From: a virus | Taxonomy: Duplodnaviria > Caudoviricetes | Virus record (IMG/VR): IMGVR_UViG_3300034815_000027 | Span: 1 to 54,389 of that record | Length of the DNA: 54,389 bases | Strand: one strand, 5' to 3' | Made by a program: the position numbers and the translations under genes | The notes under the pieces: generated by a model | What the model was told of the DNA's origin: nothing | Database searches by the model: none | What the model saw: the letters and a program-made list of their open reading frames with translations, nothing else | Part shown: positions 1 through 54,389 of the stretch, piece by piece | How positions within the stretch are numbered: the first letter of the stretch is position 1 | Layout: each line of letters starts with the position of its first letter

Positions 1-190
1 CGGGCCGCTGCTTGCGACGCTGCTTGCGACGCTGCTGACGCTGCTGACGCCGCTCGGGCCGCTGCTTGCGACGCCGCTTGGGCCGCTGCTTGCGACGCCG
101 CTGGGGCCGCTGCTTGGGACGCTGCTTGCGACGCTGCTGACGCTGCTGACGCTGCTGACGCCGCTCGGGACGTTGCTTGGGCCGCGGCTC
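1..190 (+). repeat. Imperfect 9/12-bp coding tandem repeats (GCTGCTGAC, GCTGCTTGCGAC)
   Basis: Directly visible repeat units encoding AAD, AACD and AAWA. Confidence 0.9.
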
Positions 191-285
191 TCGCGTGGCT
201 CGTGAAAGACAAAATCAGCGACGAGCAATTCCGCACGCTTACCGAAGCATGGTACGCAGTCATCAAAGACGAGGAGGAAACATGA
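1..285 (+). CDS. Ala-rich low-complexity repeat protein, 5' truncated
   Basis: Frame 1 is open from base 1 (RAAACDAACDAADAA...AWLVKDKISDEQFRTLTEAWYAVIKDEEET*). Its TGA overlaps the next ATG (ATGA 282-285). Not in the ORF track. Confidence 0.8.
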   Translation, partial: RAAACDAACDAADAADAARAAACDAAWAAACDAAGAAAWDAACDAADAADAADAARDVAWAAALAWLVKDKISDEQFRTLTEAWYAVIKDEEET

Positions 286-458
286 GTACCCACTACATAC
301 ACATCAATTGCCCGCGCTGCGATAAAACAGAATCCGTCTATACGGGAAGTCAAGACACCGAAGATTTCGATGACAGTGATTGGGAAGGAAGTTTCATCTA
401 CACCGACTGCATCGAGTGCAAGGGGAACAATCTGGCTGTTCTTGGGGAGGTGGAGTGA
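282..458 (+). CDS. Small zinc-ribbon protein
   Basis: GAGGAGG RBS, ATG at 282, CxxC...CxxC (CPRC, CIEC). Confidence 0.7.
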   Translation: MSTHYIHINCPRCDKTESVYTGSQDTEDFDDSDWEGSFIYTDCIECKGNNLAVLGEVE

Positions 459-535
459 TGGAACACGACGAGTTCTGTCCTCGCGCAACCTGCGATGGCG
501 GCGGTTGTCCCGACTGTACGGAGGAAGATGTATGA
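458..535 (+). CDS. 25-aa Cys-rich peptide (MEHDEFCPRATCDGGGCPDCTEEDV)
   Basis: GGAGG RBS, TGATG overlap upstream and ATGA overlap downstream. Confidence 0.55.
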   Translation: MEHDEFCPRATCDGGGCPDCTEEDV

Positions 536-825
536 ACAATCCAACCGCAACCCATGTGCTGTACGTAACAATCCCCGTCCCGATTGAGGCAACACCGGAT
601 ACCACGCCACAGGATGCCGTCCGAATGGCCCTACAGGGCATCCGTGAGGGCCTAACGGGCGGTGTAGTTAGTGCTGTAGCGGTGTCACATATCAAGGTCG
701 TACCGTTGCGCCACGGGCTTCACGCGGTCCCGTCACCGGAACTGTTCGACCAAGACGCACCGATCAACTACATCCTTACCGACAAAGCGTACGATAATCT
801 GACAGAAGGAGACGACTATGCATGA
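532..825 (+). CDS. Hypothetical protein
   Basis: GGAGG RBS before ATG 532, coupled to neighbours. Confidence 0.65.
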   Translation: MNNPTATHVLYVTIPVPIEATPDTTPQDAVRMALQGIREGLTGGVVSAVAVSHIKVVPLRHGLHAVPSPELFDQDAPINYILTDKAYDNLTEGDDYA

Positions 826-1069
826 CATGTTCAAGGGCCTAAACGTTGGCGACAAGATTCGTGTAGACTACGAGGAGGGTGCAATCGAGGGCACCTTCTC
901 AATCTTCGAGTCCTCCGCTCCTGTCGCCTACGGTGTCCCGGTGGTAAACACCAGCGGTTGCTCGCGCAGGCTCTACAACTGCGACGCGGTGGTCAAGGTG
1001 ACCGTGCTCGAAAAGGCGGGCACCGTCAAAAACATTGAAGTCGTCTACGAAGCGCCGGAGGCACCGTGA
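818..1069 (+). CDS. Hypothetical protein, homolog of 44384-44746
   Basis: AAGGAG RBS. GDKIRVDYEEGAIEGTF matches GDKIRVEYADGAVEGVF. Confidence 0.7.
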   Translation: MHDMFKGLNVGDKIRVDYEEGAIEGTFSIFESSAPVAYGVPVVNTSGCSRRLYNCDAVVKVTVLEKAGTVKNIEVVYEAPEAP

Positions 1070-1455
1070 GCGACGACATGCCACACAAGCGGCGCACGAT
1101 AAGGCCCCCATCAAACTCCTACAGCATCGACGCGACCGCAAACATTAGGCCACGATTCATCGACGGCTGGCCGACAAAGGCCGCATGTCACGGAAGGTGG
1201 GATGAGTTCGACGGAGTGCGAAAGGAGACGCGCGCGGTCTGCTGGAACGAGTGCACTGTACGCAAGGAGTGTCTTGCATCGTCTCTCGCTTTCGAAAAGG
1301 AGATGGAGAGCCGACCGCAGGGAGCCGACCACGAGTTCGGTTCCGGTACGGGAAGGCGGTATTGGAGACACGGAACTAGAGGCGGCTACAAGCCGGGGGA
1401 GCGTGCTAGGATTGCTGCCGAACTAGCGAGGGGAGCCGACATGACCGCATACTGA
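1066..1455 (+). CDS. whiB: WhiB-family transcription regulator (divergent)
   Basis: W..KAAC, C-x3-C-x5-CL and a G.RGG...ER turn motif. Confidence 0.75.
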   Translation: MSDDMPHKRRTIRPPSNSYSIDATANIRPRFIDGWPTKAACHGRWDEFDGVRKETRAVCWNECTVRKECLASSLAFEKEMESRPQGADHEFGSGTGRRYWRHGTRGGYKPGERARIAAELARGADMTAY

Positions 1456-1492
1456 GTGTACCACATAGCACCACCACACCAAGCAATTCACT

Positions 1493-1533
1493 GGCCCTTC
1501 ACTGTGGGATTATCCCACGGTGGGGGGCCTTTT
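1493..1533 (+). terminator. Intrinsic terminator
   Basis: Long stem ggcccttcactgtggga / tcccacggtggggggcc followed by TTTT. Confidence 0.75.
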
Positions 1534-1566
1534 GCGCGCCCTCGAGAAAACGCCTTTTAGAAATGC

Positions 1567-1595
1567 TTGGGATATTGCGGTCGGTGTGCTACACT
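1567..1595 (+). promoter_or_regulatory. SigA-type promoter
   Basis: TTGGGA-N17-TACACT with a TGn extension, just after a terminator and upstream of the replication operon. Confidence 0.55.
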
Positions 1596-1686
1596 TGAAA
1601 TAACAACAACAACTAACAACCGACGAACATACCCGACCCCGGAGGGGGAGGGGGTGTGAGGAGGTTGTTGTAACGGAGAGTCATAC

Positions 1687-2538
1687 ATGACAGTGAAGAT
1701 CAATGGGTACCCCCTCCCGGGCCACCTCTCGTATTCGGCACTCACCACGTACCAGTCCTGTGGGCAGAAGTATTACCTGAGCCGCATCGAGAAGCGTGCC
1801 GAGGTTCCCGCATGGTGGTTCGCTGGCGGTAACGCCGTCCACAGTGCGACGGAAGAAATCGACAGGCTGTATCCGAGTGTAGCGGAACTCACCGCTGCGG
1901 CCAAGGATATCTCCGACACAAACTTTTTCCTTGACGCGTTCGCCTATCATGTTGCGGAGACGCTGGATGATGTTGGTGAGGATGTGCCGGTGGGTTGGCG
2001 TTCTGGTGGTCGAGCCACGAAGGCGTTTCCCGATAAAGAGAATGATGACTGGTGGATTGCGAACGGTCCGGGTATGGTCCGTAATTGGATCAACTGGCGC
2101 ATCGGGTGCGGCTGGGATCTTGCCGTGTTTGACGGGTTGCCTGCTATCGAACTCGGGTTCGACTTTGCTCTCGGTGAGGGGGAGGACGAGTTTGCGGTTC
2201 GCATGTTTTTGGATCGCCTGTTTGTGACATCGGATGGGCAACTGGTTCTTGTTGATTTGAAGAGTGGCGCGTCTACTCCGAAGGATAATCTTCAACTTGG
2301 AATGTATGCGTATGGGGCTGAGAAATGCTTGGGAATCCGGCCCGCGTATGGTACATTTTGGAAAGCAAGAGACGGTATCACAACGCAGTTGGTCGATCTT
2401 GAGCCGCTGTCGAGTGAGCGAGTGGAGTCCATTGTGGTGGGTTTCGACAAACTGCGGAAGCAGGGCATTTTCCTTCCGAACTTGAGTGAGTGCGGTTGGT
2501 GTGGTTTCAAGGATACGTGCGAATGGGGTAAGGTATGA
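1687..2538 (+). CDS. PD-(D/E)XK (RecB/Cas4-like) exonuclease
   Basis: HLSYS..TY..CG.KY, G.AVH, LDRL...LVDLKSG, QL..YA and C-terminal C-x2-C-x5-C. Confidence 0.88.
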   Translation: MTVKINGYPLPGHLSYSALTTYQSCGQKYYLSRIEKRAEVPAWWFAGGNAVHSATEEIDRLYPSVAELTAAAKDISDTNFFLDAFAYHVAETLDDVGEDVPVGWRSGGRATKAFPDKENDDWWIANGPGMVRNWINWRIGCGWDLAVFDGLPAIELGFDFALGEGEDEFAVRMFLDRLFVTSDGQLVLVDLKSGASTPKDNLQLGMYAYGAEKCLGIRPAYGTFWKARDGITTQLVDLEPLSSERVESIVVGFDKLRKQGIFLPNLSECGWCGFKDTCEWGKV

Positions 2539-3020
2539 CAGAGGCAAGGTTTTCTTTCACAACGAAGATCGGCAACGATCTGTTCACGGTCAGGGGTGAC
2601 ACGTTCGATGAGTTCCAGTCTAATGCGATCGCTGCAGGCGCGGTGCAGGGCATCGGTGTGCTCCTTGCGGCTCTCAATGGTGAACTGTATCCTGCGGCTA
2701 CTGCTTTGGCCACAGCGAATGTTGCTGCGGGCCTCGGTGCACAGCCCGTCCAACCGTCGTATCCGAATGGTGCGGCACCGGGTGACCCGTTTGGAGGATC
2801 GTTTACTCCGCAGCAAGGGTACACTCCTAGCGCAGCAACGCCACCTCCGGTGACTGCTGGCACGAAGACGTGTCAGCACGGCCAGATGGTGAAGCGTACA
2901 GGTGTTGGCGCTAAGGGCGAGTGGCGTGCATGGTTCTGCCCCACCCCGAAGGGCACTGAGGGTCAGTGTTCCCCTGCTTTCGCAGATAAGCGCAATCCCT
3001 CGGAGTGGAACGCCTTCTAA
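2535..3020 (+). CDS. Conserved-type phage protein with C-terminal Cys/His zinc motif (possible ssDNA-binding role)
   Basis: Pro/Ala linker followed by C.HG.M..R.G...W.AWFCP...QC, directly after the nuclease. Confidence 0.6.
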   Translation: MTEARFSFTTKIGNDLFTVRGDTFDEFQSNAIAAGAVQGIGVLLAALNGELYPAATALATANVAAGLGAQPVQPSYPNGAAPGDPFGGSFTPQQGYTPSAATPPPVTAGTKTCQHGQMVKRTGVGAKGEWRAWFCPTPKGTEGQCSPAFADKRNPSEWNAF

Positions 3021-3540
3021 CAACTGAATCCCGTCACTCTTTCCGGACGTGACGGATGCTCGAGGTGGATGCTCCTTTGCTACCCACGCTATAGCCCTCG
3101 AGAGCCTGCGGTGGACAGACCCCGGGGATCGCTTAGGCGTTGCCCGTGGTAGGTGATGCTAAACGATGCACACCGACTCCACGAAAGCCACGCGGCAGGC
3201 ACCTTAACGAAGCGTGCAGCACTGAACATGGTGTACGCTCAGTTCGTACCGAAAATTTCGCCGTGGGCGCATCATGCTAGGGGTTCAGCCCGATGCGGCT
3301 CTGCAAACCCACTAGGTACGAAAGCCTGCGGCAGTCGGGGACATCCCCCGCTGCGCGGCAGGCACCAAATCTAGGCCGGTCCGCTGATGCATCCCCTATA
3401 TGACGCATCAAGACTGATACACCGTCAACTAGGAGACGAGTGTAGGGCGTCATCGGCGCTACGCCATTCGGCACCGATGGCCCGTTCCGCTGGGCGGTTT
3501 GATGGCGTGGTTCGAATCCACGACGGGCGCGTGAAACAAG
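3021..3540 (+). ncRNA. Candidate large structured non-coding RNA ending in a tRNA-like T-arm/acceptor helix
   Basis: At least eight consecutive stems, a duplicated covarying motif and a CGTGG-TTCGAAT-CCACG T-arm. No convincing CDS. Confidence 0.65.
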
Positions 3541-3547
3541 GAGACAC

Positions 3548-4024
3548 ATGAATACTGAATTGATGTTTTCGTCTAAGGACCAAACTTGGACTACACCGAA
3601 AGACTTTTTCGACAAGTGCAACGAAGAGTTCGACTTTGTCCTCGATGCCGCTGCGCTACGAGCATCCGCTCTATGCGAACAGTGGTACGGACCAGACCAT
3701 AGCGACGAATATCGACGCAACGCATTCGATAGAGACTGGTGCCTAGACGCTGCCGGTGGCTCCATCTGGTTGAATCCTCCATATGGGCGCGCAATTTCTG
3801 CATGGATGCGTAAAGCAAACGTTGAAGCGATGCGTGGTGCTACAATTGTGTGTCTCGTCCCATCCCGCACAGACACGAAATGGTTCCACAACTTCTGCAT
3901 CCATCACGAGGTTCGCTTCCTGCGCGGCAGGCTGAAGTTTGGTGGCAATGCGAACTCTGCGCCATTCCCATCGGCTCTGGTGGTCATGCGTCCAGAAACG
4001 GCCATAATCCACTACGGAGAATGA
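3548..4024 (+). CDS. Phage DNA N6-adenine methyltransferase (Dam-like family)
   Basis: W.TP, F.LDAAA, WLNPPYG, LVPSRTDTKWFH, RGRLKF and APFPS motifs. AAGGAG RBS. Confidence 0.92.
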   Translation: MNTELMFSSKDQTWTTPKDFFDKCNEEFDFVLDAAALRASALCEQWYGPDHSDEYRRNAFDRDWCLDAAGGSIWLNPPYGRAISAWMRKANVEAMRGATIVCLVPSRTDTKWFHNFCIHHEVRFLRGRLKFGGNANSAPFPSALVVMRPETAIIHYGE

Positions 4025-4806
4025 TGAAAACACTACACCGCAGCGTCGGCAAAGCAGACCTTGGGGGCGAACCCATCCCCTACGCATTCCGTGCATTCAA
4101 AGAAATGGGCATCGCCGTCAGACGTGGTGAAGTCTCCATGATCGCAGGCATTCCCGGTGCGGGCAAATCTACTTTGGCCTTAGCGATCTCACTCCGCTCC
4201 AAGGTGCCAACCCTGTACGTGTGTGCCGACACTAACGCTCACACCATCGCCACCCGCCTCTACAGCATGATTGTTGGCGTGTCGCAGAAGGACGCAGAGA
4301 TCGTGTTGGAGCATGCACCGGAACAGGCGAAGGACCGCCTGAAAGACACCAACAACATCTACTGGTGCTTCGATTCAAGCATAGATCTTTACACCATTGA
4401 TGAAGAGTTGAAAGCGTTCGAGGAACTGCGCGGGGAACCCCCACACCTTATGATCGTGGACAACCTGATTGACCTTACGGGAGGCGTTGTTGAATCCGCA
4501 GCGGCACAGGAAGCATTGCAGGCTCTCAAACTCTTCGCCCGTGAGAATAACACGGCTGTCGTGGTCCTACACCACACGAAGGAAGGGTTCGTGGGCAACC
4601 CTTGCCAGCCAATGTCCGCTGTGCAGGGCATGGTCAATCAAACGCCTGCCCTTATCCTCACGGTTGGACAGGCTGCAGGCAACATGTTCGGTGTGGCTGC
4701 CGTCAAAAATCGTTACGGTAAATCTGACAACTCGGGATCGCATCCCGTATGGCTAGAGTTTGCACCAGACTGGATGTACATGTCTGATCTACCGGAAGGA
4801 AGATGA
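4021..4806 (+). CDS. DnaB/RecA-fold replicative helicase
   Basis: Walker A GIPGAGKST, Walker B MIVDNL, VVLHH and KNRYG arginine finger. Confidence 0.88.
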   Translation: MMKTLHRSVGKADLGGEPIPYAFRAFKEMGIAVRRGEVSMIAGIPGAGKSTLALAISLRSKVPTLYVCADTNAHTIATRLYSMIVGVSQKDAEIVLEHAPEQAKDRLKDTNNIYWCFDSSIDLYTIDEELKAFEELRGEPPHLMIVDNLIDLTGGVVESAAAQEALQALKLFARENNTAVVVLHHTKEGFVGNPCQPMSAVQGMVNQTPALILTVGQAAGNMFGVAAVKNRYGKSDNSGSHPVWLEFAPDWMYMSDLPEGR

Positions 4807-5087
4807 TGCTGCGAGTAACAATTGAATTGGTTCCCGGCGGCGATGAAGACCGCGCCCATGTGATTGAACAGATGACCATTGCGAACATTAGCGATCTGGC
4901 TGACGTGTCGGATTACGACTATGCGTTTACAGAGCGCGGAAAGATTCGCTACGGTCGCAAGTATGGACACCATCGTGCAGACGGAGCATGGGATCTCGTA
5001 TGGGGCATCTTGGATATGCCAATGAGCATTTGTAATGACCCTCAGTCTTATACGCAGAAGCGTCTCGCGGAAAGGTTCTTGAAATGA
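4803..5087 (+). CDS. Hypothetical protein
   Basis: Coupled ORF with RBS. Confidence 0.65.
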   Translation: MMLRVTIELVPGGDEDRAHVIEQMTIANISDLADVSDYDYAFTERGKIRYGRKYGHHRADGAWDLVWGILDMPMSICNDPQSYTQKRLAERFLK

Positions 5088-5404
5088 GTGACACCGAATA
5101 CACGGCAGAAACCGAGGAGATGCGCCTCATCTTCAGTGAGGCCGGTGCCGGTCACTACTGGGACGTGATTGCGGAGGAGCAGGGGGAAACTTTCGACGCA
5201 TGGTTCAAGCCCTACGCCGACGCTCTCGCCGCTATCCAGCGAGTAAGGGAACTGCACGCACCGACTGGTGAAGTTGTTCGATGCCCGGATAACAAGCCCG
5301 GTTGCTGTGTCATCCATTACAGCAATCGCCGAGTCTGCTCGAACTGTTACGGCGTCTATCCCTGCACGACGATACGCGCTCTTGATGGAGAGGTGACGCC
5401 ATGA
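5084..5404 (+). CDS. Hypothetical Cys-containing protein
   Basis: Coupled ORF. AIQRVRELH.P...CxxC...YPC.T..AL motif typical of actinophage small genes. Confidence 0.7.
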   Translation: MSDTEYTAETEEMRLIFSEAGAGHYWDVIAEEQGETFDAWFKPYADALAAIQRVRELHAPTGEVVRCPDNKPGCCVIHYSNRRVCSNCYGVYPCTTIRALDGEVTP

Positions 5405-5706
5405 ACGTCTACGACTCACCTGAAGCGTTCGGCCTGACAACTGTTGCCGTGCTCGACGCCGACGTGTCGTACGAGTTTGATCGCGTCGTTCTCTGGCGCG
5501 GCCACAACACATTCTGGTGGCAGCACGACTCCGGCTGCTCATGCCCGGTGCCGTTCGAGAAGTTCAACGGGCTACCCGACCTGTGCAGCGGCAACAACTA
5601 CGCCGAGTTCGAGGCGTGGCTCCGCGACATGGAGTCGTACCACACATGGCCGCTCACGCGGGTCATGGATTTCCTGTCAACAGTTCGGAGGGCGATGCAG
5701 CCATGA
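5401..5706 (+). CDS. Hypothetical protein (DSGCSCP motif)
   Basis: GGAGAGG RBS, ATGA overlaps. Confidence 0.7.
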   Translation: MNVYDSPEAFGLTTVAVLDADVSYEFDRVVLWRGHNTFWWQHDSGCSCPVPFEKFNGLPDLCSGNNYAEFEAWLRDMESYHTWPLTRVMDFLSTVRRAMQP

Positions 5707-5930
5707 GCATCCTCATTGACGAAGCCTGCCAGTGCGGGGAACGCTTCGACCGCTGGCTTGCCGCTCACGACAAGGAAGTGTTGGAGAAGGCGGCAGAGCG
5801 TGTCGCCGCAGTCGGCCCCCGGTACAACGACTACGAAGGCATACGCGAAGGCATCTTGGAAGAGCCTGACGGATGGCTCATTGACCGCGACAGCGCGCTC
5901 ACTGCTGTCCGTGGGGAAGATGCCAAGTGA
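5703..5930 (+). CDS. Hypothetical protein
   Basis: ATG 5703 overlaps the previous stop. Corresponds to the C-terminal part of track ORF 5517-5930. Confidence 0.65.
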   Translation: MSILIDEACQCGERFDRWLAAHDKEVLEKAAERVAAVGPRYNDYEGIREGILEEPDGWLIDRDSALTAVRGEDAK

Positions 5931-6280
5931 CCACACCATCAAAGGCGAAAGGAGACCGCCATGAACGGGCAATCGCCGAATACCTTGCAAGTAAAGGCTG
6001 GAAACGGGCTGTTAGACGCGGTGGAGCAGGCGCTACGAACGATCGAGGAGACATTGATGGCATCTACGGATGTGTCATCGAGGCTAAAGACGAGAAACGT
6101 CATGATTTTTCTGGATACCTCCGAGAACTTGCCGATGAAGTTCGAAATGCGAAGGCCTCCACAGGGGTCGCCATCATCAAAAAGCGGGGAACTTCAAATG
6201 TCGGTGACTATTACGCTTTGATGACAGTGGACATGTGGGTAGACTTGATGAAGGAGGCAGGGTACGGTGACACGCGATGA
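5927..6280 (+). CDS. Holliday junction resolvase (PD-(D/E)XK, actinophage type)
   Basis: SKAKG...ER....YL...G, D.GDI.G, IEAK. Confidence 0.85.
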   Translation: MTTPSKAKGDRHERAIAEYLASKGWKRAVRRGGAGATNDRGDIDGIYGCVIEAKDEKRHDFSGYLRELADEVRNAKASTGVAIIKKRGTSNVGDYYALMTVDMWVDLMKEAGYGDTR

Positions 6281-6641
6281 CAAAGCAGACAAGCACTCCA
6301 TCGGGCCGGTCTTCGCACACTACGGTGGTGAAACTCCTCGTGCTACTAACCGTTGGGTATCTGTACGGTGTCCTTTCCACGGCGATCACACCGCATCTGC
6401 CGCAATCAATCTTGAAGAGAACGCCTTCGCCTGCTACGCATGCGACATCAAAGGCGACACGTACGCAGTAATCATGCAACACGAAGGGATCGGTTTCCGT
6501 GAGGCTTACCAGCGCGCAGAAGACCTCACTGGGGAGAGCCGCCAAATCGTACGCGGGTTCGGTGGCGCTGGCGGAAGACTATCTCGCCACTCGAGGTCTC
6601 ACCTTGGACGTAGCGCGTCGAGCCGGTTTAGGAGTCGTTGA
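6267..6641 (+). CDS. Primase zinc-binding (CHC2) subunit
   Basis: CPFHGD...SA.IN...F.CYAC...GD. Confidence 0.88.
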   Translation: MTRDDKADKHSIGPVFAHYGGETPRATNRWVSVRCPFHGDHTASAAINLEENAFACYACDIKGDTYAVIMQHEGIGFREAYQRAEDLTGESRQIVRGFGGAGGRLSRHSRSHLGRSASSRFRSR

Positions 6642-7122
6642 TGTCCCACACGAAGGACATGAAGCCATGGTGGGAAGACTGTCAATACCATACGTCACTG
6701 CGAGCGGAGTCGTGGACATACGTTTTCGTGCAATTGGTGGAGAAGAACCCAAGTACATGGGACTTGCTGGTGCAAAGACTCACATGTACAACGTGCGGGC
6801 GATTGAAGCCGCTGCCTCCACGCTATGTGTATGTGAAGGGGAACTAGATGCGATCACGCTACAGTTCGCGGTCGGCCTCATGGCGGTGGGTCTTCCCGGC
6901 GCTAATAGTTGGAAAACTCATTACCGACGCCTGCTACAGGACTTTGACAAGATCTATGTCTTCGCTGACGGGGACAAAGCGGGTCACGATTTCGCACGCC
7001 ATCTCGCTCGGGAAGTACAAGGAGTGATCGTTGTACCGATGGAAGAAGGAGAAGACGTGAATAGCACATACCTCAAGTATGGTCCGGAATATCTCAAAGA
7101 GAAGGTGAAGAATGACGAATGA
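6499..7122 (+). CDS. Primase Toprim catalytic subunit
   Basis: YL..RG, RLSIPY, KY, VCEGELDAI, DGDKAG and DVN motifs. Confidence 0.9.
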   Translation: MRLTSAQKTSLGRAAKSYAGSVALAEDYLATRGLTLDVARRAGLGVVDVPHEGHEAMVGRLSIPYVTASGVVDIRFRAIGGEEPKYMGLAGAKTHMYNVRAIEAAASTLCVCEGELDAITLQFAVGLMAVGLPGANSWKTHYRRLLQDFDKIYVFADGDKAGHDFARHLAREVQGVIVVPMEEGEDVNSTYLKYGPEYLKEKVKNDE

Positions 7123-7639
7123 TGCAGCAGGACACGCAGGATCTACTGGACATGCTACGGCAGGTCGGGCTGACGCCTGTGACTGTGAAGTTCCTAAGCC
7201 GCGAACAGCGGAATGGCGAAAGACCGTACCTACAGTACGAGATCCGCGTACTGATCCCCGAAACCTTACCATCTTGAAGCCGACGCCGAAGCCGGTGAAG
7301 AAGCCGCTCACGGTTGGCTCCTACAAGAAGATCAACGCCGATTCTCTCGGGGACCCCGCAGTGTTCACCATGAACGCGGTGAAGATTGCTGACGAGGTTG
7401 TGAAGATCGTCGCGTCGAAGCAGAAGGATTACGGCCCGAACAACATTCAGTCCAGCCCATTCGGTGCCATCAAGGGTCTCACGATCCGCCTGTACGACAA
7501 GATTGCGCGACTAGCGAACCTGTCAGAGAAGAGCAAGACGCCCGAGAATGAGTCCCTCCGTGACACGTTCATCGACATTGCGGGCTACGGTATCATCGGT
7601 TTGATGCTGCTCGACGGCACCTTCCCCAAGGAGAAGTAG
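7112..7639 (+). CDS. Nucleotide-modification-associated domain protein (DUF1599/Nmad1-like)
   Basis: KQKDYG..NI, RL.DK.ARL.NL, ESL.DT..DIAGY. Confidence 0.8.
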   Translation: MTNDAAGHAGSTGHATAGRADACDCEVPKPRTAEWRKTVPTVRDPRTDPRNLTILKPTPKPVKKPLTVGSYKKINADSLGDPAVFTMNAVKIADEVVKIVASKQKDYGPNNIQSSPFGAIKGLTIRLYDKIARLANLSEKSKTPENESLRDTFIDIAGYGIIGLMLLDGTFPKEK

Positions 7640-8398
7640 ATGCAGCGGTTCGTGGTGCTTTCTGACATGCAGTGCCCAGACGAGTCCAGACAACTAGTTC
7701 GAGCAGTACAGCAGTTCGTGAAAGACTACGAACCGGACCAATTGCTCTGCGTAGGTGACGAAGCGGACAGTCCCGAACCGTCACGATGGAACAAGGGCAC
7801 CGCAGGAGAGTACGTGGGAACGCTGCAGAAGGGTTTGGATAGGACGCATGAAGTCATCGCCGGTTTCAGGGAGGCGCTCGGAGACAAGCCCTTCCACATC
7901 CAGCGCAGCAATCACGGCGATCGGATCAGGAACTACATCAATCGATACGCTCCTGCACTCGCTTCGCTCCGTTCGCTCCACTATGAGCACCTTCTCGGAT
8001 ACGATACATTGGATGTTACGTACCACACGAACATCTACAAGTTCGCTCCCGGATGGGCCATGGCGCATGGAGACGAAGGCAATCTTATTCGCACTGCAGG
8101 AGGAACTGCTTTGTCTCTTGCGAGACGTACGGGAGTCAGTATCGTATGTGGACACACACACAGGCTCGGCATTCAGCACGAGCACAGCGCCTACAACGGC
8201 AGGTTGAACGCAAGTCTCTTCGGGGTGGAGGTGGGTCACATGATGGACCTGTCCAAAGCCTCATACTTGAAGTCGGGCGGGGCAAACTGGCAGGCTGGTT
8301 TCGGTGTGCTGTATGTGGATGGGTCGAAGGTGACGCCATACGTCATCCCCGTCGCAGGCCGATCGTTCATAGTTGAAGGACAGAAGTATTCATGGTAA
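7640..8398 (+). CDS. Calcineurin-like metallophosphoesterase
   Basis: SD.Q, GDE.D, SNH, HGD and GHTHR motifs. Confidence 0.88.
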   Translation: MQRFVVLSDMQCPDESRQLVRAVQQFVKDYEPDQLLCVGDEADSPEPSRWNKGTAGEYVGTLQKGLDRTHEVIAGFREALGDKPFHIQRSNHGDRIRNYINRYAPALASLRSLHYEHLLGYDTLDVTYHTNIYKFAPGWAMAHGDEGNLIRTAGGTALSLARRTGVSIVCGHTHRLGIQHEHSAYNGRLNASLFGVEVGHMMDLSKASYLKSGGANWQAGFGVLYVDGSKVTPYVIPVAGRSFIVEGQKYSW

Positions 8399-9084
8399 TC
8401 AACGCATACTTCCAAGAAGGCAAAACCATCAACGAACAGGTGTACCTGCAGTACGAACCGATGGTACGACGCATCGCTAGTGAGTATGCACGCAAGTTCC
8501 GCATGCTGGACCGTGACGACATGGCTCAGGAAATGTGGATGTGGTTCCTTCAGCATCCGGGTAAGACCCGAACATGGATGGCTATGCCACTGCAAGATGG
8601 CGACAAGTTGTTCGCCCGCAGCCTGCGCAACCATGTCATGGGATTCTGCGTGAAGGAGAAGGCGAGAGTGGAAGGCTATGAGGTCAGTGACAACTTCTGG
8701 TACACGAAGGACTTCATCAAGCAGTTGCTTCCCGCCGTCATCAGTGAAGACTGGAAGCGTGTACAGGCCTCATTCGAGGGCGGTGTGGGTGGCACTAAAC
8801 CGGCAAATGAGTCAGGCGATTGGATGGCCTACGCCGTCGATGTTCGGAGGGCCTACGATGCTCTTCCTATTGCTGACCGTAATCTGGTGGAAATGTTTTA
8901 CGTGAACGACTCGAGCGGTGTGGCACTACAGGAAGCAGCGGAGAAACCCTCGGTACGTGCCGCTGAAATGGCAGCAAACAGGGCGGTGGCGAAAATGGTT
9001 CGCTACCTTGGTGGGGAGCGCCCCTACCTGAAGCCAGAACCCGACTACAAAGACAGACCCACAAAGGAAGAGGAAACGGAATGA
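8392..9084 (+). CDS. Phage sigma-factor-like protein
   Basis: Region-2-like (IA....RK....DDMAQE.W) and region-4-like C-terminus. Confidence 0.7.
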   Translation: MVINAYFQEGKTINEQVYLQYEPMVRRIASEYARKFRMLDRDDMAQEMWMWFLQHPGKTRTWMAMPLQDGDKLFARSLRNHVMGFCVKEKARVEGYEVSDNFWYTKDFIKQLLPAVISEDWKRVQASFEGGVGGTKPANESGDWMAYAVDVRRAYDALPIADRNLVEMFYVNDSSGVALQEAAEKPSVRAAEMAANRAVAKMVRYLGGERPYLKPEPDYKDRPTKEEETE

Positions 9085-9290
9085 TTTTCGAAATCGCTGC
9101 AGGCGTGTTCATCGGCAACAGCATCTCTATGGGTGCTATCGCAGGCGTCAACCTTTGGCTAGAGCGAAAGACTTCCAAGCAGAAGGAGGCCCTGATGGTG
9201 AAGTTGCTGAAGGATGCTGAAGCGTACGAGAAGACGTTGGTGAAGCCCGTGAAGAAGACGGCATCACCGACACGGACGGTGAAACCGTGA
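9081..9290 (+). CDS. Small membrane protein
   Basis: N-terminal hydrophobic helix, basic tail. Confidence 0.65.
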   Translation: MIFEIAAGVFIGNSISMGAIAGVNLWLERKTSKQKEALMVKLLKDAEAYEKTLVKPVKKTASPTRTVKP

Positions 9291-9448
9291 TCGTCTCGAG
9301 TTTCCACTGTGACCAGTGTGGTGCGGTAAAGACCAACCTGCTGGGATTCGCCGTTCCAGACAACTGGATCGAGGTCACTGCTAGCGGTTTAGACCCCCGC
9401 TACTTCTGCTGCAACATGTGCTTCAAGAAGGCAATTGGCGGAGGCTGA
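9287..9448 (+). CDS. Small zinc-binding protein (CDQC...CCNMC)
   Basis: GTGA overlap, 53 aa, fills the gap between genes. Not in the ORF track. Confidence 0.6.
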   Translation: MIVSSFHCDQCGAVKTNLLGFAVPDNWIEVTASGLDPRYFCCNMCFKKAIGGG

Positions 9449-9450
9449 GT

Positions 9451-9645
9451 ATGGCCCGGTACGACTATTTCTGCCGCAACTGTGAAGTTGCTGAAGAGAT
9501 TCAGTGGCCTATCACTGAGAGCGAACCAGAGGGCGGGCACCCGTGTCCACGCTGCGGGCATCGGATGATGCGCCAGTACATTCTCAATCCAGCCATCCAT
9601 TTCAAGGGATTCGGTTTCTACTCTAAAGACAAAGGACAATCATGA
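9451..9645 (+). CDS. FmdB-like zinc-ribbon protein
   Basis: Y.Y.C..C...CP.CG..M.R.....AIHFKG.GFYSKD. GGAGG RBS before ATG 9451. Confidence 0.8.
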   Translation: MARYDYFCRNCEVAEEIQWPITESEPEGGHPCPRCGHRMMRQYILNPAIHFKGFGFYSKDKGQS

Positions 9646-9926
9646 AGAAGTACCAGTACACAATTGATGCGGTTCAGGTGGAGAACAAGTATCACAACAC
9701 CATCACCGGAAAGAGAAAGTATCGTAATACGGTACTTCATGATACCCGGGTGCGCATCACGGTGTATGCAAACAGTGGCTACAATCTACGTCTCGCGGTT
9801 ACTGATGTTCTCGGATACGCAAACGCCGACTGCTACTGGAAGTGGAATGTCATCTCCGCCGAAGAGATGCTCGAGGAGGTGCCGGATGGCTTCGAAGAAG
9901 ACTGCGACGAAACGTGTCGGTGCTGA
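9642..9926 (+). CDS. Hypothetical protein
   Basis: AAAGGA RBS, ATGA overlap. Confidence 0.65.
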   Translation: MKKYQYTIDAVQVENKYHNTITGKRKYRNTVLHDTRVRITVYANSGYNLRLAVTDVLGYANADCYWKWNVISAEEMLEEVPDGFEEDCDETCRC

Positions 9927-10125
9927 ACAGTACGTCTGGATTGTTCACCGTGGCGGAGGTTCGCTTGCGTTCGGCTCTGAGGCTGGGGCACGCGAAGCGG
10001 CTGGTATCGTGGAGAATACGGTCAATGTCAAGCCGCTCATGGAGAAGATTCGATTCTTCTATGACTCAGCAACCACGGCAGACGTTCAGGACATCCTGAA
10101 GTTACCGATTCAGGTAACCCTCTAG
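9886..10125 (+). CDS. Hypothetical protein
   Basis: GAGGAGG RBS before ATG 9886, ends at the terminator. Confidence 0.6.
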   Translation: MASKKTATKRVGAEQYVWIVHRGGGSLAFGSEAGAREAAGIVENTVNVKPLMEKIRFFYDSATTADVQDILKLPIQVTL

Positions 10126-10129
10126 AAAC

Positions 10130-10187
10130 AAAAATAAGACCCCCAGAAGATACCCTGTATAAAAGGTACCCTCTGGGGGTCTTTCGT
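10130..10187. terminator. Bidirectional terminator between converging arms
   Basis: aagacccccaga / tctgggggtctt stem flanked by A-rich and T-rich tracts. Confidence 0.8.
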
Positions 10188-10229
10188 GTCTCAGAATTGC
10201 GCTATGGGCGTTCTAGGGGCACCCTAGCC

Positions 10230-10574
10230 CTACTTCTTCGGCTTACGCCGCCTATTACCATCGGCAACATTCTTCGAATGCGACATTACGTTCAGGTTCT
10301 TCAAGGAGTCGTGGCCCTTACGGCCACCGTTATCCTTATGGTTCACGTCCACGCTGCGCGGCAACTTCTTGCCGGTCGCCCGCTCATACTTGTAGCGTGC
10401 AGCAGACATAGACGTAGACGAACCGTCCTTCTTGCGAACCACCACCATGGGTCGTCCACCGTTACGTTCAGATCCCTTGTATGGGCCGAAGATTTTCGTA
10501 CCGTCCTTGCGAACTTCGTACTTCTTCGGCTTCGCTTTACTTGCCGCCAAGGGGATCAGTCCACAGTGCGGCAT
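10230..10574 (-). CDS. HNH-like endonuclease (start uncertain)
   Basis: AR..YE...G..L....V.H.D....D...NL......N. Confidence 0.65.
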   Translation of the reverse strand: MPHCGLIPLAASKAKPKKYEVRKDGTKIFGPYKGSERNGGRPMVVVRKKDGSSTSMSAARYKYERATGKKLPRSVDVNHKDNGGRKGHDSLKNLNVMSHSKNVADGNRRRKPKK

Positions 10575-10758
10575 CGGTCTTCGCGTTCTCTACACGCTGG
10601 GCATACTCGCCCAAGCCGAAGGAGGTCAGGACAAAGGTCGTGACTGCTTCCACCGGCATGTCTGGCATTACAACAGCCAGCACAATGGCAACCGTCGAAG
10701 ACACCCACGCCGCAAGACGGGCAGGGTTCCTCTTTGCGAAATCCTTCAACCACTTCAC
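10537..10758 (-). CDS. Putative holin
   Basis: Two hydrophobic helices, next to the endolysin. Confidence 0.65.
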   Translation of the reverse strand: MKWLKDFAKRNPARLAAWVSSTVAIVLAVVMPDMPVEAVTTFVLTSFGLGEYAQRVENAKTDAALWTDPLGGK

Positions 10759-11237
10759 TTCTTCACCGCTTTCTTGATGGGCCGCTGTTCTGCGACTATC
10801 TGCTTAAGTTCCTGTACGAGACCGTACGGACTGTCATCGTCGTCTGCCAATGTAGTAAAGGAGACGTGGATGTGGTGGTTGTGCATGTTGCTTCCAGCAT
10901 ATGACTGCTTCTGCCACTTCGACTTCGCAGACCACATGAAGCCCTCGAAGATGATGTACTTCAACCGCTTGTCTTTTGGACCGAGGGCAATGAGTTTACG
11001 TACCAGCGTGTTCGCAATCTGCGGGTCAGGGAACCTTGCCCCCCAAAAGTCTTCATCAATGTCGATAGCATGCACGATGCCGTTCTCGTCCGGATTGTGA
11101 TCCGAGTCACGCTGCGCGTGAGCCTGATCCCCGAGCGAACCATCAGAAGCCTTGTCCCGATCCGGGAACAGTGCGTTTACTTCATCGCGGAGCCGTTCCG
11201 CTCCTGCGGCTAGACGCCATGCCATTTCATTCCCCAA
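10755..11237 (-). CDS. Endolysin, single-domain Zn peptidase (M15/LAS-like)
   Basis: SDH.P...V.AID and H..HIHVS. Confidence 0.75.
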   Translation of the reverse strand: MGNEMAWRLAAGAERLRDEVNALFPDRDKASDGSLGDQAHAQRDSDHNPDENGIVHAIDIDEDFWGARFPDPQIANTLVRKLIALGPKDKRLKYIIFEGFMWSAKSKWQKQSYAGSNMHNHHIHVSFTTLADDDDSPYGLVQELKQIVAEQRPIKKAVKK

Positions 11238-11457
11238 TCAGATGCTTGTAGATAAGGTCCACCTGACCCTCGATCCGCCCAACGCGGTCCTCGATACCAT
11301 TGATCTTGTCATTCAAAGACGTTCCATGATTCGGCCTCAACTCCCACAGGTAGTGCTTCACCATCCACTTTGCACCCGCCGCCAGAGATCCGATAACTAC
11401 CGTCATGGCGACGAGAAGTTCGGCCACGTCTACCGCCGAAGATGTTGATGCGTTCAC
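11227..11457 (-). CDS. Lysis-cassette membrane protein
   Basis: One TM helix, EL.PN.G.SL.D and a coiled coil. Confidence 0.65.
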   Translation of the reverse strand: MNASTSSAVDVAELLVAMTVVIGSLAAGAKWMVKHYLWELRPNHGTSLNDKINGIEDRVGRIEGQVDLIYKHLIGE

Positions 11458-13676
11458 AGTTTGCGTACCGTCACTCTCAAGATTCCCCCGAAACCGTTGT
11501 GAATGCCGCTCGGAGCCTTTTCGTTCACGAAAGAAATCTGCTCAATGAGCGCATCGAATGCCTCACCTGTACGGAAGTCTTGTACGCGAACAATGTTGGA
11601 TGTCGCCTCGAGATCTTCGAGGTCGAGGAGTCGCGCATATGCACGACCCTTGTAGCCCACCTTGTTGCCAAGGCGGTCCGTGTCGTTGTCGTAGCAGTAC
11701 AGGACATACTGGATAAGACGCTGACGCCGCGACGCTGGAAGTGCCTTCACCTGATAGCCGCTGAGCACAGGACCGTTGCCGGTGGATAGTGCATTGCGCC
11801 GCAGGGTGAAGGTGAAGTAGCGGGACTCGTACGATCCTGCACCACTGATGGCAATGTCCTGATTTCCGTATGCCCCATCGGCAATGCTGACAGTGTTACC
11901 GTCCACACCAACAGCGATAGAGCCACCCCCCGCATAGTCGGCGCGTTCCTTCACGAACTTGAAATACTTATCCTCAGTCGTGTTGTAGCGGATCCTGCCG
12001 GTGGTAATGTAGCCAGTCTCACGTAGTTCGCCTATTTTCTCCGTATACACGGCACCGTCAGTTGAACCGTTGTTCACGGTGGCGAAGGCAAGTGAGGCGG
12101 AGCCGTTGAGGAACGCCACAGCACCAACCACGCGGGGCACACCGTCAGCCTGTAGGTCATTGGCATAGGCGAAGCGCAGTGTGTCCACTTGTGTCCCGAG
12201 GTCGATCCTCACGAGTCCGGCATCGGTGCCGACCTGTGATGCAGCCCACAGGAACCTGTCGTTGCTGGCGAAATCGTACACCGGAAGCACCGTATTGAAC
12301 AGGAGCGGACCGTAGACGATGCCGCCAGCATCCAGTAGTTGTCCGATGCGGACACCTTTGCTGGTACCTATGGCAATGTAGCCGAGGTACGCTTGGATAC
12401 TGTGCACGATCTCACCACGTGGCAGTTCCGCCACCACCACACCAGCAGTCAGGGAAGTGAATGCTCCTGTGGTTTCTAGCGGAAGCCGCCAGATCATCGA
12501 GTTGTCACCAATGTATCCGCTGATGAAGATGTCAGCAGCGGACGAGGTGATGTCAGTGAAGACGGTGCCCTTGGGGGCAGTGAACACTGCGGTGGGCAAT
12601 GCTGCGGAATCACGTGTCAACTCGAACACCTTGCTGGTGCCGCCCGAGGACGCATTGTAGGTGACCGCCGAAATGATGCGGCCCTTCACCCACTCCGAGA
12701 TACCAGAGTCGGTCACGTTGTTCGTGAAGAACATGATGGTCACGTCACCCGTGACAGTACCACCAACAGCAGAACCAGTCGTAGCGTCACCGGCAAGTGG
12801 CTTCTTGTACGTGTACGTCTTGACTGGGGACACCGAAGTGTCCGTGGACACGAAGTAGGCGTACTCGCCGTCGTCACAAGCGAACAGAATGGGGCTTGAG
12901 ACACCGGAAACGAACTCCACGAAGTGGGTCACATTCGAAACAGCAGCACCGGCGGGTGATACGGCAGTTGAGGCTACATCCGCAGCAGTCTTCGCATACG
13001 AGAACGTATCAGTTGCAACCGTGGTGATGGTGTAGGTGCCGTTGAATGTTGCGTCCACACCCGTAACAACAACCTCCATTCCTGCGGTAAACCCGTGGGC
13101 TACAGCGGTAAGCGTTGCGACGTTGGAGGTGAGGGCCTTGTTGGTTACACTTGCAGTGATAGGTGCATAGACCTTATCCAAATCGTAGCCGTCGTGCAGG
13201 AGTGCGGCGGCGATCGTCTTACCGGAGCAGACGTACTGGATTGGGCGCAACTGGACATGCCCGGTGTCCGTAGTGGTCACCCTGTGGGCTTGTTCCACCT
13301 TGTTCAGCAGGGACACTTCCCCCTGCGTCCACACGTCCACACCCTGCGAGTCAGCAAAGCGGTACCGCAACTTTTCGTCCTGTGCCGGTTCATAGAACTT
13401 GATGCCTGCACCGTAGTGGAACGACGACTGCGAACGCATCCACCAGCCCACAAGTGACTGCTCCCCGGGTTCTGCAGAATTGTCCGACTGGTCTTTACGG
13501 TACTGTGCCGTCTCGCGCTGCGAGGGCCGTTCACTGGTACTGGCGTCACGGAATGGCTGATCGTTGATGGAAATGTCGTAGGTGATGCCACGATTAGTGT
13601 ATGTGGTACCAGCAGTAGATGCTGAAAGGTCTACCGCAAGATCCTCGGTGATATCAACTGCCATACGTGTCACCAA
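11454..13676 (-). CDS. Large tail protein (short-tail nozzle/stabilisation-like)
   Basis: 740 aa, beta-rich, located between fibre genes and lysis genes. Confidence 0.6.
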   Translation of the reverse strand: MVTRMAVDITEDLAVDLSASTAGTTYTNRGITYDISINDQPFRDASTSERPSQRETAQYRKDQSDNSAEPGEQSLVGWWMRSQSSFHYGAGIKFYEPAQDEKLRYRFADSQGVDVWTQGEVSLLNKVEQAHRVTTTDTGHVQLRPIQYVCSGKTIAAALLHDGYDLDKVYAPITASVTNKALTSNVATLTAVAHGFTAGMEVVVTGVDATFNGTYTITTVATDTFSYAKTAADVASTAVSPAGAAVSNVTHFVEFVSGVSSPILFACDDGEYAYFVSTDTSVSPVKTYTYKKPLAGDATTGSAVGGTVTGDVTIMFFTNNVTDSGISEWVKGRIISAVTYNASSGGTSKVFELTRDSAALPTAVFTAPKGTVFTDITSSAADIFISGYIGDNSMIWRLPLETTGAFTSLTAGVVVAELPRGEIVHSIQAYLGYIAIGTSKGVRIGQLLDAGGIVYGPLLFNTVLPVYDFASNDRFLWAASQVGTDAGLVRIDLGTQVDTLRFAYANDLQADGVPRVVGAVAFLNGSASLAFATVNNGSTDGAVYTEKIGELRETGYITTGRIRYNTTEDKYFKFVKERADYAGGGSIAVGVDGNTVSIADGAYGNQDIAISGAGSYESRYFTFTLRRNALSTGNGPVLSGYQVKALPASRRQRLIQYVLYCYDNDTDRLGNKVGYKGRAYARLLDLEDLEATSNIVRVQDFRTGEAFDALIEQISFVNEKAPSGIHNGFGGILRVTVRKL

Positions 13677-14043
13677 CCTTCATTGTTGTATCGAGTGGAA
13701 CTCCAACAAATGTCGGATTGGAAAGAAGCAGCGATGTCATCCTGTCGTCGGCATTCAGAATGTCCTGAACCACGCCATCAACAATAACAAGCACCTTCTG
13801 TGGAGGTGTGTCAAGAACACGAACCTGACCCCACTTGTGCTGGGGGCAGGAGGCGTTCGGTAGTTTCGTTTTCAACGCCATAAAGCAGTGACATTCGGTG
13901 CACTGTCCAACACTGTTGAAGAAGGGGCATTCGCGGCAGATTGCCATGCGTTGTGCGGCAACCTCTGTCTCCACGCGCCCGAGCGCCTTGTTGAACAGAT
14001 CAAATAGTCTCGCATCACGGGCAAAAGTATCACTCATTGACAT
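13654..14043 (-). CDS. CxxC-rich adhesin partner (DUF6171-like plus small C-terminal domain)
   Basis: C-x2-C-x7-C-x2-C-x-C-x13-CP..KW. Homolog at 21652-22029. Confidence 0.7.
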   Translation of the reverse strand: MSMSDTFARDARLFDLFNKALGRVETEVAAQRMAICRECPFFNSVGQCTECHCFMALKTKLPNASCPQHKWGQVRVLDTPPQKVLVIVDGVVQDILNADDRMTSLLLSNPTFVGVPLDTTMKVGDTYGS

Positions 14044-14048
14044 AATCC

Positions 14049-15062
14049 CTACACTGTCGTACTGAATGTGTCAACGGTTGAACCCTGCGCGAGTCCACCG
14101 GGGGCCTTCACAATCCCAACCGAAGTTCCCTTAGTTCCGGTATTGGTTTGCGCGTTCGTTCCGATCGAAGTTGTCATGGCAGCATCCGAGTAGGCGGTTG
14201 CGGTAATGCTGTTCGCATTTGTCACAATCTTGATGGCGGCAGGGGCTGAAGCGACCACTGTATCTGCTACCGTGCTAACAGTGCCAGCAACATTCTTCGC
14301 CATGCGAAGGGCATGCTGGGTTGAACTGGATGCGGTAGCAGAACAACCGTAGTGAATCACGGTCGTGTTCTGTGTACACGTGTAGTACGGTTCAGTGAAA
14401 CAGCACTGCGTCCCATTCCAAGTACCGCCAGCACCGCCACACGAACCAGACGTGTATCCGCCATAACAGTTGTACTGATCCACTGATGTGCATGTAACCG
14501 TTCCACAGCCGCCGACCGGGGTACAGGTGGTATTTAGGCTATTGCAGGAAACCGTACTTCCCGTACATGTTCCACCATCATTTACGACAGAACCACAAGC
14601 GCACGTTGGCGTGGAAGAGTAGATGTATCCCGTGGCGGGACCGGCACAGTTTGCTACCGTAGACGAATAGTGGTAAGAGGTCCACCAATTGTTTGTGTCT
14701 GTAATCCACACCACCGGGCCGCAGCCCTGCGATACAGATACTGATGTCGTCGTATCTGTGGAACCGAGTGCAATCTGTGCGATTGGATAGTTGCTTGCAG
14801 CATCACTATTAGATGCCTGATTACTGACAATGGCCCAAGCGGTTCCGCGGAGAGTTGACCACGCATCGCCAGTATCAGTGCTTCCAAGCGAGGCGCTGTT
14901 GGCACGGTTGAATGAATCGGTTATAAGCGATGCGAGCCACTGCCGCCACGTACCGGCAACCTTCACAAACCCCTTAGAGGCAGTGTGCCACGTTCCCGCC
15001 ACGCGCACCTTCGCGCCGACAAGCCCGTGCCACGCTCCCACGACTTTAACTGATGCTGTCAT
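14049..15062 (-). CDS. Cys-rich tail-fibre tip adhesin
   Basis: Three VKV.G.W repeats, D.F.R lectin-like start and a 14-Cys central insert. Homolog at 22038-23063. Confidence 0.7.
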   Translation of the reverse strand: MTASVKVVGAWHGLVGAKVRVAGTWHTASKGFVKVAGTWRQWLASLITDSFNRANSASLGSTDTGDAWSTLRGTAWAIVSNQASNSDAASNYPIAQIALGSTDTTTSVSVSQGCGPVVWITDTNNWWTSYHYSSTVANCAGPATGYIYSSTPTCACGSVVNDGGTCTGSTVSCNSLNTTCTPVGGCGTVTCTSVDQYNCYGGYTSGSCGGAGGTWNGTQCCFTEPYYTCTQNTTVIHYGCSATASSSTQHALRMAKNVAGTVSTVADTVVASAPAAIKIVTNANSITATAYSDAAMTTSIGTNAQTNTGTKGTSVGIVKAPGGLAQGSTVDTFSTTV

Positions 15063-15065
15063 AGG

Positions 15066-15659
15066 TCACACATATTTCAGCCACACGTCACCGTCAGCAC
15101 CACCGGACGGGTCAGCGGTTGACATTGTTATCTGCCTTGCGCCAATTGAGCCGGTCGCGGTAGGCGATACAACGGTCACCGTTCCGGTAAACGTCGGTGA
15201 TGCTATCGGCGCCTTCAACGCTAGATCGGCGACAAGGTTAGTAACCTCTGATTCAGGATGAGTGTGAGCGGTCGGTGTACGACTGTTGCTCAGACGCGAA
15301 TCCGTGGTGACAACAAGTGCCGCAGTATCTGCTATACCGTGCACTCCGGTGGAGGCTGCAATGTGGGTTTGCGGCTCTTGTAGGTCGCGGGCAGTAATCA
15401 TGTGCCTGACGGAAATCCCGGCATCATGCGCTACCGCAGATGAGCCGTCCTGTCCACGAACAATTGTCACTGTAGTTCCGGCAGATAGCGCCGACACGGT
15501 AACGATCTCTTCATTGATCGAATCAGGATCCAACACCAGCGTGTATGGGTAGGATGCCGGAAGATTCGAAAGATCATTCAGCGTCATAGAGGTGGCAGAA
15601 TTCGAAATGCTCGACGAAAGTGTTTTCGCAGTTGCAGTAGAAGAGTAGTAGCGCATCAT
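15066..15659 (-). CDS. Tail fibre (proximal)
   Basis: EIV.V......TI.RG..G.....H..G..V, KAPIASPTFTGTV and GGADGDVWL.Y fibre motifs. Confidence 0.75.
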   Translation of the reverse strand: MMRYYSSTATAKTLSSSISNSATSMTLNDLSNLPASYPYTLVLDPDSINEEIVTVSALSAGTTVTIVRGQDGSSAVAHDAGISVRHMITARDLQEPQTHIAASTGVHGIADTAALVVTTDSRLSNSRTPTAHTHPESEVTNLVADLALKAPIASPTFTGTVTVVSPTATGSIGARQITMSTADPSGGADGDVWLKYV

Positions 15660-15662
15660 GCC

Positions 15663-16556
15663 TCAGTTCGTGTAATGGACGCGGACGGGATACTTGCGAA
15701 GCAACTTGCCCGCCTCTTCCGTCATGCGCTGCGAATACAGCGCGTAAATGTACTTGGCGACGTTCGTTCCAGAACCCATCTGGATCTTCGCCGACTGCAT
15801 ATCACCCTCCGGCGTCTCGTGCTGCAGGCGACCAGTATCCGTGAACGACAGAAGTCTGTGGCATGCGCCGAGTATGATGACATCCTCACATGATTCCGGT
15901 AGCCCCGTGGTTTGCACGAAATCGTCATAGTCGTATGCCAGCACATCTGGTACAACTGATGCGGTGACAGTTACCGTTGTTCCGGGCTGCACGTAGGAGA
16001 GAATCGTTACAGTTGAGTTAGATCCGAACTCTACAACATCGGCATTCGGATCGACGCTGTAGTTTCGGATCGGTACAGACTGTTTCGACGGTCCGATGGT
16101 GCGGTACTTGATAGAGATGATCGCCTCCGAATTGCTCGGAATGGCGTACGTATTCACAGATGGGGTGTATGTGAACGATGAGGTCTGCACCCCCCACAGG
16201 CTGGGAAAGGCTGCACGAATCGTGGCGTTCAGTTCCTGCTTTACTCGGCTGCGCGTGTACATTGGATTCACTCGCACCTGCACGTTCGCAGCGTGGGATG
16301 CGGCGATGGTGCCGAGAAAACCGCGCCCGTACGGAGGGATCGTCACGATACCAGTCGCCGCATCATACGAGTCTACCCAGATGAGTTCATCCTCAATCTC
16401 GATGACACCACGTCCGATAAGGTCAGCACTCGTCAGAACGAATGAGGTACTGGCGGCAGTGATGCTGGATGGGAGATATGCGACGGCATCGCTGCGCAGA
16501 CCGTAGCCGGACATCTTGCCGAGGACTTCATCGACCATGTTCTTCAGGGTGCTCAT
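15663..16556 (-). CDS. Tail adaptor/tubular-like protein with fibre-attachment insert
   Basis: T L..M..EV...N start, IE.ELI...RG..GT.A..H insert, position in the tail module. Confidence 0.6.
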   Translation of the reverse strand: MSTLKNMVDEVLGKMSGYGLRSDAVAYLPSSITAASTSFVLTSADLIGRGVIEIEDELIWVDSYDAATGIVTIPPYGRGFLGTIAASHAANVQVRVNPMYTRSRVKQELNATIRAAFPSLWGVQTSSFTYTPSVNTYAIPSNSEAIISIKYRTIGPSKQSVPIRNYSVDPNADVVEFGSNSTVTILSYVQPGTTVTVTASVVPDVLAYDYDDFVQTTGLPESCEDVIILGACHRLLSFTDTGRLQHETPEGDMQSAKIQMGSGTNVAKYIYALYSQRMTEEAGKLLRKYPVRVHYTN

Positions 16557-16566
16557 GTCTTATCCT

Positions 16567-16818
16567 CTACTTCTTCTTCATCATCTTGGCCATGTTGGCT
16601 TCGCTCATGGCGATCGCTAGCGCCTGCTTCTTCGACTTGACGACAGGCCCCTTCTTGCTGCTCGAGTGGAGGCTTCCCGCCTTGAACTCGTGCATCACCT
16701 TCGCCACCTTCTTGGCGGCAGGCTTTCCGTACTCCTTCTTGCGCTCCTTCGCGCCCTCAGAGCCTTCGTGCTTCTTCATCGCGGCGGCAGATGCGTACTT
16801 CTCGCCCTTGACTGACAT
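16567..16818 (-). CDS. Basic protein, DUF6496-like
   Basis: KV.KVMHEFK.G.LHS...GP.VKS.KQA.AIA.SEA. Confidence 0.75.
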   Translation of the reverse strand: MSVKGEKYASAAAMKKHEGSEGAKERKKEYGKPAAKKVAKVMHEFKAGSLHSSSKKGPVVKSKKQALAIAMSEANMAKMMKKK

Positions 16819-16982
16819 CAGATGGTCCCCCGTCCGCCCATCCAGCCCGGAGTCTTCGTGATGTCCTTTCGGGGGTTCACGCCCTTCGGGACGACCTTCT
16901 TGGCCGCGGTCTTCTTGATCGGCTTGGCGGCGTCAGAAACGGCACCGTTCTTCATGACCTTCGGCTTCGGTTTGGTTGCCAT
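16818..16982 (-). CDS. Small Lys-rich protein (54 aa)
   Basis: MATKPKPKVMKNG...GWMGGRGTI*, coupled at both ends. Not in the ORF track. Confidence 0.6.
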   Translation of the reverse strand: MATKPKPKVMKNGAVSDAAKPIKKTAAKKVVPKGVNPRKDITKTPGWMGGRGTI

Positions 16983-18299
16983 CTACTTACCCTTCGGAAT
17001 ACGGACCTTAGTCCCTGAAAAGATGCTCGTCTGACCGTTCTTGCGACGTTCAGCAATTGTCGGATTTGCCCCAAGAATAGCGCTCACCGTCGTCTTGTTG
17101 TCCCTCGCAATGCCCCAAAGCGTGTCACCGTGCTTCACAACATGCGTAGATGCCCCTAGACGGCCCACAGCGGGCTTCTGAGGCGTTTTCACAGCAGGCT
17201 TGGTAGAACGGGGCATAGCGGGCTTCGCGGGCTTCTGGACTGCCTTTACGGCCTTCTTCATCGCACCGCCAGTACCGCGACCACGGACAGAACCCTTCAG
17301 GTTGCCTGTAGGCGGTCGCTCACCGTCGTACTTGTCCATCAGGTACGGGTCACGGAAGGCCATGTTCTTAGCCTGAGCCTTCATACGGTCCAGTCCGGAA
17401 GCGTTCGGATGCTTCTTCAACCAGTCCATCATGCGGCCAGCGCGCTTCCTACCCAGCGGATCCGTTGCAACCTCGTACGCCATATCGGCAGCAGTAGCGA
17501 CACCAGACACCTTACCGGCAACCTTTGCCACCCTCACGGCGCCAGCACCGATCTTTGCCAAACGGGCAGCCTTGGCCTCTGCCTTCGCCAGAATCTCTGC
17601 CTTCTGTGCGGCGGATACCTTAGCGGCAGCAGATTCCCGGGCCGCTTGAGCGGCACGAGCGCTGGCCTGACCCTTCGCATTAGGAGTCACACCAGCAGCA
17701 GCGTTTTTAGCGGCGACACGCTCACGCGCGGCCTGAGCGGCACGTTCGGTAGGAGTCGGCTCAGCGGCCTCGTCGAGGGCGGCCCTGCGCTCAGCAAGGT
17801 ATTTCGTCTCGTTTGCTGTCAACTTCTGTGACGTAGGACGCTTTGGACCAGCAGGCCGGTTACCCGTCCCATTCTTCGTCGTGATACGCAGCGTCGGAGT
17901 TACCCCCAATTGCTTCGCAGATTTAGGAACCACAACCCGACCAGTCTTCTTCGCCGGTGACTTCACAACCTCAACCGGCTTTACTGGCTCCACCTTCGGC
18001 TTCACGACGCGGGGCTTACGAGGAGCGGCAGCCTTCGGCGGATTCTTCGGTGCGGCCTTCTTGACGGTACGCGCCACCGGAGCGTTCGCAACCTCGGACT
18101 TCGGCTCAGGACCACCCTTCTTCATGGCTTTCGGCTTCGGACTCCTAGACTGCGGTACAGATCCCTCCGCCCCAGCAATAGAACGCGCCAGAGCGGTGCG
18201 TTCCTTCTTCAATTCTGTAGCATCATCGGACGGAATCTTCGCTATGTGCTTATCGAGCGCAGCGAGGCGCCGCTTCATGTACTCTATGCTGTCGCTCAT
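16983..18299 (-). CDS. Lys/Ala/Pro-rich protein with C-terminal LysM domain
   Basis: HVVKHGDTLWGIARDNKTTVSAILGANP...IFSGTKVRIP. Confidence 0.8.
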   Translation of the reverse strand: MSDSIEYMKRRLAALDKHIAKIPSDDATELKKERTALARSIAGAEGSVPQSRSPKPKAMKKGGPEPKSEVANAPVARTVKKAAPKNPPKAAAPRKPRVVKPKVEPVKPVEVVKSPAKKTGRVVVPKSAKQLGVTPTLRITTKNGTGNRPAGPKRPTSQKLTANETKYLAERRAALDEAAEPTPTERAAQAARERVAAKNAAAGVTPNAKGQASARAAQAARESAAAKVSAAQKAEILAKAEAKAARLAKIGAGAVRVAKVAGKVSGVATAADMAYEVATDPLGRKRAGRMMDWLKKHPNASGLDRMKAQAKNMAFRDPYLMDKYDGERPPTGNLKGSVRGRGTGGAMKKAVKAVQKPAKPAMPRSTKPAVKTPQKPAVGRLGASTHVVKHGDTLWGIARDNKTTVSAILGANPTIAERRKNGQTSIFSGTKVRIPKGK

Positions 18300-18550
18300 G
18301 ATGCCACGAAAGCCTCTCCCGTCCTATTGGACTGTTCAACCGCCGCACGGACCTGCGAGGCCTTAGTGCCAGCGGGCTGAATGCCCTGAGCCTTCGCAGC
18401 GCGATAGGCCTCAATACTCTTATCCCAATTCTTCTGGGTGGTTGCGTCACCGCCACCAATCCCACAGAACGCAACCTTCAGGTTTGCTGCCCGAAGGCAG
18501 TCCCCCCAAGAATCATGATCTTGGGTGGGACAGCCAGTGCGACAAGACAC
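18296..18550 (-). CDS. Hypothetical protein
   Basis: CRTGCPTQDH.SWG.C, coupled ORF. Confidence 0.7.
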   Translation of the reverse strand: MSCRTGCPTQDHDSWGDCLRAANLKVAFCGIGGGDATTQKNWDKSIEAYRAAKAQGIQPAGTKASQVRAAVEQSNRTGEAFVAS

Positions 18551-18870
18551 TACAGAATCGCCCCCACACTAGGCCGCTGCTCGATTACGGAAAGAATTGC
18601 TCGGGCCTTCGCCTGTTCCACCATGTTGGAGCGGATAGCAGCCTGTGCGTCGTCGTGTGCCCACAGTTGTGACACGAGCACCACATCGTTGAGGTCGTCT
18701 ACTCCGGAGATAGCCGCGTGCTTGTCTGCCGCGCCTTTCAAGTGCGCGAGATGTTCGGGCCATACGCTCGGGAGGCCTGATGCGATGGACGTGTAGAGGT
18801 CGATGCCGCGCTGGTAGTCGGCAACCTCGTCACGCCGGGTGGCGATGGGATCAAATACAGGTTCGGTCAT
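18550..18870 (-). CDS. Putative fibre/RBP chaperone (phage A allele)
   Basis: AAAGGA RBS before ATG 18870, directly downstream of the RBP. 94/107 aa identical to the 53867-54190 ORF by manual count. Confidence 0.7.
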   Translation of the reverse strand: MTEPVFDPIATRRDEVADYQRGIDLYTSIASGLPSVWPEHLAHLKGAADKHAAISGVDDLNDVVLVSQLWAHDDAQAAIRSNMVEQAKARAILSVIEQRPSVGAIL

Positions 18871-18880
18871 TGTGTTTCCT

Positions 18881-19084
18881 TTCATCAGATGAATGCGACA
18901 CGCTTAGACCACCCGAGTGGCAGGCTGGCGGGGTTTGCGTATTTCGTACCGAACCCGGACGACCACGGGTAGGCGGTGATATATGGAGTGCTTGAGGAGG
19001 GGAGTGCGACTGCTCCACCGCCCGCTATGAAAGACCCGTCCTGACTATTCGAGGTAGGCAGGCTGGCAGGATTCGCGTACTTCG
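18881..19084. repeat. Long direct repeat, copy 1 (near-identical core)
   Basis: Matches 54186-54389 with one mismatch (18957 G versus 54262 A). Weaker homology extends left to about 18580. Confidence 0.97.
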
Positions 19085-19904
19085 TACCGAACCCAGACGA
19101 CCACGGATAGGCGGAAACGAACGGTGTAGTCGTGTGACCGATGACAAGATCCGTACCCGATGGATTGAATGACACACCGTTGCCATTGCCGGTAGGTAGC
19201 GTCGCCGGGTTCGCATACTTTGCCCCGAATCCTGCAGACCACGGGTACACCGAAACGTATGGTGATGTCGAATGACCAACGGCAACGACAGTCCCTGCCG
19301 GATTGAACGCAACGCTGTTTCCGCCGCCCGTTGGTAGCGTTGCAGGGTTCGCGTATTTGGTACCGAAACCAGACGACCACGGATAGGCGTAAACGAACGG
19401 CGTAGTCCCAACCACGAAAACCACTGTCGTTCCGTCTGGCGTAAATGCTATGTCGTTACCGTTCGCGGTGGGCAGTGTTGCAGGGTTCGCATACTTCGCA
19501 CCGAACCCAGACGACCACGGATAAGCCCCGATATACGGTGTGCTTGAATGCCCCATAGCGAGAACCGTTCCGGCAGCATTGAACTTGAGTGCCTGTACCG
19601 CACCGCCCGGAAGTGTTGCCGGGTTTGAGTATTTGCTTCCGAAACCCGCCGACGACCATCCATACACTGCGATATACGGCGTGGTTCCGTCACACATGGC
19701 GATTGCGGTGCCGAGCGGGTTGAAGTCCACACCACCGTTGGTTGCCGACCCGGCTGGTGATGCCGGTGCGGACACCTTTGCTCCGTATCCGCCACTAGAC
19801 CACGGATATACGGAGATGAATGGTGAAACATCGTGCGTTACCGCGAGAAACGATGAAACAGCCGCCGATTTGAGTGCGGCAAGCATCATCAAAATGCCGG
19901 GCAT
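18885..19904 (-). CDS. Repeat beta-propeller receptor-binding protein
   Basis: Seven ~43-aa repeats containing YPWSSGFGTKYANPATLP. TGATG coupling to the upstream fibre gene. Confidence 0.75.
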   Translation of the reverse strand: MPGILMMLAALKSAAVSSFLAVTHDVSPFISVYPWSSGGYGAKVSAPASPAGSATNGGVDFNPLGTAIAMCDGTTPYIAVYGWSSAGFGSKYSNPATLPGGAVQALKFNAAGTVLAMGHSSTPYIGAYPWSSGFGAKYANPATLPTANGNDIAFTPDGTTVVFVVGTTPFVYAYPWSSGFGTKYANPATLPTGGGNSVAFNPAGTVVAVGHSTSPYVSVYPWSAGFGAKYANPATLPTGNGNGVSFNPSGTDLVIGHTTTPFVSAYPWSSGFGTKYANPASLPTSNSQDGSFIAGGGAVALPSSSTPYITAYPWSSGFGTKYANPASLPLGWSKRVAFI

Positions 19905-20467
19905 CAGGTCAACCCATTTCCTGAAATGATCCACGAAGTCGCCGTGATCTTCACAATCGTCGCCATACCGAAAGCCGCAAGCGTACGCGAACCCGTAGTT
20001 CCAGCACCCGCCAAATACAACGTGTCAGTAGTGATAGCGATAGTCGTCGTCACGGCGGAAGCATTCACTACAACAAACGTTGTACCAATCTCAAACGCTG
20101 TCGCACTGTTTGCCGGAATCGTCAACGTCTGACCCGTAGTAGTGAAATAGACGTGCTTCCCGGCATCACCGAGCGCCAGCGTGTACGATGCAGACTTCGA
20201 CAACTGCGGCATACCCATGTATCCGGCCTGCGAAGCCGCAGTAGCGGCAACCGACGCACCGGGCGTGATGATCGGACCCGTTGCGAAAACGAGCACGCCA
20301 GAGCCGGTCTCGTCACTGATGACGCCAGCGAGTTCAGCGGAGGTCGTGGCGGCAAACTGTGAGAGTTTGCCGGACAGTGGAGCCTTCGCGTTCACCGCAG
20401 CCCACAGGTTCTTCGCTTCAGTGCCGGCGCGAGTGGCGAGCGCCGACACCTGTGTGGCGAGGCTCAT
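19904..20467 (-). CDS. Short fibre protein carrying the propeller RBP
   Basis: FAATTSAELAGVISDETGSG and YTL.L.DAGK...TLTIPANS..AF.IGT...W.ISG fibre motifs. Confidence 0.75.
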   Translation of the reverse strand: MSLATQVSALATRAGTEAKNLWAAVNAKAPLSGKLSQFAATTSAELAGVISDETGSGVLVFATGPIITPGASVAATAASQAGYMGMPQLSKSASYTLALGDAGKHVYFTTTGQTLTIPANSATAFEIGTTFVVVNASAVTTTIAITTDTLYLAGAGTTGSRTLAAFGMATIVKITATSWIISGNGLT

Positions 20468-20470
20468 CGA

Positions 20471-21109
20471 CTACACCAGGGCCGCTTCGAATACGGTGAC
20501 GAAGTTCGTGGTGGTGTCGCCGACCGACGCGATGAGCGAGTACGGCGCATACAGGTCGGCGAGGGTCACCGCACCGACGCGACCGTCGACGCTCGATACT
20601 GCGTCGGTGGGGGTGAGCATTTCCTTCCAGTCGGCCAGCGTGGAGGGGCTGTCGGTGGCGAGGATGTAAGTCTTGTTGACGTCGGTGCGGATGGCGACGT
20701 CGCCACGCTGCGCAGTCAACGCGAGCATCGCTGCCTGCGAAGCGACGATGAAGGGCTCACTGATGGCCAGCGGCGGCATCTGTGAGGTCGGGATGAGACC
20801 GCTGGCGTCGAGTGAGGCGACGCCGTTGGCCGCACCCATCGTGGACGATGGCACGTACGACGTGGTGTCCAGCGACCAGGTGTCCGCTGCCGTCTTCTTC
20901 AGCAGACCGCTCGCGCCTGCGAGGGCGGCGATGGCGCTGAGGTCGGCGTCGATCGGCTGCTTGCCAGCGTTGAGCTCATTGACGGCGGCGACGATGCTGG
21001 TCTTGTCCGTCGTCGTCAAGCCGGTGAGCGAACCGATGGTGGCGCGCACCGCCTTGAACTCGGTGCCGATGCGTGTGGCGAGGTCAGAGACCTTGACTGC
21101 CAGGCTCAT
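20471..21109 (-). CDS. Fibre/collar protein
   Basis: L..L.TTDK.SIV.A.NE, GAANGVASLD.SG.IP..Q and V.SV.GR.GAV.L motifs. Confidence 0.75.
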   Translation of the reverse strand: MSLAVKVSDLATRIGTEFKAVRATIGSLTGLTTTDKTSIVAAVNELNAGKQPIDADLSAIAALAGASGLLKKTAADTWSLDTTSYVPSSTMGAANGVASLDASGLIPTSQMPPLAISEPFIVASQAAMLALTAQRGDVAIRTDVNKTYILATDSPSTLADWKEMLTPTDAVSSVDGRVGAVTLADLYAPYSLIASVGDTTTNFVTVFEAALV

Positions 21110-21119
21110 GGGGTTCCTT

Positions 21120-21311
21120 TCAGATCAGTGCGTTGTCGAAGATCAAGATGAGATCCGGCGGATCGATGAGATCTGCCGGGACGTTCGCCGTCACGCCGTC
21201 GAGTCCTTGCGGACCTGGCGGGCCCTGAATGCCGGGCATCTGCACGCGCACACGGAAGACGTCGGTGGTGGCAACGACTTGGTGCGTCACCTGCGTGATC
21301 TTCACGCTCAT
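21120..21311 (-). CDS. Small collagen-like virion protein
   Basis: GIQGPPGPQG triplets. The C-terminus resembles that of the next gene (IFDNALI versus VFEAALV). Confidence 0.6.
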   Translation of the reverse strand: MSVKITQVTHQVVATTDVFRVRVQMPGIQGPPGPQGLDGVTANVPADLIDPPDLILIFDNALI

Positions 21312-21661
21312 CGCACAACCCCCGGCTGCACCGTGAAGGTGCCGGCAATGAATGGCGGCTTGCCTCCATCGGGTTCGATGAGTTCGAAGCCGTGGACGTA
21401 GCGCCGCGCCGTGACGCTCGCGGTGACTGCAGCTGGGACAAGGAACGTGAACGAGTCGCCGATGATGGTGATCTCGCCGCTCGCGCTGTCGCGCTCGAGC
21501 ACGATGTCTGCATCATCTGCGCTGGTGCGCAACTGCCAACGCACGCGGTAGCCGGCGAGATTGACGTTCCCCTCGATGGTGACGAGGAACTCCCAATCCT
21601 TGCCTTGCTCGGCCACGATGTTGAGCACGTCGGATGTGAGGGCGAGGTCGCTCATAACCAC
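21308..21661 (-). CDS. BppU-like fibre-anchoring protein
   Basis: EQG..W, NL.GY....QLR, G.F.V.PGV. Confidence 0.6.
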   Translation of the reverse strand: MVMSDLALTSDVLNIVAEQGKDWEFLVTIEGNVNLAGYRVRWQLRTSADDADIVLERDSASGEITIIGDSFTFLVPAAVTASVTARRYVHGFELIEPDGGKPPFIAGTFTVQPGVVR

Positions 21662-22029
21662 TCCATTCCGATGTTCACCTCGGCATCGAGTGGGACACCG
21701 ACGAGCGTGGGGTTCGAGAGCAGGATGGACGTCATGCGATCGTCAGCGTTCAGCACATCGACGACGCGACCGTCGAGTACGACAACCACTTTCTGCGGTG
21801 GTTCGTCGAGGACGCGGACCTGATCCCAGTGCCCGATGGGGCAGGCGGCGTTCGGCAGTGTCGTCTTGAGCGCCATGACGCAGTGGCATTCGACGCACAC
21901 GCCGGCACGTAGGTTCGGACACTGCCCGCAGATCGCCATGCGCTCGCGTGCGATCTCAGTTTCGACACGTCCGAGCCTGGTGTTGAACAGGTCCCAGGGA
22001 CGCGCTGGCCGTGCGAATGGATCCGGCAT
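21652..22029 (-). CDS. CxxC-rich adhesin partner (phage B allele)
   Basis: GGAGGGG RBS before ATG 22029. Homolog of 13654-14043. Confidence 0.75.
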   Translation of the reverse strand: MPDPFARPARPWDLFNTRLGRVETEIARERMAICGQCPNLRAGVCVECHCVMALKTTLPNAACPIGHWDQVRVLDEPPQKVVVVLDGRVVDVLNADDRMTSILLSNPTLVGVPLDAEVNIGMEWL

Positions 22030-22037
22030 TTCCCCTC

Positions 22038-23063
22038 CTACATCGCGCTGCTGAAGGCGTCGACAGTGCTGCCTTGTGCCAAGCCGCCGGGGGCCTTGAC
22101 GATGCCGGTGGACGTGCCGCGATTGGGCGACGCGGGCGTCTTCGCGTTCGTGCCCAGGAGCGTCGTCATTGCGGCGTCGCTGTACGCGGTGGCGGTGATC
22201 GTCGTGCCAGCGGTGACAACCTTGATCGCCGCCGGAGCCGACGCGATGCTTACGTCGTCGGTGGTTGCGATGGCACCGGACACCATGGACACCAGGCGCA
22301 GCTTGTGCGCGGTGCTCGATGTCGTGGAGTCGGTGCAGCGGTACTCGGTGGTCGAGCCTGCCGTCGCCGAGCAGCGGTACTGGGTCGTCGGGAAGCAGCA
22401 GTAGGGGTTGGAGTACGTGCCACCGTCGGTCGCGCATTGGGCGGCGGCTCCGGCGCCGAAGAGGGCGAGGTAGTTCTGGCTGCAATCGGGCGTCCCCGCC
22501 TGCGTTTCCCGCACCCCGCAAGCACAGGTTACAGGGTCGGTGTATGACCAGGCGGTTGCAGCGCCGGAACAATCAGCCACAGACTGTGTCTGTCTGACAC
22601 CGCAGGTGCACGTTACCGGATCGGTCGTAGACCACGCGGTAGCGCCACCGCCACAGCCAGAAGACGAAGTGGAGTAGTGGAACGACGCCCACCAGTTATT
22701 CGCGTCGGTGATCCACGCGGCGGGGCCGCACCCCTGCGACACGCTTGCCGATGTGGTGGCGTCCTGGGCTCCGAGGGCCACCGCTGCCAGCGGGTAGCCC
22801 GACGCACTGTCTGCGCTGTTGGCCTGGTTGGAGACCACAGACCAAGTGCCACGCAGGCCGCTCCACGCCTGTCCGGTATCGGTGTTGCCGAGTGCGCCGT
22901 TGGCGCGGTTGAACGCGTCAGTGATGACCGCGGCGATCCACTGCCGCCATGTGCCGCCGACCTTCACGAACGCGACCGACACGTTGCGCCATGTGCCGCC
23001 GACCTTCACCTTCGCCGCGGTCACGCTGTGCCAGGCGCCGCCGACCTTGACCTTCGCCGTCAT
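22038..23063 (-). CDS. Cys-rich tail-fibre tip adhesin (phage B allele)
   Basis: Homolog of 14049-15062 with a different 12-Cys insert. Confidence 0.75.
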   Translation of the reverse strand: MTAKVKVGGAWHSVTAAKVKVGGTWRNVSVAFVKVGGTWRQWIAAVITDAFNRANGALGNTDTGQAWSGLRGTWSVVSNQANSADSASGYPLAAVALGAQDATTSASVSQGCGPAAWITDANNWWASFHYSTSSSGCGGGATAWSTTDPVTCTCGVRQTQSVADCSGAATAWSYTDPVTCACGVRETQAGTPDCSQNYLALFGAGAAAQCATDGGTYSNPYCCFPTTQYRCSATAGSTTEYRCTDSTTSSTAHKLRLVSMVSGAIATTDDVSIASAPAAIKVVTAGTTITATAYSDAAMTTLLGTNAKTPASPNRGTSTGIVKAPGGLAQGSTVDAFSSAM

Positions 23064-23509
23064 GGTCGCACCTTCATCTTGTCCTTGTAGCGACGCTTCG
23101 CTTCTCGCGAGCAAGTGCGACAGAGCCTGGAATCCCCTGTCGCACCTCGCTGTCGCGCGGTGTTCTCAGGGGTGAACTCGTGGCCGTGCTTGCAGTGAGT
23201 GGCGCCTTGCCACTGATTGCGCCAGCGACCCTTCGCAGCCATGTCCTCGGAGTTGTCCTTGAGCGTGCCGATGAACAGGTGTGCGGGGTTGACGCAGCAC
23301 CGCACGTCGCAACGGTGCAGGACGTACAGCCCAGCAGGGATGGGGGCGACGTATGCCTCGTACGAAACTCGGTGCGCCTTGTGGTACTTGCCTCGGACCG
23401 AGACGGTGCCGTAGCCGTTGATGTCGATAGTCTTTTGCCAGATCCAACAGCCGTTCGCATCGATGAGGATGCTCGATGCGATTCGACGCTCAAGCGTTGC
23501 GTCAGACAT
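23060..23509 (-). CDS. Free-standing HNH homing endonuclease
   Basis: GCWIW, GYG, AHRVSY, VLHRCD...CVNP.HL..GT..DN and C-terminal THCKHGH...C.TC. Confidence 0.9.
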   Translation of the reverse strand: MSDATLERRIASSILIDANGCWIWQKTIDINGYGTVSVRGKYHKAHRVSYEAYVAPIPAGLYVLHRCDVRCCVNPAHLFIGTLKDNSEDMAAKGRWRNQWQGATHCKHGHEFTPENTARQRGATGDSRLCRTCSREAKRRYKDKMKVRP

Positions 23510-24047
23510 AGCGCAGCCAGACGTCACCGTCTGCGCCGCCAGACGGATCCGCGGTGGACATGGTGACCTGCCGCACGCCGCTGGAGCCGGCGGCGGTCGG
23601 TGACGTGACGTTGGCCAGTGGCAGTGTGACGGTGCCGGTGAATGTCGGCGACTCAATCGGAGCCTTGTCGGCGAGCGCGGCAACGGTGGCAAGTGCGCTG
23701 GCCTGGACCCCGTCGACCGTGTCCGCGTCCAAGCCCGAGCCTGCGCCGTCGACCGTGAGGAGCAGCGCGAGCAGCTGCGCTGCCGTGAGCGCAGGCTGCG
23801 CTGCGGCCCAGTTCGCAGCACCGGCACTGCCGGAGGTGTTGACCTCGAGGCGGCCGGCGGTGCTATTCCAGATGACGATGCCCGCCCACAGATTCGACCC
23901 GGACAACAGGTCGCGCTGCGTAGTGGTGTGGATGCCGCCCCAGGCGTGGGCGTCCAGCCAGGCGGCGAGGTTCGCCAGTTGCGTTGGCGCGTCTGCAGGG
24001 TCCGAGCCGGTCGGGTATGGGACGCCCTTGGCAGTGGTCGCGGTCAT
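23502..24047 (-). CDS. Tail fibre (phage B)
   Basis: G.GSGLDAD.VDG motif. C-terminus shared with 15066-15659. Confidence 0.78.
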   Translation of the reverse strand: MTATTAKGVPYPTGSDPADAPTQLANLAAWLDAHAWGGIHTTTQRDLLSGSNLWAGIVIWNSTAGRLEVNTSGSAGAANWAAAQPALTAAQLLALLLTVDGAGSGLDADTVDGVQASALATVAALADKAPIESPTFTGTVTLPLANVTSPTAAGSSGVRQVTMSTADPSGGADGDVWLRYV

Positions 24048-24063
24048 CGTCGACGTCCTTTCG

Positions 24064-24651
24064 TTACAGGGAGCCGGTGAGCAGTTGGCTGAACGTCTTG
24101 CCCGTGGCGGTGACGGCGTCCCACGTGGCGTACGTCGTGTTGATCTCGCTCCACGTGACACCCGGCAGGATCTCGACGGTGAGGGTGACGCCGATGGGTT
24201 TCGCCTGGAGCAGAAGTCGCGCGATGTCGGCTGCGGTGGTCGCCGGGTTGATGAGCTGTGGCGCATACACGCGCACGCGCACCGCCCATGCGCTGCCGTC
24301 GCGTTCGGTGATGTCCACGCGCTTGCCGCCGGTGAGGAAGGTCTGTGCGAGCTCGATCAATGCGGCCGGTGTGCCGCGTCGCCACATGAGGTGCGAGAGC
24401 ACCTGTGCCCGCTGTTCCGCTAGCGGCAACGCTGCATCGATGCGGGCGCCGGCGAGTTGCCCCAACCATGCTGGCTGCGGTGTCGTGGCCAAGTCGAGCA
24501 CCGTGGGCCACCCACCGGTCGCAGGTTGCAGCAGTGCGTCCGCGGTTTCAGCGGGGCTGGTGAGCCCGTCGACGAGGTCTTCGAAGAGTGTGCCGGCGTT
24601 GTCTTCGAACGTCTCCCCCAGACCCGCGCGCATGCGGGTGGCGAAGGTCAT
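24064..24651 (-). CDS. Baseplate/tail protein (P2 gpI-like)
   Basis: WLGQ..G, RRGT, KP.G, located after baseplate J. Confidence 0.7.
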   Translation of the reverse strand: MTFATRMRAGLGETFEDNAGTLFEDLVDGLTSPAETADALLQPATGGWPTVLDLATTPQPAWLGQLAGARIDAALPLAEQRAQVLSHLMWRRGTPAALIELAQTFLTGGKRVDITERDGSAWAVRVRVYAPQLINPATTAADIARLLLQAKPIGVTLTVEILPGVTWSEINTTYATWDAVTATGKTFSQLLTGSL

Positions 24652-24652
24652 G

Positions 24653-25843
24653 TCACACCACCGTGACGGTGATGGTGGAGCCGGACGCACCCAGCGGCGA
24701 GGGAAGTGCGCCCGGCCCCGTCAGCGACGCCGCTGTCGATGATCCGTTGATGGAGATTGCGGTGATCGATGCGACGCCGGCGACGCGGCCGAGGACCGCT
24801 GAGACGTCGAAGCTCGACAGGCTGTCGCGTTCGCTCCAGGTCGTGATGTCGCCTGAGACGGTGCCCCAGTTCGCGGGACTGATGAGCGCGGTCAACGCCG
24901 CGAGCGCAGCGTCGTGGACGGCGGTGGTGGTGTAGGCGCTGTCGCGGGCGATGGTGACGTTGAGTGCGACGTTCGTGTACGTGGGGTCGATGAGGTGGAA
25001 GATGAAGTTCACTTCCCGTGTCGACTCGAGCAGCGTCGTGAGCTCTGCCTTCTTCCCACCGGTGAGGACTGCACCGGCGGCGTCGACGGCGATGACGGTG
25101 ATGGTCTTCTCCGCGGGGACCGTCGGGGCTGCCGGGTTGTACATGTCCAGGGCGAGTGCCCGCTGCACACCCGTGATCGTCGTCGCGAGTGCTGCGACAT
25201 CTGAGGCAAGGACACCGCCCGGTCGCAGCGTGGCAGCCCATGCGGTGAAGCGTGCGAGGAACGCGGCGATGCTTTCGGCGTCCGTGCCGCCGATGCCCGC
25301 GTTGATGACGGTGGCGGCGATGACGGTGAGGGTGGCACTGATGACGGTGGCCGTGGCGCCGGCGTTGACGTTGCCTGCCGCGCCGGCGTCGACGGCGATG
25401 AGATCGACACTCATGGTGCCGTGCCAGGAGCCGTCGGTCGCGGCGGTGAAGTTCACGAGCGCGGTGGCGTCGTTGGCGAGCGTGAAGGCAACGTCACTGA
25501 CGGCGATCGTGAAGCCGCGCAGCACGGCCATGGCCTGCGTGAACGGCGCCGTGCCAGCCGAGGCCGGCAACGAGAGTGTGAGTTGCACGCCGGGCAGGGT
25601 CGCCTTCGCTGCCTCGATAGGGGCGAAGCCGAATGCGGTCGCGACGCCGGCGGCCGCCAGCTGCGTGGAGGCCAGCGCGAGCGCGTTGGTAGCCGCGATC
25701 TGCAGCGCGAACTCTTCGGCGAGTGCCACCTCTGGGGCTCCCTCGTTGGGCAGCCATCCGGGGATGCGGGTGGCGAGGCCGGTGAGGATGTCGGCGGTGA
25801 TGGTGTCGGCATCTGCGTCGATGGTGATGGGGTCGAAGGCCAT
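24653..25843 (-). CDS. Baseplate J-like wedge protein
   Basis: A...G..GN, GG.DAES..F..R, GV.RA motifs. Confidence 0.85.
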   Translation of the reverse strand: MAFDPITIDADADTITADILTGLATRIPGWLPNEGAPEVALAEEFALQIAATNALALASTQLAAAGVATAFGFAPIEAAKATLPGVQLTLSLPASAGTAPFTQAMAVLRGFTIAVSDVAFTLANDATALVNFTAATDGSWHGTMSVDLIAVDAGAAGNVNAGATATVISATLTVIAATVINAGIGGTDAESIAAFLARFTAWAATLRPGGVLASDVAALATTITGVQRALALDMYNPAAPTVPAEKTITVIAVDAAGAVLTGGKKAELTTLLESTREVNFIFHLIDPTYTNVALNVTIARDSAYTTTAVHDAALAALTALISPANWGTVSGDITTWSERDSLSSFDVSAVLGRVAGVASITAISINGSSTAASLTGPGALPSPLGASGSTITVTVV

Positions 25844-26163
25844 CAGGCTGCTCCTATCACGTCGAGGGCAATGTTCACGATGTCGTGGCGTTCGCCCGTG
25901 GCGAGCACGGAGGCGATGGTCTCGATAGCGACCGCTGAGACGCGGTCGTCCCACTCGCTGATGGCGTGCGCAATCTCCGCCTCATCGACGTCGAGTTCGC
26001 CGATCGGATCGACCAGGCCGTAGTCGGGGATGGCGGCGCGCTGTCCGCGCGGCGTGGACAGCAGCAGCGCGATGGACTGCGCGACGTCAGCCGCGGAGTC
26101 CTGCACCAGCGTCGCTAAGGCACCGCTTGGAGCGAGGTCGAGGGGCAGTCGGAGCGTGTGCAT
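25843..26163 (-). CDS. Baseplate gp25/gpW-like protein
   Basis: QSI..LL.T..GQR...PDYG, I..WD.RV. Confidence 0.82.
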   Translation of the reverse strand: MHTLRLPLDLAPSGALATLVQDSAADVAQSIALLLSTPRGQRAAIPDYGLVDPIGELDVDEAEIAHAISEWDDRVSAVAIETIASVLATGERHDIVNIALDVIGAA

Positions 26164-26390
26164 TACTCGTCCTTCCCTGCGATCCATGGCCCGCCATCGG
26201 TGAAGATGAGGAGCACGATGTCGCCGACCGCGAGTCCGGTCTTCTTGCCCAGGCATGGGCCGATGGGGTGCTGTCGGTCGCCGCCGAGCGGGGCAACAAA
26301 GACATCGCGAGGCGTCACGCTGACCACCTGCGCGGTGGCCGGCGGGTAGTCGGTGCGGCTGCGCTGCCGTGCGAGCAGGTCATCGAACAT
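26163..26390 (-). CDS. Small baseplate spike-like (OB-fold) protein
   Basis: VGD.VL..F..G.PW, position in the baseplate cluster. Confidence 0.55.
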   Translation of the reverse strand: MFDDLLARQRSRTDYPPATAQVVSVTPRDVFVAPLGGDRQHPIGPCLGKKTGLAVGDIVLLIFTDGGPWIAGKDE

Positions 26391-26396
26391 GGCGAC

Positions 26397-27179
26397 TCAC
26401 AGTCCGGTTGTCGGGCGCTGCAGCCGCACCGTCGACTGCGATCGATCGAGCAGTCCACGCGACCACGACGCGACGAGCCAGTCGCCGTCGGCAGGACCGT
26501 GGCCGGCGAGGGTGAGGACGCGGCCGATGTCGGCGCTCCACTGTGCGGTGCGCACCGTGAGGTTGGCTTCGTCAATGGCGCGACCGGTGTCGATGGTGCA
26601 GCCGATGTCGATGACGGCGCCCACGTGCTCGAACACCGCGAGCGGTGTGCCGCGCTGCAGGAGCCAGGCATCTGAGCCCATCAGCACGGTGTTGCCGTCG
26701 GAGAACAGGCGCCAGCCTTCGCGGGCGGCGATGTCGGTGAGCATCTGCCAGGAGGAGGTCGTGGCCCCGAGGCTGCGGCCAAGCACGCGGTGCGGCTTGG
26801 TCGACGCCTGCGGGTCGAGCGTGAGTTGCACGCGGCCGTCGCTGGCGAGTCGTGCTGCGTACTGTGCGAGTGTCTGCGATCCGCCGCGCACGCTGAGTCT
26901 GCCGGCGGGCTGACGGAGTGCTGCGATGAGCGTGTCCTCGAAGGTGAGTGTCAGTCGCGTGCCTTGCTTCTCCACGCGTGCGAGCGTGAATCCGAGGCCA
27001 TCGACGATCGCCGTGAGAGTCGGCTTCACTCGCAGTAGCAGCGCACCCGCATCGTCGCGGAGCGCGACCTCGAGGATGCTCGCATGCTCGATGCTGCGCG
27101 TGAGAATCGGATCGCCGAGCACGTGTGGGAGCAGTGTGCCGTCGCTGAATTCGAGTCGATCGGCGAGGTCACTGGCCAT
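26397..27179 (-). CDS. Baseplate hub-like protein
   Basis: SW..L..IA..EGW..F and G..DG.WLV, position after tube initiator. Confidence 0.6.
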   Translation of the reverse strand: MASDLADRLEFSDGTLLPHVLGDPILTRSIEHASILEVALRDDAGALLLRVKPTLTAIVDGLGFTLARVEKQGTRLTLTFEDTLIAALRQPAGRLSVRGGSQTLAQYAARLASDGRVQLTLDPQASTKPHRVLGRSLGATTSSWQMLTDIAAREGWRLFSDGNTVLMGSDAWLLQRGTPLAVFEHVGAVIDIGCTIDTGRAIDEANLTVRTAQWSADIGRVLTLAGHGPADGDWLVASWSRGLLDRSQSTVRLQRPTTGL

Positions 27180-27711
27180 GCATCGCGCTCGCAGTTCGCA
27201 CCGGGGCTTTCGCCTTGGCGAGGAGCTTGTCCTTCACGTTCTTCGCGGGCTTGCCCTTGGCGGTGGCCGCGACGTACTCGGTAAGTTCGAGGACGAAGTC
27301 CTGCTGCACGATGACGCCACGCTGATCGCGGCGCATCTCACCTGGCGTGAGGTTCGTGAGGACCCACTTGATGGTCGCCGAGGTCTGCACGTTGCCGGTG
27401 AGTCCGAGGATCGGCGGGTCGGTGATCTTGCCGTCGCTGCTGCCTGGTTGTCCCATGGCGAGCAGGATCTTGATTTCGGCCTCGACAGAGCGTTGTCCGC
27501 GCGGCGTGACGCCGTCGAGTCGGATCGGCAGTGTGTAGACGAGGGCCGGCAGCCCGGTCCAGGCGGTGGACTGCTTGTCACGCTTGACGTCGTTGACGCT
27601 CCAGCCACCGACACCACCGGCGAAGGTGTCGACGTCGACGAGTTTGCAGACGATGGACGCCTTGCGCGGCGAGGTCTGCGTGATCTTTACGGTCTTCGGA
27701 CGGGCGCTCAT
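27169..27711 (-). CDS. Tail tube initiator-like protein
   Basis: WV..L...L.L.EY, immediately after the tape measure gene. Confidence 0.55.
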   Translation of the reverse strand: MSARPKTVKITQTSPRKASIVCKLVDVDTFAGGVGGWSVNDVKRDKQSTAWTGLPALVYTLPIRLDGVTPRGQRSVEAEIKILLAMGQPGSSDGKITDPPILGLTGNVQTSATIKWVLTNLTPGEMRRDQRGVIVQQDFVLELTEYVAATAKGKPAKNVKDKLLAKAKAPVRTASAMHGQ

Positions 27712-29645
27712 GCGCGGGCCAACCGTGCGCCGGTCGCGGTCATGATCCACTCCATGAGCACCTGCCCCGTGGGGGTGACGAGTTGGATGGCCTGCCCGCG
27801 TGACGGCGCGGACTGCAGGTTCGGCAGCGACGCAGCGATGCTGTCACTCGGCGTGGTCTGCATGCGCGCGGCAGCGAAGCCCATGAGGTTGCCCAGCTGG
27901 GCGTCGGTGAAGACGTTCTCGGGCTTGCCTGCTTCGGCCACGCGCACGAGCCGGCCCGAGGTTTCGACGCGGCCACCGGTGGCGAGGGTGGGGATGTGCG
28001 GGATGGCGGGAATCGCGGGAATGCCAGCCCATGACCACAGTTTCGGGGCACCGCCGGTGATCATGTTGATGCCGTCGATGAACCCGTTGACCATTCGGAT
28101 CATCATGTTGAGCGGCGACTTCAATTTGGCGACGACACCGCGCACCACGCTGACGATCTTCCCGAAGTTCTTCGCGATGCGGATAACAACTCCACCGATT
28201 GCCTTCGAGATGACTGCGACGGCCATGCCAATCGGACCGGTGAGGATCACCAGGAGCTTGACCCAGTTGTGCTTGATCCAGTCGATCGCGCCTCGAACGT
28301 CGCCGACGATCTTCGTGAAGGCGGAGTTGACGCCGTTGCGGAACCAATCGACCTTCGTGTACGCGAGAATGAAGGCCGCGACGAGGGCGGTGACCCCGAC
28401 CACGATGAGACCGAACGGGTTTGCGTTCAGTGCAGCGTTGAGCGCCCATTGCGTGATCGTGAGCTTCTTCGTCACCACTTGCGCTCGTGCTTCGGCGAAC
28501 GTAAGACCCTCCCGCGCTACCGTCGCTCGCAGCTGCTCGAGTTCGTACAACTTCGCCTGCATCCGATATGCGCCGGTGAGCGCCGTCGACACTTTGATGA
28601 TCCCGTTGTACGCCCCGATCACGGTCTTGGCGACGGTGACTCCGGTCGACACAAGTTTGATGGCCGCCCATAGCGAGAGTGCTGCCTGGGCGGCGAACTG
28701 GGCTTGCTTACCGTGGGCTCTCATCCAGGAACTGCCACGCCGGATCTGCACGCCCGCATTGGCCAGCACGTGGTGCAGTTTGAGCATGGAGCCGCGCCAG
28801 TTATCCCAGTCGTCAATGACGCGCTGCACTGCTGGAACGAGCCTGTCGAGCAAATACGAACCGAGCCGCGCGAGCTTCGGCAGCAGCTTGTAGCCGAGCG
28901 TCTCCTTCATCTCATCCCACTGGATGGACAGGCGAGCGAACCGGCCGGCCGCAGATTCGGCGGCAGCTGAGGCCTGCCCCTTGAAGGTGATCGCCATCTC
29001 TTTCACCACCCGTGTGAACGACAGTGCCTTGCCGTGCACATCCTTGATGCGAATGCCGAGCCGCGACAGTGCGCCCATGTTGCCCGCTTGCGCCTTGGCC
29101 AGCGCCGTCGCGACCGCCTCCAGGCTCTTGCCGGAACCGGCCGAGACATCCATCGCCAGGGACGTCATCCGCTGCGCAGCGCCAATGTCGTGGGTCGATT
29201 GTGCCAGGCGCTGCAGCGCCGGGCGCAGCTTGTCGTCGACGAAGCCGAAGGCGAGGGCCTGCTTGCTGATCCACTCCTCGACGCCGGCGGTCTGCGCCTT
29301 CGTCGCATGCGTGGTGTTGCGCAACGCGATGGCGAGTCGGCGCGAGGAGTCCTCGTCCTCCAGCGCATTGGTCGCGGCGTCCTTGAGCCAGCCGGTGGCG
29401 ACCTTCACGACCTTGAGTGCGGCGATGGCACCGACCACCGTCTTGAGTCCGAGCGCCCACTTGCGAGTGCGCTTGTCGATGCTCTCGATGCTCGAGCTCA
29501 TCTTCATGAACGGCGTCTTCGTCTTGCCTGCCGCCAGGCCGGTGCGGCCGATGCCGGCCTCGATGTCGCGGGCCTTCTTGGCCGCGGTCTTCGAGCCCGA
29601 GGTCTTCCACGCGAGGACGACGGTGCCGGTCGTTTGCTGCGCCAT
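27708..29645 (-). CDS. Tape measure protein
   Basis: Ala-rich helical 645 aa, QWALNAALNANP.G, follows the chaperone pair. Confidence 0.9.
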   Translation of the reverse strand: MAQQTTGTVVLAWKTSGSKTAAKKARDIEAGIGRTGLAAGKTKTPFMKMSSSIESIDKRTRKWALGLKTVVGAIAALKVVKVATGWLKDAATNALEDEDSSRRLAIALRNTTHATKAQTAGVEEWISKQALAFGFVDDKLRPALQRLAQSTHDIGAAQRMTSLAMDVSAGSGKSLEAVATALAKAQAGNMGALSRLGIRIKDVHGKALSFTRVVKEMAITFKGQASAAAESAAGRFARLSIQWDEMKETLGYKLLPKLARLGSYLLDRLVPAVQRVIDDWDNWRGSMLKLHHVLANAGVQIRRGSSWMRAHGKQAQFAAQAALSLWAAIKLVSTGVTVAKTVIGAYNGIIKVSTALTGAYRMQAKLYELEQLRATVAREGLTFAEARAQVVTKKLTITQWALNAALNANPFGLIVVGVTALVAAFILAYTKVDWFRNGVNSAFTKIVGDVRGAIDWIKHNWVKLLVILTGPIGMAVAVISKAIGGVVIRIAKNFGKIVSVVRGVVAKLKSPLNMMIRMVNGFIDGINMITGGAPKLWSWAGIPAIPAIPHIPTLATGGRVETSGRLVRVAEAGKPENVFTDAQLGNLMGFAAARMQTTPSDSIAASLPNLQSAPSRGQAIQLVTPTGQVLMEWIMTATGARLARA

Positions 29646-29655
29646 CGTCGTCCTC

Positions 29656-29907
29656 CTATCCGTGGAGTTTCGGCAGGTTCTTCGCCAGCCAACGCGTCAT
29701 GTGTTCGACGGTGAGTGACGAGGTCTTCGATGCCAGGTAGTCGAGTTCGCCCTGCCGCTGTTCGGCGTCGATGTGGGCGCGCTCGGTGAGGACCGCGCTC
29801 ATGATGCGCTGGTCATCTTCGGCCAGCGCCAAGAAGGTCAGCGGGTCGATACCGAAGTGGGAGGCCACCGCTGCCGATGTGATGGCAGGGTGGCCTAGGA
29901 GTTTCCC
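29656..29907 (-). CDS. Tail assembly chaperone, frameshift extension (gpT-like)
   Basis: The -1 frame entered at GGGAAAC reads KLLGHPAITS.... Confidence 0.75.
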   Translation of the reverse strand, partial: GKLLGHPAITSAAVASHFGIDPLTFLALAEDDQRIMSAVLTERAHIDAEQRQGELDYLASKTSSLTVEHMTRWLAKNLPKLHG

Positions 29908-30413
29908 TCGTAGTCGGCGGCGACCGTTTCTGCGGTGTAGCCCGACCATTCGGCCAGTGCCGCCGCGGTGGCGGCAATGTCACCGTCAGTGGCGTACAGC
30001 GCACGCACGACGGCGACGGCAGTGCCGCCGGCTTCGGGGGCGCCGATGAGTTCGGCGAGTTCGTGTCCGAACACCGGCCAGTCGCTGGGGTCGCCCAGCG
30101 GTTTGCCGAGATCGTCGAGTTGGAACACGCCGACTGCGCAGTGTGCGAGGACCTGGGCGTTGGCGATGACGCCGGCGTCGGCGTCCTTGGACTTCTCGGC
30201 CGCGTTCATGATCTTCGTTACCAGTCCCTGCGGGGCGGGCTTGAAGCGCACGAGAACGCCGCTGTAGCGCGGCACCGGGATGTCGATGAAGAGGGTGGCC
30301 TTGATCTTGTCGCGTTGGGCGCGAAGCCCGGCGAGCGCCGAAGACGGGGCTGCCGGGACTTCGCCCAACGTGGTGTCGTGCAGGTCGCCGCTGTGTTCGT
30401 TCATCGCGTTCAC
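29895..30413 (-). CDS. Tail assembly chaperone (gpG-like)
   Basis: Between tube and tape measure. Ends GAG GGA AAC TCC TAG. Confidence 0.8.
   Translation of the reverse strand: MNAMNEHSGDLHDTTLGEVPAAPSSALAGLRAQRDKIKATLFIDIPVPRYSGVLVRFKPAPQGLVTKIMNAAEKSKDADAGVIANAQVLAHCAVGVFQLDDLGKPLGDPSDWPVFGHELAELIGAPEAGGTAVAVVRALYATDGDIAATAAALAEWSGYTAETVAADYEGNS
29901..29907 (-). other. -1 programmed frameshift slippery site G GGA AAC
   Basis: X XXY YYZ heptamer in the correct frame, two codons before the stop. Confidence 0.85.
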
Positions 30414-30817
30414 GCCTTCTTCGCGACGGCGATGACGACGGTGGCGATCTTACGGTCGTCACTCGCGGAGTCGGTGTCGTCGAAGGTGGCGGACTTGATG
30501 ATGCCGGTCCACGTCTCGGGCTTGGCGATCGGCGCACCGGATGCGTCGGTGGGGGTGTCGGTGACGACCGCCACGGCGGCAGTGCCGATGTAGCCCTCCA
30601 TCGCCTCACGCAGTCCCGTGGTGGGGTCGTACGCCTTGGTGACGGTGACGTCGGCGACCGTGGGACGACCGGGGTCGACCTGTTCGCCGCCGCCGCCGGG
30701 ACGGTAACGGGATTCGCTGGACGAGATGTCGCCGCCGCTGCGGGTGTCCCACACGCCATACGACGTGCCGTTCACGCTCAGGGAGACGAGGCCGTTGCTC
30801 TTGGTGACTCGCGCCAT
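30410..30817 (-). CDS. Tail tube protein
   Basis: 135 aa, directly after the sheath. W.T.SGG...YRPGG. Confidence 0.7.
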   Translation of the reverse strand: MARVTKSNGLVSLSVNGTSYGVWDTRSGGDISSSESRYRPGGGGEQVDPGRPTVADVTVTKAYDPTTGLREAMEGYIGTAAVAVVTDTPTDASGAPIAKPETWTGIIKSATFDDTDSASDDRKIATVVIAVAKKA

Positions 30818-30832
30818 GGTCTACTCCTTGTC

Positions 30833-31969
30833 TCAGATGCTGCGCACGACAGCGTTGATGGTGATCTGTTCGACCGAGCTGGCCGGGGTGAAGGCGACCG
30901 CACCGTGCAGTTCGCCTGCGGCGATGGTCGCGGTCGTGTTGTTCGTGAAGTCCACGACCACGCTGTAGGCGTCGGCTGGCTTCGCGCCGTAGAGCACGTT
31001 CGCCGCGTAGAGGCCGAGCAGGTAGCCGCCGAGATCACCTGCGACCTGGGCGAAGAGTCGGCCCTGGCCGTCGATGTTCTGCCCCGAGTAGGCGGCCATG
31101 ATGGCCGCGACCTTGGCGCCGACTTCGGCTGCGAGGCGTCCGTGCTGCAGCTGATGCCACAGCGCCTCGGTCGACAGTGCGATCCAGCCCTGCAGCCAGA
31201 TGATCTTGCCGTCGGCGCTGACGCGGATGGGGTTGACGCCCGCGCCATAGAGGGTGTCTGCATCGGCCTTGGTGACCTTGCCTGACGGGGTGGAGAGACC
31301 CACCGCGCCAGTCAGCACGGACACCGGGCGTGCGCCGGTGGCAGAGCTCGGGTTGAAGCCAGCGGAGCCATGTTCGGCGTCGGAGCGTGCAGCGAGTCCG
31401 GCGGCGATGACCGAGGCAGGCACTTCGCGGGTGCCCGATCCGGTGAGCGCCGGGAACAGCAGGCGCGGACCGACCATGGCTGCCCGGGTCGAACCGGCCG
31501 CGGAGGCAAGTCCGGCAGCGGTGGTGGCGGAATCGGCCGCCGTGAACGACGCGGAAGTCGGCACGTCGAGCAGAACCACCCGCGTGGGGTGGGCGTTGGC
31601 GTGCGCCAACAGTGCCGTGTATGCGAACGCGGTGGCGATGCCGGCGACGACGACCTGGCCAGGGCCGAGATCATCGGTGAACAAGTCGAGAGCCGCCGTG
31701 CACTCGGCGACGGTCGGAGCAGCCGGGCTGGCCGCCGCGACCTTCACCACGAAGGCAGCGGCGCCACCGTTGGCGAAGAAGTCCCCCAGCCAGGCGGCGG
31801 TATCGGTCGGGACCGAGGCGGCCAGCGCCTGCGCCATGGAGGTGACGCGGGTGGGTGTGGTGGGGCCGGTGGCTCCGGTGTAGGCGAAGAAGAGGACGCC
31901 GGTATCGGTGGGCGTCCCCGCAGTGGGGATCGCTCCCGAGACGTTGACGGTGATGCTGGGAGACGCCAT
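30833..31969 (-). CDS. Contractile tail sheath protein
   Basis: FF.NGG, VP.S..AAG..AR.D, L...GVNPI, E.I.I motifs. Confidence 0.88.
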   Translation of the reverse strand: MASPSITVNVSGAIPTAGTPTDTGVLFFAYTGATGPTTPTRVTSMAQALAASVPTDTAAWLGDFFANGGAAAFVVKVAAASPAAPTVAECTAALDLFTDDLGPGQVVVAGIATAFAYTALLAHANAHPTRVVLLDVPTSASFTAADSATTAAGLASAAGSTRAAMVGPRLLFPALTGSGTREVPASVIAAGLAARSDAEHGSAGFNPSSATGARPVSVLTGAVGLSTPSGKVTKADADTLYGAGVNPIRVSADGKIIWLQGWIALSTEALWHQLQHGRLAAEVGAKVAAIMAAYSGQNIDGQGRLFAQVAGDLGGYLLGLYAANVLYGAKPADAYSVVVDFTNNTTATIAAGELHGAVAFTPASSVEQITINAVVRSI

Positions 31970-31993
31970 GACGGCTTCCTTTCTCAGTGGGAC

Positions 31994-32545
31994 TTACTGG
32001 TCGACCGTCGAATGAGTGGAGGTGACGGTAGGCATGGGCTGCAGCAGGCGGCGGAACTCGTCGAGGTCGATCGCGTCCAGGATGCGGATCTCCAACACGA
32101 TGGCGGCAGAGGCGATGGTGCGGGCTTGACTGACGTCGGCGAGGTCGTCGTAGTGCGCGGAGATGGGACGCACCGACGACGCGATGCCGCCGAGGCCCCG
32201 GTCAAGGGTGGCGGCGATGGTGATGGCGGTGGCCCAGCGGCGGATGCGCTGTGCGGTGTCGGCGTGGTCCTTGCCGCGATCGCGGATACCAACGGCGACT
32301 TGCCAGGTGCCATCGAACTGTTCACCGGATCGCGTGGTGTCGAAGTCTGCGCGGCTGGTGCCGATCATGACGGCCGGCAAGTTGGCGGCGGCTACCGCGT
32401 TGAGGTCGGGCACCTGCTGGAAGGTGCGCACATCGCCCAACTGCCCGAGCCACCCGAGCGCCTCGAGCACGTCGCGCAGATGGTCGCGCAGCACCTGCTC
32501 AACGGCGGTGCAGATGACGTCCGCATCGATGATGGGAGCGGGCAT
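31994..32545 (-). CDS. Tail terminator-like protein
   Basis: LPAV.I motif, position before the sheath. Confidence 0.55.
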   Translation of the reverse strand: MPAPIIDADVICTAVEQVLRDHLRDVLEALGWLGQLGDVRTFQQVPDLNAVAAANLPAVMIGTSRADFDTTRSGEQFDGTWQVAVGIRDRGKDHADTAQRIRRWATAITIAATLDRGLGGIASSVRPISAHYDDLADVSQARTIASAAIVLEIRILDAIDLDEFRRLLQPMPTVTSTHSTVDQ

Positions 32546-33009
32546 TAGGACTCCCTCACGGCAACTGGCGTGACGGCAACATTGAGCATCTGCGCGATGA
32601 GTTCCTCGATCACTGGCAGCAAACGTGCCTGTGGGGGGATGCCCATGATGTTGCGGCGCGGCTGATGCTTGGTGCCGATCTGATGCCAGAAGCCGTAGCC
32701 GGGGGCGACGACCTTCACCATGGTCGCGGTGCGCCGCGGCGTGCCGAGCAGCGCGTCGACAAGGGCGCCGGTCTCCACCATGGTCTTGCTCGAATGCTTG
32801 AGATCCATCGTCGCTTGCAGGTCACGCGGCCACGGCGAATAGCCGGCGCGGCCCTGGCTGCCGATGAGGTCGCGCTCCCATCGCCGCGCGGCCTTGGCCA
32901 GGATGTCGAGTTGCGCACTGACGTTGAGCGCGTTGCGCTCCAGGCCTTGCAGCAAATTGACGGCGCTCTTGCTGTCGATGGTGAGCTCGGCACGCGTCGT
33001 GATACCCAT
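32545..33009 (-). CDS. Neck/virion morphogenesis protein (Mu gpG-like)
   Basis: TG.L, Y...HQ.GT...P.R. Confidence 0.7.
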   Translation of the reverse strand: MGITTRAELTIDSKSAVNLLQGLERNALNVSAQLDILAKAARRWERDLIGSQGRAGYSPWPRDLQATMDLKHSSKTMVETGALVDALLGTPRRTATMVKVVAPGYGFWHQIGTKHQPRRNIMGIPPQARLLPVIEELIAQMLNVAVTPVAVRES

Positions 33010-33011
33010 GG

Positions 33012-33281
33012 TCAGCCTTGCAGGATGGCGGCGAGGATCTCGGCCTTGGTGCCGTCAGGCACGGTGATGCCGCGGGCAGCGGCGTAGTCGAGCAGGTCAG
33101 CCTTGCGCCAGTCGATGCTCGGCTGCGGCTCGGGGTCGAAGGCAAGGACCGCGCCGTGCGCAAGCAGCCGAGCAACGTCGGCGCTGTCGGCGTCGACGGG
33201 CAGTGCGCTGCCGGGATCAACGAGGTCGATGCCGTGCGGCGTGCGCACATGCACCGGGACGGTAGCGAGCCACATGGCCAC
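33012..33281 (-). CDS. Small virion-associated protein with helix-extension-helix motif
   Basis: KADL..YA..RGI......TKAEI. Confidence 0.6.
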   Translation of the reverse strand: MAMWLATVPVHVRTPHGIDLVDPGSALPVDADSADVARLLAHGAVLAFDPEPQPSIDWRKADLLDYAAARGITVPDGTKAEILAAILQG

Positions 33282-33284
33282 TCC

Positions 33285-33701
33285 TCAGTCGATCGGGTCT
33301 GGGTAGGTGCGCGCGGCTGGGAATGACGCCATCGGCAGTCCGACGGCGATGGCGCCCAGGTCCGTGCCGGAGGCGGCGCCCTTGAGTGTGGCGAGCATCT
33401 GCTCGAAGCGCTGGTGCAGGAACCAGCCACGGCCGATGTTGCCTGCGGTCTGCTGCTCGGGGAAGCAGGCGTACTCAAACTGCGAGGCGATCTCGTAGGC
33501 GGCGGCCTGGACGGCGAGATCGCGCACCGGGCCGGGCGCAGGATCCACACCAACGATGATGGTGATCTGCGCCGCGACCGCGGTGCGTAGCGACGTGAAC
33601 AGGGTCACGCCTGCTGCATCGGCGCGATCGACAAGGTCGGGTTCGCGTTCGGCCAAGTGAACGCGCACCGCCTCCTTGCCGATCGCGTCGATGAGCGTCA
33701 T
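33285..33701 (-). CDS. Head-tail adaptor-like protein
   Basis: Position after the capsid gene, helical, GGAG RBS. Confidence 0.55.
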   Translation of the reverse strand: MTLIDAIGKEAVRVHLAEREPDLVDRADAAGVTLFTSLRTAVAAQITIIVGVDPAPGPVRDLAVQAAAYEIASQFEYACFPEQQTAGNIGRGWFLHQRFEQMLATLKGAASGTDLGAIAVGLPMASFPAARTYPDPID

Positions 33702-33704
33702 CGT

Positions 33705-33956
33705 CTACTCCTGCGCCTGCTCGAGTACGGCGATGATGTCGGCCTTCTTCGTCGCCTCACCAAGGTCGACGCCATGCTCGTCGGCGTACGCCTTGAGATC
33801 GACAACCTTCATGTCCGCGAAGTCCGTGCCGTCGCCGGTCCCATCGGTGGCGGCAGTGACGGGCTCGACGGTCTGTTCCCCGGTCTCGATGTTGCGAGTG
33901 ACGGTGAACTCACCGGCGTGGGTGCGCATCGTGTACGTCTCAACGCGATCAGTCAT
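33705..33956 (-). CDS. Small Rho-N/HeH-like protein
   Basis: M.V.DLK.YA...GV.L..ATKKADII. Confidence 0.65.
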   Translation of the reverse strand: MTDRVETYTMRTHAGEFTVTRNIETGEQTVEPVTAATDGTGDGTDFADMKVVDLKAYADEHGVDLGEATKKADIIAVLEQAQE

Positions 33957-33961
33957 GATCG

Positions 33962-34915
33962 TCAGCCGTTCAGGACGCCGGGGAGGCGAGCCGCGGACTT
34001 GCCGTTGAAGATGGCGATGCCCGTGTAGAACTCGATGCGGGTGCGGAACGCGGGCTTCGTCTGCAGTTGGCCGAGGTCCTCCACCTGCACACCGCCGTTG
34101 GTGAGCCCGAGCACGCCCGAGTCGCCGAAGGTGGATCCGTACTTGACGGCGTAGATCGACGAGGCGACGTTCGACGCGCCCTGCGTCTCCGTGGCCGGAA
34201 GCACTGCCGTGCCGGCCAAATCGGTTCCTGCGTCGAGGATCGGCACACCCTGCCACATGACAGCACGCTTGCCTGAGATGTCCTGCAGGAGCGCGGTCTC
34301 CAGGCCGGCATTGCGCATCGCAGAGCGGATCTTCCCGAGGATCGCGGCCGAGCAGTAGATCGCGCCGTTGCTGCCATTGATGCCAGGCACCGAGGCGAGC
34401 AGGTCATCGAGCTTGTCGAAGAACGCCGAACGCGTCGCCGCGTCGGTGTTGATCGCCGCGCCGTTGGCAGCGTTGGCGAGCACCTGCGCTCCGGTGAGAC
34501 GAGTCTTCAGGCCGTCGAAGCTGTCGGCGTTGACACCGACGTTGCCGTTGAAGAAGGCGTCCGAGTAGGCGAAGGACAGTGCCTTCACCTTGAGCGCGGT
34601 CTGCGAAGCCCGCTGGTCATTCACGTTCGACAGCGTCTTGGCGATGAACCGGTCGACGTCGGCGTCGCCGCCGAGGATCTTCAGCGACTCGGACTTCGGG
34701 TTCACCGTGCCGGTGGACTCGGTGTAGGCGCCGTTGACGGCACGGAACGCGATGCCGGGGAGCGCGAGCTCCTCGTTGTACGCGTACGCGTTGCCTTCGA
34801 TCGGCTCGAAGTTGATCCGGTCGAGGATCGGGTTCTCCTGGATGAACGTCTCGATGACGCCCCGCTGCAGGACGGTGGTGGACTGCTTCGCAGCCTCGGC
34901 CAGAGTGACGGCCAT
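33962..34915 (-). CDS. Major capsid protein
   Basis: TL.EAAK, GVIE, LP...FR.VN, ILGG..DVD, FDGL. Follows the protease. Confidence 0.9.
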   Translation of the reverse strand: MAVTLAEAAKQSTTVLQRGVIETFIQENPILDRINFEPIEGNAYAYNEELALPGIAFRAVNGAYTESTGTVNPKSESLKILGGDADVDRFIAKTLSNVNDQRASQTALKVKALSFAYSDAFFNGNVGVNADSFDGLKTRLTGAQVLANAANGAAINTDAATRSAFFDKLDDLLASVPGINGSNGAIYCSAAILGKIRSAMRNAGLETALLQDISGKRAVMWQGVPILDAGTDLAGTAVLPATETQGASNVASSIYAVKYGSTFGDSGVLGLTNGGVQVEDLGQLQTKPAFRTRIEFYTGIAIFNGKSAARLPGVLNG

Positions 34916-34916
34916 G

Positions 34917-36161
34917 TCAGTGCTCCTTCTTGGTCTGTGCGTAGGCCGCGCGAAGCGCGTCCATTGGCGTGTCGTGGGTGCCGCTGGTCGTGTCGTTGAT
35001 GTGCTCCGCCGAGGCGTCGAAGCCGACCTCGGTGGTCAGCGAGGCGAGTGCCTCGATGGTTTGCTTGGTGCCCTCGAAGTCGGCACGCAGGTGCGCCTCG
35101 AAGTGGCCGCGACGCGACTCGGCGAACTTGCCGGCGCGGATCGCCGCGTCGAGCACCTCGCTGATGGCGTTTTCGTGGGCGCGGGCTTCCGCGTCACGTC
35201 CGGCGGCAGCCTGACGCTGCAGCTCGGCGAAGGTGGACTTGTCGAGCACCACCGTCTCGTCTGCTGCGGCCGGCTCGTCTGCAACCTCGGGAGCGGTCGC
35301 GGGAGTCGCCTGCGCGTCCTCGAGCGCGTCCGGTGCGGTCGCGTTGATGTCGTCGCTCATGGCGACTCCTTCCTGATGGTCACCCGTCGCGGATGCGTCG
35401 GGAGTTTCGTGGGCCGCTGCTGCACGCTGCGCGCGGGTAGCGGCGCGCAGGAACTCGGTGGCCGATGCCACGATCGGATCGGGCGTCGGCGGGATGACGA
35501 TGCTTTCGGCGTTGGCGCTCACGCCCTGGTCGGCGATGACGGCGACACGATCGGCGAGGCCGAAATCGACTGCCTCACCGTCGGCCAGCCAGGTCTCAGC
35601 AGCGAGGATCGCTGCCCAGTCCTTCTCGCCGGCCTTGTCGCGGTACACGCTCACGATGGAGCGTTCGATGCTGTCCAGGACTTCGGCGTCCTTGCGGAGG
35701 TCCGCCGAACTGCCGATGGAGAACGTCCACGGCGAGTGGATCATGAGCATGGACCCCGGCGACATCACACACTCATCGAGCCCGGAGGTGATGATGGAGG
35801 CGGCGGATGCTGCCAGTCCGTCAACCACGGCGGTCATGGATGCCTTGTGTGCGCGTAGCGCGTTCAAGATGGCCAGGCCCTCGAACACTTCACCGCCGGG
35901 TGAGTTGACGCGGACGATCACCTGCGTGACGTCGGCGCTCAGCTTGTCGAGCACGTCGGTGACGTCTTGCGCGGACACGCCCCACAGCCCGCCCCATGAG
36001 TCGACCGGCCCGTAGATGCGCAGCGTCGCGATGCTGCCGTCGCCGCCCGTGTTCGGGGTGGTGACGAGCCCGAAGAAATCGGTCTTCGCCTTCGGCATTT
36101 CGCGGTCACCCCAATAGCGGCGCTCCGCGCGCTGGGCGTTGGCCTTATTCAAGATCGCCAT
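34917..36161 (-). CDS. ClpP-like head maturation protease fused to a scaffold
   Basis: VRVNSPGGEVFEG, DGLAASAAS, MIH, ETWL...EAV..GLAD, acidic/helical C-terminus. Confidence 0.92.
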   Translation of the reverse strand: MAILNKANAQRAERRYWGDREMPKAKTDFFGLVTTPNTGGDGSIATLRIYGPVDSWGGLWGVSAQDVTDVLDKLSADVTQVIVRVNSPGGEVFEGLAILNALRAHKASMTAVVDGLAASAASIITSGLDECVMSPGSMLMIHSPWTFSIGSSADLRKDAEVLDSIERSIVSVYRDKAGEKDWAAILAAETWLADGEAVDFGLADRVAVIADQGVSANAESIVIPPTPDPIVASATEFLRAATRAQRAAAAHETPDASATGDHQEGVAMSDDINATAPDALEDAQATPATAPEVADEPAAADETVVLDKSTFAELQRQAAAGRDAEARAHENAISEVLDAAIRAGKFAESRRGHFEAHLRADFEGTKQTIEALASLTTEVGFDASAEHINDTTSGTHDTPMDALRAAYAQTKKEH

Positions 36162-36170
36162 CGATGCTCC

Positions 36171-37451
36171 TCAGACGGTTGGCGGTGCAGTGGCAGCGAC
36201 GGAGTCCGCGCCGTAGTTGACGGGCGCCGCAGTGATGGGCGCGAACACCAGCCGCGGGGACGGTTCGGTCGGCCCGTAGTTGATGTCTACGAGGTCTTCA
36301 ATGATGTGCTTGGTGGCGGTGTCGCGGATGTTCTCTGCGACAACTTCGACGGCCAGGTTCTTCACCTGCTCGAGCGTCGTGCCCAGCGCCCACGAGCCGG
36401 TGCCTGCGGACTGGCCAAGGTTGAGCACGTTGGCGAGGACCGACTTCAGGATCGACTCGTCGTGGTAGCGGATCACCGGCAGGATCTGCGGCAGCGTGCC
36501 AGTGACGCCGAGGATCTCGAGCTTCGCGTCCTTGGGCACGGCGACGCCGGAGTTGTCGCCGGCACGCAGTGCCGAGGTGATGTCGAGGCCCGCCTGCAGC
36601 TGTGCGGCCGAGCCGTCGGGTGCGGTGTAGGTGGGGATGCCGAGGCCGTTGCGTTCGATGACCTGGTCCTGGACGCGAAGTTCGCGGTCCTTGAGTAGCC
36701 AGTTCTTGTAGGCGCTGCGCAGTGCTGATCGGCCCTGCCAGTTGCCGCCGCGCTTGCGGTGCACGTAGGCGACGAGTCGATCGACTTTGAGCTCTGGCCC
36801 ATTGTTCGCGCCGAAGCCGATGACGGCGGCGCCGCCGTACTCGGGTGACTTCTGCGTGATGGAGATGAGCCCACCGTCAGCCGCAACGTTGAACGCGGCG
36901 ATGGTGCGCGCCGGTCGGTAGCCGAGCTTGCGCAGATGGAACAGCCCGTCGCCGCCGGTCTCGGCAGGAACGATCGGGTAGTAGATCTGCTCGAAGATCG
37001 CATGCCCGTACACGAGGTGATCGACGACCGCCGTCTCCAGGTGTTCGGTCCATGAGAAGCGGCCGCGGGTGCGGTTGGCGGCGACGTCGTCCATGCGGGC
37101 GAAGCGGTCGAGGATGGTGTCGCCCTCGACCTTGTCCGGCAGCACCGGCAGCCCGAGATCGTTCGCGACGTGCGCCACCACGGCCGGATCGCAGCCGAGC
37201 CCATCGATCGCCCACGTGGTGCGCAGGATCGGAGACGTGATGGCGGCCAGTGCGGACTCGACCTGCGTGTCCGTGCTCGCCATGCGCTCGAACACGCCGA
37301 CGCTGTTGGGCCAGCGCAGCTCCGGGGTTTCCTCGCCGGCGAGGTCGGTCCACCACTGCTGCGGGGTGGCCGCAATGGTGTAGCCCTTCTCGCTGCGAGC
37401 GGCAGACGAAGGAACGAAGACCTTCGCGTCTCCGGTGTTGGGTGTCGGCAT
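36171..37451 (-). CDS. Portal protein (Mu gp29/DUF935-like)
   Basis: YGH..FE..Y, G.S.LR..Y..W..K, ER.G.G.P, GS.ALG, L..INYG. Confidence 0.88.
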   Translation of the reverse strand: MPTPNTGDAKVFVPSSAARSEKGYTIAATPQQWWTDLAGEETPELRWPNSVGVFERMASTDTQVESALAAITSPILRTTWAIDGLGCDPAVVAHVANDLGLPVLPDKVEGDTILDRFARMDDVAANRTRGRFSWTEHLETAVVDHLVYGHAIFEQIYYPIVPAETGGDGLFHLRKLGYRPARTIAAFNVAADGGLISITQKSPEYGGAAVIGFGANNGPELKVDRLVAYVHRKRGGNWQGRSALRSAYKNWLLKDRELRVQDQVIERNGLGIPTYTAPDGSAAQLQAGLDITSALRAGDNSGVAVPKDAKLEILGVTGTLPQILPVIRYHDESILKSVLANVLNLGQSAGTGSWALGTTLEQVKNLAVEVVAENIRDTATKHIIEDLVDINYGPTEPSPRLVFAPITAAPVNYGADSVAATAPPTV

Positions 37452-37466
37452 TGGTCCTCCTTCCGG

Positions 37467-39080
37467 CTAGAACTTCGCGGCGCGTACGTCGAAATGCGGG
37501 GCGTTCGCTGCAGGGACTCGCCCAGCACCTGACGTCACCGCCGGCAGCGCCGCAGGCTCCACCGGCTTCGACGCCTGGTCGAGCATGTAGGCCGCCCACG
37601 TGAGGGCGATGACGGCTGTGGAGTCGTCTTCGGTGGTGCGCTTCCAGGTGCGTGCGCCACTCACGTCGCGCGTATCTGCGGCCGCGAACGAGGCCAGCAG
37701 CAGGTCGTTCTTCAGCAGTCGCAGCGTTGGTGTGTCGGTGGCCAGCGCATCGAACATGGCGCCCCAGGCGGCGCCGATGTCCTTGTAGGTGAGGAACACC
37801 ATCGGAACGCCGGCATCCCGTAGCGGTGCCACCAGCGAGCTCGCCGGAGACTGCGGGTCGATGAGGACGCCGAAGGTCTCGTGCTCGCGGGTGAGTCGCT
37901 GCAGCTCGGGGACGACCCACGCGGTGCCGACCTCGGCCGCCTGCAGCCAGCCGACCTTCGTGCCGTCGGCGGTGCGGCCGGCGGCACTGATGGAGGCCGA
38001 CTGTCGGTTCCAGTGAACTTCGAGGGCGAGCATCACCGGGCCGGTGACGTCGACGTCGCCTGCGAGGTTGGCTTCCTCCACTCGGCGGCGTGGGATGACC
38101 CACTCCTCGCCCTCTTCGCGCGGGTACTGCCCGACGCCGAGGCGTTCGGCGGCGAAGTAGGTGGGGTCGATGGCGGCACCCATGGATCGGTACTCGGCCT
38201 CGATGGCTTCGGGCGTCATGAGGATCCCGAGCATCGGGTTGGTCTTCGCCCACGTACGCGGACTTGCCGCGTCGTCGACGTCGAGGTCTGCAGCCCAGCG
38301 GTAGCCGAGCATCCGCTTGTCCTGCGGAGCCTCACCGCGTCCGCGCAGTTCGAGCTCGAGGAGCACTCGCTTGACGAGACGCGCCAGGACGATCGAGGAC
38401 TTGTAGCCCGCGGATCCCATGAAGATGACCTGCGGGTCGCCGATCTTGGATCTACCTGTGATGAGCGGCAGGACCGAGGCGACGTGCTCGTCGCGTGCGT
38501 CTTGCACCTCATCGACGATGAGGCAGTCGGCTTCGAGTGAGCGTGCGTTGCCGGCGGTGCGGGTGACGAAGCGCAGCACCTGAGACGGTTCGTTTCCGTA
38601 GGAGCGGAACTCGATGGACTCGCGGGCGACGGCCGCGCGGACGATCTTGACCTCGCGCTTGAGTTCGGGATCGGAATCGATCATGTCGTCGATGCGGCGG
38701 AACGCCTCCGTCGATGCTGCGCCGCGGTGCGCGGAGTACACGATGCGACGCTCGCGAAAGACGTAGATCCCTGCGAGGCAGCGGGCCTCAGCGACGACGC
38801 TCTTGCCGTTGCGTCGAGAGAGCTCGAGCAGCACCTCGAGTGCCGACCACTTCGTCGAGCCGTCGGGCAGCACACGGCGTGACAGCATGTCGGTGAGGTG
38901 CAGGATCTGCCACTCCGCCAGCTGCAGCCCCACGCAGTCGAAGATGTCGATGGCGGCCTGGATGTCGGAGTAGGCGACGTCGACCGGACGCAGGAGGTGC
39001 GTCGGGGTCTGCGACCCGCGAAGGTCAGCCCACGGATCCAGCGGCGTCACGTGCCCGTTCCTCTCGTTCGCGACGTGCAC
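37467..39080 (-). CDS. terL: Terminase large subunit
   Basis: Walker A SRRNGKS, YSAH, Walker B LIVDEVQ, W...NP.LG, ERLG. Confidence 0.92.
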   Translation of the reverse strand: MHVANERNGHVTPLDPWADLRGSQTPTHLLRPVDVAYSDIQAAIDIFDCVGLQLAEWQILHLTDMLSRRVLPDGSTKWSALEVLLELSRRNGKSVVAEARCLAGIYVFRERRIVYSAHRGAASTEAFRRIDDMIDSDPELKREVKIVRAAVARESIEFRSYGNEPSQVLRFVTRTAGNARSLEADCLIVDEVQDARDEHVASVLPLITGRSKIGDPQVIFMGSAGYKSSIVLARLVKRVLLELELRGRGEAPQDKRMLGYRWAADLDVDDAASPRTWAKTNPMLGILMTPEAIEAEYRSMGAAIDPTYFAAERLGVGQYPREEGEEWVIPRRRVEEANLAGDVDVTGPVMLALEVHWNRQSASISAAGRTADGTKVGWLQAAEVGTAWVVPELQRLTREHETFGVLIDPQSPASSLVAPLRDAGVPMVFLTYKDIGAAWGAMFDALATDTPTLRLLKNDLLLASFAAADTRDVSGARTWKRTTEDDSTAVIALTWAAYMLDQASKPVEPAALPAVTSGAGRVPAANAPHFDVRAAKF

Positions 39081-39510
39081 GTGCGACGCGGGACTCGGGG
39101 ATCACGTTCGTCGATGCTGCCGGCGCTTCAGCCTCCGGCCTCGCCGCGGGGACGTGCTGCACGATCGCGGTCTTGCCCCAGCGATCGGGGTTCAAGCGCT
39201 CGAGCAGCCACTTGCTGGCTTGCCACTCCTCGCCGCGCGTGGCAACCACGGTGAGTGCGCGCAGCTCGGCTTCGGCGCTCGCCTGGTCGATGCGTGCCGC
39301 CATAGCTTTGTCGGCCTCGAGGAATGGAGCCAGGGCAGCGACGCCATAGGCCTGGGCGGCGCGATCGCGTTCCATGCCCATCGCCACTGCTCGCACGATG
39401 CTGTCTGCGGTCTGTGCCGGCAACTTCGGCGGCTTCGGTCGCGGCGTGCGCTTGGCCGTCGTGCGCTTCTTCGCCGGCGGTTTCGCAGGCGTTGCGCGAG
39501 GCACGGTCAC
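39025..39510 (-). CDS. Terminase small subunit (putative)
   Basis: WQA..W.LER..P..WG, directly upstream of terL. GTGA overlap at 39507-39510. Confidence 0.65.
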   Translation of the reverse strand: MTVPRATPAKPPAKKRTTAKRTPRPKPPKLPAQTADSIVRAVAMGMERDRAAQAYGVAALAPFLEADKAMAARIDQASAEAELRALTVVATRGEEWQASKWLLERLNPDRWGKTAIVQHVPAARPEAEAPAASTNVIPESRVARARREREERARDAAGSVG

Positions 39511-39797
39511 CAGCCTCTCGGTCGGCGAGGACCGAGGCGCCGGGCGTTGCCAATCTCGGCGCCAGCTGAGCGATTGCATGAGCGGTGCTCGATGCGATCG
39601 CCCTTCGCGTTGGGATCGGTGATGAGATCGACGCTGTGTCCGAGGTCAAGGTCTTGGGCCTCAAGCATCGGTTCACCGCAGCGAGGACACGGCATCGGGC
39701 GTCCCGCTCGGGCTTCCCCCACCACCTGCTGCAGCAGCTGCGTGCGTCGACGCTGATGCGCCGAATCGCCACCTCGAGGACGCGCGGGAGACGGCAT
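39507..39797 (-). CDS. Packaging-associated HNH protein
   Basis: H...R, CPRCG, DLGH...EH..CNR.AG, next to the terminase genes. Confidence 0.8.
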   Translation of the reverse strand: MPSPARPRGGDSAHQRRRTQLLQQVVGEARAGRPMPCPRCGEPMLEAQDLDLGHSVDLITDPNAKGDRIEHRSCNRSAGAEIGNARRLGPRRPRGW

Positions 39798-39937
39798 AAC
39801 GAGCCTCCGCGATTCCTCGATGACGGGCCGACGCGCCGAAAGTCTCGCAACGTGTGTGAAAAGCGTGGGAGCGGGCGGACGCTGGACCGCATCGGCGTGT
39901 CCCAGTTTTTCCTGATGGCCAGTGGCTCATGCATGAC

Positions 39938-39967
39938 AAAAGCCCCGGTGCGGGGGCATCGGGGCTT
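39938..39967 (-). terminator. Intrinsic terminator between early and late regions
   Basis: Minus strand aagccccgatgc / gcaccggggctttt. Confidence 0.65.
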
Positions 39968-40024
39968 CGTATGGGGCACCGGGCATGGTGCTCCGCCAGA
40001 AATGTTACAACGCGTTTGCCGTGT

Positions 40025-40969
40025 TCATGCAACCTTCAGATCGGCGTGTCGCTCGCAGCGTTCGGCTCCGCCTCGGTCGATGCATACGGCGCAGAAGACC
40101 TTCACCGTGCGCACGTGATCGATGAGTTGTCGCCTGCGCCCCCAGTGCTGCCGATGTGCCAGGAGACGGGCGTTGCCTTCGCTGGTGCCCAGGCGCATGG
40201 CAGCCTGGGCGAGGTTGAGCCAGTCGGAGTTGACGCTGAAGACCACGGCCACAGCCAGGCGATACTCGGCGCTGGTGGCTTCGTGATGGCAGTAGGAGCA
40301 GATCCACGTGTCGCGGGCTTGGGCGTCGTGCGGCTGCTCGCCGTGTCGGGCGTCGGCCCAGTGCTTGACGTAGATGCCGCGCTCGCAGCGCAGACAGGGT
40401 GCTCCGGTGTCGCGTTGCTCCCCGTCCTTGAGGATGCCTTCGAGGTAGTGACGCGAGTGCGTGAGCTGCGTCGCCAGTTCGGCAAAGGGCAGTGCGAGGT
40501 CGTCGGCGATACGGTCGAGGTTGCCTTGCAGGTAGTCCAGTTCGTCGGCCAGGCGCACGCGGCCATGGGGTTCGCTGACGTCCCACTGTTCGCGGATGAG
40601 GCGCGCCCAGGAGTGCGCCACCCACAGCGGGTGACGGGCGTCGACGGTCTCGTAGGTGGCGCACGGATCGCCAACGGGGCCCAGCGCGTTCATGGCCTCG
40701 GAGTCCAGGCCATCAGCCTGTGCCTGGTCGCGCAGGCGGTCGGCGTCGGCGAGGACGGCCAGTGCGTCGAGATCGAGGCGTACGCCGTGGCGGCAGGCGA
40801 GGCACACGCTGTCGTGATGCGTGACGCCGCAGGCCAGGCAGTGCGCTGCCTCGCATGGTTGGCAGCCACGGCAGGCGTTGTCGGGGCACTGCTGGAGGTG
40901 CTGGTGCTTGAGCGAGCGGGGCTGGGTGTGGCCCTTCCAGATGCAGGCCGGGTACTCGATGAGGGTCAT
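40025..40969 (-). CDS. Cys-rich hypothetical protein (possible late regulator)
   Basis: Several CxxC pairs and an HTH-like C-terminal part. Last early gene. Confidence 0.6.
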   Translation of the reverse strand: MTLIEYPACIWKGHTQPRSLKHQHLQQCPDNACRGCQPCEAAHCLACGVTHHDSVCLACRHGVRLDLDALAVLADADRLRDQAQADGLDSEAMNALGPVGDPCATYETVDARHPLWVAHSWARLIREQWDVSEPHGRVRLADELDYLQGNLDRIADDLALPFAELATQLTHSRHYLEGILKDGEQRDTGAPCLRCERGIYVKHWADARHGEQPHDAQARDTWICSYCHHEATSAEYRLAVAVVFSVNSDWLNLAQAAMRLGTSEGNARLLAHRQHWGRRRQLIDHVRTVKVFCAVCIDRGGAERCERHADLKVA

Positions 40970-40979
40970 GGCGTCTCTC

Positions 40980-41459
40980 TCAGAAGGGCGGTGGGCAGGT
41001 GCAGGGGTTGGGATGGCAGGGGCACGGCAGTGCGGCAGTGAAGGCGCTGAGGAGCGTCTCGGCCGCGCTCAGGGGACGGTCGTGGCAGAGGTGGCTGCGG
41101 AGTACGTCCTGGCGTGGACTGCCTGCAGGGCTGCCTGCGATGCGGCCGGCGTCACGTCGTTCGAGCTCGTAGCGGGCCAAGCGCACGAGGGCGTAGGTCT
41201 GTCCCTGAAAGCGCTGCGGCGGACGCAGGTAGGCAAGGGCTTCGCCGAGCGGGGACAGGGCGATGGGATCGCAGATGGCGTCGGTGGCGGCCCAGTCGGC
41301 GTCGAGTCCGCGCACGGTCCATGCGCCGCATTTGGGGCAGCGGTGAGGATGGGCGCGACGCGTGATGCCCTGGCCGTAGCCGAGGTCGTCGATGGCGCGC
41401 TTGGCTGCCTGCGTGAGTGTGGACTGGGTGCCGCTGGCGAGGATCTCGAGGATGGTCAT
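40980..41459 (-). CDS. Hypothetical zinc-binding protein
   Basis: CPKCG...GLD...DP..L...GE..A, H.C. Confidence 0.65.
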   Translation of the reverse strand: MTILEILASGTQSTLTQAAKRAIDDLGYGQGITRRAHPHRCPKCGAWTVRGLDADWAATDAICDPIALSPLGEALAYLRPPQRFQGQTYALVRLARYELERRDAGRIAGSPAGSPRQDVLRSHLCHDRPLSAAETLLSAFTAALPCPCHPNPCTCPPPF

Positions 41460-41460
41460 C

Positions 41461-41675
41461 GGGTGCCCCAGGTGCCTGACGGTGCCTCTGATTCGACATA
41501 AGCGCTTCGTATGTGTGTGCGCGATTGAGGGGATGTATACCTAGAGGCACCCTGAGGCACCCGAGTGCTAGACCGATCGCTGTCTGCGGCGCTCACAGCA
41601 AGGCGCGCGCGCGTAGCGCTGAACGCCGAACATGAGACACCCAGAGGCACCCAACGGGTGCCCCATGAGGCACCC
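41461..41675. repeat. Iteron-like GAGGCACCC repeats, putative replication origin
   Basis: Direct copies at 41544, 41554, 41634 (variant), 41644 and 41667. Inverted GGTGCC copies near 41461, 41471, 41481 and 41656. Confidence 0.75.
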
Positions 41676-41676
41676 G

Positions 41677-44121
41677 TCATTGCCCCCACCTCGTCGCCTC
41701 GTCTGCTTCGTCGGTGCCTGACAGGGTGAGGTTGGTGAGGAAGCGCAGCCCATGGGAGCGCGTGGAGCCGATCGGATAGCGGCCGCGCAGGCCACTGAGC
41801 AGCGTCTTGGCAGTGACCGGAGTCTCGCCTTCGGACCGGCACCATGCCTCGTACGCGCTCGTTACGGCGACGCTCTTGACCTTCACGTGCTCGCCGCCGC
41901 CGATGATGCACACGTCCTCGACGAAGCGCGCCACGGTGTCGGTGTCGCGCTCGTAGTCGTTGGTCGCGGCATGGACGCGGGAGGGCTCGGCAAGGCCAGT
42001 GGCGGCGTACTGGGCGGCTCCCTCGGCTATCCACGCGAGGATGGCGGGACCGTGATCGGCGACCAGGCGATCCTTCAGCGTGCCGTCGCGTTGCTCCTTG
42101 GGGATCTGGTGATCGAAGGGCACTTCGCGGATGCGTCGCCAGAAAGCCGACCCGCCGGCAGTGACTTCGGGTCGATGGTTGGACATGAGGAACACGGTGT
42201 GCGAGGGGGTGAAGTGGAAGAAGTCCTGACGCATGAAGCGGGCCTTGAGTCGGTCGCCTCCGGTGAGGAGTTTCACCTTGCCCTCGTCGAAGCGTTCGCC
42301 GGTGTTGGTCTCGGAGCTCACGACCATGCGTACGCCCGCGAGGTCGGCGATCTCGGTGTCGTGCTTCGGTGCTCCGGCCAGGAGGAAGCCCTTGGGTGCG
42401 GGTGCTGCGTAGTCGCCGAGGATGGCCATGACGGTGTCGAGCAGCACGGTCTTGCCGTTGGCTCCGGTGGCCCCGTAGAAGACGGGCAGGATGTTTTCCA
42501 GCACCACGCCGAGTGCCGCGTAGCCCAGGAGCCGCTGCATCCAGCCGATGAGTTCGGCGTCGCCTTGGAAGGTGGTGTCGAGGAACGCCAGCCAGGCGCT
42601 GCGGTCGGCAGTGAAGTCTGGCGCGCATCGGGTGATGCGGGTGTGCAGCTTCGCGGGGTCGGCGGGCTGCAGGGTGCCGGTGCGCAGGTCGATGATGCCG
42701 CCGGGGGTGTTGAGCTCCCACGGGTGGGCGTCGAGTGCCTCGGTGTTGACGGTGATGCGATGGTCGGTGCTCGCCTGCGTGAGGCACGCCGATGTCCCAG
42801 CGGCGGACAGGCAGCGTCGCTTGTGCGTGAGCCATTGCTTATCATCGGGGTAGGTACGGGCGACGAACTTCGCGTACTCGCGCACGATCCCGCCGCCGGC
42901 AGATTGCTTGCGCCAGCGCCAGCCGTCCCAGTGCAGCCACTTGCCGCTGTCTTCCCAGTAGCGGATGGTGTCGCCGAACTCGGCGATGAGGTGTTGGGCG
43001 TGCCCGTCCTCGCTCATGGCGAGCGTGCTCGTCGGAGCGTCCGCGCTGTCATGCGCTCGCGTCTCTGGCAGCGTCTCGGTCACGGTCTGGCCTTCTGGTA
43101 CGTGCGTCACCGCTGCGACGCTCTGCGTGGCGCTGTGCGTCTCGACGGCGATGGTCGGCTGCGTCCCGTACCCGGCCGCCGACAGTGCCTTGGCAGCTGC
43201 CGTGTAGTCGCCGTGGTGCTCCAGCAGCGCGTGCACCGCGAACTTGCTGTAGGGACGCTCGGGCTCGAACTCGGTGCTCGAGGAGAACACGTAGAGGCGG
43301 TCGACGCCGTCGGCGGCCTGCCCGGTGGTGGCGCTGATGCCGGGGTCGGTCTTGCCCGGCCTCCGCCAGGCGTAGCCGTTGCCCATGCGTCGAGCCACTG
43401 TCCAGCCGTGGGGTCCGAGGATGTCTTCCCACTTCGCCTTCGCGTTGAAGTCGTCGCCCGGTCGCGTGCCGGCGGTGGCGCTGGTGAAGAGGCCGTCGCC
43501 ACCGGTCTCGTGGAGCGGCTCCTCGGGCACGTACTCATCGAGCATGTGCACGAGTGCGGCCAGCGCATCGCGGTCATCGATGCTGAGGGTGGCGAGGCTG
43601 CTTGGACTGCCGGCACGGACCTGCCAGGGTCGGCCGGTGGCGTGCGTGGCGTCGCCCGACGGGGCAAGGATGAAGTAGCCACCCTCGCCCCTGGTCTCGG
43701 CGAGCACGGTGCGCTTGTCGGCGCGTGCGAGCTTCTGATTGCCGGCCACGGGACCCGCGACGCGGTACACGAGGTGCAGTCCACCGCTCGGCGAGCTCTG
43801 CACGTACGACCCAAGGGCTGCCTCGATGACGTGGGTGAGGGCGTTGTCCTCGGCGTAGGTGTCAAGGCGATCGCTGGCTCCGGCGGCGACGGCGCGGCCT
43901 TCGAGCTCGATGAGTTCGAGATTGCCTGACACCGCCCCGCAGACGGCGGCCAGCGCGTGTTGATCGTGCGCGAACCAGGCGATGAGTTCGTCGAACGTCG
44001 GGAGCCTGGTCTGATACTCCTTCCACGACTTCAGCGCCGGCGCCTTGCTGCCGTCCTTGCGAATGGGGATGACGCTGACGCCGGCGTTGTGCCAGGCGAT
44101 CGCGGCCTGCAGAACGCTCAC
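41677..44121 (-). CDS. Bifunctional primase-polymerase fused to P4/D5-type SF3 helicase
   Basis: G.SVIP...K.P...WK.YQ, SPSGGLH, ETRGEGGY, G.GANGKT, K.LTGGD...AR, NH.P, WRR. Confidence 0.92.
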   Translation of the reverse strand: MSVLQAAIAWHNAGVSVIPIRKDGSKAPALKSWKEYQTRLPTFDELIAWFAHDQHALAAVCGAVSGNLELIELEGRAVAAGASDRLDTYAEDNALTHVIEAALGSYVQSSPSGGLHLVYRVAGPVAGNQKLARADKRTVLAETRGEGGYFILAPSGDATHATGRPWQVRAGSPSSLATLSIDDRDALAALVHMLDEYVPEEPLHETGGDGLFTSATAGTRPGDDFNAKAKWEDILGPHGWTVARRMGNGYAWRRPGKTDPGISATTGQAADGVDRLYVFSSSTEFEPERPYSKFAVHALLEHHGDYTAAAKALSAAGYGTQPTIAVETHSATQSVAAVTHVPEGQTVTETLPETRAHDSADAPTSTLAMSEDGHAQHLIAEFGDTIRYWEDSGKWLHWDGWRWRKQSAGGGIVREYAKFVARTYPDDKQWLTHKRRCLSAAGTSACLTQASTDHRITVNTEALDAHPWELNTPGGIIDLRTGTLQPADPAKLHTRITRCAPDFTADRSAWLAFLDTTFQGDAELIGWMQRLLGYAALGVVLENILPVFYGATGANGKTVLLDTVMAILGDYAAPAPKGFLLAGAPKHDTEIADLAGVRMVVSSETNTGERFDEGKVKLLTGGDRLKARFMRQDFFHFTPSHTVFLMSNHRPEVTAGGSAFWRRIREVPFDHQIPKEQRDGTLKDRLVADHGPAILAWIAEGAAQYAATGLAEPSRVHAATNDYERDTDTVARFVEDVCIIGGGEHVKVKSVAVTSAYEAWCRSEGETPVTAKTLLSGLRGRYPIGSTRSHGLRFLTNLTLSGTDEADEATRWGQ

Positions 44122-44387
44122 GCCGACTCACCGGGTCCATGTGTCGCGGCAACCTTGGTTCCTAGGATGGAGTCGCGCATCGCATTGCGGTAGCCGCTCT
44201 CGTACGCCTTCTCCCGCTCGTCCACGCGGGCCGCCGCCAATTGCTCGCAGATGCAGGGCGCACCACACGATGTGCAGAAGGTGCCTGGTTCGTTGCGGTG
44301 GTCGGAGGGGACATGCGCGAATTGATCGCAGGTCGTTCCGTCCGCGAGGAGGCAATACGGGTCATGGGTGGTCGGCTGCGCGCTCAT
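44118..44387 (-). CDS. Hypothetical Cys-rich protein
   Basis: HDP.C...CxxC...C.C, coupled ORF. Confidence 0.6.
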   Translation of the reverse strand: MSAQPTTHDPYCLLADGTTCDQFAHVPSDHRNEPGTFCTSCGAPCICEQLAAARVDEREKAYESGYRNAMRDSILGTKVAATHGPGESA

Positions 44388-44746
44388 TTCGCATCGTCCC
44401 CTGGAGTCCAGATGACGCGTGCGGTGCCGTGGGCGTTCAAGCCTCCCCAAGTAGCAGTGATGCCCCCGCCCACCCAGCCATGAGCTTCGCGCTGCCAGGC
44501 GTGGTCATATTCATCGAGGACGACGGTATGAATCGGCGGCTCCGGCGGCAGGGAGCGGCGTAGGACGGTGACGGCGGTGATGTTCCCGCGTGCGGATGTT
44601 CCGAAGGCCCAGCGCAGTTCGTCATCTGTGACGAGGATTCGATCGCCGTAGGTGTCACGGCCAAAGACGCCTTCCACGGCACCGTCCGCGTACTCCACGC
44701 GGATCTTGTCTCCGTCGTTCACGTTTGCGAATAGGTCCGCGGTCAT
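44384..44746 (-). CDS. Hypothetical protein, N-terminus homologous to 818-1069
   Basis: GGGGAGAGG RBS and the shared GDKIRV motif. Confidence 0.7.
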   Translation of the reverse strand: MTADLFANVNDGDKIRVEYADGAVEGVFGRDTYGDRILVTDDELRWAFGTSARGNITAVTVLRRSLPPEPPIHTVVLDEYDHAWQREAHGWVGGGITATWGGLNAHGTARVIWTPGDDAK

Positions 44747-44848
44747 GCCTCTCCCCTTGTCGTTGGTGTTGGTTGGTGCCACGCTCGGTCGCGAACCGGC
44801 GGCCCCTGTGGGCGGCGTGGCTGTCGATGCCTGTCCGGCAGGCATCGG

Positions 44849-45625
44849 CTAGAAGGGCGCGACGTATCCGGGGAACACGGTCGCGGGGTCGATGCCGGCG
44901 GCCTTGAGGCTCGCGATCTGCTCGGGCGTTGGCTGTGCGGGCGCGGCGGCCGGAGCCTGCTGGAACGCCGGTGCTGGAGCCGCTGGCGCCTGCTGGAACT
45001 GCGCGGGAGCCGCGATCGCGTTCTTGAGTGCAGCGACGGTGCCCTGTGGCAAGCCCGTGGCGCCCGCCACGTCGCCGATGTCGAGGCCCGCGGCGAGGAG
45101 TTCCTTCGCGAGCTGCGCGGGGGTTTGTGTCGCGGCCGCGGGCGGCGGCGTGGCCGGTGCGTCGTCGGTGAGGAATGCTGCCGACGCCTGCACGCTCGGC
45201 GGCTCGTAGGAGGCCGCGTACTGCTTGGGGGCGTTGTAGCCCTTCTTCGGCGGGGTGCCGTCGGCGATGTAGGTGACGGTCAACTTGCCGCCGACCTCGA
45301 GCCCGTTGGCCTTGGCGGCCTTCACGGCGCCGCCGATGGCCGCCGTCATGGACTTCGACTCAGCCTTCTTGGAGCCGGACACGTACAACTTGCGGATGCC
45401 CTTGTCGTCCTCGATGTCGGGGTCGCGCTCGTTGGTCTGGAGGGTGATGACGAGTTGCTTCATGGTGGAGCCGTCGTCCCAGGTCTTGAGGTTGCCGTCG
45501 AGGTCGCGCTGGTCGGCGATGACGGGCTCTTCGGTGATGGTGCCGGTGATGGTGGTGCCGGTGGTGGGGAACTTCGCAGAAGGGCTGGAGGAGCCGAGGA
45601 GGAAGTCCTTGCTGTCGTTGGACAT
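44849..45625 (-). CDS. Putative ssDNA-binding protein
   Basis: OB-like G..I.G.I...Q..D...W.DG....Q..ITLQT...D.G.R.LYV, Ala/Pro tail ending PF. Confidence 0.65.
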   Translation of the reverse strand: MSNDSKDFLLGSSSPSAKFPTTGTTITGTITEEPVIADQRDLDGNLKTWDDGSTMKQLVITLQTNERDPDIEDDKGIRKLYVSGSKKAESKSMTAAIGGAVKAAKANGLEVGGKLTVTYIADGTPPKKGYNAPKQYAASYEPPSVQASAAFLTDDAPATPPPAAATQTPAQLAKELLAAGLDIGDVAGATGLPQGTVAALKNAIAAPAQFQQAPAAPAPAFQQAPAAAPAQPTPEQIASLKAAGIDPATVFPGYVAPF

Positions 45626-45626
45626 G

Positions 45627-46184
45627 TCAGGCTGCTTTCTGTGGGGTGGGGATTGTTGCGTTGACCCGTTCGCGGTACTCGGGAGACTTGCGGCGGGAGT
45701 TCTCGGTTTGCGGCACCGGTTCCAGGTGCCATGGGTTGACGCATGCTGACGTCTCGCAGAGGTGATCCAGGCCGAGGCCGGCGGGGATCTCACCGCGCAA
45801 CTGCTCGTATGCGAAGCGGTGCGCGAGTACGTGGTTGAATCGTCCGTACCCGCGATGCAGGAAGCCGCGCCAGACCCAGCATGCGTCGGCGTCGGCGGCC
45901 TGGACTTGGTTCCAGAACACGTCGGTGCTGAGGTGCGCAGGTCGGACGCATTGCACATTGCCGCAGAGCCACGTCAGACGGGCCCGACGTGGCGGCTTCC
46001 TGCCAAGCCGCTCAAGGAGCCAGCGCGCGGCGTACACCTTCACGCCGGGGCTTGGGTTGAACGTCGGGTAACCGCTGTCTGAGATGCCGGCGTTCCACTG
46101 CCAGCAGTCACCAACGATGGTGACCTTGGATAGGAAGCGGTCGTCGGCGTCGCGGGGTGCGCCCCACTGGTTGCGGCCTGTCAT
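45627..46184 (-). CDS. HNH homing endonuclease with duplicated N-terminal module
   Basis: Two CW.W...GY..F modules. The second has AHR.AY, LDHLC....CVNP.HL.....EN. Confidence 0.85.
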   Translation of the reverse strand: MTGRNQWGAPRDADDRFLSKVTIVGDCWQWNAGISDSGYPTFNPSPGVKVYAARWLLERLGRKPPRRARLTWLCGNVQCVRPAHLSTDVFWNQVQAADADACWVWRGFLHRGYGRFNHVLAHRFAYEQLRGEIPAGLGLDHLCETSACVNPWHLEPVPQTENSRRKSPEYRERVNATIPTPQKAA

Positions 46185-47074
46185 GCGGCCCGCCCCGGCT
46201 TCGGCAGGAGGTCGTCGAACGGGTACGCGGTGGCCGGTTCGTCTGACGGGTGACCAGGGCAGGCGACGGAAATCTGGGAGGCGTTCTTGCGATACCAGCT
46301 GCAGAAGCCGCAGTAGGCGGGGCCGGTGGGGAGGTCCTCGAGGACGCCGCCGTAGGAGCCGAGCGCGGCTGCGATGTCGTTGGCGCGCGCGAGGGCGTCG
46401 AGGGCGACCTGTTCGTCGAAGGGCTCGGACCACACGTGCCGGTCGGTGAATTCGCCGTCGCGGGTGAAGAAGATGCCGCCGACGGTGCGCACAGTGAAGC
46501 CGCGGTTCTTCCAACCGAGGCCGTATAGCTGGAACTGGGTGCGGTACTGCTCGCCGGGACCGTGGGGACGGTACTTCTCACGGAGTTGGTTCTTAGAGGT
46601 GGTCTTCCAGTCCCACACTGCCCCTGACCAAGCGTCGAACAGGTCACAGCTGCCGGTGATGTCAACGCCGTTGATGGCGCCGACGGTGACGCGCTCCTCG
46701 ACGTGGTAGCGCCACGGGTTGCCGGACTCGACGAGGCGCATATTGGCCTTGATGAACATGTCGGCGAACAGTTCGTGCATGGCAGTGCCGATGGCCGGCT
46801 TCCACGCGACCGTCTCGTCCCGCACTTTCGGGGTGTCGGAGAGGATGTAGCCGATGCGGCGATCACAGGGAATGCCGATCTCGCTCGGCCCGATGCGCCG
46901 TTGCAGGGATCGCGGCTGGTTGATCAGCGCGTCGCCGATGGTGGCGAACAGATCGCTGGCGAGGATGTCGGGGTCGATCAGAAGCGGCTCACAGTTGATG
47001 TGCAGTGGCATGCCCGCGCGCACGAGCGACTCGTGCAGTGGTTCGCCGCAGGCGATACAAGGCGGTGTCATCAC
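46181..47074 (-). CDS. Cas4-like PD-(D/E)XK exonuclease
   Basis: IGPSEIG..C.R, GTA.H, G..DL....V.DWK, Q..LY, C..C.W...C. Confidence 0.85.
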   Translation of the reverse strand: MMTPPCIACGEPLHESLVRAGMPLHINCEPLLIDPDILASDLFATIGDALINQPRSLQRRIGPSEIGIPCDRRIGYILSDTPKVRDETVAWKPAIGTAMHELFADMFIKANMRLVESGNPWRYHVEERVTVGAINGVDITGSCDLFDAWSGAVWDWKTTSKNQLREKYRPHGPGEQYRTQFQLYGLGWKNRGFTVRTVGGIFFTRDGEFTDRHVWSEPFDEQVALDALARANDIAAALGSYGGVLEDLPTGPAYCGFCSWYRKNASQISVACPGHPSDEPATAYPFDDLLPKPGRAA

Positions 47075-47418
47075 GCGATCCGGATGCTCGGGGCGTTGTC
47101 CTCGCAGGCGAGGGCATAGAGCGCGGGCGGGAGGACGTCCTTGGCGCGCTTGGCGTCTGGTGCGGTGACCATGATGGAGTCGAGGACGCCGGCCGGGAGG
47201 TTGGCGATGGCGAGTTCGGGCTTGAAGCGCGCGGAGCCCTTCACGACCTTGACGAGGGCATTGCCATCGGGATCCATGCCGGTGTCGCCGATGGTGAGGT
47301 GCTTGGCGAGGATCTCCTTGCAGCGCTTGGCTTGGGCTTCGAGCTTGGCGATCTCAGCGGTGACGTAGCGGAGTTCGAGGGCGGCATGGAGGAAGTCGTC
47401 GGTGAGTGTGATTTCCAT
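47071..47418 (-). CDS. Hypothetical protein
   Basis: AAGGGA RBS, coiled N-terminus. Confidence 0.65.
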   Translation of the reverse strand: MEITLTDDFLHAALELRYVTAEIAKLEAQAKRCKEILAKHLTIGDTGMDPDGNALVKVVKGSARFKPELAIANLPAGVLDSIMVTAPDAKRAKDVLPPALYALACEDNAPSIRIA

Positions 47419-47433
47419 TGGTGTTCCCCTTGG

Positions 47434-47535
47434 TTAGTTGTTGTCGTAGTCGGTGAGCCAGGCCGCGAAGTAGGCGGCGGCGATGGTGAGCGCGGCGATC
47501 ACGTTGACGCCGAGCACGATGAGAAGGCGGCGCAT
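47434..47535 (-). CDS. Small single-TM peptide
   Basis: MRRLLIVLGVNVIAALTIAAAYFAAWLTDYDNN, TGATG overlap. Confidence 0.5.
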   Translation of the reverse strand: MRRLLIVLGVNVIAALTIAAAYFAAWLTDYDNN

Positions 47536-47924
47536 CAGTAGTAGCCGTTCAGGTTGTGGAAGTGGAGGGCGTTGCATGGGTTGCCGTGGTAGCGGCTGGC
47601 GATGTAGCGCTCGAACGCCTGGTATTGCCGTTCCACGCTGGTTCCGGGCTTCATGCGCAGGAACTGGAACAGGCCGTACGCCGAGGAGTGCGCGTTCTTG
47701 CTTGTGGGGTGCCAGCGGGACTCGCGGTACACCAGCGCGTCGATGCAACGCCACTGTGCGCCACGCCAACCCGAACGCGAGGCCCGTGCTTGCACGTCGG
47801 TGCGCACATCGATGGGCTTGCGGATCCCGATGAACACGGCTGTGTCGTTGGTGGCCGCCGCCTCGCCCAGGTGCATGGGTGACATGAGGGCGAGGACGGC
47901 GACGATCGTGGCAGCACGCTTCAT
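47535..47924 (-). CDS. Secreted lytic transglycosylase-like protein
   Basis: Signal peptide, QW.C...L..RES.W...N..S.AYGL.Q, YI..RY.G..C.A......GYY. Confidence 0.8.
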   Translation of the reverse strand: MKRAATIVAVLALMSPMHLGEAAATNDTAVFIGIRKPIDVRTDVQARASRSGWRGAQWRCIDALVYRESRWHPTSKNAHSSAYGLFQFLRMKPGTSVERQYQAFERYIASRYHGNPCNALHFHNLNGYY

Positions 47925-48241
47925 GACAGTTCCCCGTCGCGGCGCAGCTGCTTGCGTTCGGCGGCGGTGAGCCCACCGAAGATGCCTTCGCGGATGTCGT
48001 GGACGATGGCGTACTCGAGGCAGCCTTCGATTTCGGGGCATGTGGCGCAGAGGGCTTTCGCTGCGGTGGTGTCGGCGATGGCGGCGGCACTGTGGCCGGC
48101 GTTGTGCCACATGTCGGGCATGACTCCGGCGACCTTGCAGACGGCGTCGGGCAGGTCGGGGATGTCGTACACGCGGTGGTCGCGCTTGGACACACCCCCG
48201 GCGAAGGTGCCGCGCAACGGCTGCAGCCGCGGCGGGGTCAT
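47921..48241 (-). CDS. whiB: WhiB-family regulator
   Basis: A.C...PD.W, AKALC..CP....CL.YA, GIFGGLT..ER. Confidence 0.9.
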   Translation of the reverse strand: MTPPRLQPLRGTFAGGVSKRDHRVYDIPDLPDAVCKVAGVMPDMWHNAGHSAAAIADTTAAKALCATCPEIEGCLEYAIVHDIREGIFGGLTAAERKQLRRDGELS

Positions 48242-48591
48242 AGTGCGTCCCCGTAGCCGGCCGCGCGGAGTAGTTGTGTGATCTGTTCCAGTGTGAGCAC
48301 ACACCACCAGTCACCGACGCGCTTCTCCCCGACTCCGACTGGCTTCACGACGAGGATGCCGAAGTCGGCTCCGGCGTTGATGCGCTCGGTCTGGGTCTCG
48401 GCCAACCATGCTGGGATGGCGTACTTGGCGCGGTTCTTCACTTCCCAGGCAAGGCCCGGGCCGGTGAGGATGTCGCCGAGGTCGTTGGTGCCGGCGAGGG
48501 CGCGGCGTTCGGCGGTAGGGAATCCGTTGGCGCGCAGGAAGTCGACGGTCTTGGTTTCCGCCCAGGTGCCTTTGTCCTTGCTCTTGCTCAT
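48238..48591 (-). CDS. Holliday junction resolvase
   Basis: SK.KGT..E, ERRAL.G..D.GDI, EVK. Confidence 0.85.
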   Translation of the reverse strand: MSKSKDKGTWAETKTVDFLRANGFPTAERRALAGTNDLGDILTGPGLAWEVKNRAKYAIPAWLAETQTERINAGADFGILVVKPVGVGEKRVGDWWCVLTLEQITQLLRAAGYGDAL

Positions 48592-49373
48592 GCGGCGGCC
48601 TTGAGTCGACGGATGACGGTCTCCCGGCACACGCCGACGCGTTCGGCGATCTGCGGCAACGTGTAGCCCTGTTCGCGCAGCTCGATGATCTCGGCGATGT
48701 CCACGCGCGACTTCAGCGTGGACCCGAACTCGGCACCGTGCGGCTTGGCCTTGGGGTCATCGATGGTGCCTTCGTCCCACGCCAGGGGCGGGGCGTATCC
48801 GCGGCGCGTGTTGCGGCGGCGACTCAACTCTGACGGGCCTGGCTTCATGGACAGTTCGTCGAACATGGCGGCGATGGCAGCGTGCGTCCGCACGGTGATC
48901 CATTCGCCCTTCTGGTTGAGGGTGACGGCGGTGGTGATGCCGCTGTGTGCCTTCATCGCCTGGTGTGTCCACCCGATGGCGAGCAGCGCTTGGATGCGTC
49001 GCACGGATCCCAGGCGGGGCACGAACGTCTCATCGTTCCGCCCGACAGGCAGCCAGATTGGGCCTTTGACGGCCATGATCTTGCGGGCGGTGGTGATGTG
49101 CATGCCTTTGCCGGGGTTGCGGTACACGCCGTCGAGGGTGGTGCGTGAGATGCCGGCGGCGTGCGCGATGGAGCCGCGGGACATGCCGGCGGCGCGCAGC
49201 TTGTCGACGTGGTCGCGGACCTTGTCGGCGGGCACGACCCGCCTCAAGCCGTGTGCACGCTCGTATTTCCACCGCTTGGTTTCCAGGGCGTGGGCACGCT
49301 TGCAGGGTTCGCAGTAGTCGGTGCCGGCGCGGCGGTGCGCCCAGTAGCCGGCGTTCGTTCCGCACTCGCTCAC
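48588..49373 (-). CDS. Multi-HTH DNA-binding protein
   Basis: CGT..GY..H...C..C, two HTH motifs, RRIQAL.A.GW, PPLAWD...IDDP. Confidence 0.75.
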   Translation of the reverse strand: MSECGTNAGYWAHRRAGTDYCEPCKRAHALETKRWKYERAHGLRRVVPADKVRDHVDKLRAAGMSRGSIAHAAGISRTTLDGVYRNPGKGMHITTARKIMAVKGPIWLPVGRNDETFVPRLGSVRRIQALLAIGWTHQAMKAHSGITTAVTLNQKGEWITVRTHAAIAAMFDELSMKPGPSELSRRRNTRRGYAPPLAWDEGTIDDPKAKPHGAEFGSTLKSRVDIAEIIELREQGYTLPQIAERVGVCRETVIRRLKAAA

Positions 49374-49659
49374 GGCTGCTCCACGAGGTCGAGGCGGTCG
49401 GCGACGAGCGTGGCGTAGCCGGCGATGTCGCGCCAGGAGTCGGACCAGTTCGGGTCGCCGTTCACGATGCGCGCGATCTTGTGCAGGATCATCTCAGGGC
49501 CTCGAGCATGTCGGCGTCGAACGTCCAGCCGTTGGTGCGGATGCCGTCGTCGACGATGCCCTTGAGGTCTTGCGAGAACTGGGCGTGGGTGAGAAATGCG
49601 CCGTATCGCTTGCCGCGCTCTGCGAGTACGGCCTCGAGGATGTTCGGTGGGGTGGTCAT
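49370..49659 (-). pseudogene. DUF6378-like (nucleotide pyrophosphohydrolase-fold) gene split by a 1-bp frameshift
   Basis: One frame gives L.ERG.RYG.F..HA...MLEAL and stops. EMILHKIARI.NGDP...DSW.DIAGYA.L continues in the -1 frame from about 49495. Confidence 0.75.
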
Positions 49660-49856
49660 GCGAACAACTGTCCTTCGGCGAGGATGGAGTTGATGAGGCC
49701 CCGCGCGTCTTCACGTGAGGTGATGCGGTCCTGCTGAGCGACGGTGAGACGTTTGCCGTCGATGGGGAGGTGCGTCGCGTTGCAGACGAGCAGCAGGCAT
49801 GCCTTGACGAGTCGACGCCGTTGGCTGTCGCTCATGCGAACCGTCGAGGTGGTCAT
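49656..49856 (-). CDS. Hypothetical protein
   Basis: ATGA overlaps at both ends. Confidence 0.55.
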   Translation of the reverse strand: MTTSTVRMSDSQRRRLVKACLLLVCNATHLPIDGKRLTVAQQDRITSREDARGLINSILAEGQLFA

Positions 49857-50080
49857 GCGGCCACCTGCTCCTGGTCGTAGAGGCGGCAAGTGCAGCGCGC
49901 ACCAGTTGGCGCTTCCCCGCGCCTCGTGGTGCGCGCTGCGTTCCCGACCCGCAGGGAGTCGGGTCGGGGGTCTGGGGTGGTGCCGTGCCACATGAGCCAG
50001 CCGAGGGCGAGCGCCAGCACGACGAAGGCGACGATGATGACGACAGTGAGCGCCGCGTATGCGAGGTCGTAGAGGTTCAT
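49853..50080 (-). CDS. Small membrane protein
   Basis: Long hydrophobic helix, ATGA overlaps. Confidence 0.6.
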   Translation of the reverse strand: MNLYDLAYAALTVVIIVAFVVLALALGWLMWHGTTPDPRPDSLRVGNAARTTRRGEAPTGARCTCRLYDQEQVAA

Positions 50081-50253
50081 CGCGTTTCACCGGCTTCGGT
50101 GTCGGCGTAGCGGACGACGATGTTCTGGCGGCTCTGCGCACGGTTCGCGCGGCCGTCGAGGTACCCGATGAGACGGTACCCACCGAGGATGATGACGATG
50201 CCTCCGATGATCGCCTTGACGACGAACTCGAGGTCTCCTGGCTGTAGATTCAC
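50077..50253 (-). CDS. Small membrane protein (58 aa)
   Basis: GGGAG RBS and GTG start, MNLQPGDLEFVVKAIIGGIVIILGG.... Not in the ORF track. Confidence 0.55.
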   Translation of the reverse strand: MNLQPGDLEFVVKAIIGGIVIILGGYRLIGYLDGRANRAQSRQNIVVRYADTEAGETR

Positions 50254-50385
50254 GGTGCTCCCTGTGCTGTGAATGCGGATGGAGTGCCTCGCTGGGTCGC
50301 TTCGCCCTAGGAAAGTTCGGCGACCCAGCGAGGGTCTTGCAGTGATCCGTCGGCGGCTCGGGGGAAAGCCGACCGACGGAAGTTG

Positions 50386-50595
50386 TTAGACGCGAATGAC
50401 GCCTGCGGCGACCTTGGATTCGCGGAGGGTTTCGATGTCGGCGCGCCAGAAGAGCATGAACGCCTTGGGGCCGTCGCCGAATCGCTTGGCGGGCTGGATG
50501 TCACCGAACTTGACGTAGCGGGAGAGCGTGGAACGATCAACGCCGAGCATCTTGATGGCTTCGGTCGTTGAGATCAGATCGTCGATGCTGTGCAT
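50386..50595 (-). CDS. Cro/Xis-like winged-HTH protein
   Basis: LIST.EA...LGV.RSTL.R.V..G.I, divergent from the repressor. Confidence 0.8.
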   Translation of the reverse strand: MHSIDDLISTTEAIKMLGVDRSTLSRYVKFGDIQPAKRFGDGPKAFMLFWRADIETLRESKVAAGVIRV

Positions 50596-50708
50596 GTGGC
50601 AGATCGTCTTACATTGGAAGAATATCCGTCAAGAGCCATTGTCTATAGATGTTGCCACTTTGCGCCGAACGGTCATTCATTGCCCATCGGGTGTGCAATA
50701 CTCATTGC
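50596..50708. promoter_or_regulatory. Divergent immunity control region
   Basis: AT-richer than its flanks. Minus-strand TTGACG-N18-GACGAT-N7-ATG suggests a leaderless cro mRNA. Four CATTG copies. Confidence 0.6.
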
Positions 50709-51056
50709 ATGACAACCGCACACGACTTCATGATCCCTGAGTTTCAACTCGGCGACCGCATGGCGTTGGCACTACGCAACGCCGGGCATTCGCAGCAGGA
50801 GGCAGCGGAATACTTCGGCGTCACACGACAGACCATCAGCGCATGGACCAACGGCAGAAACGTGCCCAAGAAGGGTGAGCTGACGCTCTGGGCGCTCTGG
50901 ACCGGCGTCCCGCTGTCATGGCTTCAGACGGGCGAAAAGCCCGCCGATGGCGGGCCTGACGGTGGCTTGCTCCCCCGTTTGGACTCGAACCAAAAACCGC
51001 CCGGTAAATTGGTTTACGTCCGCTTTCGGCCCTCCCTCGTCGGCATCGCAGCCTGA
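50709..51056 (+). CDS. Immunity repressor (XRE HTH) with internal attP and C-terminal degradation tag
   Basis: SQ...A...GVTRQTISAW.NG, TGVP..WL.TG, LPRLDSNQKP, ends LVGIAA. Confidence 0.9.
   Translation: MTTAHDFMIPEFQLGDRMALALRNAGHSQQEAAEYFGVTRQTISAWTNGRNVPKKGELTLWALWTGVPLSWLQTGEKPADGGPDGGLLPRLDSNQKPPGKLVYVRFRPSLVGIAA
50969..51005 (-). other. attP core: 3' half of a tRNA (probably tRNA-Asn)
   Basis: Reverse complement ACCGGGCGGTT-TTTGG-TTCGAGT-CCAAA-CGGGGGA-GC gives variable loop, T-arm and acceptor strand. No 5' half is present. Confidence 0.85.
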
Positions 51057-51089
51057 AACGATGCGCCCTCACCTGACAAGGGGGCGACG

Positions 51090-51878
51090 ATGAGAAATGA
51101 AGAGGTCGTTGAGCTGTGGCTCAACTGGTATAGAGCCGGGGCAGCGCCGGTCTCGACAGTGCGTGTGCGTCGATCGCAGATCGGCAAGGTGGCCGCGCAC
51201 GTGGAGCTGCTGCACGCCACGGAGGATGACCTCGTGGCCGTACTGGCCTCGATGGAGGGCCAGGCGTGTGAGACGCGCCGCGCCATTCTGAACGCCATGC
51301 GCTCGTTCTACGGTTGGGCGTTACGCCGCGGCTTCATCGCCGCCGATCCAACCGTCGATCTGCGGGCGATTCGCGTCCCGCAAGGGCTGCCGAAGCCCAT
51401 CGCCGAAGATGACCTCACACTCGCCCTGTCACGCGCAGATCGAGAGACGCGGCTCATGCTGCTGCTCGGTGCCTACGCCGGACTGCGTCGCGCAGAGATC
51501 TCACGGGTCCACTCCGACGATGTGACCGCAAACGGCCTGCGCGTGCTCGGAAAGGGCGGCAAGGTGCGTCGAGTTCCGCTGCACCCGATCCTGCGTGATG
51601 CGCTCGCCGAAGTGAATGGTTGGGCCTTCCCGTCCCCGCGATTCCCTGGCGAGCACGTGCAGGCGTGGACGGTCGGCGACAGGCTCGAGAAGGTGCTGCC
51701 GCAGCCGTGGACGGCGCACTCGCTACGGCACAGGTTCGCAACGATGGCCTATCGCGGCACGCACGACTTACGGGCCGTGCAGACGCTCCTAGGCCACACG
51801 AAGCCAGAGACGACGGCCCGCTATACGCTCACTGGTGATGACGATCTCATCGCGGCCGTGAATGGCATCGCCGCATAA
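51090..51878 (+). CDS. int: Tyrosine integrase lacking the arm-binding domain, with C-terminal tag
   Basis: GLRR.E, GKG.K.R, HSLRH, LLGH, T.RY. Only 262 aa, ends NGIAA. Confidence 0.93.
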   Translation: MRNEEVVELWLNWYRAGAAPVSTVRVRRSQIGKVAAHVELLHATEDDLVAVLASMEGQACETRRAILNAMRSFYGWALRRGFIAADPTVDLRAIRVPQGLPKPIAEDDLTLALSRADRETRLMLLLGAYAGLRRAEISRVHSDDVTANGLRVLGKGGKVRRVPLHPILRDALAEVNGWAFPSPRFPGEHVQAWTVGDRLEKVLPQPWTAHSLRHRFATMAYRGTHDLRAVQTLLGHTKPETTARYTLTGDDDLIAAVNGIAA

Positions 51879-52095
51879 CTACGCGCGCGAGGTTCCTGCG
51901 AGGATGCCGGCGTACCGTCCTGCGCATAGACCAGGGCGACGCGCTCGCGATCTGGGAGGTGCGCTCACTCCCCCAACCTCGCGAGGTCGCGGCGTGGGCG
52001 TTGTGGCTCGGTGAGGACCCGTGCGACTATGCGAGCCTGCTCTTCCACAGGAGGCCATAGCCTGACAGGCTGAAGCCCTGACTTGAGGGGGCATC

Positions 52096-52800
52096 ATGAG
52101 TGACGTTGTGTATTGGCTGTCGAGCGCGGGGTTCGCGGCGCTGGCGTACGTCTGGGCCGAGCGGCTGGGGCGACGCGCGATCGCCTGGGCGGTGGCCTGC
52201 TTCTTCTTCAACTGGATCGGCTTCGCGATCCTTGCCGTCGCAGTCCTCATCGCTTCCCGACGCAAGCCTGCGGCCACCGCCGTGAGCGCTGGATCTGCGT
52301 TGGGACCGGATTGGCTGCCCGTGGAGACAGTGGCATCCACGCCGCGGCCGGGAGGGCCTCGGGCGTATCGGTCGGCCGCGACGCGTCCGCCCATCACCGT
52401 CGAGTTCCAATACGACGAGGACGACCAGGACGACGACGATGAAGACGAGGACGACGAAGACGAGTTCTTGTTCGAGGTCGTGGGCGAGTCGCACCACCGA
52501 GCTGCACTCATCGCTCTGCTGAAGAAATGGGGTGACGCGAAGGCCGGAAAGAACGTGTTCCAACGCGCGTTCGCTCCCGCTGCGCTGGTGCGCGAGCCCA
52601 ACAACAAGTTCGACAAGAACGCCGTCGCCGTGCACGTCGACGGCCAGCTCGTGGGATACGTGCCGCGTGATGCAGCTGCAGAGCTCGCAGCAGTGCTCGG
52701 ACGCAATGGTCGACATGAGTGTCGTGCGATGCTGCAGGGACGGCTCGACGGGCTGATCGGTGTCACGCTCGATGCGGACATCGACGAGCTGCTGTCCTGA
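52096..52800 (+). CDS. Membrane-anchored HIRAN-domain protein
   Basis: Two N-terminal TM helices, Asp/Glu run, VVGES, LVREP.N.FD.NAV.V..DG..VGYVPR. Confidence 0.8.
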   Translation: MSDVVYWLSSAGFAALAYVWAERLGRRAIAWAVACFFFNWIGFAILAVAVLIASRRKPAATAVSAGSALGPDWLPVETVASTPRPGGPRAYRSAATRPPITVEFQYDEDDQDDDDEDEDDEDEFLFEVVGESHHRAALIALLKKWGDAKAGKNVFQRAFAPAALVREPNNKFDKNAVAVHVDGQLVGYVPRDAAAELAAVLGRNGRHECRAMLQGRLDGLIGVTLDADIDELLS

Positions 52801-52834
52801 CCGTAGCGCGAGCGCTCGGGATGTAGACATAGCA

Positions 52835-52878
52835 GAGCACCCCCACCACCCCGGAGGAAGGGGGTGGTGGGGGTGCTC
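52835..52878. terminator. Long hairpin between converging genes
   Basis: 18-bp stem gagcacccccaccacccc / ggggtggtgggggtgctc. Confidence 0.7.
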
Positions 52879-52906
52879 CGTTGCGCGCCGGCGTCGACCT
52901 CGAGAT

Positions 52907-53110
52907 CTACAGGCCGCTCCTGAGGTGCAGGTCCTTGTGGGCGTCGATCTGCTCCCTCAGGTACTTGAGCTCACCCCTGACGTGCCCGGTGAACCCGTTG
53001 CTCACGGGTTTGGAGTTCCTCGATGCCTTATAGGCGAAGACGGCGGCGACGCTCGTCGCAAGCACGTTGAATGAGCCGGCGACAAGCGAAACCACAACCA
53101 TCTCGCTCAC
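52907..53110 (-). CDS. Lysis-cassette membrane protein
   Basis: One TM helix, NG motif and a coiled C-terminus. Confidence 0.6.
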   Translation of the reverse strand: MSEMVVVSLVAGSFNVLATSVAAVFAYKASRNSKPVSNGFTGHVRGELKYLREQIDAHKDLHLRSGL

Positions 53111-53113
53111 GAG

Positions 53114-53356
53114 TCACTCGCCGGTTTGTAGCTCGGAGCCGACGCCGTACTGCTTTGTGAGGTTCGTAAACCACAGGATTGCGGTACCCACGGCGGATGC
53201 GGCGGCGGCGGAGATCACGGCGTCGGTGAGCGGGTTGCCGGACACGATCATGCCGCGTGCCTGCGCTTGGGCCCAGACGAGGAGGGAGCCGATGAAGAGG
53301 ATGACGGCGTGGCGGACGGGTGCAGGGAGGCGGTCGAGGATGCCTTTGACGTTCAT
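53114..53356 (-). CDS. Putative holin
   Basis: Two TM helices, ends T.QYGVG, follows the endolysin. Confidence 0.7.
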   Translation of the reverse strand: MNVKGILDRLPAPVRHAVILFIGSLLVWAQAQARGMIVSGNPLTDAVISAAAASAVGTAILWFTNLTKQYGVGSELQTGE

Positions 53357-53362
53357 GGCGGT

Positions 53363-53809
53363 CTACTTCCTGACGATGGGTTTGCGGAGGATGACGCCCC
53401 ACTTAACTTTCGGGGACGGGTGGTACGTGTTGTCTGGGTGGTTGCCTTTGAGGCCGTCCCGGTGCGCGTCGTAGGCGACGGCCTGCTGCGCTGCGACGCG
53501 GGACAGGTCGCCGTTGCCGACCCGGATGGCGTGGACGTGCTGGATGTCGAAGCCTTGCGCGACAGTGCGATGCCAAGCGGCGAAGCCAGCGTCACGGAGT
53601 GCGGTCACCATGTCGTCGATTTGCGTGTCGGTCAGTCCGCGCACGGACAGGTCAACCGCGTCTTTGTCGTGCGTGCCGGACGATGCTGCGACGCCCGTGT
53701 GATAGCCGCCTTGCGTGATGCCGAACGTGAATCCGGCACGACGTTCCGCCCATTTGATGGCGGCGGGCGTACCGGGTGCGAAGGCGAATCCGCGGAACTT
53801 CACGAGCAT
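53363..53809 (-). CDS. Endolysin, single-domain Zn peptidase (M15/LAS-like)
   Basis: ITQG.Y...V.AS.GTHD..AVD, LR..GFAAW.R, HVHA. AAGGAGG RBS. Confidence 0.8.
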   Translation of the reverse strand: MLVKFRGFAFAPGTPAAIKWAERRAGFTFGITQGGYHTGVAASSGTHDKDAVDLSVRGLTDTQIDDMVTALRDAGFAAWHRTVAQGFDIQHVHAIRVGNGDLSRVAAQQAVAYDAHRDGLKGNHPDNTYHPSPKVKWGVILRKPIVRK

Positions 53810-53827
53810 GATGCCTCCTTGCATGAC

Positions 53828-53855
53828 GAAACCCCGCCACGAATGTGACGGGGTT
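53828..53855 (-). terminator. Terminator-like hairpin upstream of the lysis cassette
   Basis: Minus strand aaccccgtcac-attc-gtggcggggtttc. Confidence 0.5.
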
Positions 53856-53866
53856 GGCGGGTGGTG

Positions 53867-54175
53867 TTAGCTAGATGGACGGGCCTGGATCGCGGCGAGG
53901 ATTGCTTGCGCCTTCGCCTGCTCCACCATGTTGGAGCGGATAGCGGCCTGCGCATCATCGTGTGCCCACAGTTGTGACACGAGCACCACATCGTTGAGGT
54001 CGTCAACGGCAGCAATGGCCGCGTGCTTGTCTGTCGCACCTTTCAAGTGCGCGAGATGTTCGGGCCATACGTTCGGGAGTCCCGATGCGATGGACGTGTA
54101 GAGGTCGATGCCGCGCTGGTAGTCGGCAACCTCGTCGCGCCGAGCAGCGATTGGGTCAAAGGCTTGTTCTGTCAT
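53867..54175 (-). CDS. Putative fibre/RBP chaperone (phage B allele)
   Basis: Close homolog of 18550-18870. Confidence 0.72.
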   Translation of the reverse strand: MTEQAFDPIAARRDEVADYQRGIDLYTSIASGLPNVWPEHLAHLKGATDKHAAIAAVDDLNDVVLVSQLWAHDDAQAAIRSNMVEQAKAQAILAAIQARPSS

Positions 54176-54185
54176 GGTGTTTCCC

Positions 54186-54389
54186 TTCATCAGATGAATG
54201 CGACACGCTTAGACCACCCGAGTGGCAGGCTGGCGGGGTTTGCGTATTTCGTACCGAACCCAGACGACCACGGGTAGGCGGTGATATATGGAGTGCTTGA
54301 GGAGGGGAGTGCGACTGCTCCACCGCCCGCTATGAAAGACCCGTCCTGACTATTCGAGGTAGGCAGGCTGGCAGGATTCGCGTACTTCG
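54186..54389. repeat. Long direct repeat, copy 2
   Basis: 203/204 nt identical to 18881-19084. Confidence 0.97.
54190..54389 (-). CDS. 3' end of the beta-propeller RBP (truncated by the window edge)
   Basis: Identical protein to the C-terminus of 18885-19904. Confidence 0.85.
   Translation of the reverse strand, partial: KYANPASLPTSNSQDGSFIAGGGAVALPSSSTPYITAYPWSSGFGTKYANPASLPLGWSKRVAFI

Follow-up and report, generated by a model that had tools for sequence, protein, structure and literature searches.

What occupies the large gap in this replication operon, and does it act as RNA, as DNA or through a small protein? In the window, a viral stretch of 54,389 nucleotides, a gp49-like open reading frame (ORF) stops at position 3020 and the ORF for a Dam methyltransferase (PF05869, E = 6.5e-22) begins at 3548. 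These borders confirm the large operon gap that a first-pass annotation had pointed out; the 527 nt between them (3021-3547) are a non-coding stretch within the rightward replication operon and include the Dam ribosome-binding site (AAGGAG), which together with the ATG spans 3535-3550. All features below are on the + strand. Among named records, the replication proteins match only phages of Mycobacterium, Propionibacterium/Cutibacterium, Streptomyces, Rhodococcus, Gordonia and Thermobifida, and the window also encodes a WhiB-like gene and an L5/D29 gp49 domain; the virus is actinophage-like. The region 2700-3900 was present in 19 sequencing runs, none of them an RNA run (0/19), and the 18 strong ones are sediment metagenomes of one year, of which 15 could be sources of the contig.

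One reading is that the gap codes for small proteins. ORFs do exist there, one of 73 aa (3153-3374) and one of 54 aa (3387-3551), and in the 54-aa ORF the stop codon shares the sequence ATGA with the Dam start, an arrangement typical of translational coupling. However, the codon-usage scores of all eight gap ORFs (-0.23 to +0.01) lie below those of 14 real genes (+0.08 to +0.36; each at least 0.076), and ORF 3387-3551 scores -0.158. ORF 3153-3374, for which a conserved coding signal had been raised as a concern at first pass, scores 0.002, has no match in Pfam or PHROGs, and spans two RNA modules; the interiors of the related hairpins described below range from 15 to 44 nt, and their lengths differ by non-multiples of three. 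ORF 3387-3551 has no Shine-Dalgarno sequence ahead of 3387, and a natural variant (run X19 contig) alters A3387 of its start codon and drops one base at 3403, which frameshifts it. We regard a coding role for the gap as extremely improbable.

Next, we examined the secondary structure of the gap. All eight stems listed at first pass turned out to be perfectly Watson-Crick in a pair check (3031-37/3049-55, 3059-65/3096-3102, 3104-09/3195-3200, 3243-50/3315-22, 3324-29/3358-63, 3385-90/3405-10, 3451-56/3474-79 and 3480-85/3523-28), and the two enclosed stems mentioned with them were read from the sequence at 3263-67/3308-12 and 3268-73/3292-97. The 520 nt of the + strand fold with a minimum free energy (MFE) of -220.4 kcal/mol against -197.2 ± 7.2 kcal/mol for 100 dinucleotide shuffles, none of which did as well (z = -3.21), as would be expected of the structured RNA first proposed. 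Among 39 consecutive 260-nt segments covering bases 1-10140, each compared with only 25 shuffles, the lowest + strand z was at 3121-3380 (-3.04). The - strand folds as well (z = -2.92, 1/100 shuffles as good) and, because the eight stems are pure Watson-Crick, the window alone carries no strand signal. The 3' third of the island folds no better than shuffles when its sub-pieces 3386-3535 (z = -0.51), 3437-3532 (+0.88) and 3478-3532 (+0.15) are taken alone. Comparative support extends to four of the eight stems: two GCCTGC/GCAGGC helices, part of a family helix that covaries, and the pair of helices lying flush against them, for which the family has a counterpart.

The island is a string of separately folded modules rather than one giant RNA, and at its core stand two diverged units in tandem, 3059-3203 and 3243-3366. 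In each unit, a front domain is closed by a helix flush against a single A, and a conserved hairpin stands behind that A. Upstream of the units, and starting 10 nt past the gp49-like stop codon, lies a 7-bp hairpin (CCGTCAC/GTGACGG, 3031-3055, 7/7 pairs) that has no U tract and is absent from the terminator scan. The front domain of unit I (3059-3102) encloses a small GTGG/CCAC hairpin within helix 3059-65/3096-3102, which is flush to A3103. The closing hairpin of this unit (3103-3203) has a long form, consisting of A3103, base helix 3104-09/3195-3200, a GG/CGCG internal loop, inner helix 3111-14/3188-91 and a 3' ACC (3201-03); by eye, it resembles the form with an interior of ~75 nt at proteobacterial loci. 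A linker hairpin, AGCGTGCA/TGTACGCT, follows at 3211-3239 in MFE folds, with eight pairs of which one is G-U. The front domain of unit II (3243-3322) is closed by helix 3243-50/3315-22, flush to A3323, and encloses 3263-67/3308-12 and 3268-73/3292-97. Its closing hairpin (3323-3366) has a short form: A3323, base helix 3324-29/3358-63, inner helices 3331-34/3351-54 and 3336-40/3346-50, and a 3' ACC (3364-66). Both unit hairpins share the core A-GCCUGC-GG...CGCG-GCAGGC-ACC.

This core ties the island to a catalogued family. The same hairpin stands directly 3' of Proteo-phage-1 (RF03044) in proteobacterial phages and satellite-like islands; the RF03044 match ends exactly at the hairpin start in 7 of the 13 loci scanned, and the Rfam model breaks off at or inside the closing hairpin. 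Proteo-phage-1 comes from the candidate set of Weinberg et al. 2017 (PMC5737381), and its Rfam entry describes an 82-nt motif typed 'Gene; sRNA'. The term itself returned no paper in a full-text search and occurs 0 times in the main text of PMC5737381. The first-pass annotation could not match the gap by eye to GOLLD, ROOL, P1 C4, P4 CI or YrlA. No Rfam family matches the window, GOLLD, ROOL, C4 and YrlA included. RF03044 gave 0 matches in the whole window at its gathering score (42 bits), and none at E ≤ 10 with lax filters on 2900-3700, on 3200-3335 (unit II front) or on 3021-3115 (unit I front); the same search does recover RF03044 at 7 of 13 other loci. P4 CI has, to our knowledge, no Rfam family of its own. 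A single undescribed RNA of ~510 nt does not survive the modular anatomy and the two RF03044-type closing hairpins, whereas the other option offered at first pass, a string of smaller RNAs, fits that anatomy.

In the closing hairpin, the base helix is 6 bp long (GCCUGC/GCAGGC). Above it come a small, asymmetric internal loop rich in G and an upper helix that is variable and covaries, and ACC stands on the 3' side. A gapped core pattern search recovered 7 viral, 50 metagenome and 30 genome loci, and part of the exact-core conservation among them arises because the search pattern was itself exact. When the 68 distinct pattern matches were divided solely by the four nucleotides upstream, the 15 preceded by CGAN had four of four inner pairs in 11 cases and three of four in the other 4, while the remaining 53 mostly had 0-2 of 4. 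In an independent sampling, the family was gathered through the 5' half of RF03044 only (37 distinct sequences). An exact 6-nt complement closes the helix in 33 of these, with 5 different helix sequences, and ACC follows the hairpin in 21 of the 32 closed sequences with a readable tail; AUU, AAC, ACU and others also occur. Both hairpin helices covary in a 36-sequence alignment, where 97.1% of cells pair and 6/10 pairs change on both sides, against at most 60% pairing in slid controls. Four of the six base-helix pairs are invariant in this alignment, and the upper helix contains G-U pairs. Searched with model R1, the window yields two copies and no more, at 53.4 bits (unit II) and 40.7 bits (unit I); the unit II hairpin is itself a seed member of R1, and the unit I hairpin, which is not in the seed, scores E = 8e-7. 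The flush geometry, (N)UCG...CGA(N) directly before A-GCC, was found in 17 of the 18 family rows that share the CGAN motif. Flush-helix length does not separate the family from chance matches; only the fixed spacing together with the motif does. The core pattern with a long gap (70-100 nt) had 0 matches in viral_contigs, and RF03044 was absent from the five whole genomes reached via L066, L067, L069, L070 and L087.

Membership of the window was judged on a closing-hairpin feature that is our own extension and lies outside the Rfam model: a tail CGA(N)-A-GCC that pairs back upstream, then GCCNRC...GYN'GGC, then A(C/U)(C/U). The window has two copies of this feature. Like the hairpins at 7 scanned RF03044 loci, those closing its units have the 9 + 13 nt core, the internal loop and the 3' ACC, and their helix is of the type seen in 33 of the 37 sequences gathered through the RF03044 5' half. 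In the window and the family alike, a helix is flush against the single A before the hairpin, and the hairpin has short and long forms. The differences lie further 5' and in the setting. The RF03044 model consists of two 5' hairpins and a tail, and the front domains in the window do not match it. In our own reading, the RF03044 tail pairs with the loop of the second hairpin as a pseudoknot; the window tails instead pair with the 5' end of their domain (3059-65, 3243-50) as a nested helix. The window also differs in having two tandem units and a tRNA-like end, and in lying in the replication operon of an actinophage-like virus, where RF03044 lies in proteobacterial packaging or tail operons. 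Its replication proteins, WhiB-like gene and gp49 domain set it apart from the phages and prophages of Proteobacteria.

Since two of its modules carry the hairpin that follows RF03044, the window RNA is a relative of a catalogued orphan family, although what they share lies outside the Rfam model. The closing hairpin appears to be the uncatalogued 3' half of the Proteo-phage-1 family, and the window appears to carry an actinophage variant of it with different front domains. The identical core across very distant phages and the covarying helices indicate selection. Overall, we consider it rather probable that the gap holds a non-coding modular RNA island related to Proteo-phage-1.

Downstream of the two units, the island continues with three hairpins and a tRNA-like domain. 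The first hairpin (3385-3410, 6 bp) has its apex replaced in the near-identical run X19 contig, where 3387-3403 shows 10 substitutions and 1 deletion and the other ~134 nt differ at only 2 positions; on inspection, the variant keeps a hairpin, losing pair 3387-3408 and gaining new inner pairs. The second (3418-3444), TACAC-CGTC/GACG-A-GTGTA with loop AACTAGGA, was read from the sequence and from repeat D5, and carries a second copy of the AAC(T/A)AGGAGAC motif, that of the Dam ribosome-binding site. The third (3451-3479) pairs CATCGG with CCGATG in the pair check. Direct repeats in the gap comprise 2 copies of a 13-nt sequence and 2 copies of another 13-nt sequence (92%). An internal tandem duplication of ~107 nt, considered from repeats D4 and D5, was not significant beyond these 13-mers.

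The degenerate tRNA-like domain (3480-3528) closes the island 20 nt ahead of the Dam start codon. Its 6-bp acceptor-like stem (3480-85/3523-28) encloses a mini hairpin (3487-90/3494-97) and a perfect T arm (3506-10/3518-22) with loop TTCGAAT. These features resemble a tRNA or tmRNA, yet a normal anticodon loop, an encoded CCA and a tag reading frame are all missing. Neither ARAGORN at default settings nor Rfam reports a tRNA or tmRNA in the window. With the threshold lowered to 80%, ARAGORN's only call is a 94-nt 'tRNA-Cys' whose acceptor has two mismatches and whose anticodon loop is abnormal; at 50%, it is an implausible permuted tmRNA with an atypical tag. A better-formed tRNA-like domain occupies the same relative place in L047, a distant actinophage contig in which default ARAGORN and Rfam likewise report none. 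There, a long arm and a T arm accompany a 7-bp acceptor stem whose third pair is G-U, and the D region is unpaired; this form is reminiscent of the tRNA-like domain of tmRNA.

The order of elements in L047 is gp49-like gene, hairpin, second minihelix ending in ACCA, tRNA-like domain and helicase, and its helicase is 35% identical to that of the window (E = 7e-40). By contrast, the closer relatives L002-L004 (helicases 47-52% identical) lack the 527 nt and Dam, and their helicase comes next after the gp49-like gene, either with nothing between or with 85 nt and a 33-aa ORF in between. The gap matched nothing in L002-L005 by nhmmer or blastn, and a blastn search of 2535-4024 against 50,697 phage records was also negative. 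A query with Dam found no close relatives in viral_contigs or metagenome_contigs, and one with the L047 helicase found none in viral_contigs. In cultured Streptomyces phages (helicase identity at most 41%), a dCMP deaminase gene directly precedes the helicase with no gap. The element is a lineage-specific insert, patchy among related phages.

Such patchiness, with the joint absence of the 527 nt and Dam from L002-L004 and the different positions that the family takes in different phages, could also suggest a relic or selfish insert of no current use to the phage, either the remains of tRNA genes or a mobile RNA cassette brought in with the Dam gene. A T arm that is perfect while the remainder of the cloverleaf is broken would suit decay. 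Against this, very distant phages keep an identical core and covarying helices, the near-identical relative keeps 132 of 134 flanking positions while one hairpin apex has changed, and a 24-nt string of T arm and acceptor is absent from all 185,579 species' genomes scanned. A relic or passenger is in our view very improbable. We also dropped an attP/host-tRNA idea, because neither viral_contigs nor genome_contigs contained the 26-nt or 24-nt T-arm strings.

Do the inverted repeats act as DNA, for example as a replication origin, as single-strand initiation signals or as sites for replication proteins? The element sits between replication genes in both the window and L047, its two strands fold alike, the window stems are all Watson-Crick only, and the gap has its two direct-repeat pairs. 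However, in the proteobacterial elements this hairpin lies within operons for packaging or tail and invariably runs in the direction of the genes; in island L094, for instance, the element is co-oriented with terL and a gp6-like gene. At each of the 15 loci inspected, a gene in the same orientation follows the element, with its start 8-185 nt downstream. The G-U pairs in the family's upper helix, like this co-orientation with downstream genes, argue for RNA over DNA. Moreover, the gap has no A+T-rich stretch (GC 0.566 in the 1-kb interval 3001-4000, against 0.53-0.60 over bases 1-20000), and its repeated motif does not recur elsewhere in the window beyond chance. Action as DNA is very unlikely in our judgement, and we infer that the island acts as RNA on the + strand, within the operon transcript. 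As for the operon context, the scans list no consensus promoter or terminator inside 3021-3547, and a terminator-like hairpin with a T run, which the scan does not list, is visible by eye in the upstream gap 1456-1686.

An RNA could nonetheless act in cis on transcription, either as a put-like nascent RNA that binds the elongating polymerase and alters its pausing and termination, or as an attenuator, built from front domain and hairpin, that governs how much transcription arrives at Dam and the helicase. The outline of the units is that of put, with two stem-loops split by one unpaired purine (A3103 and A3323) and conserved internal loops near the fork. According to PMC9378689, the HK022 put fork is a polymerase-binding platform, put RNAs are likewise stem-loop pairs with irregular internal loops near the fork, and put is known only from lambdoid phages. 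The put RNAs are processive antiterminators placed just downstream of an early promoter; they bind the zinc-binding domain of polymerase beta' and suppress termination. HK022 put acts as nascent RNA in cis, and by analogy the window units would do the same. It is at the fork that the family's constant nucleotides are concentrated, and were RNA polymerase the target, its conservation would account for an identical 22-nt core in phages of two phyla. A U run follows the hairpin, as in an intrinsic terminator, in L111, L114 and L121 by eye. Nevertheless, no sequence relation to put was found: R1 has no match in HK022, and the module does not resemble the putL region. No promoter-like site lies near the window units, which are thus not promoter-proximal, and they have neither a U tract nor an obvious alternative pairing. 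The scan lists no terminators downstream in the operon. We consider cis action on transcription unlikely.

Our best guess at a function, which we put forward tentatively and hold to be clearly less probable than not, is processing of the operon transcript: the closing hairpins may be tRNA-acceptor-like minihelices that direct it. This reading derives from the G-C base of the helix, the single purine before it, the 3' A-C-C, the ~12 stacked pairs and the A/U-rich trailer. A G-C first pair, a 3' purine-C-C and ~12 stacked pairs are determinants of RNase P and of CCA ends, and in the alignments the closing hairpins have all three features of a hairpin-type RNase P substrate. Under this proposal, the closing hairpins and the terminal tRNA-like domain would recruit host tRNA-maturation enzymes; RNase P would cut 5' of G3104, G3324 and G3480, and 3' trimming would come next. 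The polycistronic transcript would be split into segments with structured, protected ends, or small stable RNAs would be released, and either outcome would uncouple expression of Dam and the helicase from the upstream genes. Several observations run against it. The nucleotides 5' of the predicted cut are locked in a helix up to -2, recognition by shape leaves the sequence constancy of the base helix (4/6 pairs invariant) unexplained, and ACC follows only 21/32 sampled hairpins. In addition, only 11 of 51 family loci have tRNA genes, which mostly lie near the ends of contigs; where they adjoin the hairpin (L121 and L126), they are on the opposite strand. The C4 RNAs of P1 and P7 and the CI RNA of P4 are phage RNAs matured by RNase P; the window RNA would share with them the excision of a phage non-coding RNA by a host tRNA-processing enzyme, although the Rfam C4 family does not match the window.

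A bolder extension, which we think quite unlikely, is that arrays of tRNA-end mimics are present in phages of at least two phyla, excised by host tRNA-processing and acting in trans. The members of such an array would be the minihelices ending in ACC and, in L047, the tmRNA-like tRNA domain with its G-U third pair and no tag. They could serve as decoys or competitors for the CCA-adding enzyme, for defence toxins that modify acceptor ends or for the SmpB/trans-translation system. If so, the Proteo-phage-1 family would form a new functional class, that of phage RNAs for counter-defence or host takeover.

Whatever its function, the 82-nt Proteo-phage-1 of Rfam appears to be the front part of a longer RNA whose conserved closing hairpin was missed. 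An identical 22-nt core is common to proteobacterial satellite-like islands and actinophage-like viruses, and its sharing across both groups points to a target conserved across bacteria. The actinophage form has added tandem units and a tRNA-like end, and has kept its place before the replicative helicase in two phages whose helicases are only 35% identical. The family now has an anatomy open to testing: its junction nucleotides are defined, cleavage sites are predicted and a natural variant of one hairpin apex exists. Cultivable proteobacterial hosts offer a tractable experimental entry to it.

Like GOLLD and ROOL, the window RNA is phage-borne and several hundred nucleotides long; unlike them, it has no Rfam match and is a chain of local modules rather than one closed architecture. 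A tRNA neighbourhood is reported for GOLLD and ROOL (PMC5737381).

The gap at 3021–3547 (+ strand) of this 54,389-bp IMG/VR virus record lies in a run of rightward genes encoding a WhiB-like ORF (1066–1455), a PD-(D/E)XK exonuclease (1687–2538), a gp49-like protein matching the C-terminal domain of mycobacteriophage L5/D29 gp49 (2535–3020) and, beyond the gap, a Dam-type adenine methyltransferase (3548–4024) and a DnaB-like helicase (about 4021–4806). By tblastn, the exonuclease and the helicase matched only phages of Mycobacterium, Propionibacterium/Cutibacterium, Streptomyces, Rhodococcus, Gordonia and Thermobifida, plus unnamed records (identity <60% throughout), hence we call the virus actinophage-like. 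Another non-coding gap (1456–1686), preceding the exonuclease gene, contains by eye a G+C-rich terminator-like hairpin with a T run (about 1493–1535), followed by A/T-rich sequence and a strong ribosome-binding site. The fold z was −2.27 for 1301–1560, and a terminator scan did not include this hairpin among its calls. Gap 1456–1686 is probably where one transcription unit finishes and the replication operon begins. Inside 3021–3547 a consensus scan found neither promoter nor terminator, so the simplest reading is that this region belongs to the operon transcript.

The first-pass annotation had described 3021–3540 as tiled with stems and proposed a new structured RNA of ~510 nt. Its description of the gap was borne out: each of the eight stems is a perfect Watson-Crick helix, and the two enclosed stems were located at 3263–3267/3308–3312 and 3268–3273/3292–3297. 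On the + strand, 3021–3540 folded at −220.4 kcal/mol; shuffles averaged −197.2 ± 7.2, and none of the 100 folded as well (z −3.21). When the first 10 kb was divided into 39 consecutive 260-nt windows, each compared with 25 shuffles, 3121–3380 had the lowest + strand z (−3.04; −1.86 on the − strand). Two results caution against over-reading the structure: the − strand of the whole region reached a z of −2.92, comparable to that of the + strand, and the last third alone folded no better than shuffles.

Codon usage was scored as log-odds after training on 14 genes of this phage. The score was positive for all 14 (0.08–0.36) and ranged from −0.23 to +0.01 for all eight ORFs of the gap. ORF 3153–3374 showed no coding signal (score 0.002; no Pfam or PHROGs match for its 73-aa product), and ORF 3387–3551 scored −0.158. 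The gap is non-coding. A near-identical relative in a freshwater metagenome (run X19), with 151 nt of Dam identical, provided a 151-nt contig spanning 3334–3485. This contig carries 10 substitutions and one deletion within the 17 nt at 3387–3403, the apex of hairpin 3385–3410, and only two changes elsewhere. A3387 of the only ATG is altered, and one base is absent at 3403, hence the frame of ORF 3387–3551 is shifted. By inspection, pair 3387–3408 is lost and new pairs arise further in, and a hairpin appears to be retained; the pattern is more suggestive of a patch exchange than of even drift.

In the region, CGCGGCAGGCACC occurs twice without change and CGA(G/A)AGCCTGCGG twice as near-copies; together these form the base of hairpin domains 3103–3203 and 3323–3366. 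Each domain closes a tandem unit (unit I, 3059–3203; unit II, 3243–3366) behind a front domain. A search of public sequence collections for this core with a variable gap, AGCCTGCGG-N15-45-CGCGGCAGGCACC, found 7 viral loci, 50 from metagenomes and 30 from genomes, many of them chance matches inside G+C-rich coding DNA. We therefore divided the 68 distinct matches into family and chance solely by their four upstream bases, ignoring the hairpin itself. Where CGAN preceded the match (n = 15), positions at the ends of the variable interior were complementary at 4/4 in 11 cases and 3/4 in four; the 53 matches lacking CGAN mostly had 0–2 of four. Both window copies fall in the CGAN class. In an alignment of 18 hand-picked members, all four inner pairs vary on both sides, and 90% of cells pair versus at most 57% overall with the partner slid. 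A 36-hairpin alignment, fitted to a covariance model and hence biased towards it, gave 97.1% paired cells (slid controls at most 60%); six of its 10 pairs vary on both sides, and one base-helix pair is UA in 24, AU in 7 and GC in 5. Our covariance model of the closing hairpin, R1, found just two copies in the window, the two closing hairpins, the long copy of unit I scoring 40.7 bits (E 8e-7) from outside the seed. R1 found no copy in the relatives L002–L005 or in HK022. The closing hairpin comes in a short form (15–50 nt interior), as in unit II, and a long form (75–80 nt interior) with a GUGGG/CCCAC inner helix, as in unit I, which has GUGG/CCAC at the matching place. Conservation is concentrated where two helices fork, in the last pairs of the flush helix, the lone A, the 6-bp base helix, a small asymmetric loop rich in G, and the A-C-C.

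No Rfam family matched the window at gathering thresholds, searches of 2900–3700, 3200–3335 and 3021–3115 at E ≤ 10 returned only noise, and ARAGORN called no tRNA or tmRNA in the window. The 82-position Rfam family RF03044 (Proteo-phage-1) stops exactly at ...CCGAC-AGCC in seven of 13 scanned family loci, and AGCC is the first four bases of the closing-hairpin pattern. To remove the bias of an exact pattern, we sampled again with RF03044's own 5′ half plus CCGACAGCC and obtained 42 viral loci, among which 37 downstream sequences were distinct. Thirty-three of the 37 lead into a helix formed with an exact 6-nt complement, of five kinds (GCCAGC 19, GCCTGC 7, GCCGGC 5, GCCTAC 1, GCCAGG 1); of the remaining four, one is cut by a contig end, two are off by one position and one is unclear. 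ACC follows the hairpin in 21 of 32 sequences with a readable tail. Beyond the RF03044 5′ half, the RNA continues for another 30–120 nt into the covarying hairpin, in short or long form (contigs L007, L045 and L094–L131). We conclude from these comparisons that the RF03044 entry is likely only the front of a longer RNA, its model stopping inside a conserved element, and that the window carries two copies of the back half of the Proteo-phage-1 RNA. The proposal of an undescribed RNA is thus upheld in part: the gap is non-coding and structured, and no Rfam family matches it, but what it holds belongs to a known kind. We regard the element as a tandem variant, new and borne by an actinophage-like virus, of a phage RNA kind that is known but functionally orphan.

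Throughout the family, the bases that immediately precede the single A pair with a partner upstream. This flush helix reads GUCGG...CCGAC in the RF03044 type and CUCGG...CCGAG in others, and CUCGAGG...CCUCGAG and UUCGUACC...GGUACGAA in the window; the closing pair beside the A therefore varies between G-C, C-G and U-A. Flush-helix length alone was no better than chance in G+C-rich DNA; what supports the helix is the constancy of its position and motif. RF03044 has this partner inside a hairpin loop, forming a pseudoknot, whereas in the window it sits at the domain start and forms a nested helix. The window front domains are thus only analogous to RF03044, with no detectable homology. A second case of tandem units is L040, another compared contig, where two short hairpins lie 94 nt apart (11384–11517), each after a CUCGGGG...CCCCGAG helix; the first has UGG instead of ACC.

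On the 1995-nt metagenome contig L047, the C-terminal end of a gp49-like gene (product 47% identical over 38 residues) is followed by a 286-nt gap and then by a gene for a DnaB-like helicase 35% identical to that of the window (E 7e-40). Its gap contains the core hairpin (484–524), then a second, similarly designed hairpin whose base helix differs, ending in ACCA, and directly after this minihelix a well-folded 76-nt tRNA-like domain (588–663). In this domain the third pair of the 7-bp acceptor stem is G-U and the D region is unpaired, with no D stem; a 7-bp arm and a T arm are present, and there is no normal anticodon loop. We take it to resemble the tRNA-like domain of tmRNA without the tag. 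Neither ARAGORN nor Rfam called a tRNA or tmRNA in minihelix plus domain (545–663). By local alignment the two gaps are collinear from hairpin to T arm (window 3323–3522, L047 484–656). In the closer relatives OX376640, L003 and L004 (helicase 47–52% identical), Dam is absent and the gp49-like gene is followed by the helicase, directly or after 85 nt and a 33-aa ORF. Among these relatives, then, the element is an insert of patchy occurrence. In the window, Dam, whose best relatives are in unrelated phages (≤50% identity), separates the element from the helicase. On the − strand of a high-G+C contig, L015, one long and one short closing hairpin (216–323 and 718–768) flank a 55-aa ORF, presumably Lsr2-like. 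The second lies within a ~390-nt gene-free stretch, a candidate for another actinophage RNA island.

As an example of the proteobacterial form, the 12-kb viral contig L094 carries an integrase, then capsid, protease, portal, HNH, a small ORF, the terminase large subunit, the RNA and a gp6-like head-tail connector gene, and an IS transposase has inserted into it. The gene order is that of a satellite-like island and, we assume, of capsid-forming phage-inducible islands. At other loci the RNA precedes a small ORF ahead of a tape-measure-like gene. At 15 inspected loci, the hairpin is co-oriented with a downstream gene starting 8–185 nt after it. tRNA genes occur in only 11 of 51 family loci, mostly at contig ends, and those adjoining the hairpin (in contigs L121 and L126) are on the opposite strand, hence co-transcription with tRNAs is no general feature.

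As to function, we tentatively propose, as a possibility short of even odds, that the closing hairpin mimics a tRNA acceptor. Its first pair is G-C, about twelve pairs are stacked, the tail is purine-C-C and the trailer is A/U-rich, features that we take to be determinants for RNase P and CCA-end recognition, and both actinophage islands (window and L047) end in a tRNA-like domain. The acceptor-like hairpin would recruit tRNA-maturation enzymes, and a cut at the single A would leave an upstream RNA with a structured 3′ end and a downstream RNA with a 5′ hairpin. Against such mimicry, pairing of the leader extends to −2, only 21 of 32 hairpins are followed by ACC, and the constant helix sequence is left unexplained by shape recognition by RNase P. 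The main rival, in which the nascent RNA would regulate RNA polymerase as HK022 put does, seems unlikely; put RNA has the two-stem, one-purine fork of our module (PMC9378689), but the two share no sequence similarity. DNA-level roles, a relic and a coding function each rank lower than a put-like regulator.

Two minor features were noted. The ribosome-binding motif of Dam, AAC(A)AGGAGAC (3535–3545), is repeated 108 nt upstream (3427–3437) inside a hairpin loop, where GTG-TAG follows, a start codon directly before a stop. At 50950–51000 on the − strand, a T-arm-like GGTTCGAGTCC and a following acceptor-like strand coincide with a G+C dip to 0.61; ARAGORN called no full tRNA there, and the piece may be the tRNA 3′ fragment of an attachment site. 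G+C content is 53–60% in bases 1–20,000 versus 61–70% in the remainder, and this jump at about 20 kb, together with the T-arm-like piece, suggests that the record joins two different elements.

Follow-up and report, generated by a model that had tools for sequence, protein, structure and literature searches.

The exchange of tail-fibre and receptor-binding protein (RBP) modules between otherwise unrelated phages is classic in P2, Mu, P1, lambda, and the T-even phages. Chimeric contigs are ascribed to repeat regions and to mosaic phage genomes in the available text of PMC10104058, which also describes unitigs common to several phage genomes. A beta-propeller RBP is described in the available text on Staphylococcus phage phi11, which has a Gram-positive host (PMC4901313). 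The window analysed here, the whole of one IMG/VR metagenome contig (IMGVR_UViG_3300034815_000027, 54,389 nt), consists of an arm of one phage (phage A, 1-18.6 kb) followed by a complete 35,305-nt circular temperate myovirus (phage B). It very probably represents two separate sediment phages joined by the assembler via a 1.7-kb tail-fibre cassette that both carry.

Composition of the record

1-186: tandem 12-nt repeats at the record start
1-18569: phage A arm, 55.8% GC
13654-16556, minus strand: phage A fibre genes
16983-18299, minus strand: phage A LysM protein with an endolysin-like C-terminus
18550-18885, minus strand: small helical protein, phage A allele, 111 aa ('chaperone' by position only)
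18570-20310, minus strand: cassette common to both phages, 1.74 kb, 57.4% GC
18885-19934, minus strand: seven-bladed beta-propeller protein, 349 aa, presumed RBP
19904-20467, minus strand: fibre protein, 187 aa, part phage B-specific and part common to phage A
20311-53874, minus strand: phage B-specific DNA, 66.6% GC
20471-24266: phage B fibres
24653-25954: phage B baseplate
27708-29645: phage B tape measure
30410-30817: phage B tube
30833-31969: phage B sheath
33962-34915: phage B major head protein
34917-36161: phage B protease
36171-37451: phage B portal
37467-39080: phage B large terminase
41677-44121: phage B primase/polymerase
50649-51056, plus strand: phage B repressor
51090-51878, plus strand: phage B tyrosine integrase
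53867-54190, minus strand: small helical protein, phage B allele, 107 aa, 60% GC
54190-54389, minus strand: second copy of the propeller gene 3' end, cut by the record end

The GC content changes in sharp steps, from 55.8% (187-18569) to 57.4% (18570-20310) and 66.6% (20311-53874), with a gap of ~11 points between phage A and phage B (56% versus 67%). The tandem repeats in 1-186 are likely an assembly break point; the phage A contigs of independent assemblies, if colinear, would also start within them (run X1, at window position 127; run X7, at 141). Neither bacterial genes nor a tRNA gene were found in the 54,389-nt window.

The phage A arm encodes an exonuclease, a DnaB-like helicase, a primase, a phosphoesterase, and a sigma factor on the plus strand, and a 740-aa protein, the fibre genes, the LysM protein, and an 84-aa protein on the minus strand. 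The phage as a whole measures at least 43 kb (~56% GC), of which at least 22.8 kb lie outside the window. A megablast search of 1-18550 against 50,697 phage records returned no match, nor did a single-protein scan of viral_contigs with the LysM protein. The sequence seen of the phage A left arm past 20310 amounts to 30 nt.

Phage B-specific DNA and the cassette close to a 35,305-nt circle. The description of phage B as a temperate myovirus in an earlier note on this DNA is borne out by a complete ordered set of contractile tail, head, packaging, integrase, and repressor genes, with PHROG matches for the tail (sheath, 3.5e-29; tube, 9e-09; baseplate wedge, 8e-16), the head and packaging proteins (major head protein, 3.9e-78; portal, 3.1e-70; large terminase, 6e-49), and the integrase (1.3e-35; Pfam PF00589, 58.9 bits against a cut-off of 27.1), and a match for the repressor (2e-27). 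The integrase gene is flanked on either side by phage B genes, with no bacterial sequence next to it. The same note had placed an intact phage B attP in the middle of the loop; the integrase region is indeed unbroken, but the attP site itself was not located, with no tRNA gene and no decisive feature on visual inspection of 50150-50700 and 51800-52200.

The host of phage B is probably actinobacterial. A megablast search of 20470-45400 matched only the primase gene, at 72–75% in 14 Arthrobacter phage records, which may be a hint to the host and is silent on the join, and the large terminase matched one Mycobacteriales MAG contig at 44% identity, perhaps a faint hint to the host as well. A single-protein scan of viral_contigs with the baseplate protein and a scan of genome_contigs with the primase returned no match.

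A direct repeat at an offset of 35,305 nt (18570-19084 versus 53875-54389) is confirmed. The recurrence of the same chaperone and RBP, as previously proposed, is real as a repeat but is not whole: the small genes are 86% identical in DNA and the propeller gene is repeated over 200 nt only. This second copy holds just the last 200 nt of the gene (99.5% identical) because the record stops there; as the window covers the full record, position 54389 is the contig end. The repeat copies last differ at a SNP (18957/54262) directly before the final 127 nt of the record (54263-54389), which are identical to 18958-19084, so that, from this SNP on, the end of the contig repeats an internal stretch of the record. 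In common metaSPAdes use, 127 is the largest k-mer, and on sequence grounds the terminal identity resembles an assembly path that returns to a de Bruijn vertex.

The shared tail-fibre cassette

The cassette comprises the C-terminal two thirds of the 187-aa fibre protein, the propeller protein, and the small downstream protein. The proposed propeller fold was upheld for the 349-aa protein: it is made of seven 46-aa repeats, its structure model is a seven-bladed ring (pLDDT 92.9, pTM 0.88), and the best PDB matches of the model are seven-bladed designed propellers and a bacterial WD40 domain (E 1.7e-14 to 7e-13). A Pfam search returned zero families at E ≤ 0.01 and so no curated WD40 or propeller match. 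Precomputed hits to PF00400, PF25174, or PF23381 are on record for some relatives of the protein, and a source annotates some as 'WD40 repeat protein'. From the position of its gene, it is presumed to be the RBP.

The small gene lies directly 3' of the propeller gene in both phages, and the two alleles are 86% identical in DNA and share 94 of 106 residues (89%). Homologues occur in 9 of 80 related IMG/VR loci, directly downstream in all nine. Comparison with described chaperone families gave no PHROG and no Pfam match, and in the Atlas a feature search gave no usable match and a structure search only weak helical look-alikes; by its position, the protein is a candidate tail-fibre chaperone.

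Residues up to ~52 of the 187-aa fibre protein (20311-20467, 64% GC) are specific to phage B, and from the motif LAGVISDETGSG on the protein is common to phage A. The cassette has sharp edges, set by the conserved motif in the fibre gene and, at the opposite end, by the beginning of the small downstream gene. Near-identical RBP DNA in two phages, as had been suggested, applies to the fibre tip and propeller, which are at least 99% identical over ~1.4 kb, but not to the small downstream gene (86% at the nucleotide level). Such identity therefore marks a very recent event, and the module common to the two phages is ordinary tail-fibre mosaicism, recently shared. The GC content of the cassette (57.4%) is like that of phage A and unlike that of phage B, and phage B appears to have acquired the cassette from a phage of lower GC content resembling phage A. 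A blastn search of the cassette returned only two weak matches (67–76%), and a 40-nt exact word from it had no match in viral_contigs or metagenome_contigs.

Apart from the cassette, no shared DNA above ~76% was found between the two phages. A second fibre module, which lies next to the cassette and is older than it, is also common to both, at 51–77% protein identity. The earlier wording of 'two unrelated phages' fits their overall dissimilarity (56% versus 67% GC) but needs a qualifier because of this older module.

Phages A and B in independent assemblies

Four of the 19 listed public runs (X1, X7, X13, and X19) were compared as independent contig assemblies, with depth taken as one k-mer mean per contig (contigs, not raw reads); X1 is a possible source only of the record, and the word shares of the other 15 runs were set aside as evidence. 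The depth comparison called for by the earlier note, run in part on these contig assemblies, gave unequal depths in X1 for phage A (15.3, unitig 10000-18682) and phage B (~10; unitigs, 9.6–11.5), with their sum on the cassette (25.5, unitig 18653-20278), and the X1 contigs break at both cassette borders. In X7, one 42,957-nt contig (depth 157.2) covers 10000-20310 and then extends by more than 255 nt of dissimilar sequence, a continuation that was absent when sought in the whole window with up to three mismatches, while phage B bins have depths of 0.1–3.7. Likewise, a 34,187-nt phage A contig in X13 (depth 15.4) runs past 20310, with phage B at 0–0.45. Run X19 shows the reverse, with phage B at ~1.2–4.4 and phage A at 0–1.05. 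Among these four of the 19 runs, phage A thus occurs without phage B in X7 and X13 and phage B without phage A in X19, and A:B depth ratios range from ~50:1 to below 1:3.

X1 also contains the predicted alternative join, which leads from 53.87 kb into the cassette: a contig of depth 8.8 with copy-B letters has a loose end before 18596 that matches window 53871-53900 exactly. At the other border, X7 and X13 show the phage A left arm connected at 20310. Across 18640-18957, the variant letters of X1 and X19 equal the window copy-B letters at 12 of 12 positions, and X19 carries the window letters at 19664 and 20084. At 19664, 20084, 20192, 20195, and 20279, the letters of the phage A contigs depart from those of the window, but at 18957 they agree. 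The record is therefore of the A type at 18957 and of the B type from 19664, placing the switch made by the assembler inside 18958-19663, 706 nt that hold no listed difference between the two types.

Origin of the join and comparison with known systems

The separate occurrence of the two phages, their unequal depths, and the alternative join favour the second reading of the earlier note, two co-occurring phages fused by the assembler. The headline of that note, in which one phage holds an entire myovirus as a cointegrate, is therefore unsupported as the structure of a molecule. We infer the exact behaviour of the assembler to have been as follows. The cassette would form a de Bruijn graph node with two entries and two exits; the path would enter along phage A, cross the common node, leave along phage B, go once round the 35,305-nt circle and back through phage B's own small gene, and stop on re-entering a vertex already used. 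No molecule need have this structure.

It is very unlikely that the record instead reflects a real cointegrate, in which phage A and circular phage B recombined within the identical propeller DNA of a co-infected or lysogenic cell to give the order A-left, propeller, B small gene, phage B, propeller, A small gene, A-right. The two-in/two-out graph topology and the type switch in 18958-19663 would also be expected from a crossover, for which 706 nt without a listed difference are ample; the two phages do occur together in X1, and 5 of the 19 listed runs hold at least 0.95 of the sampled words of a stretch spanning both. However, equal abundance was not found in X1 (15.3 versus ~10), the two phages are uncoupled elsewhere (157 versus 0.1–3.7 in X7, 15.4 versus 0–0.45 in X13, and 0–1 versus ~3 in X19), and the dominant phage A molecules run past 20310 into non-B sequence. 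Further, the distance from a SNP to the end of the record is exactly 127 nt, which is expected of a graph path but not required of a molecule. The depth sum (cassette = A + B) was rejected as a sole test against a cointegrate since free phages and cointegrates would satisfy it in any proportion; among the depth results, only the unequal A and B depths and the A-only and B-only samples count against a cointegrate. At ~78 kb, a cointegrate would likely exceed the capacity of a 43-kb or 35-kb phage head and therefore be transient only.

A very slim chance is left to a minority of real A-B cointegrate molecules in the source sediment, recombined inside the 706 nt and captured by luck, which, if true, would represent a short-lived step in the exchange of tail modules between a phage of 56% GC and a temperate myovirus of 67% GC. 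Another real arrangement, either a recombinant in which a phage B backbone bears the phage A arm or a pair of adjacent prophages in a host chromosome, is scarcely credible: the contiguity of the record alone speaks for it, against a window with no bacterial or tRNA genes, an unbroken phage B integrase region, and a phage A arm that in the compared runs leads, at high depth, into a different left arm. For the recombinant, two replication modules and at least 54 kb on a 35-kb myovirus backbone would also be implausible.

Under the favoured reading of two phages fused by the assembler, the IMG/VR record should be split. Its completeness estimate of 80% fits neither phage, and a host prediction, gene-sharing network, or 'nested phage' claim drawn from the unsplit record would make a false link between two viruses. 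Phage B is recoverable as a complete 35,305-nt circle, and phage A is present in part only. Behind the artefact lies real biology of a known kind, an RBP module at least 99% alike in two very different phages of the same sediments. In the cassette, a recent exchange of a host-range module can be seen cleanly in nature, and this common receptor-binding module marks phages A and B as likely sharing a host.

The record resembles the chimeric contigs in the available text of PMC10104058 in having a common unitig with two entries and two exits and a path joining different genomes; the likeness extends to the summed depth on the common part. The genomes sharing unitigs in that text are close variants (>95% ANI), whereas the partners here are 11 GC points apart. 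As in phi11, in the available text of PMC4901313, a beta-propeller would stand at the host-recognition end of the tail, a role suggested here by gene position. No sequence relationship was detected between the 349-aa protein and the phi11 RBP. The phi11 platform is five-bladed, while the propeller here has seven WD40-like blades of 46 aa within 349 aa. As in classic tail-fibre mosaicism, the distal part of the fibre and the downstream accessory gene are common, the N-terminal anchor is phage-specific, and the breakpoint falls inside the fibre gene at a conserved motif. Compared with the classic cases, the module here is a seven-bladed propeller and not a fibrous tip, and its identity of at least 99% over ~1.4 kb is seen in environmental DNA.

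Direct repeat and probable assembly path

The window is the entire IMG/VR record IMGVR_UViG_3300034815_000027 (54,389 nt, classed as linear; CheckV completeness, 80%), so position 54389 is the end of a metagenome contig and not an arbitrary cut. The record joins an arm of phage A (~56% GC; 1–18.6 kb) to phage B (~67% GC; 20.3–53.9 kb) through a cassette carried by both phages (18570–20310, − strand: the C-terminal part of a 187-aa fibre protein, a propeller and a small protein). The direct repeat described previously, at an offset of 35,305 nt, was recovered (18580–18879 and 53885–54184, 88%; 18919–18976 and 54224–54281, 98%), with an alignment extending from ~18570/53875 to the record end. 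Identity per position was 86% for 18570–18884 and 99.5% for 18885–19084, and the final mismatch between copies (18957/54262) is followed by exactly 127 identical nt up to the record end. The earlier note had the same chaperone and receptor-binding genes recurring; the small gene does recur, but as a diverged allele, and only the last 200 nt of the large gene are repeated.

Genes at the repeat
18885–19934, − strand: 349-aa protein
18550–18885, − strand: 111-aa small protein, phage A allele, next after the 349-aa gene
53867–54190, − strand: 107-aa small protein, phage B allele, 94 of 106 residues identical to the phage A allele

Compared with the window, phage A contigs from two independently assembled sediment metagenomes (X7 and X13) have different letters at 19664, 20084, 20192, 20195 and 20279 and the same letter at 18957, while a third run, X19, which carries phage B, has the reverse pattern at the sites covered. 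Based on these letters, the record is A-type to 18957 and B-type from 19664, placing the switch within 18958–19663, and its terminal 127 nt are identical to those that open this stretch. A usual metaSPAdes k is 127, and the record looks like a path through a k = 127 de Bruijn graph that would enter a shared vertex from phage A, leave by the single exit, circle the phage B cycle and halt on reaching the same vertex again. In an independent assembly of run X1, the possible source, contigs end at each border of the cassette, which there has A-type letters; the A–B link therefore depends on the assembler. At the other end, the record begins with 12-nt tandem repeats (2–186), perhaps within a repeat-rich protein gene (ORF 3–695, − strand); the phage A contigs of X1 and X7, if colinear, would also start at ~127 and ~141, and this start is likely a general assembly break.

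Occurrence of the two phages across sediment metagenomes

A search of public runs with 14500–24499 as the query listed 19 sediment-metagenome runs, with the share of sampled words at 0.95–0.99 in five, 0.54–0.76 in 13 and 0.40 in one. Contigs from four of these were compared over 10000–29999, with depth as a single figure per contig.

Contig depth of each phage by run
X7: phage A 157.2; phage B 0.1–3.7; a single 42,957-nt contig spans 10000–20310, then unlike sequence
X13: phage A 15.4; phage B 0–0.45; a single 34,187-nt contig, same pattern as X7
X19: phage A 0–1.05; phage B ~1.2–4.4; copy-B letters in the cassette
X1: phage A 15.3; phage B 9.6–11.5; cassette unitig 25.5; contig breaks at both cassette borders

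The first 30 nt of the X7 and X13 continuation past 20310 were not found anywhere in the window with up to three mismatches allowed; read on the − strand, these nucleotides encode the same fibre motif in other codons. Phage A thus exists independently of phage B, and its left arm, at least 22.8 kb long, is its own. In X19, the cassette has copy-B letters at 18709–18778 and 18957 and shares the window's letters at 19664 and 20084. The X1 unitigs cover phage A (10000–18682) at a depth of 15.3 and the cassette (18653–20278) at 25.5, and a further X1 contig (depth, 8.8) has copy-B letters at 18640–18652 and a loose end matching 53871–53900 exactly. This is an alternative join linking 53.87 kb to the cassette, of the kind proposed earlier as a check. 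All 12 variant letters checked were the copy-B letters of the window.

The headline of the earlier note, a whole myovirus nested in another phage, was not upheld; of its two readings, fusion of co-occurring phages by the assembler is favoured, and the nested structure is very probably an artefact. Phages A and B could instead have been truly joined by homologous recombination, and the summed depth on the cassette in X1 is expected of any mixture of free phages and such cointegrates. However, the flanking depths proposed for comparison are unequal in X1 (15.3 compared to 9.6–11.5), the abundances of the two phages are uncoupled across samples, phage A has its own continuation at 20310, and a cointegrate of ~78 kb would presumably be too large for the head of phage A or of phage B. 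Even a minority of true cointegrates in the source sample is highly improbable. Chimeric contigs arising from repeats and mosaic phage genomes, and unitigs common to several phage genomes, are among the matters described in PMC10104058.

Gene content and composition

Phage A (1–18.6 kb) has replication genes on the + strand and, on the − strand, fibre genes, a LysM protein whose C-terminus is endolysin-like, and an 84-aa protein adjoining the small-gene allele. Head genes were not found in this arm, so phage A is incomplete in the record. Phage B (20.3–53.9 kb, mostly − strand), judging from PHROG matches, is an ordered and complete temperate myovirus, with a repressor and then a tyrosine integrase (50649–51878, + strand; PHROG), followed by RusA, exonuclease, primase/polymerase, small and large terminase, portal, protease, major head protein, sheath, tube, tape measure, baseplate wedge and several fibre genes. 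Past the fibres lie the cassette, the small-gene allele of phage B, then small genes and the integrase, closing a circle of 35,305 nt (33,564 nt B-specific and 1,741 nt cassette). The phage B primase DNA (41677–44121; 72–75% identical to 14 Arthrobacter phage records), a WhiB-like N-terminal match (48588–49373) and a terminase 44% identical to a stretch of a Mycobacteriales MAG contig (locus L083) weakly suggest an actinobacterial host. In the tape-measure region (26057–28898), a contig links 28898 back to 26057 in X1, X7 and X19 (depths 14.1, 3.65 and 3.49), with an identical 31 other letters between in all three runs; this contig could represent a variant, a relative or a repeat.

GC content was 55.8% for 187–18569, 57.4% for 18570–20310 and 66.6% for 20311–53874, and third-position GC was 0.52–0.68 in phage A genes and the cassette and 0.70–0.90 in phage B genes. 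Because composition is phage A-like both in the cassette and in the small-gene allele of phage B, a phage of lower GC may have been the source of the two, with the phage B lineage gaining them in two or more steps of different ages.

Shared fibre modules

Near-identical DNA in both phages, as previously proposed, holds over 18881–20310 (1,430 nt), where the A and B types differ at six listed sites and 13 at most (12 other letters in the X7 piece plus 18957; 99.1–99.6% identity), but not over the small gene (86%). Upstream, the cassette is bounded within the motif LAGVISDETGSG of phage B (20280–20340), at residue ~52 of the 187-aa fibre protein; phage A has LAGVISDK there, with the shared part next. 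In IMG/VR loci L019 and L020, the match of relatives to this protein likewise begins at residue 42, and the motif may be a recurrent recombination joint.

A second, older fibre module is also common to both phages (phage A, 13654–15659; phage B, 21652–24266).

Homologous ORFs of the older module
phage A 14049–15062 and phage B 22038–23114: 51% protein identity, 348 aa
phage A 13654–14043 and C-terminal part of phage B 21652–22572: 67%, 123 aa
C-termini of phage A 15066–15659 and phage B 23502–24266: 77%, last 60 aa

Elsewhere, comparison of A and B DNA gave no further similarity beyond two weak matches (69–76%) in this module. The older module together with the 99% cassette indicates two or more exchanges at the fibre loci. 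An HNH endonuclease ORF of phage B (23060–23827, − strand; PHROG 1.9e-40, residues 97–252) separates the fibre gene from the 358-aa gene of the older module, and the phage A homologues of these two genes are directly adjacent (15066–15659 and 14049–15062); the ORF looks like a homing-endonuclease insertion in the fibre locus.

The 349-aa protein has seven repeats of 46 aa each, modelled as an all-beta ring (pLDDT 92.9, pTM 0.88; alignment of 35 relatives) with 7-bladed designed propellers and a bacterial WD40 domain as top PDB matches. Its family is large: of 8,000 candidates scored, 1,446 proteins reached E ≤ 1e-20, relatives are ≤57% identical throughout the 120 listed matches, and 241 IMG/VR stretches match it. 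Among 80 IMG/VR loci examined, nine have a small-protein homologue, directly downstream every time, and 22 encode the domain found at the C-terminus of the 187-aa protein. Searches of Pfam, PHROG and Atlas returned no family for the small protein; gene position suggests roles as chaperone for it and in receptor binding for the 349-aa protein. The propeller blades form 138-nt tandem units (18919–19666), and two neighbouring units 90% identical in DNA (18919–18976 and 19057–19114) suggest recent blade duplication or conversion. These units are an added hazard in short-read assembly.

Unrelated phages are well known to swap distal fibre modules. Receptor-binding proteins built on a beta-propeller have been described in staphylococcal phages (PMC4901313 and PMC7048315). 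The cassette shared by phages A and B is real, a tidy but ordinary instance of a recent swap of tail-fibre modules, and nothing in the record amounts to a new kind of system.
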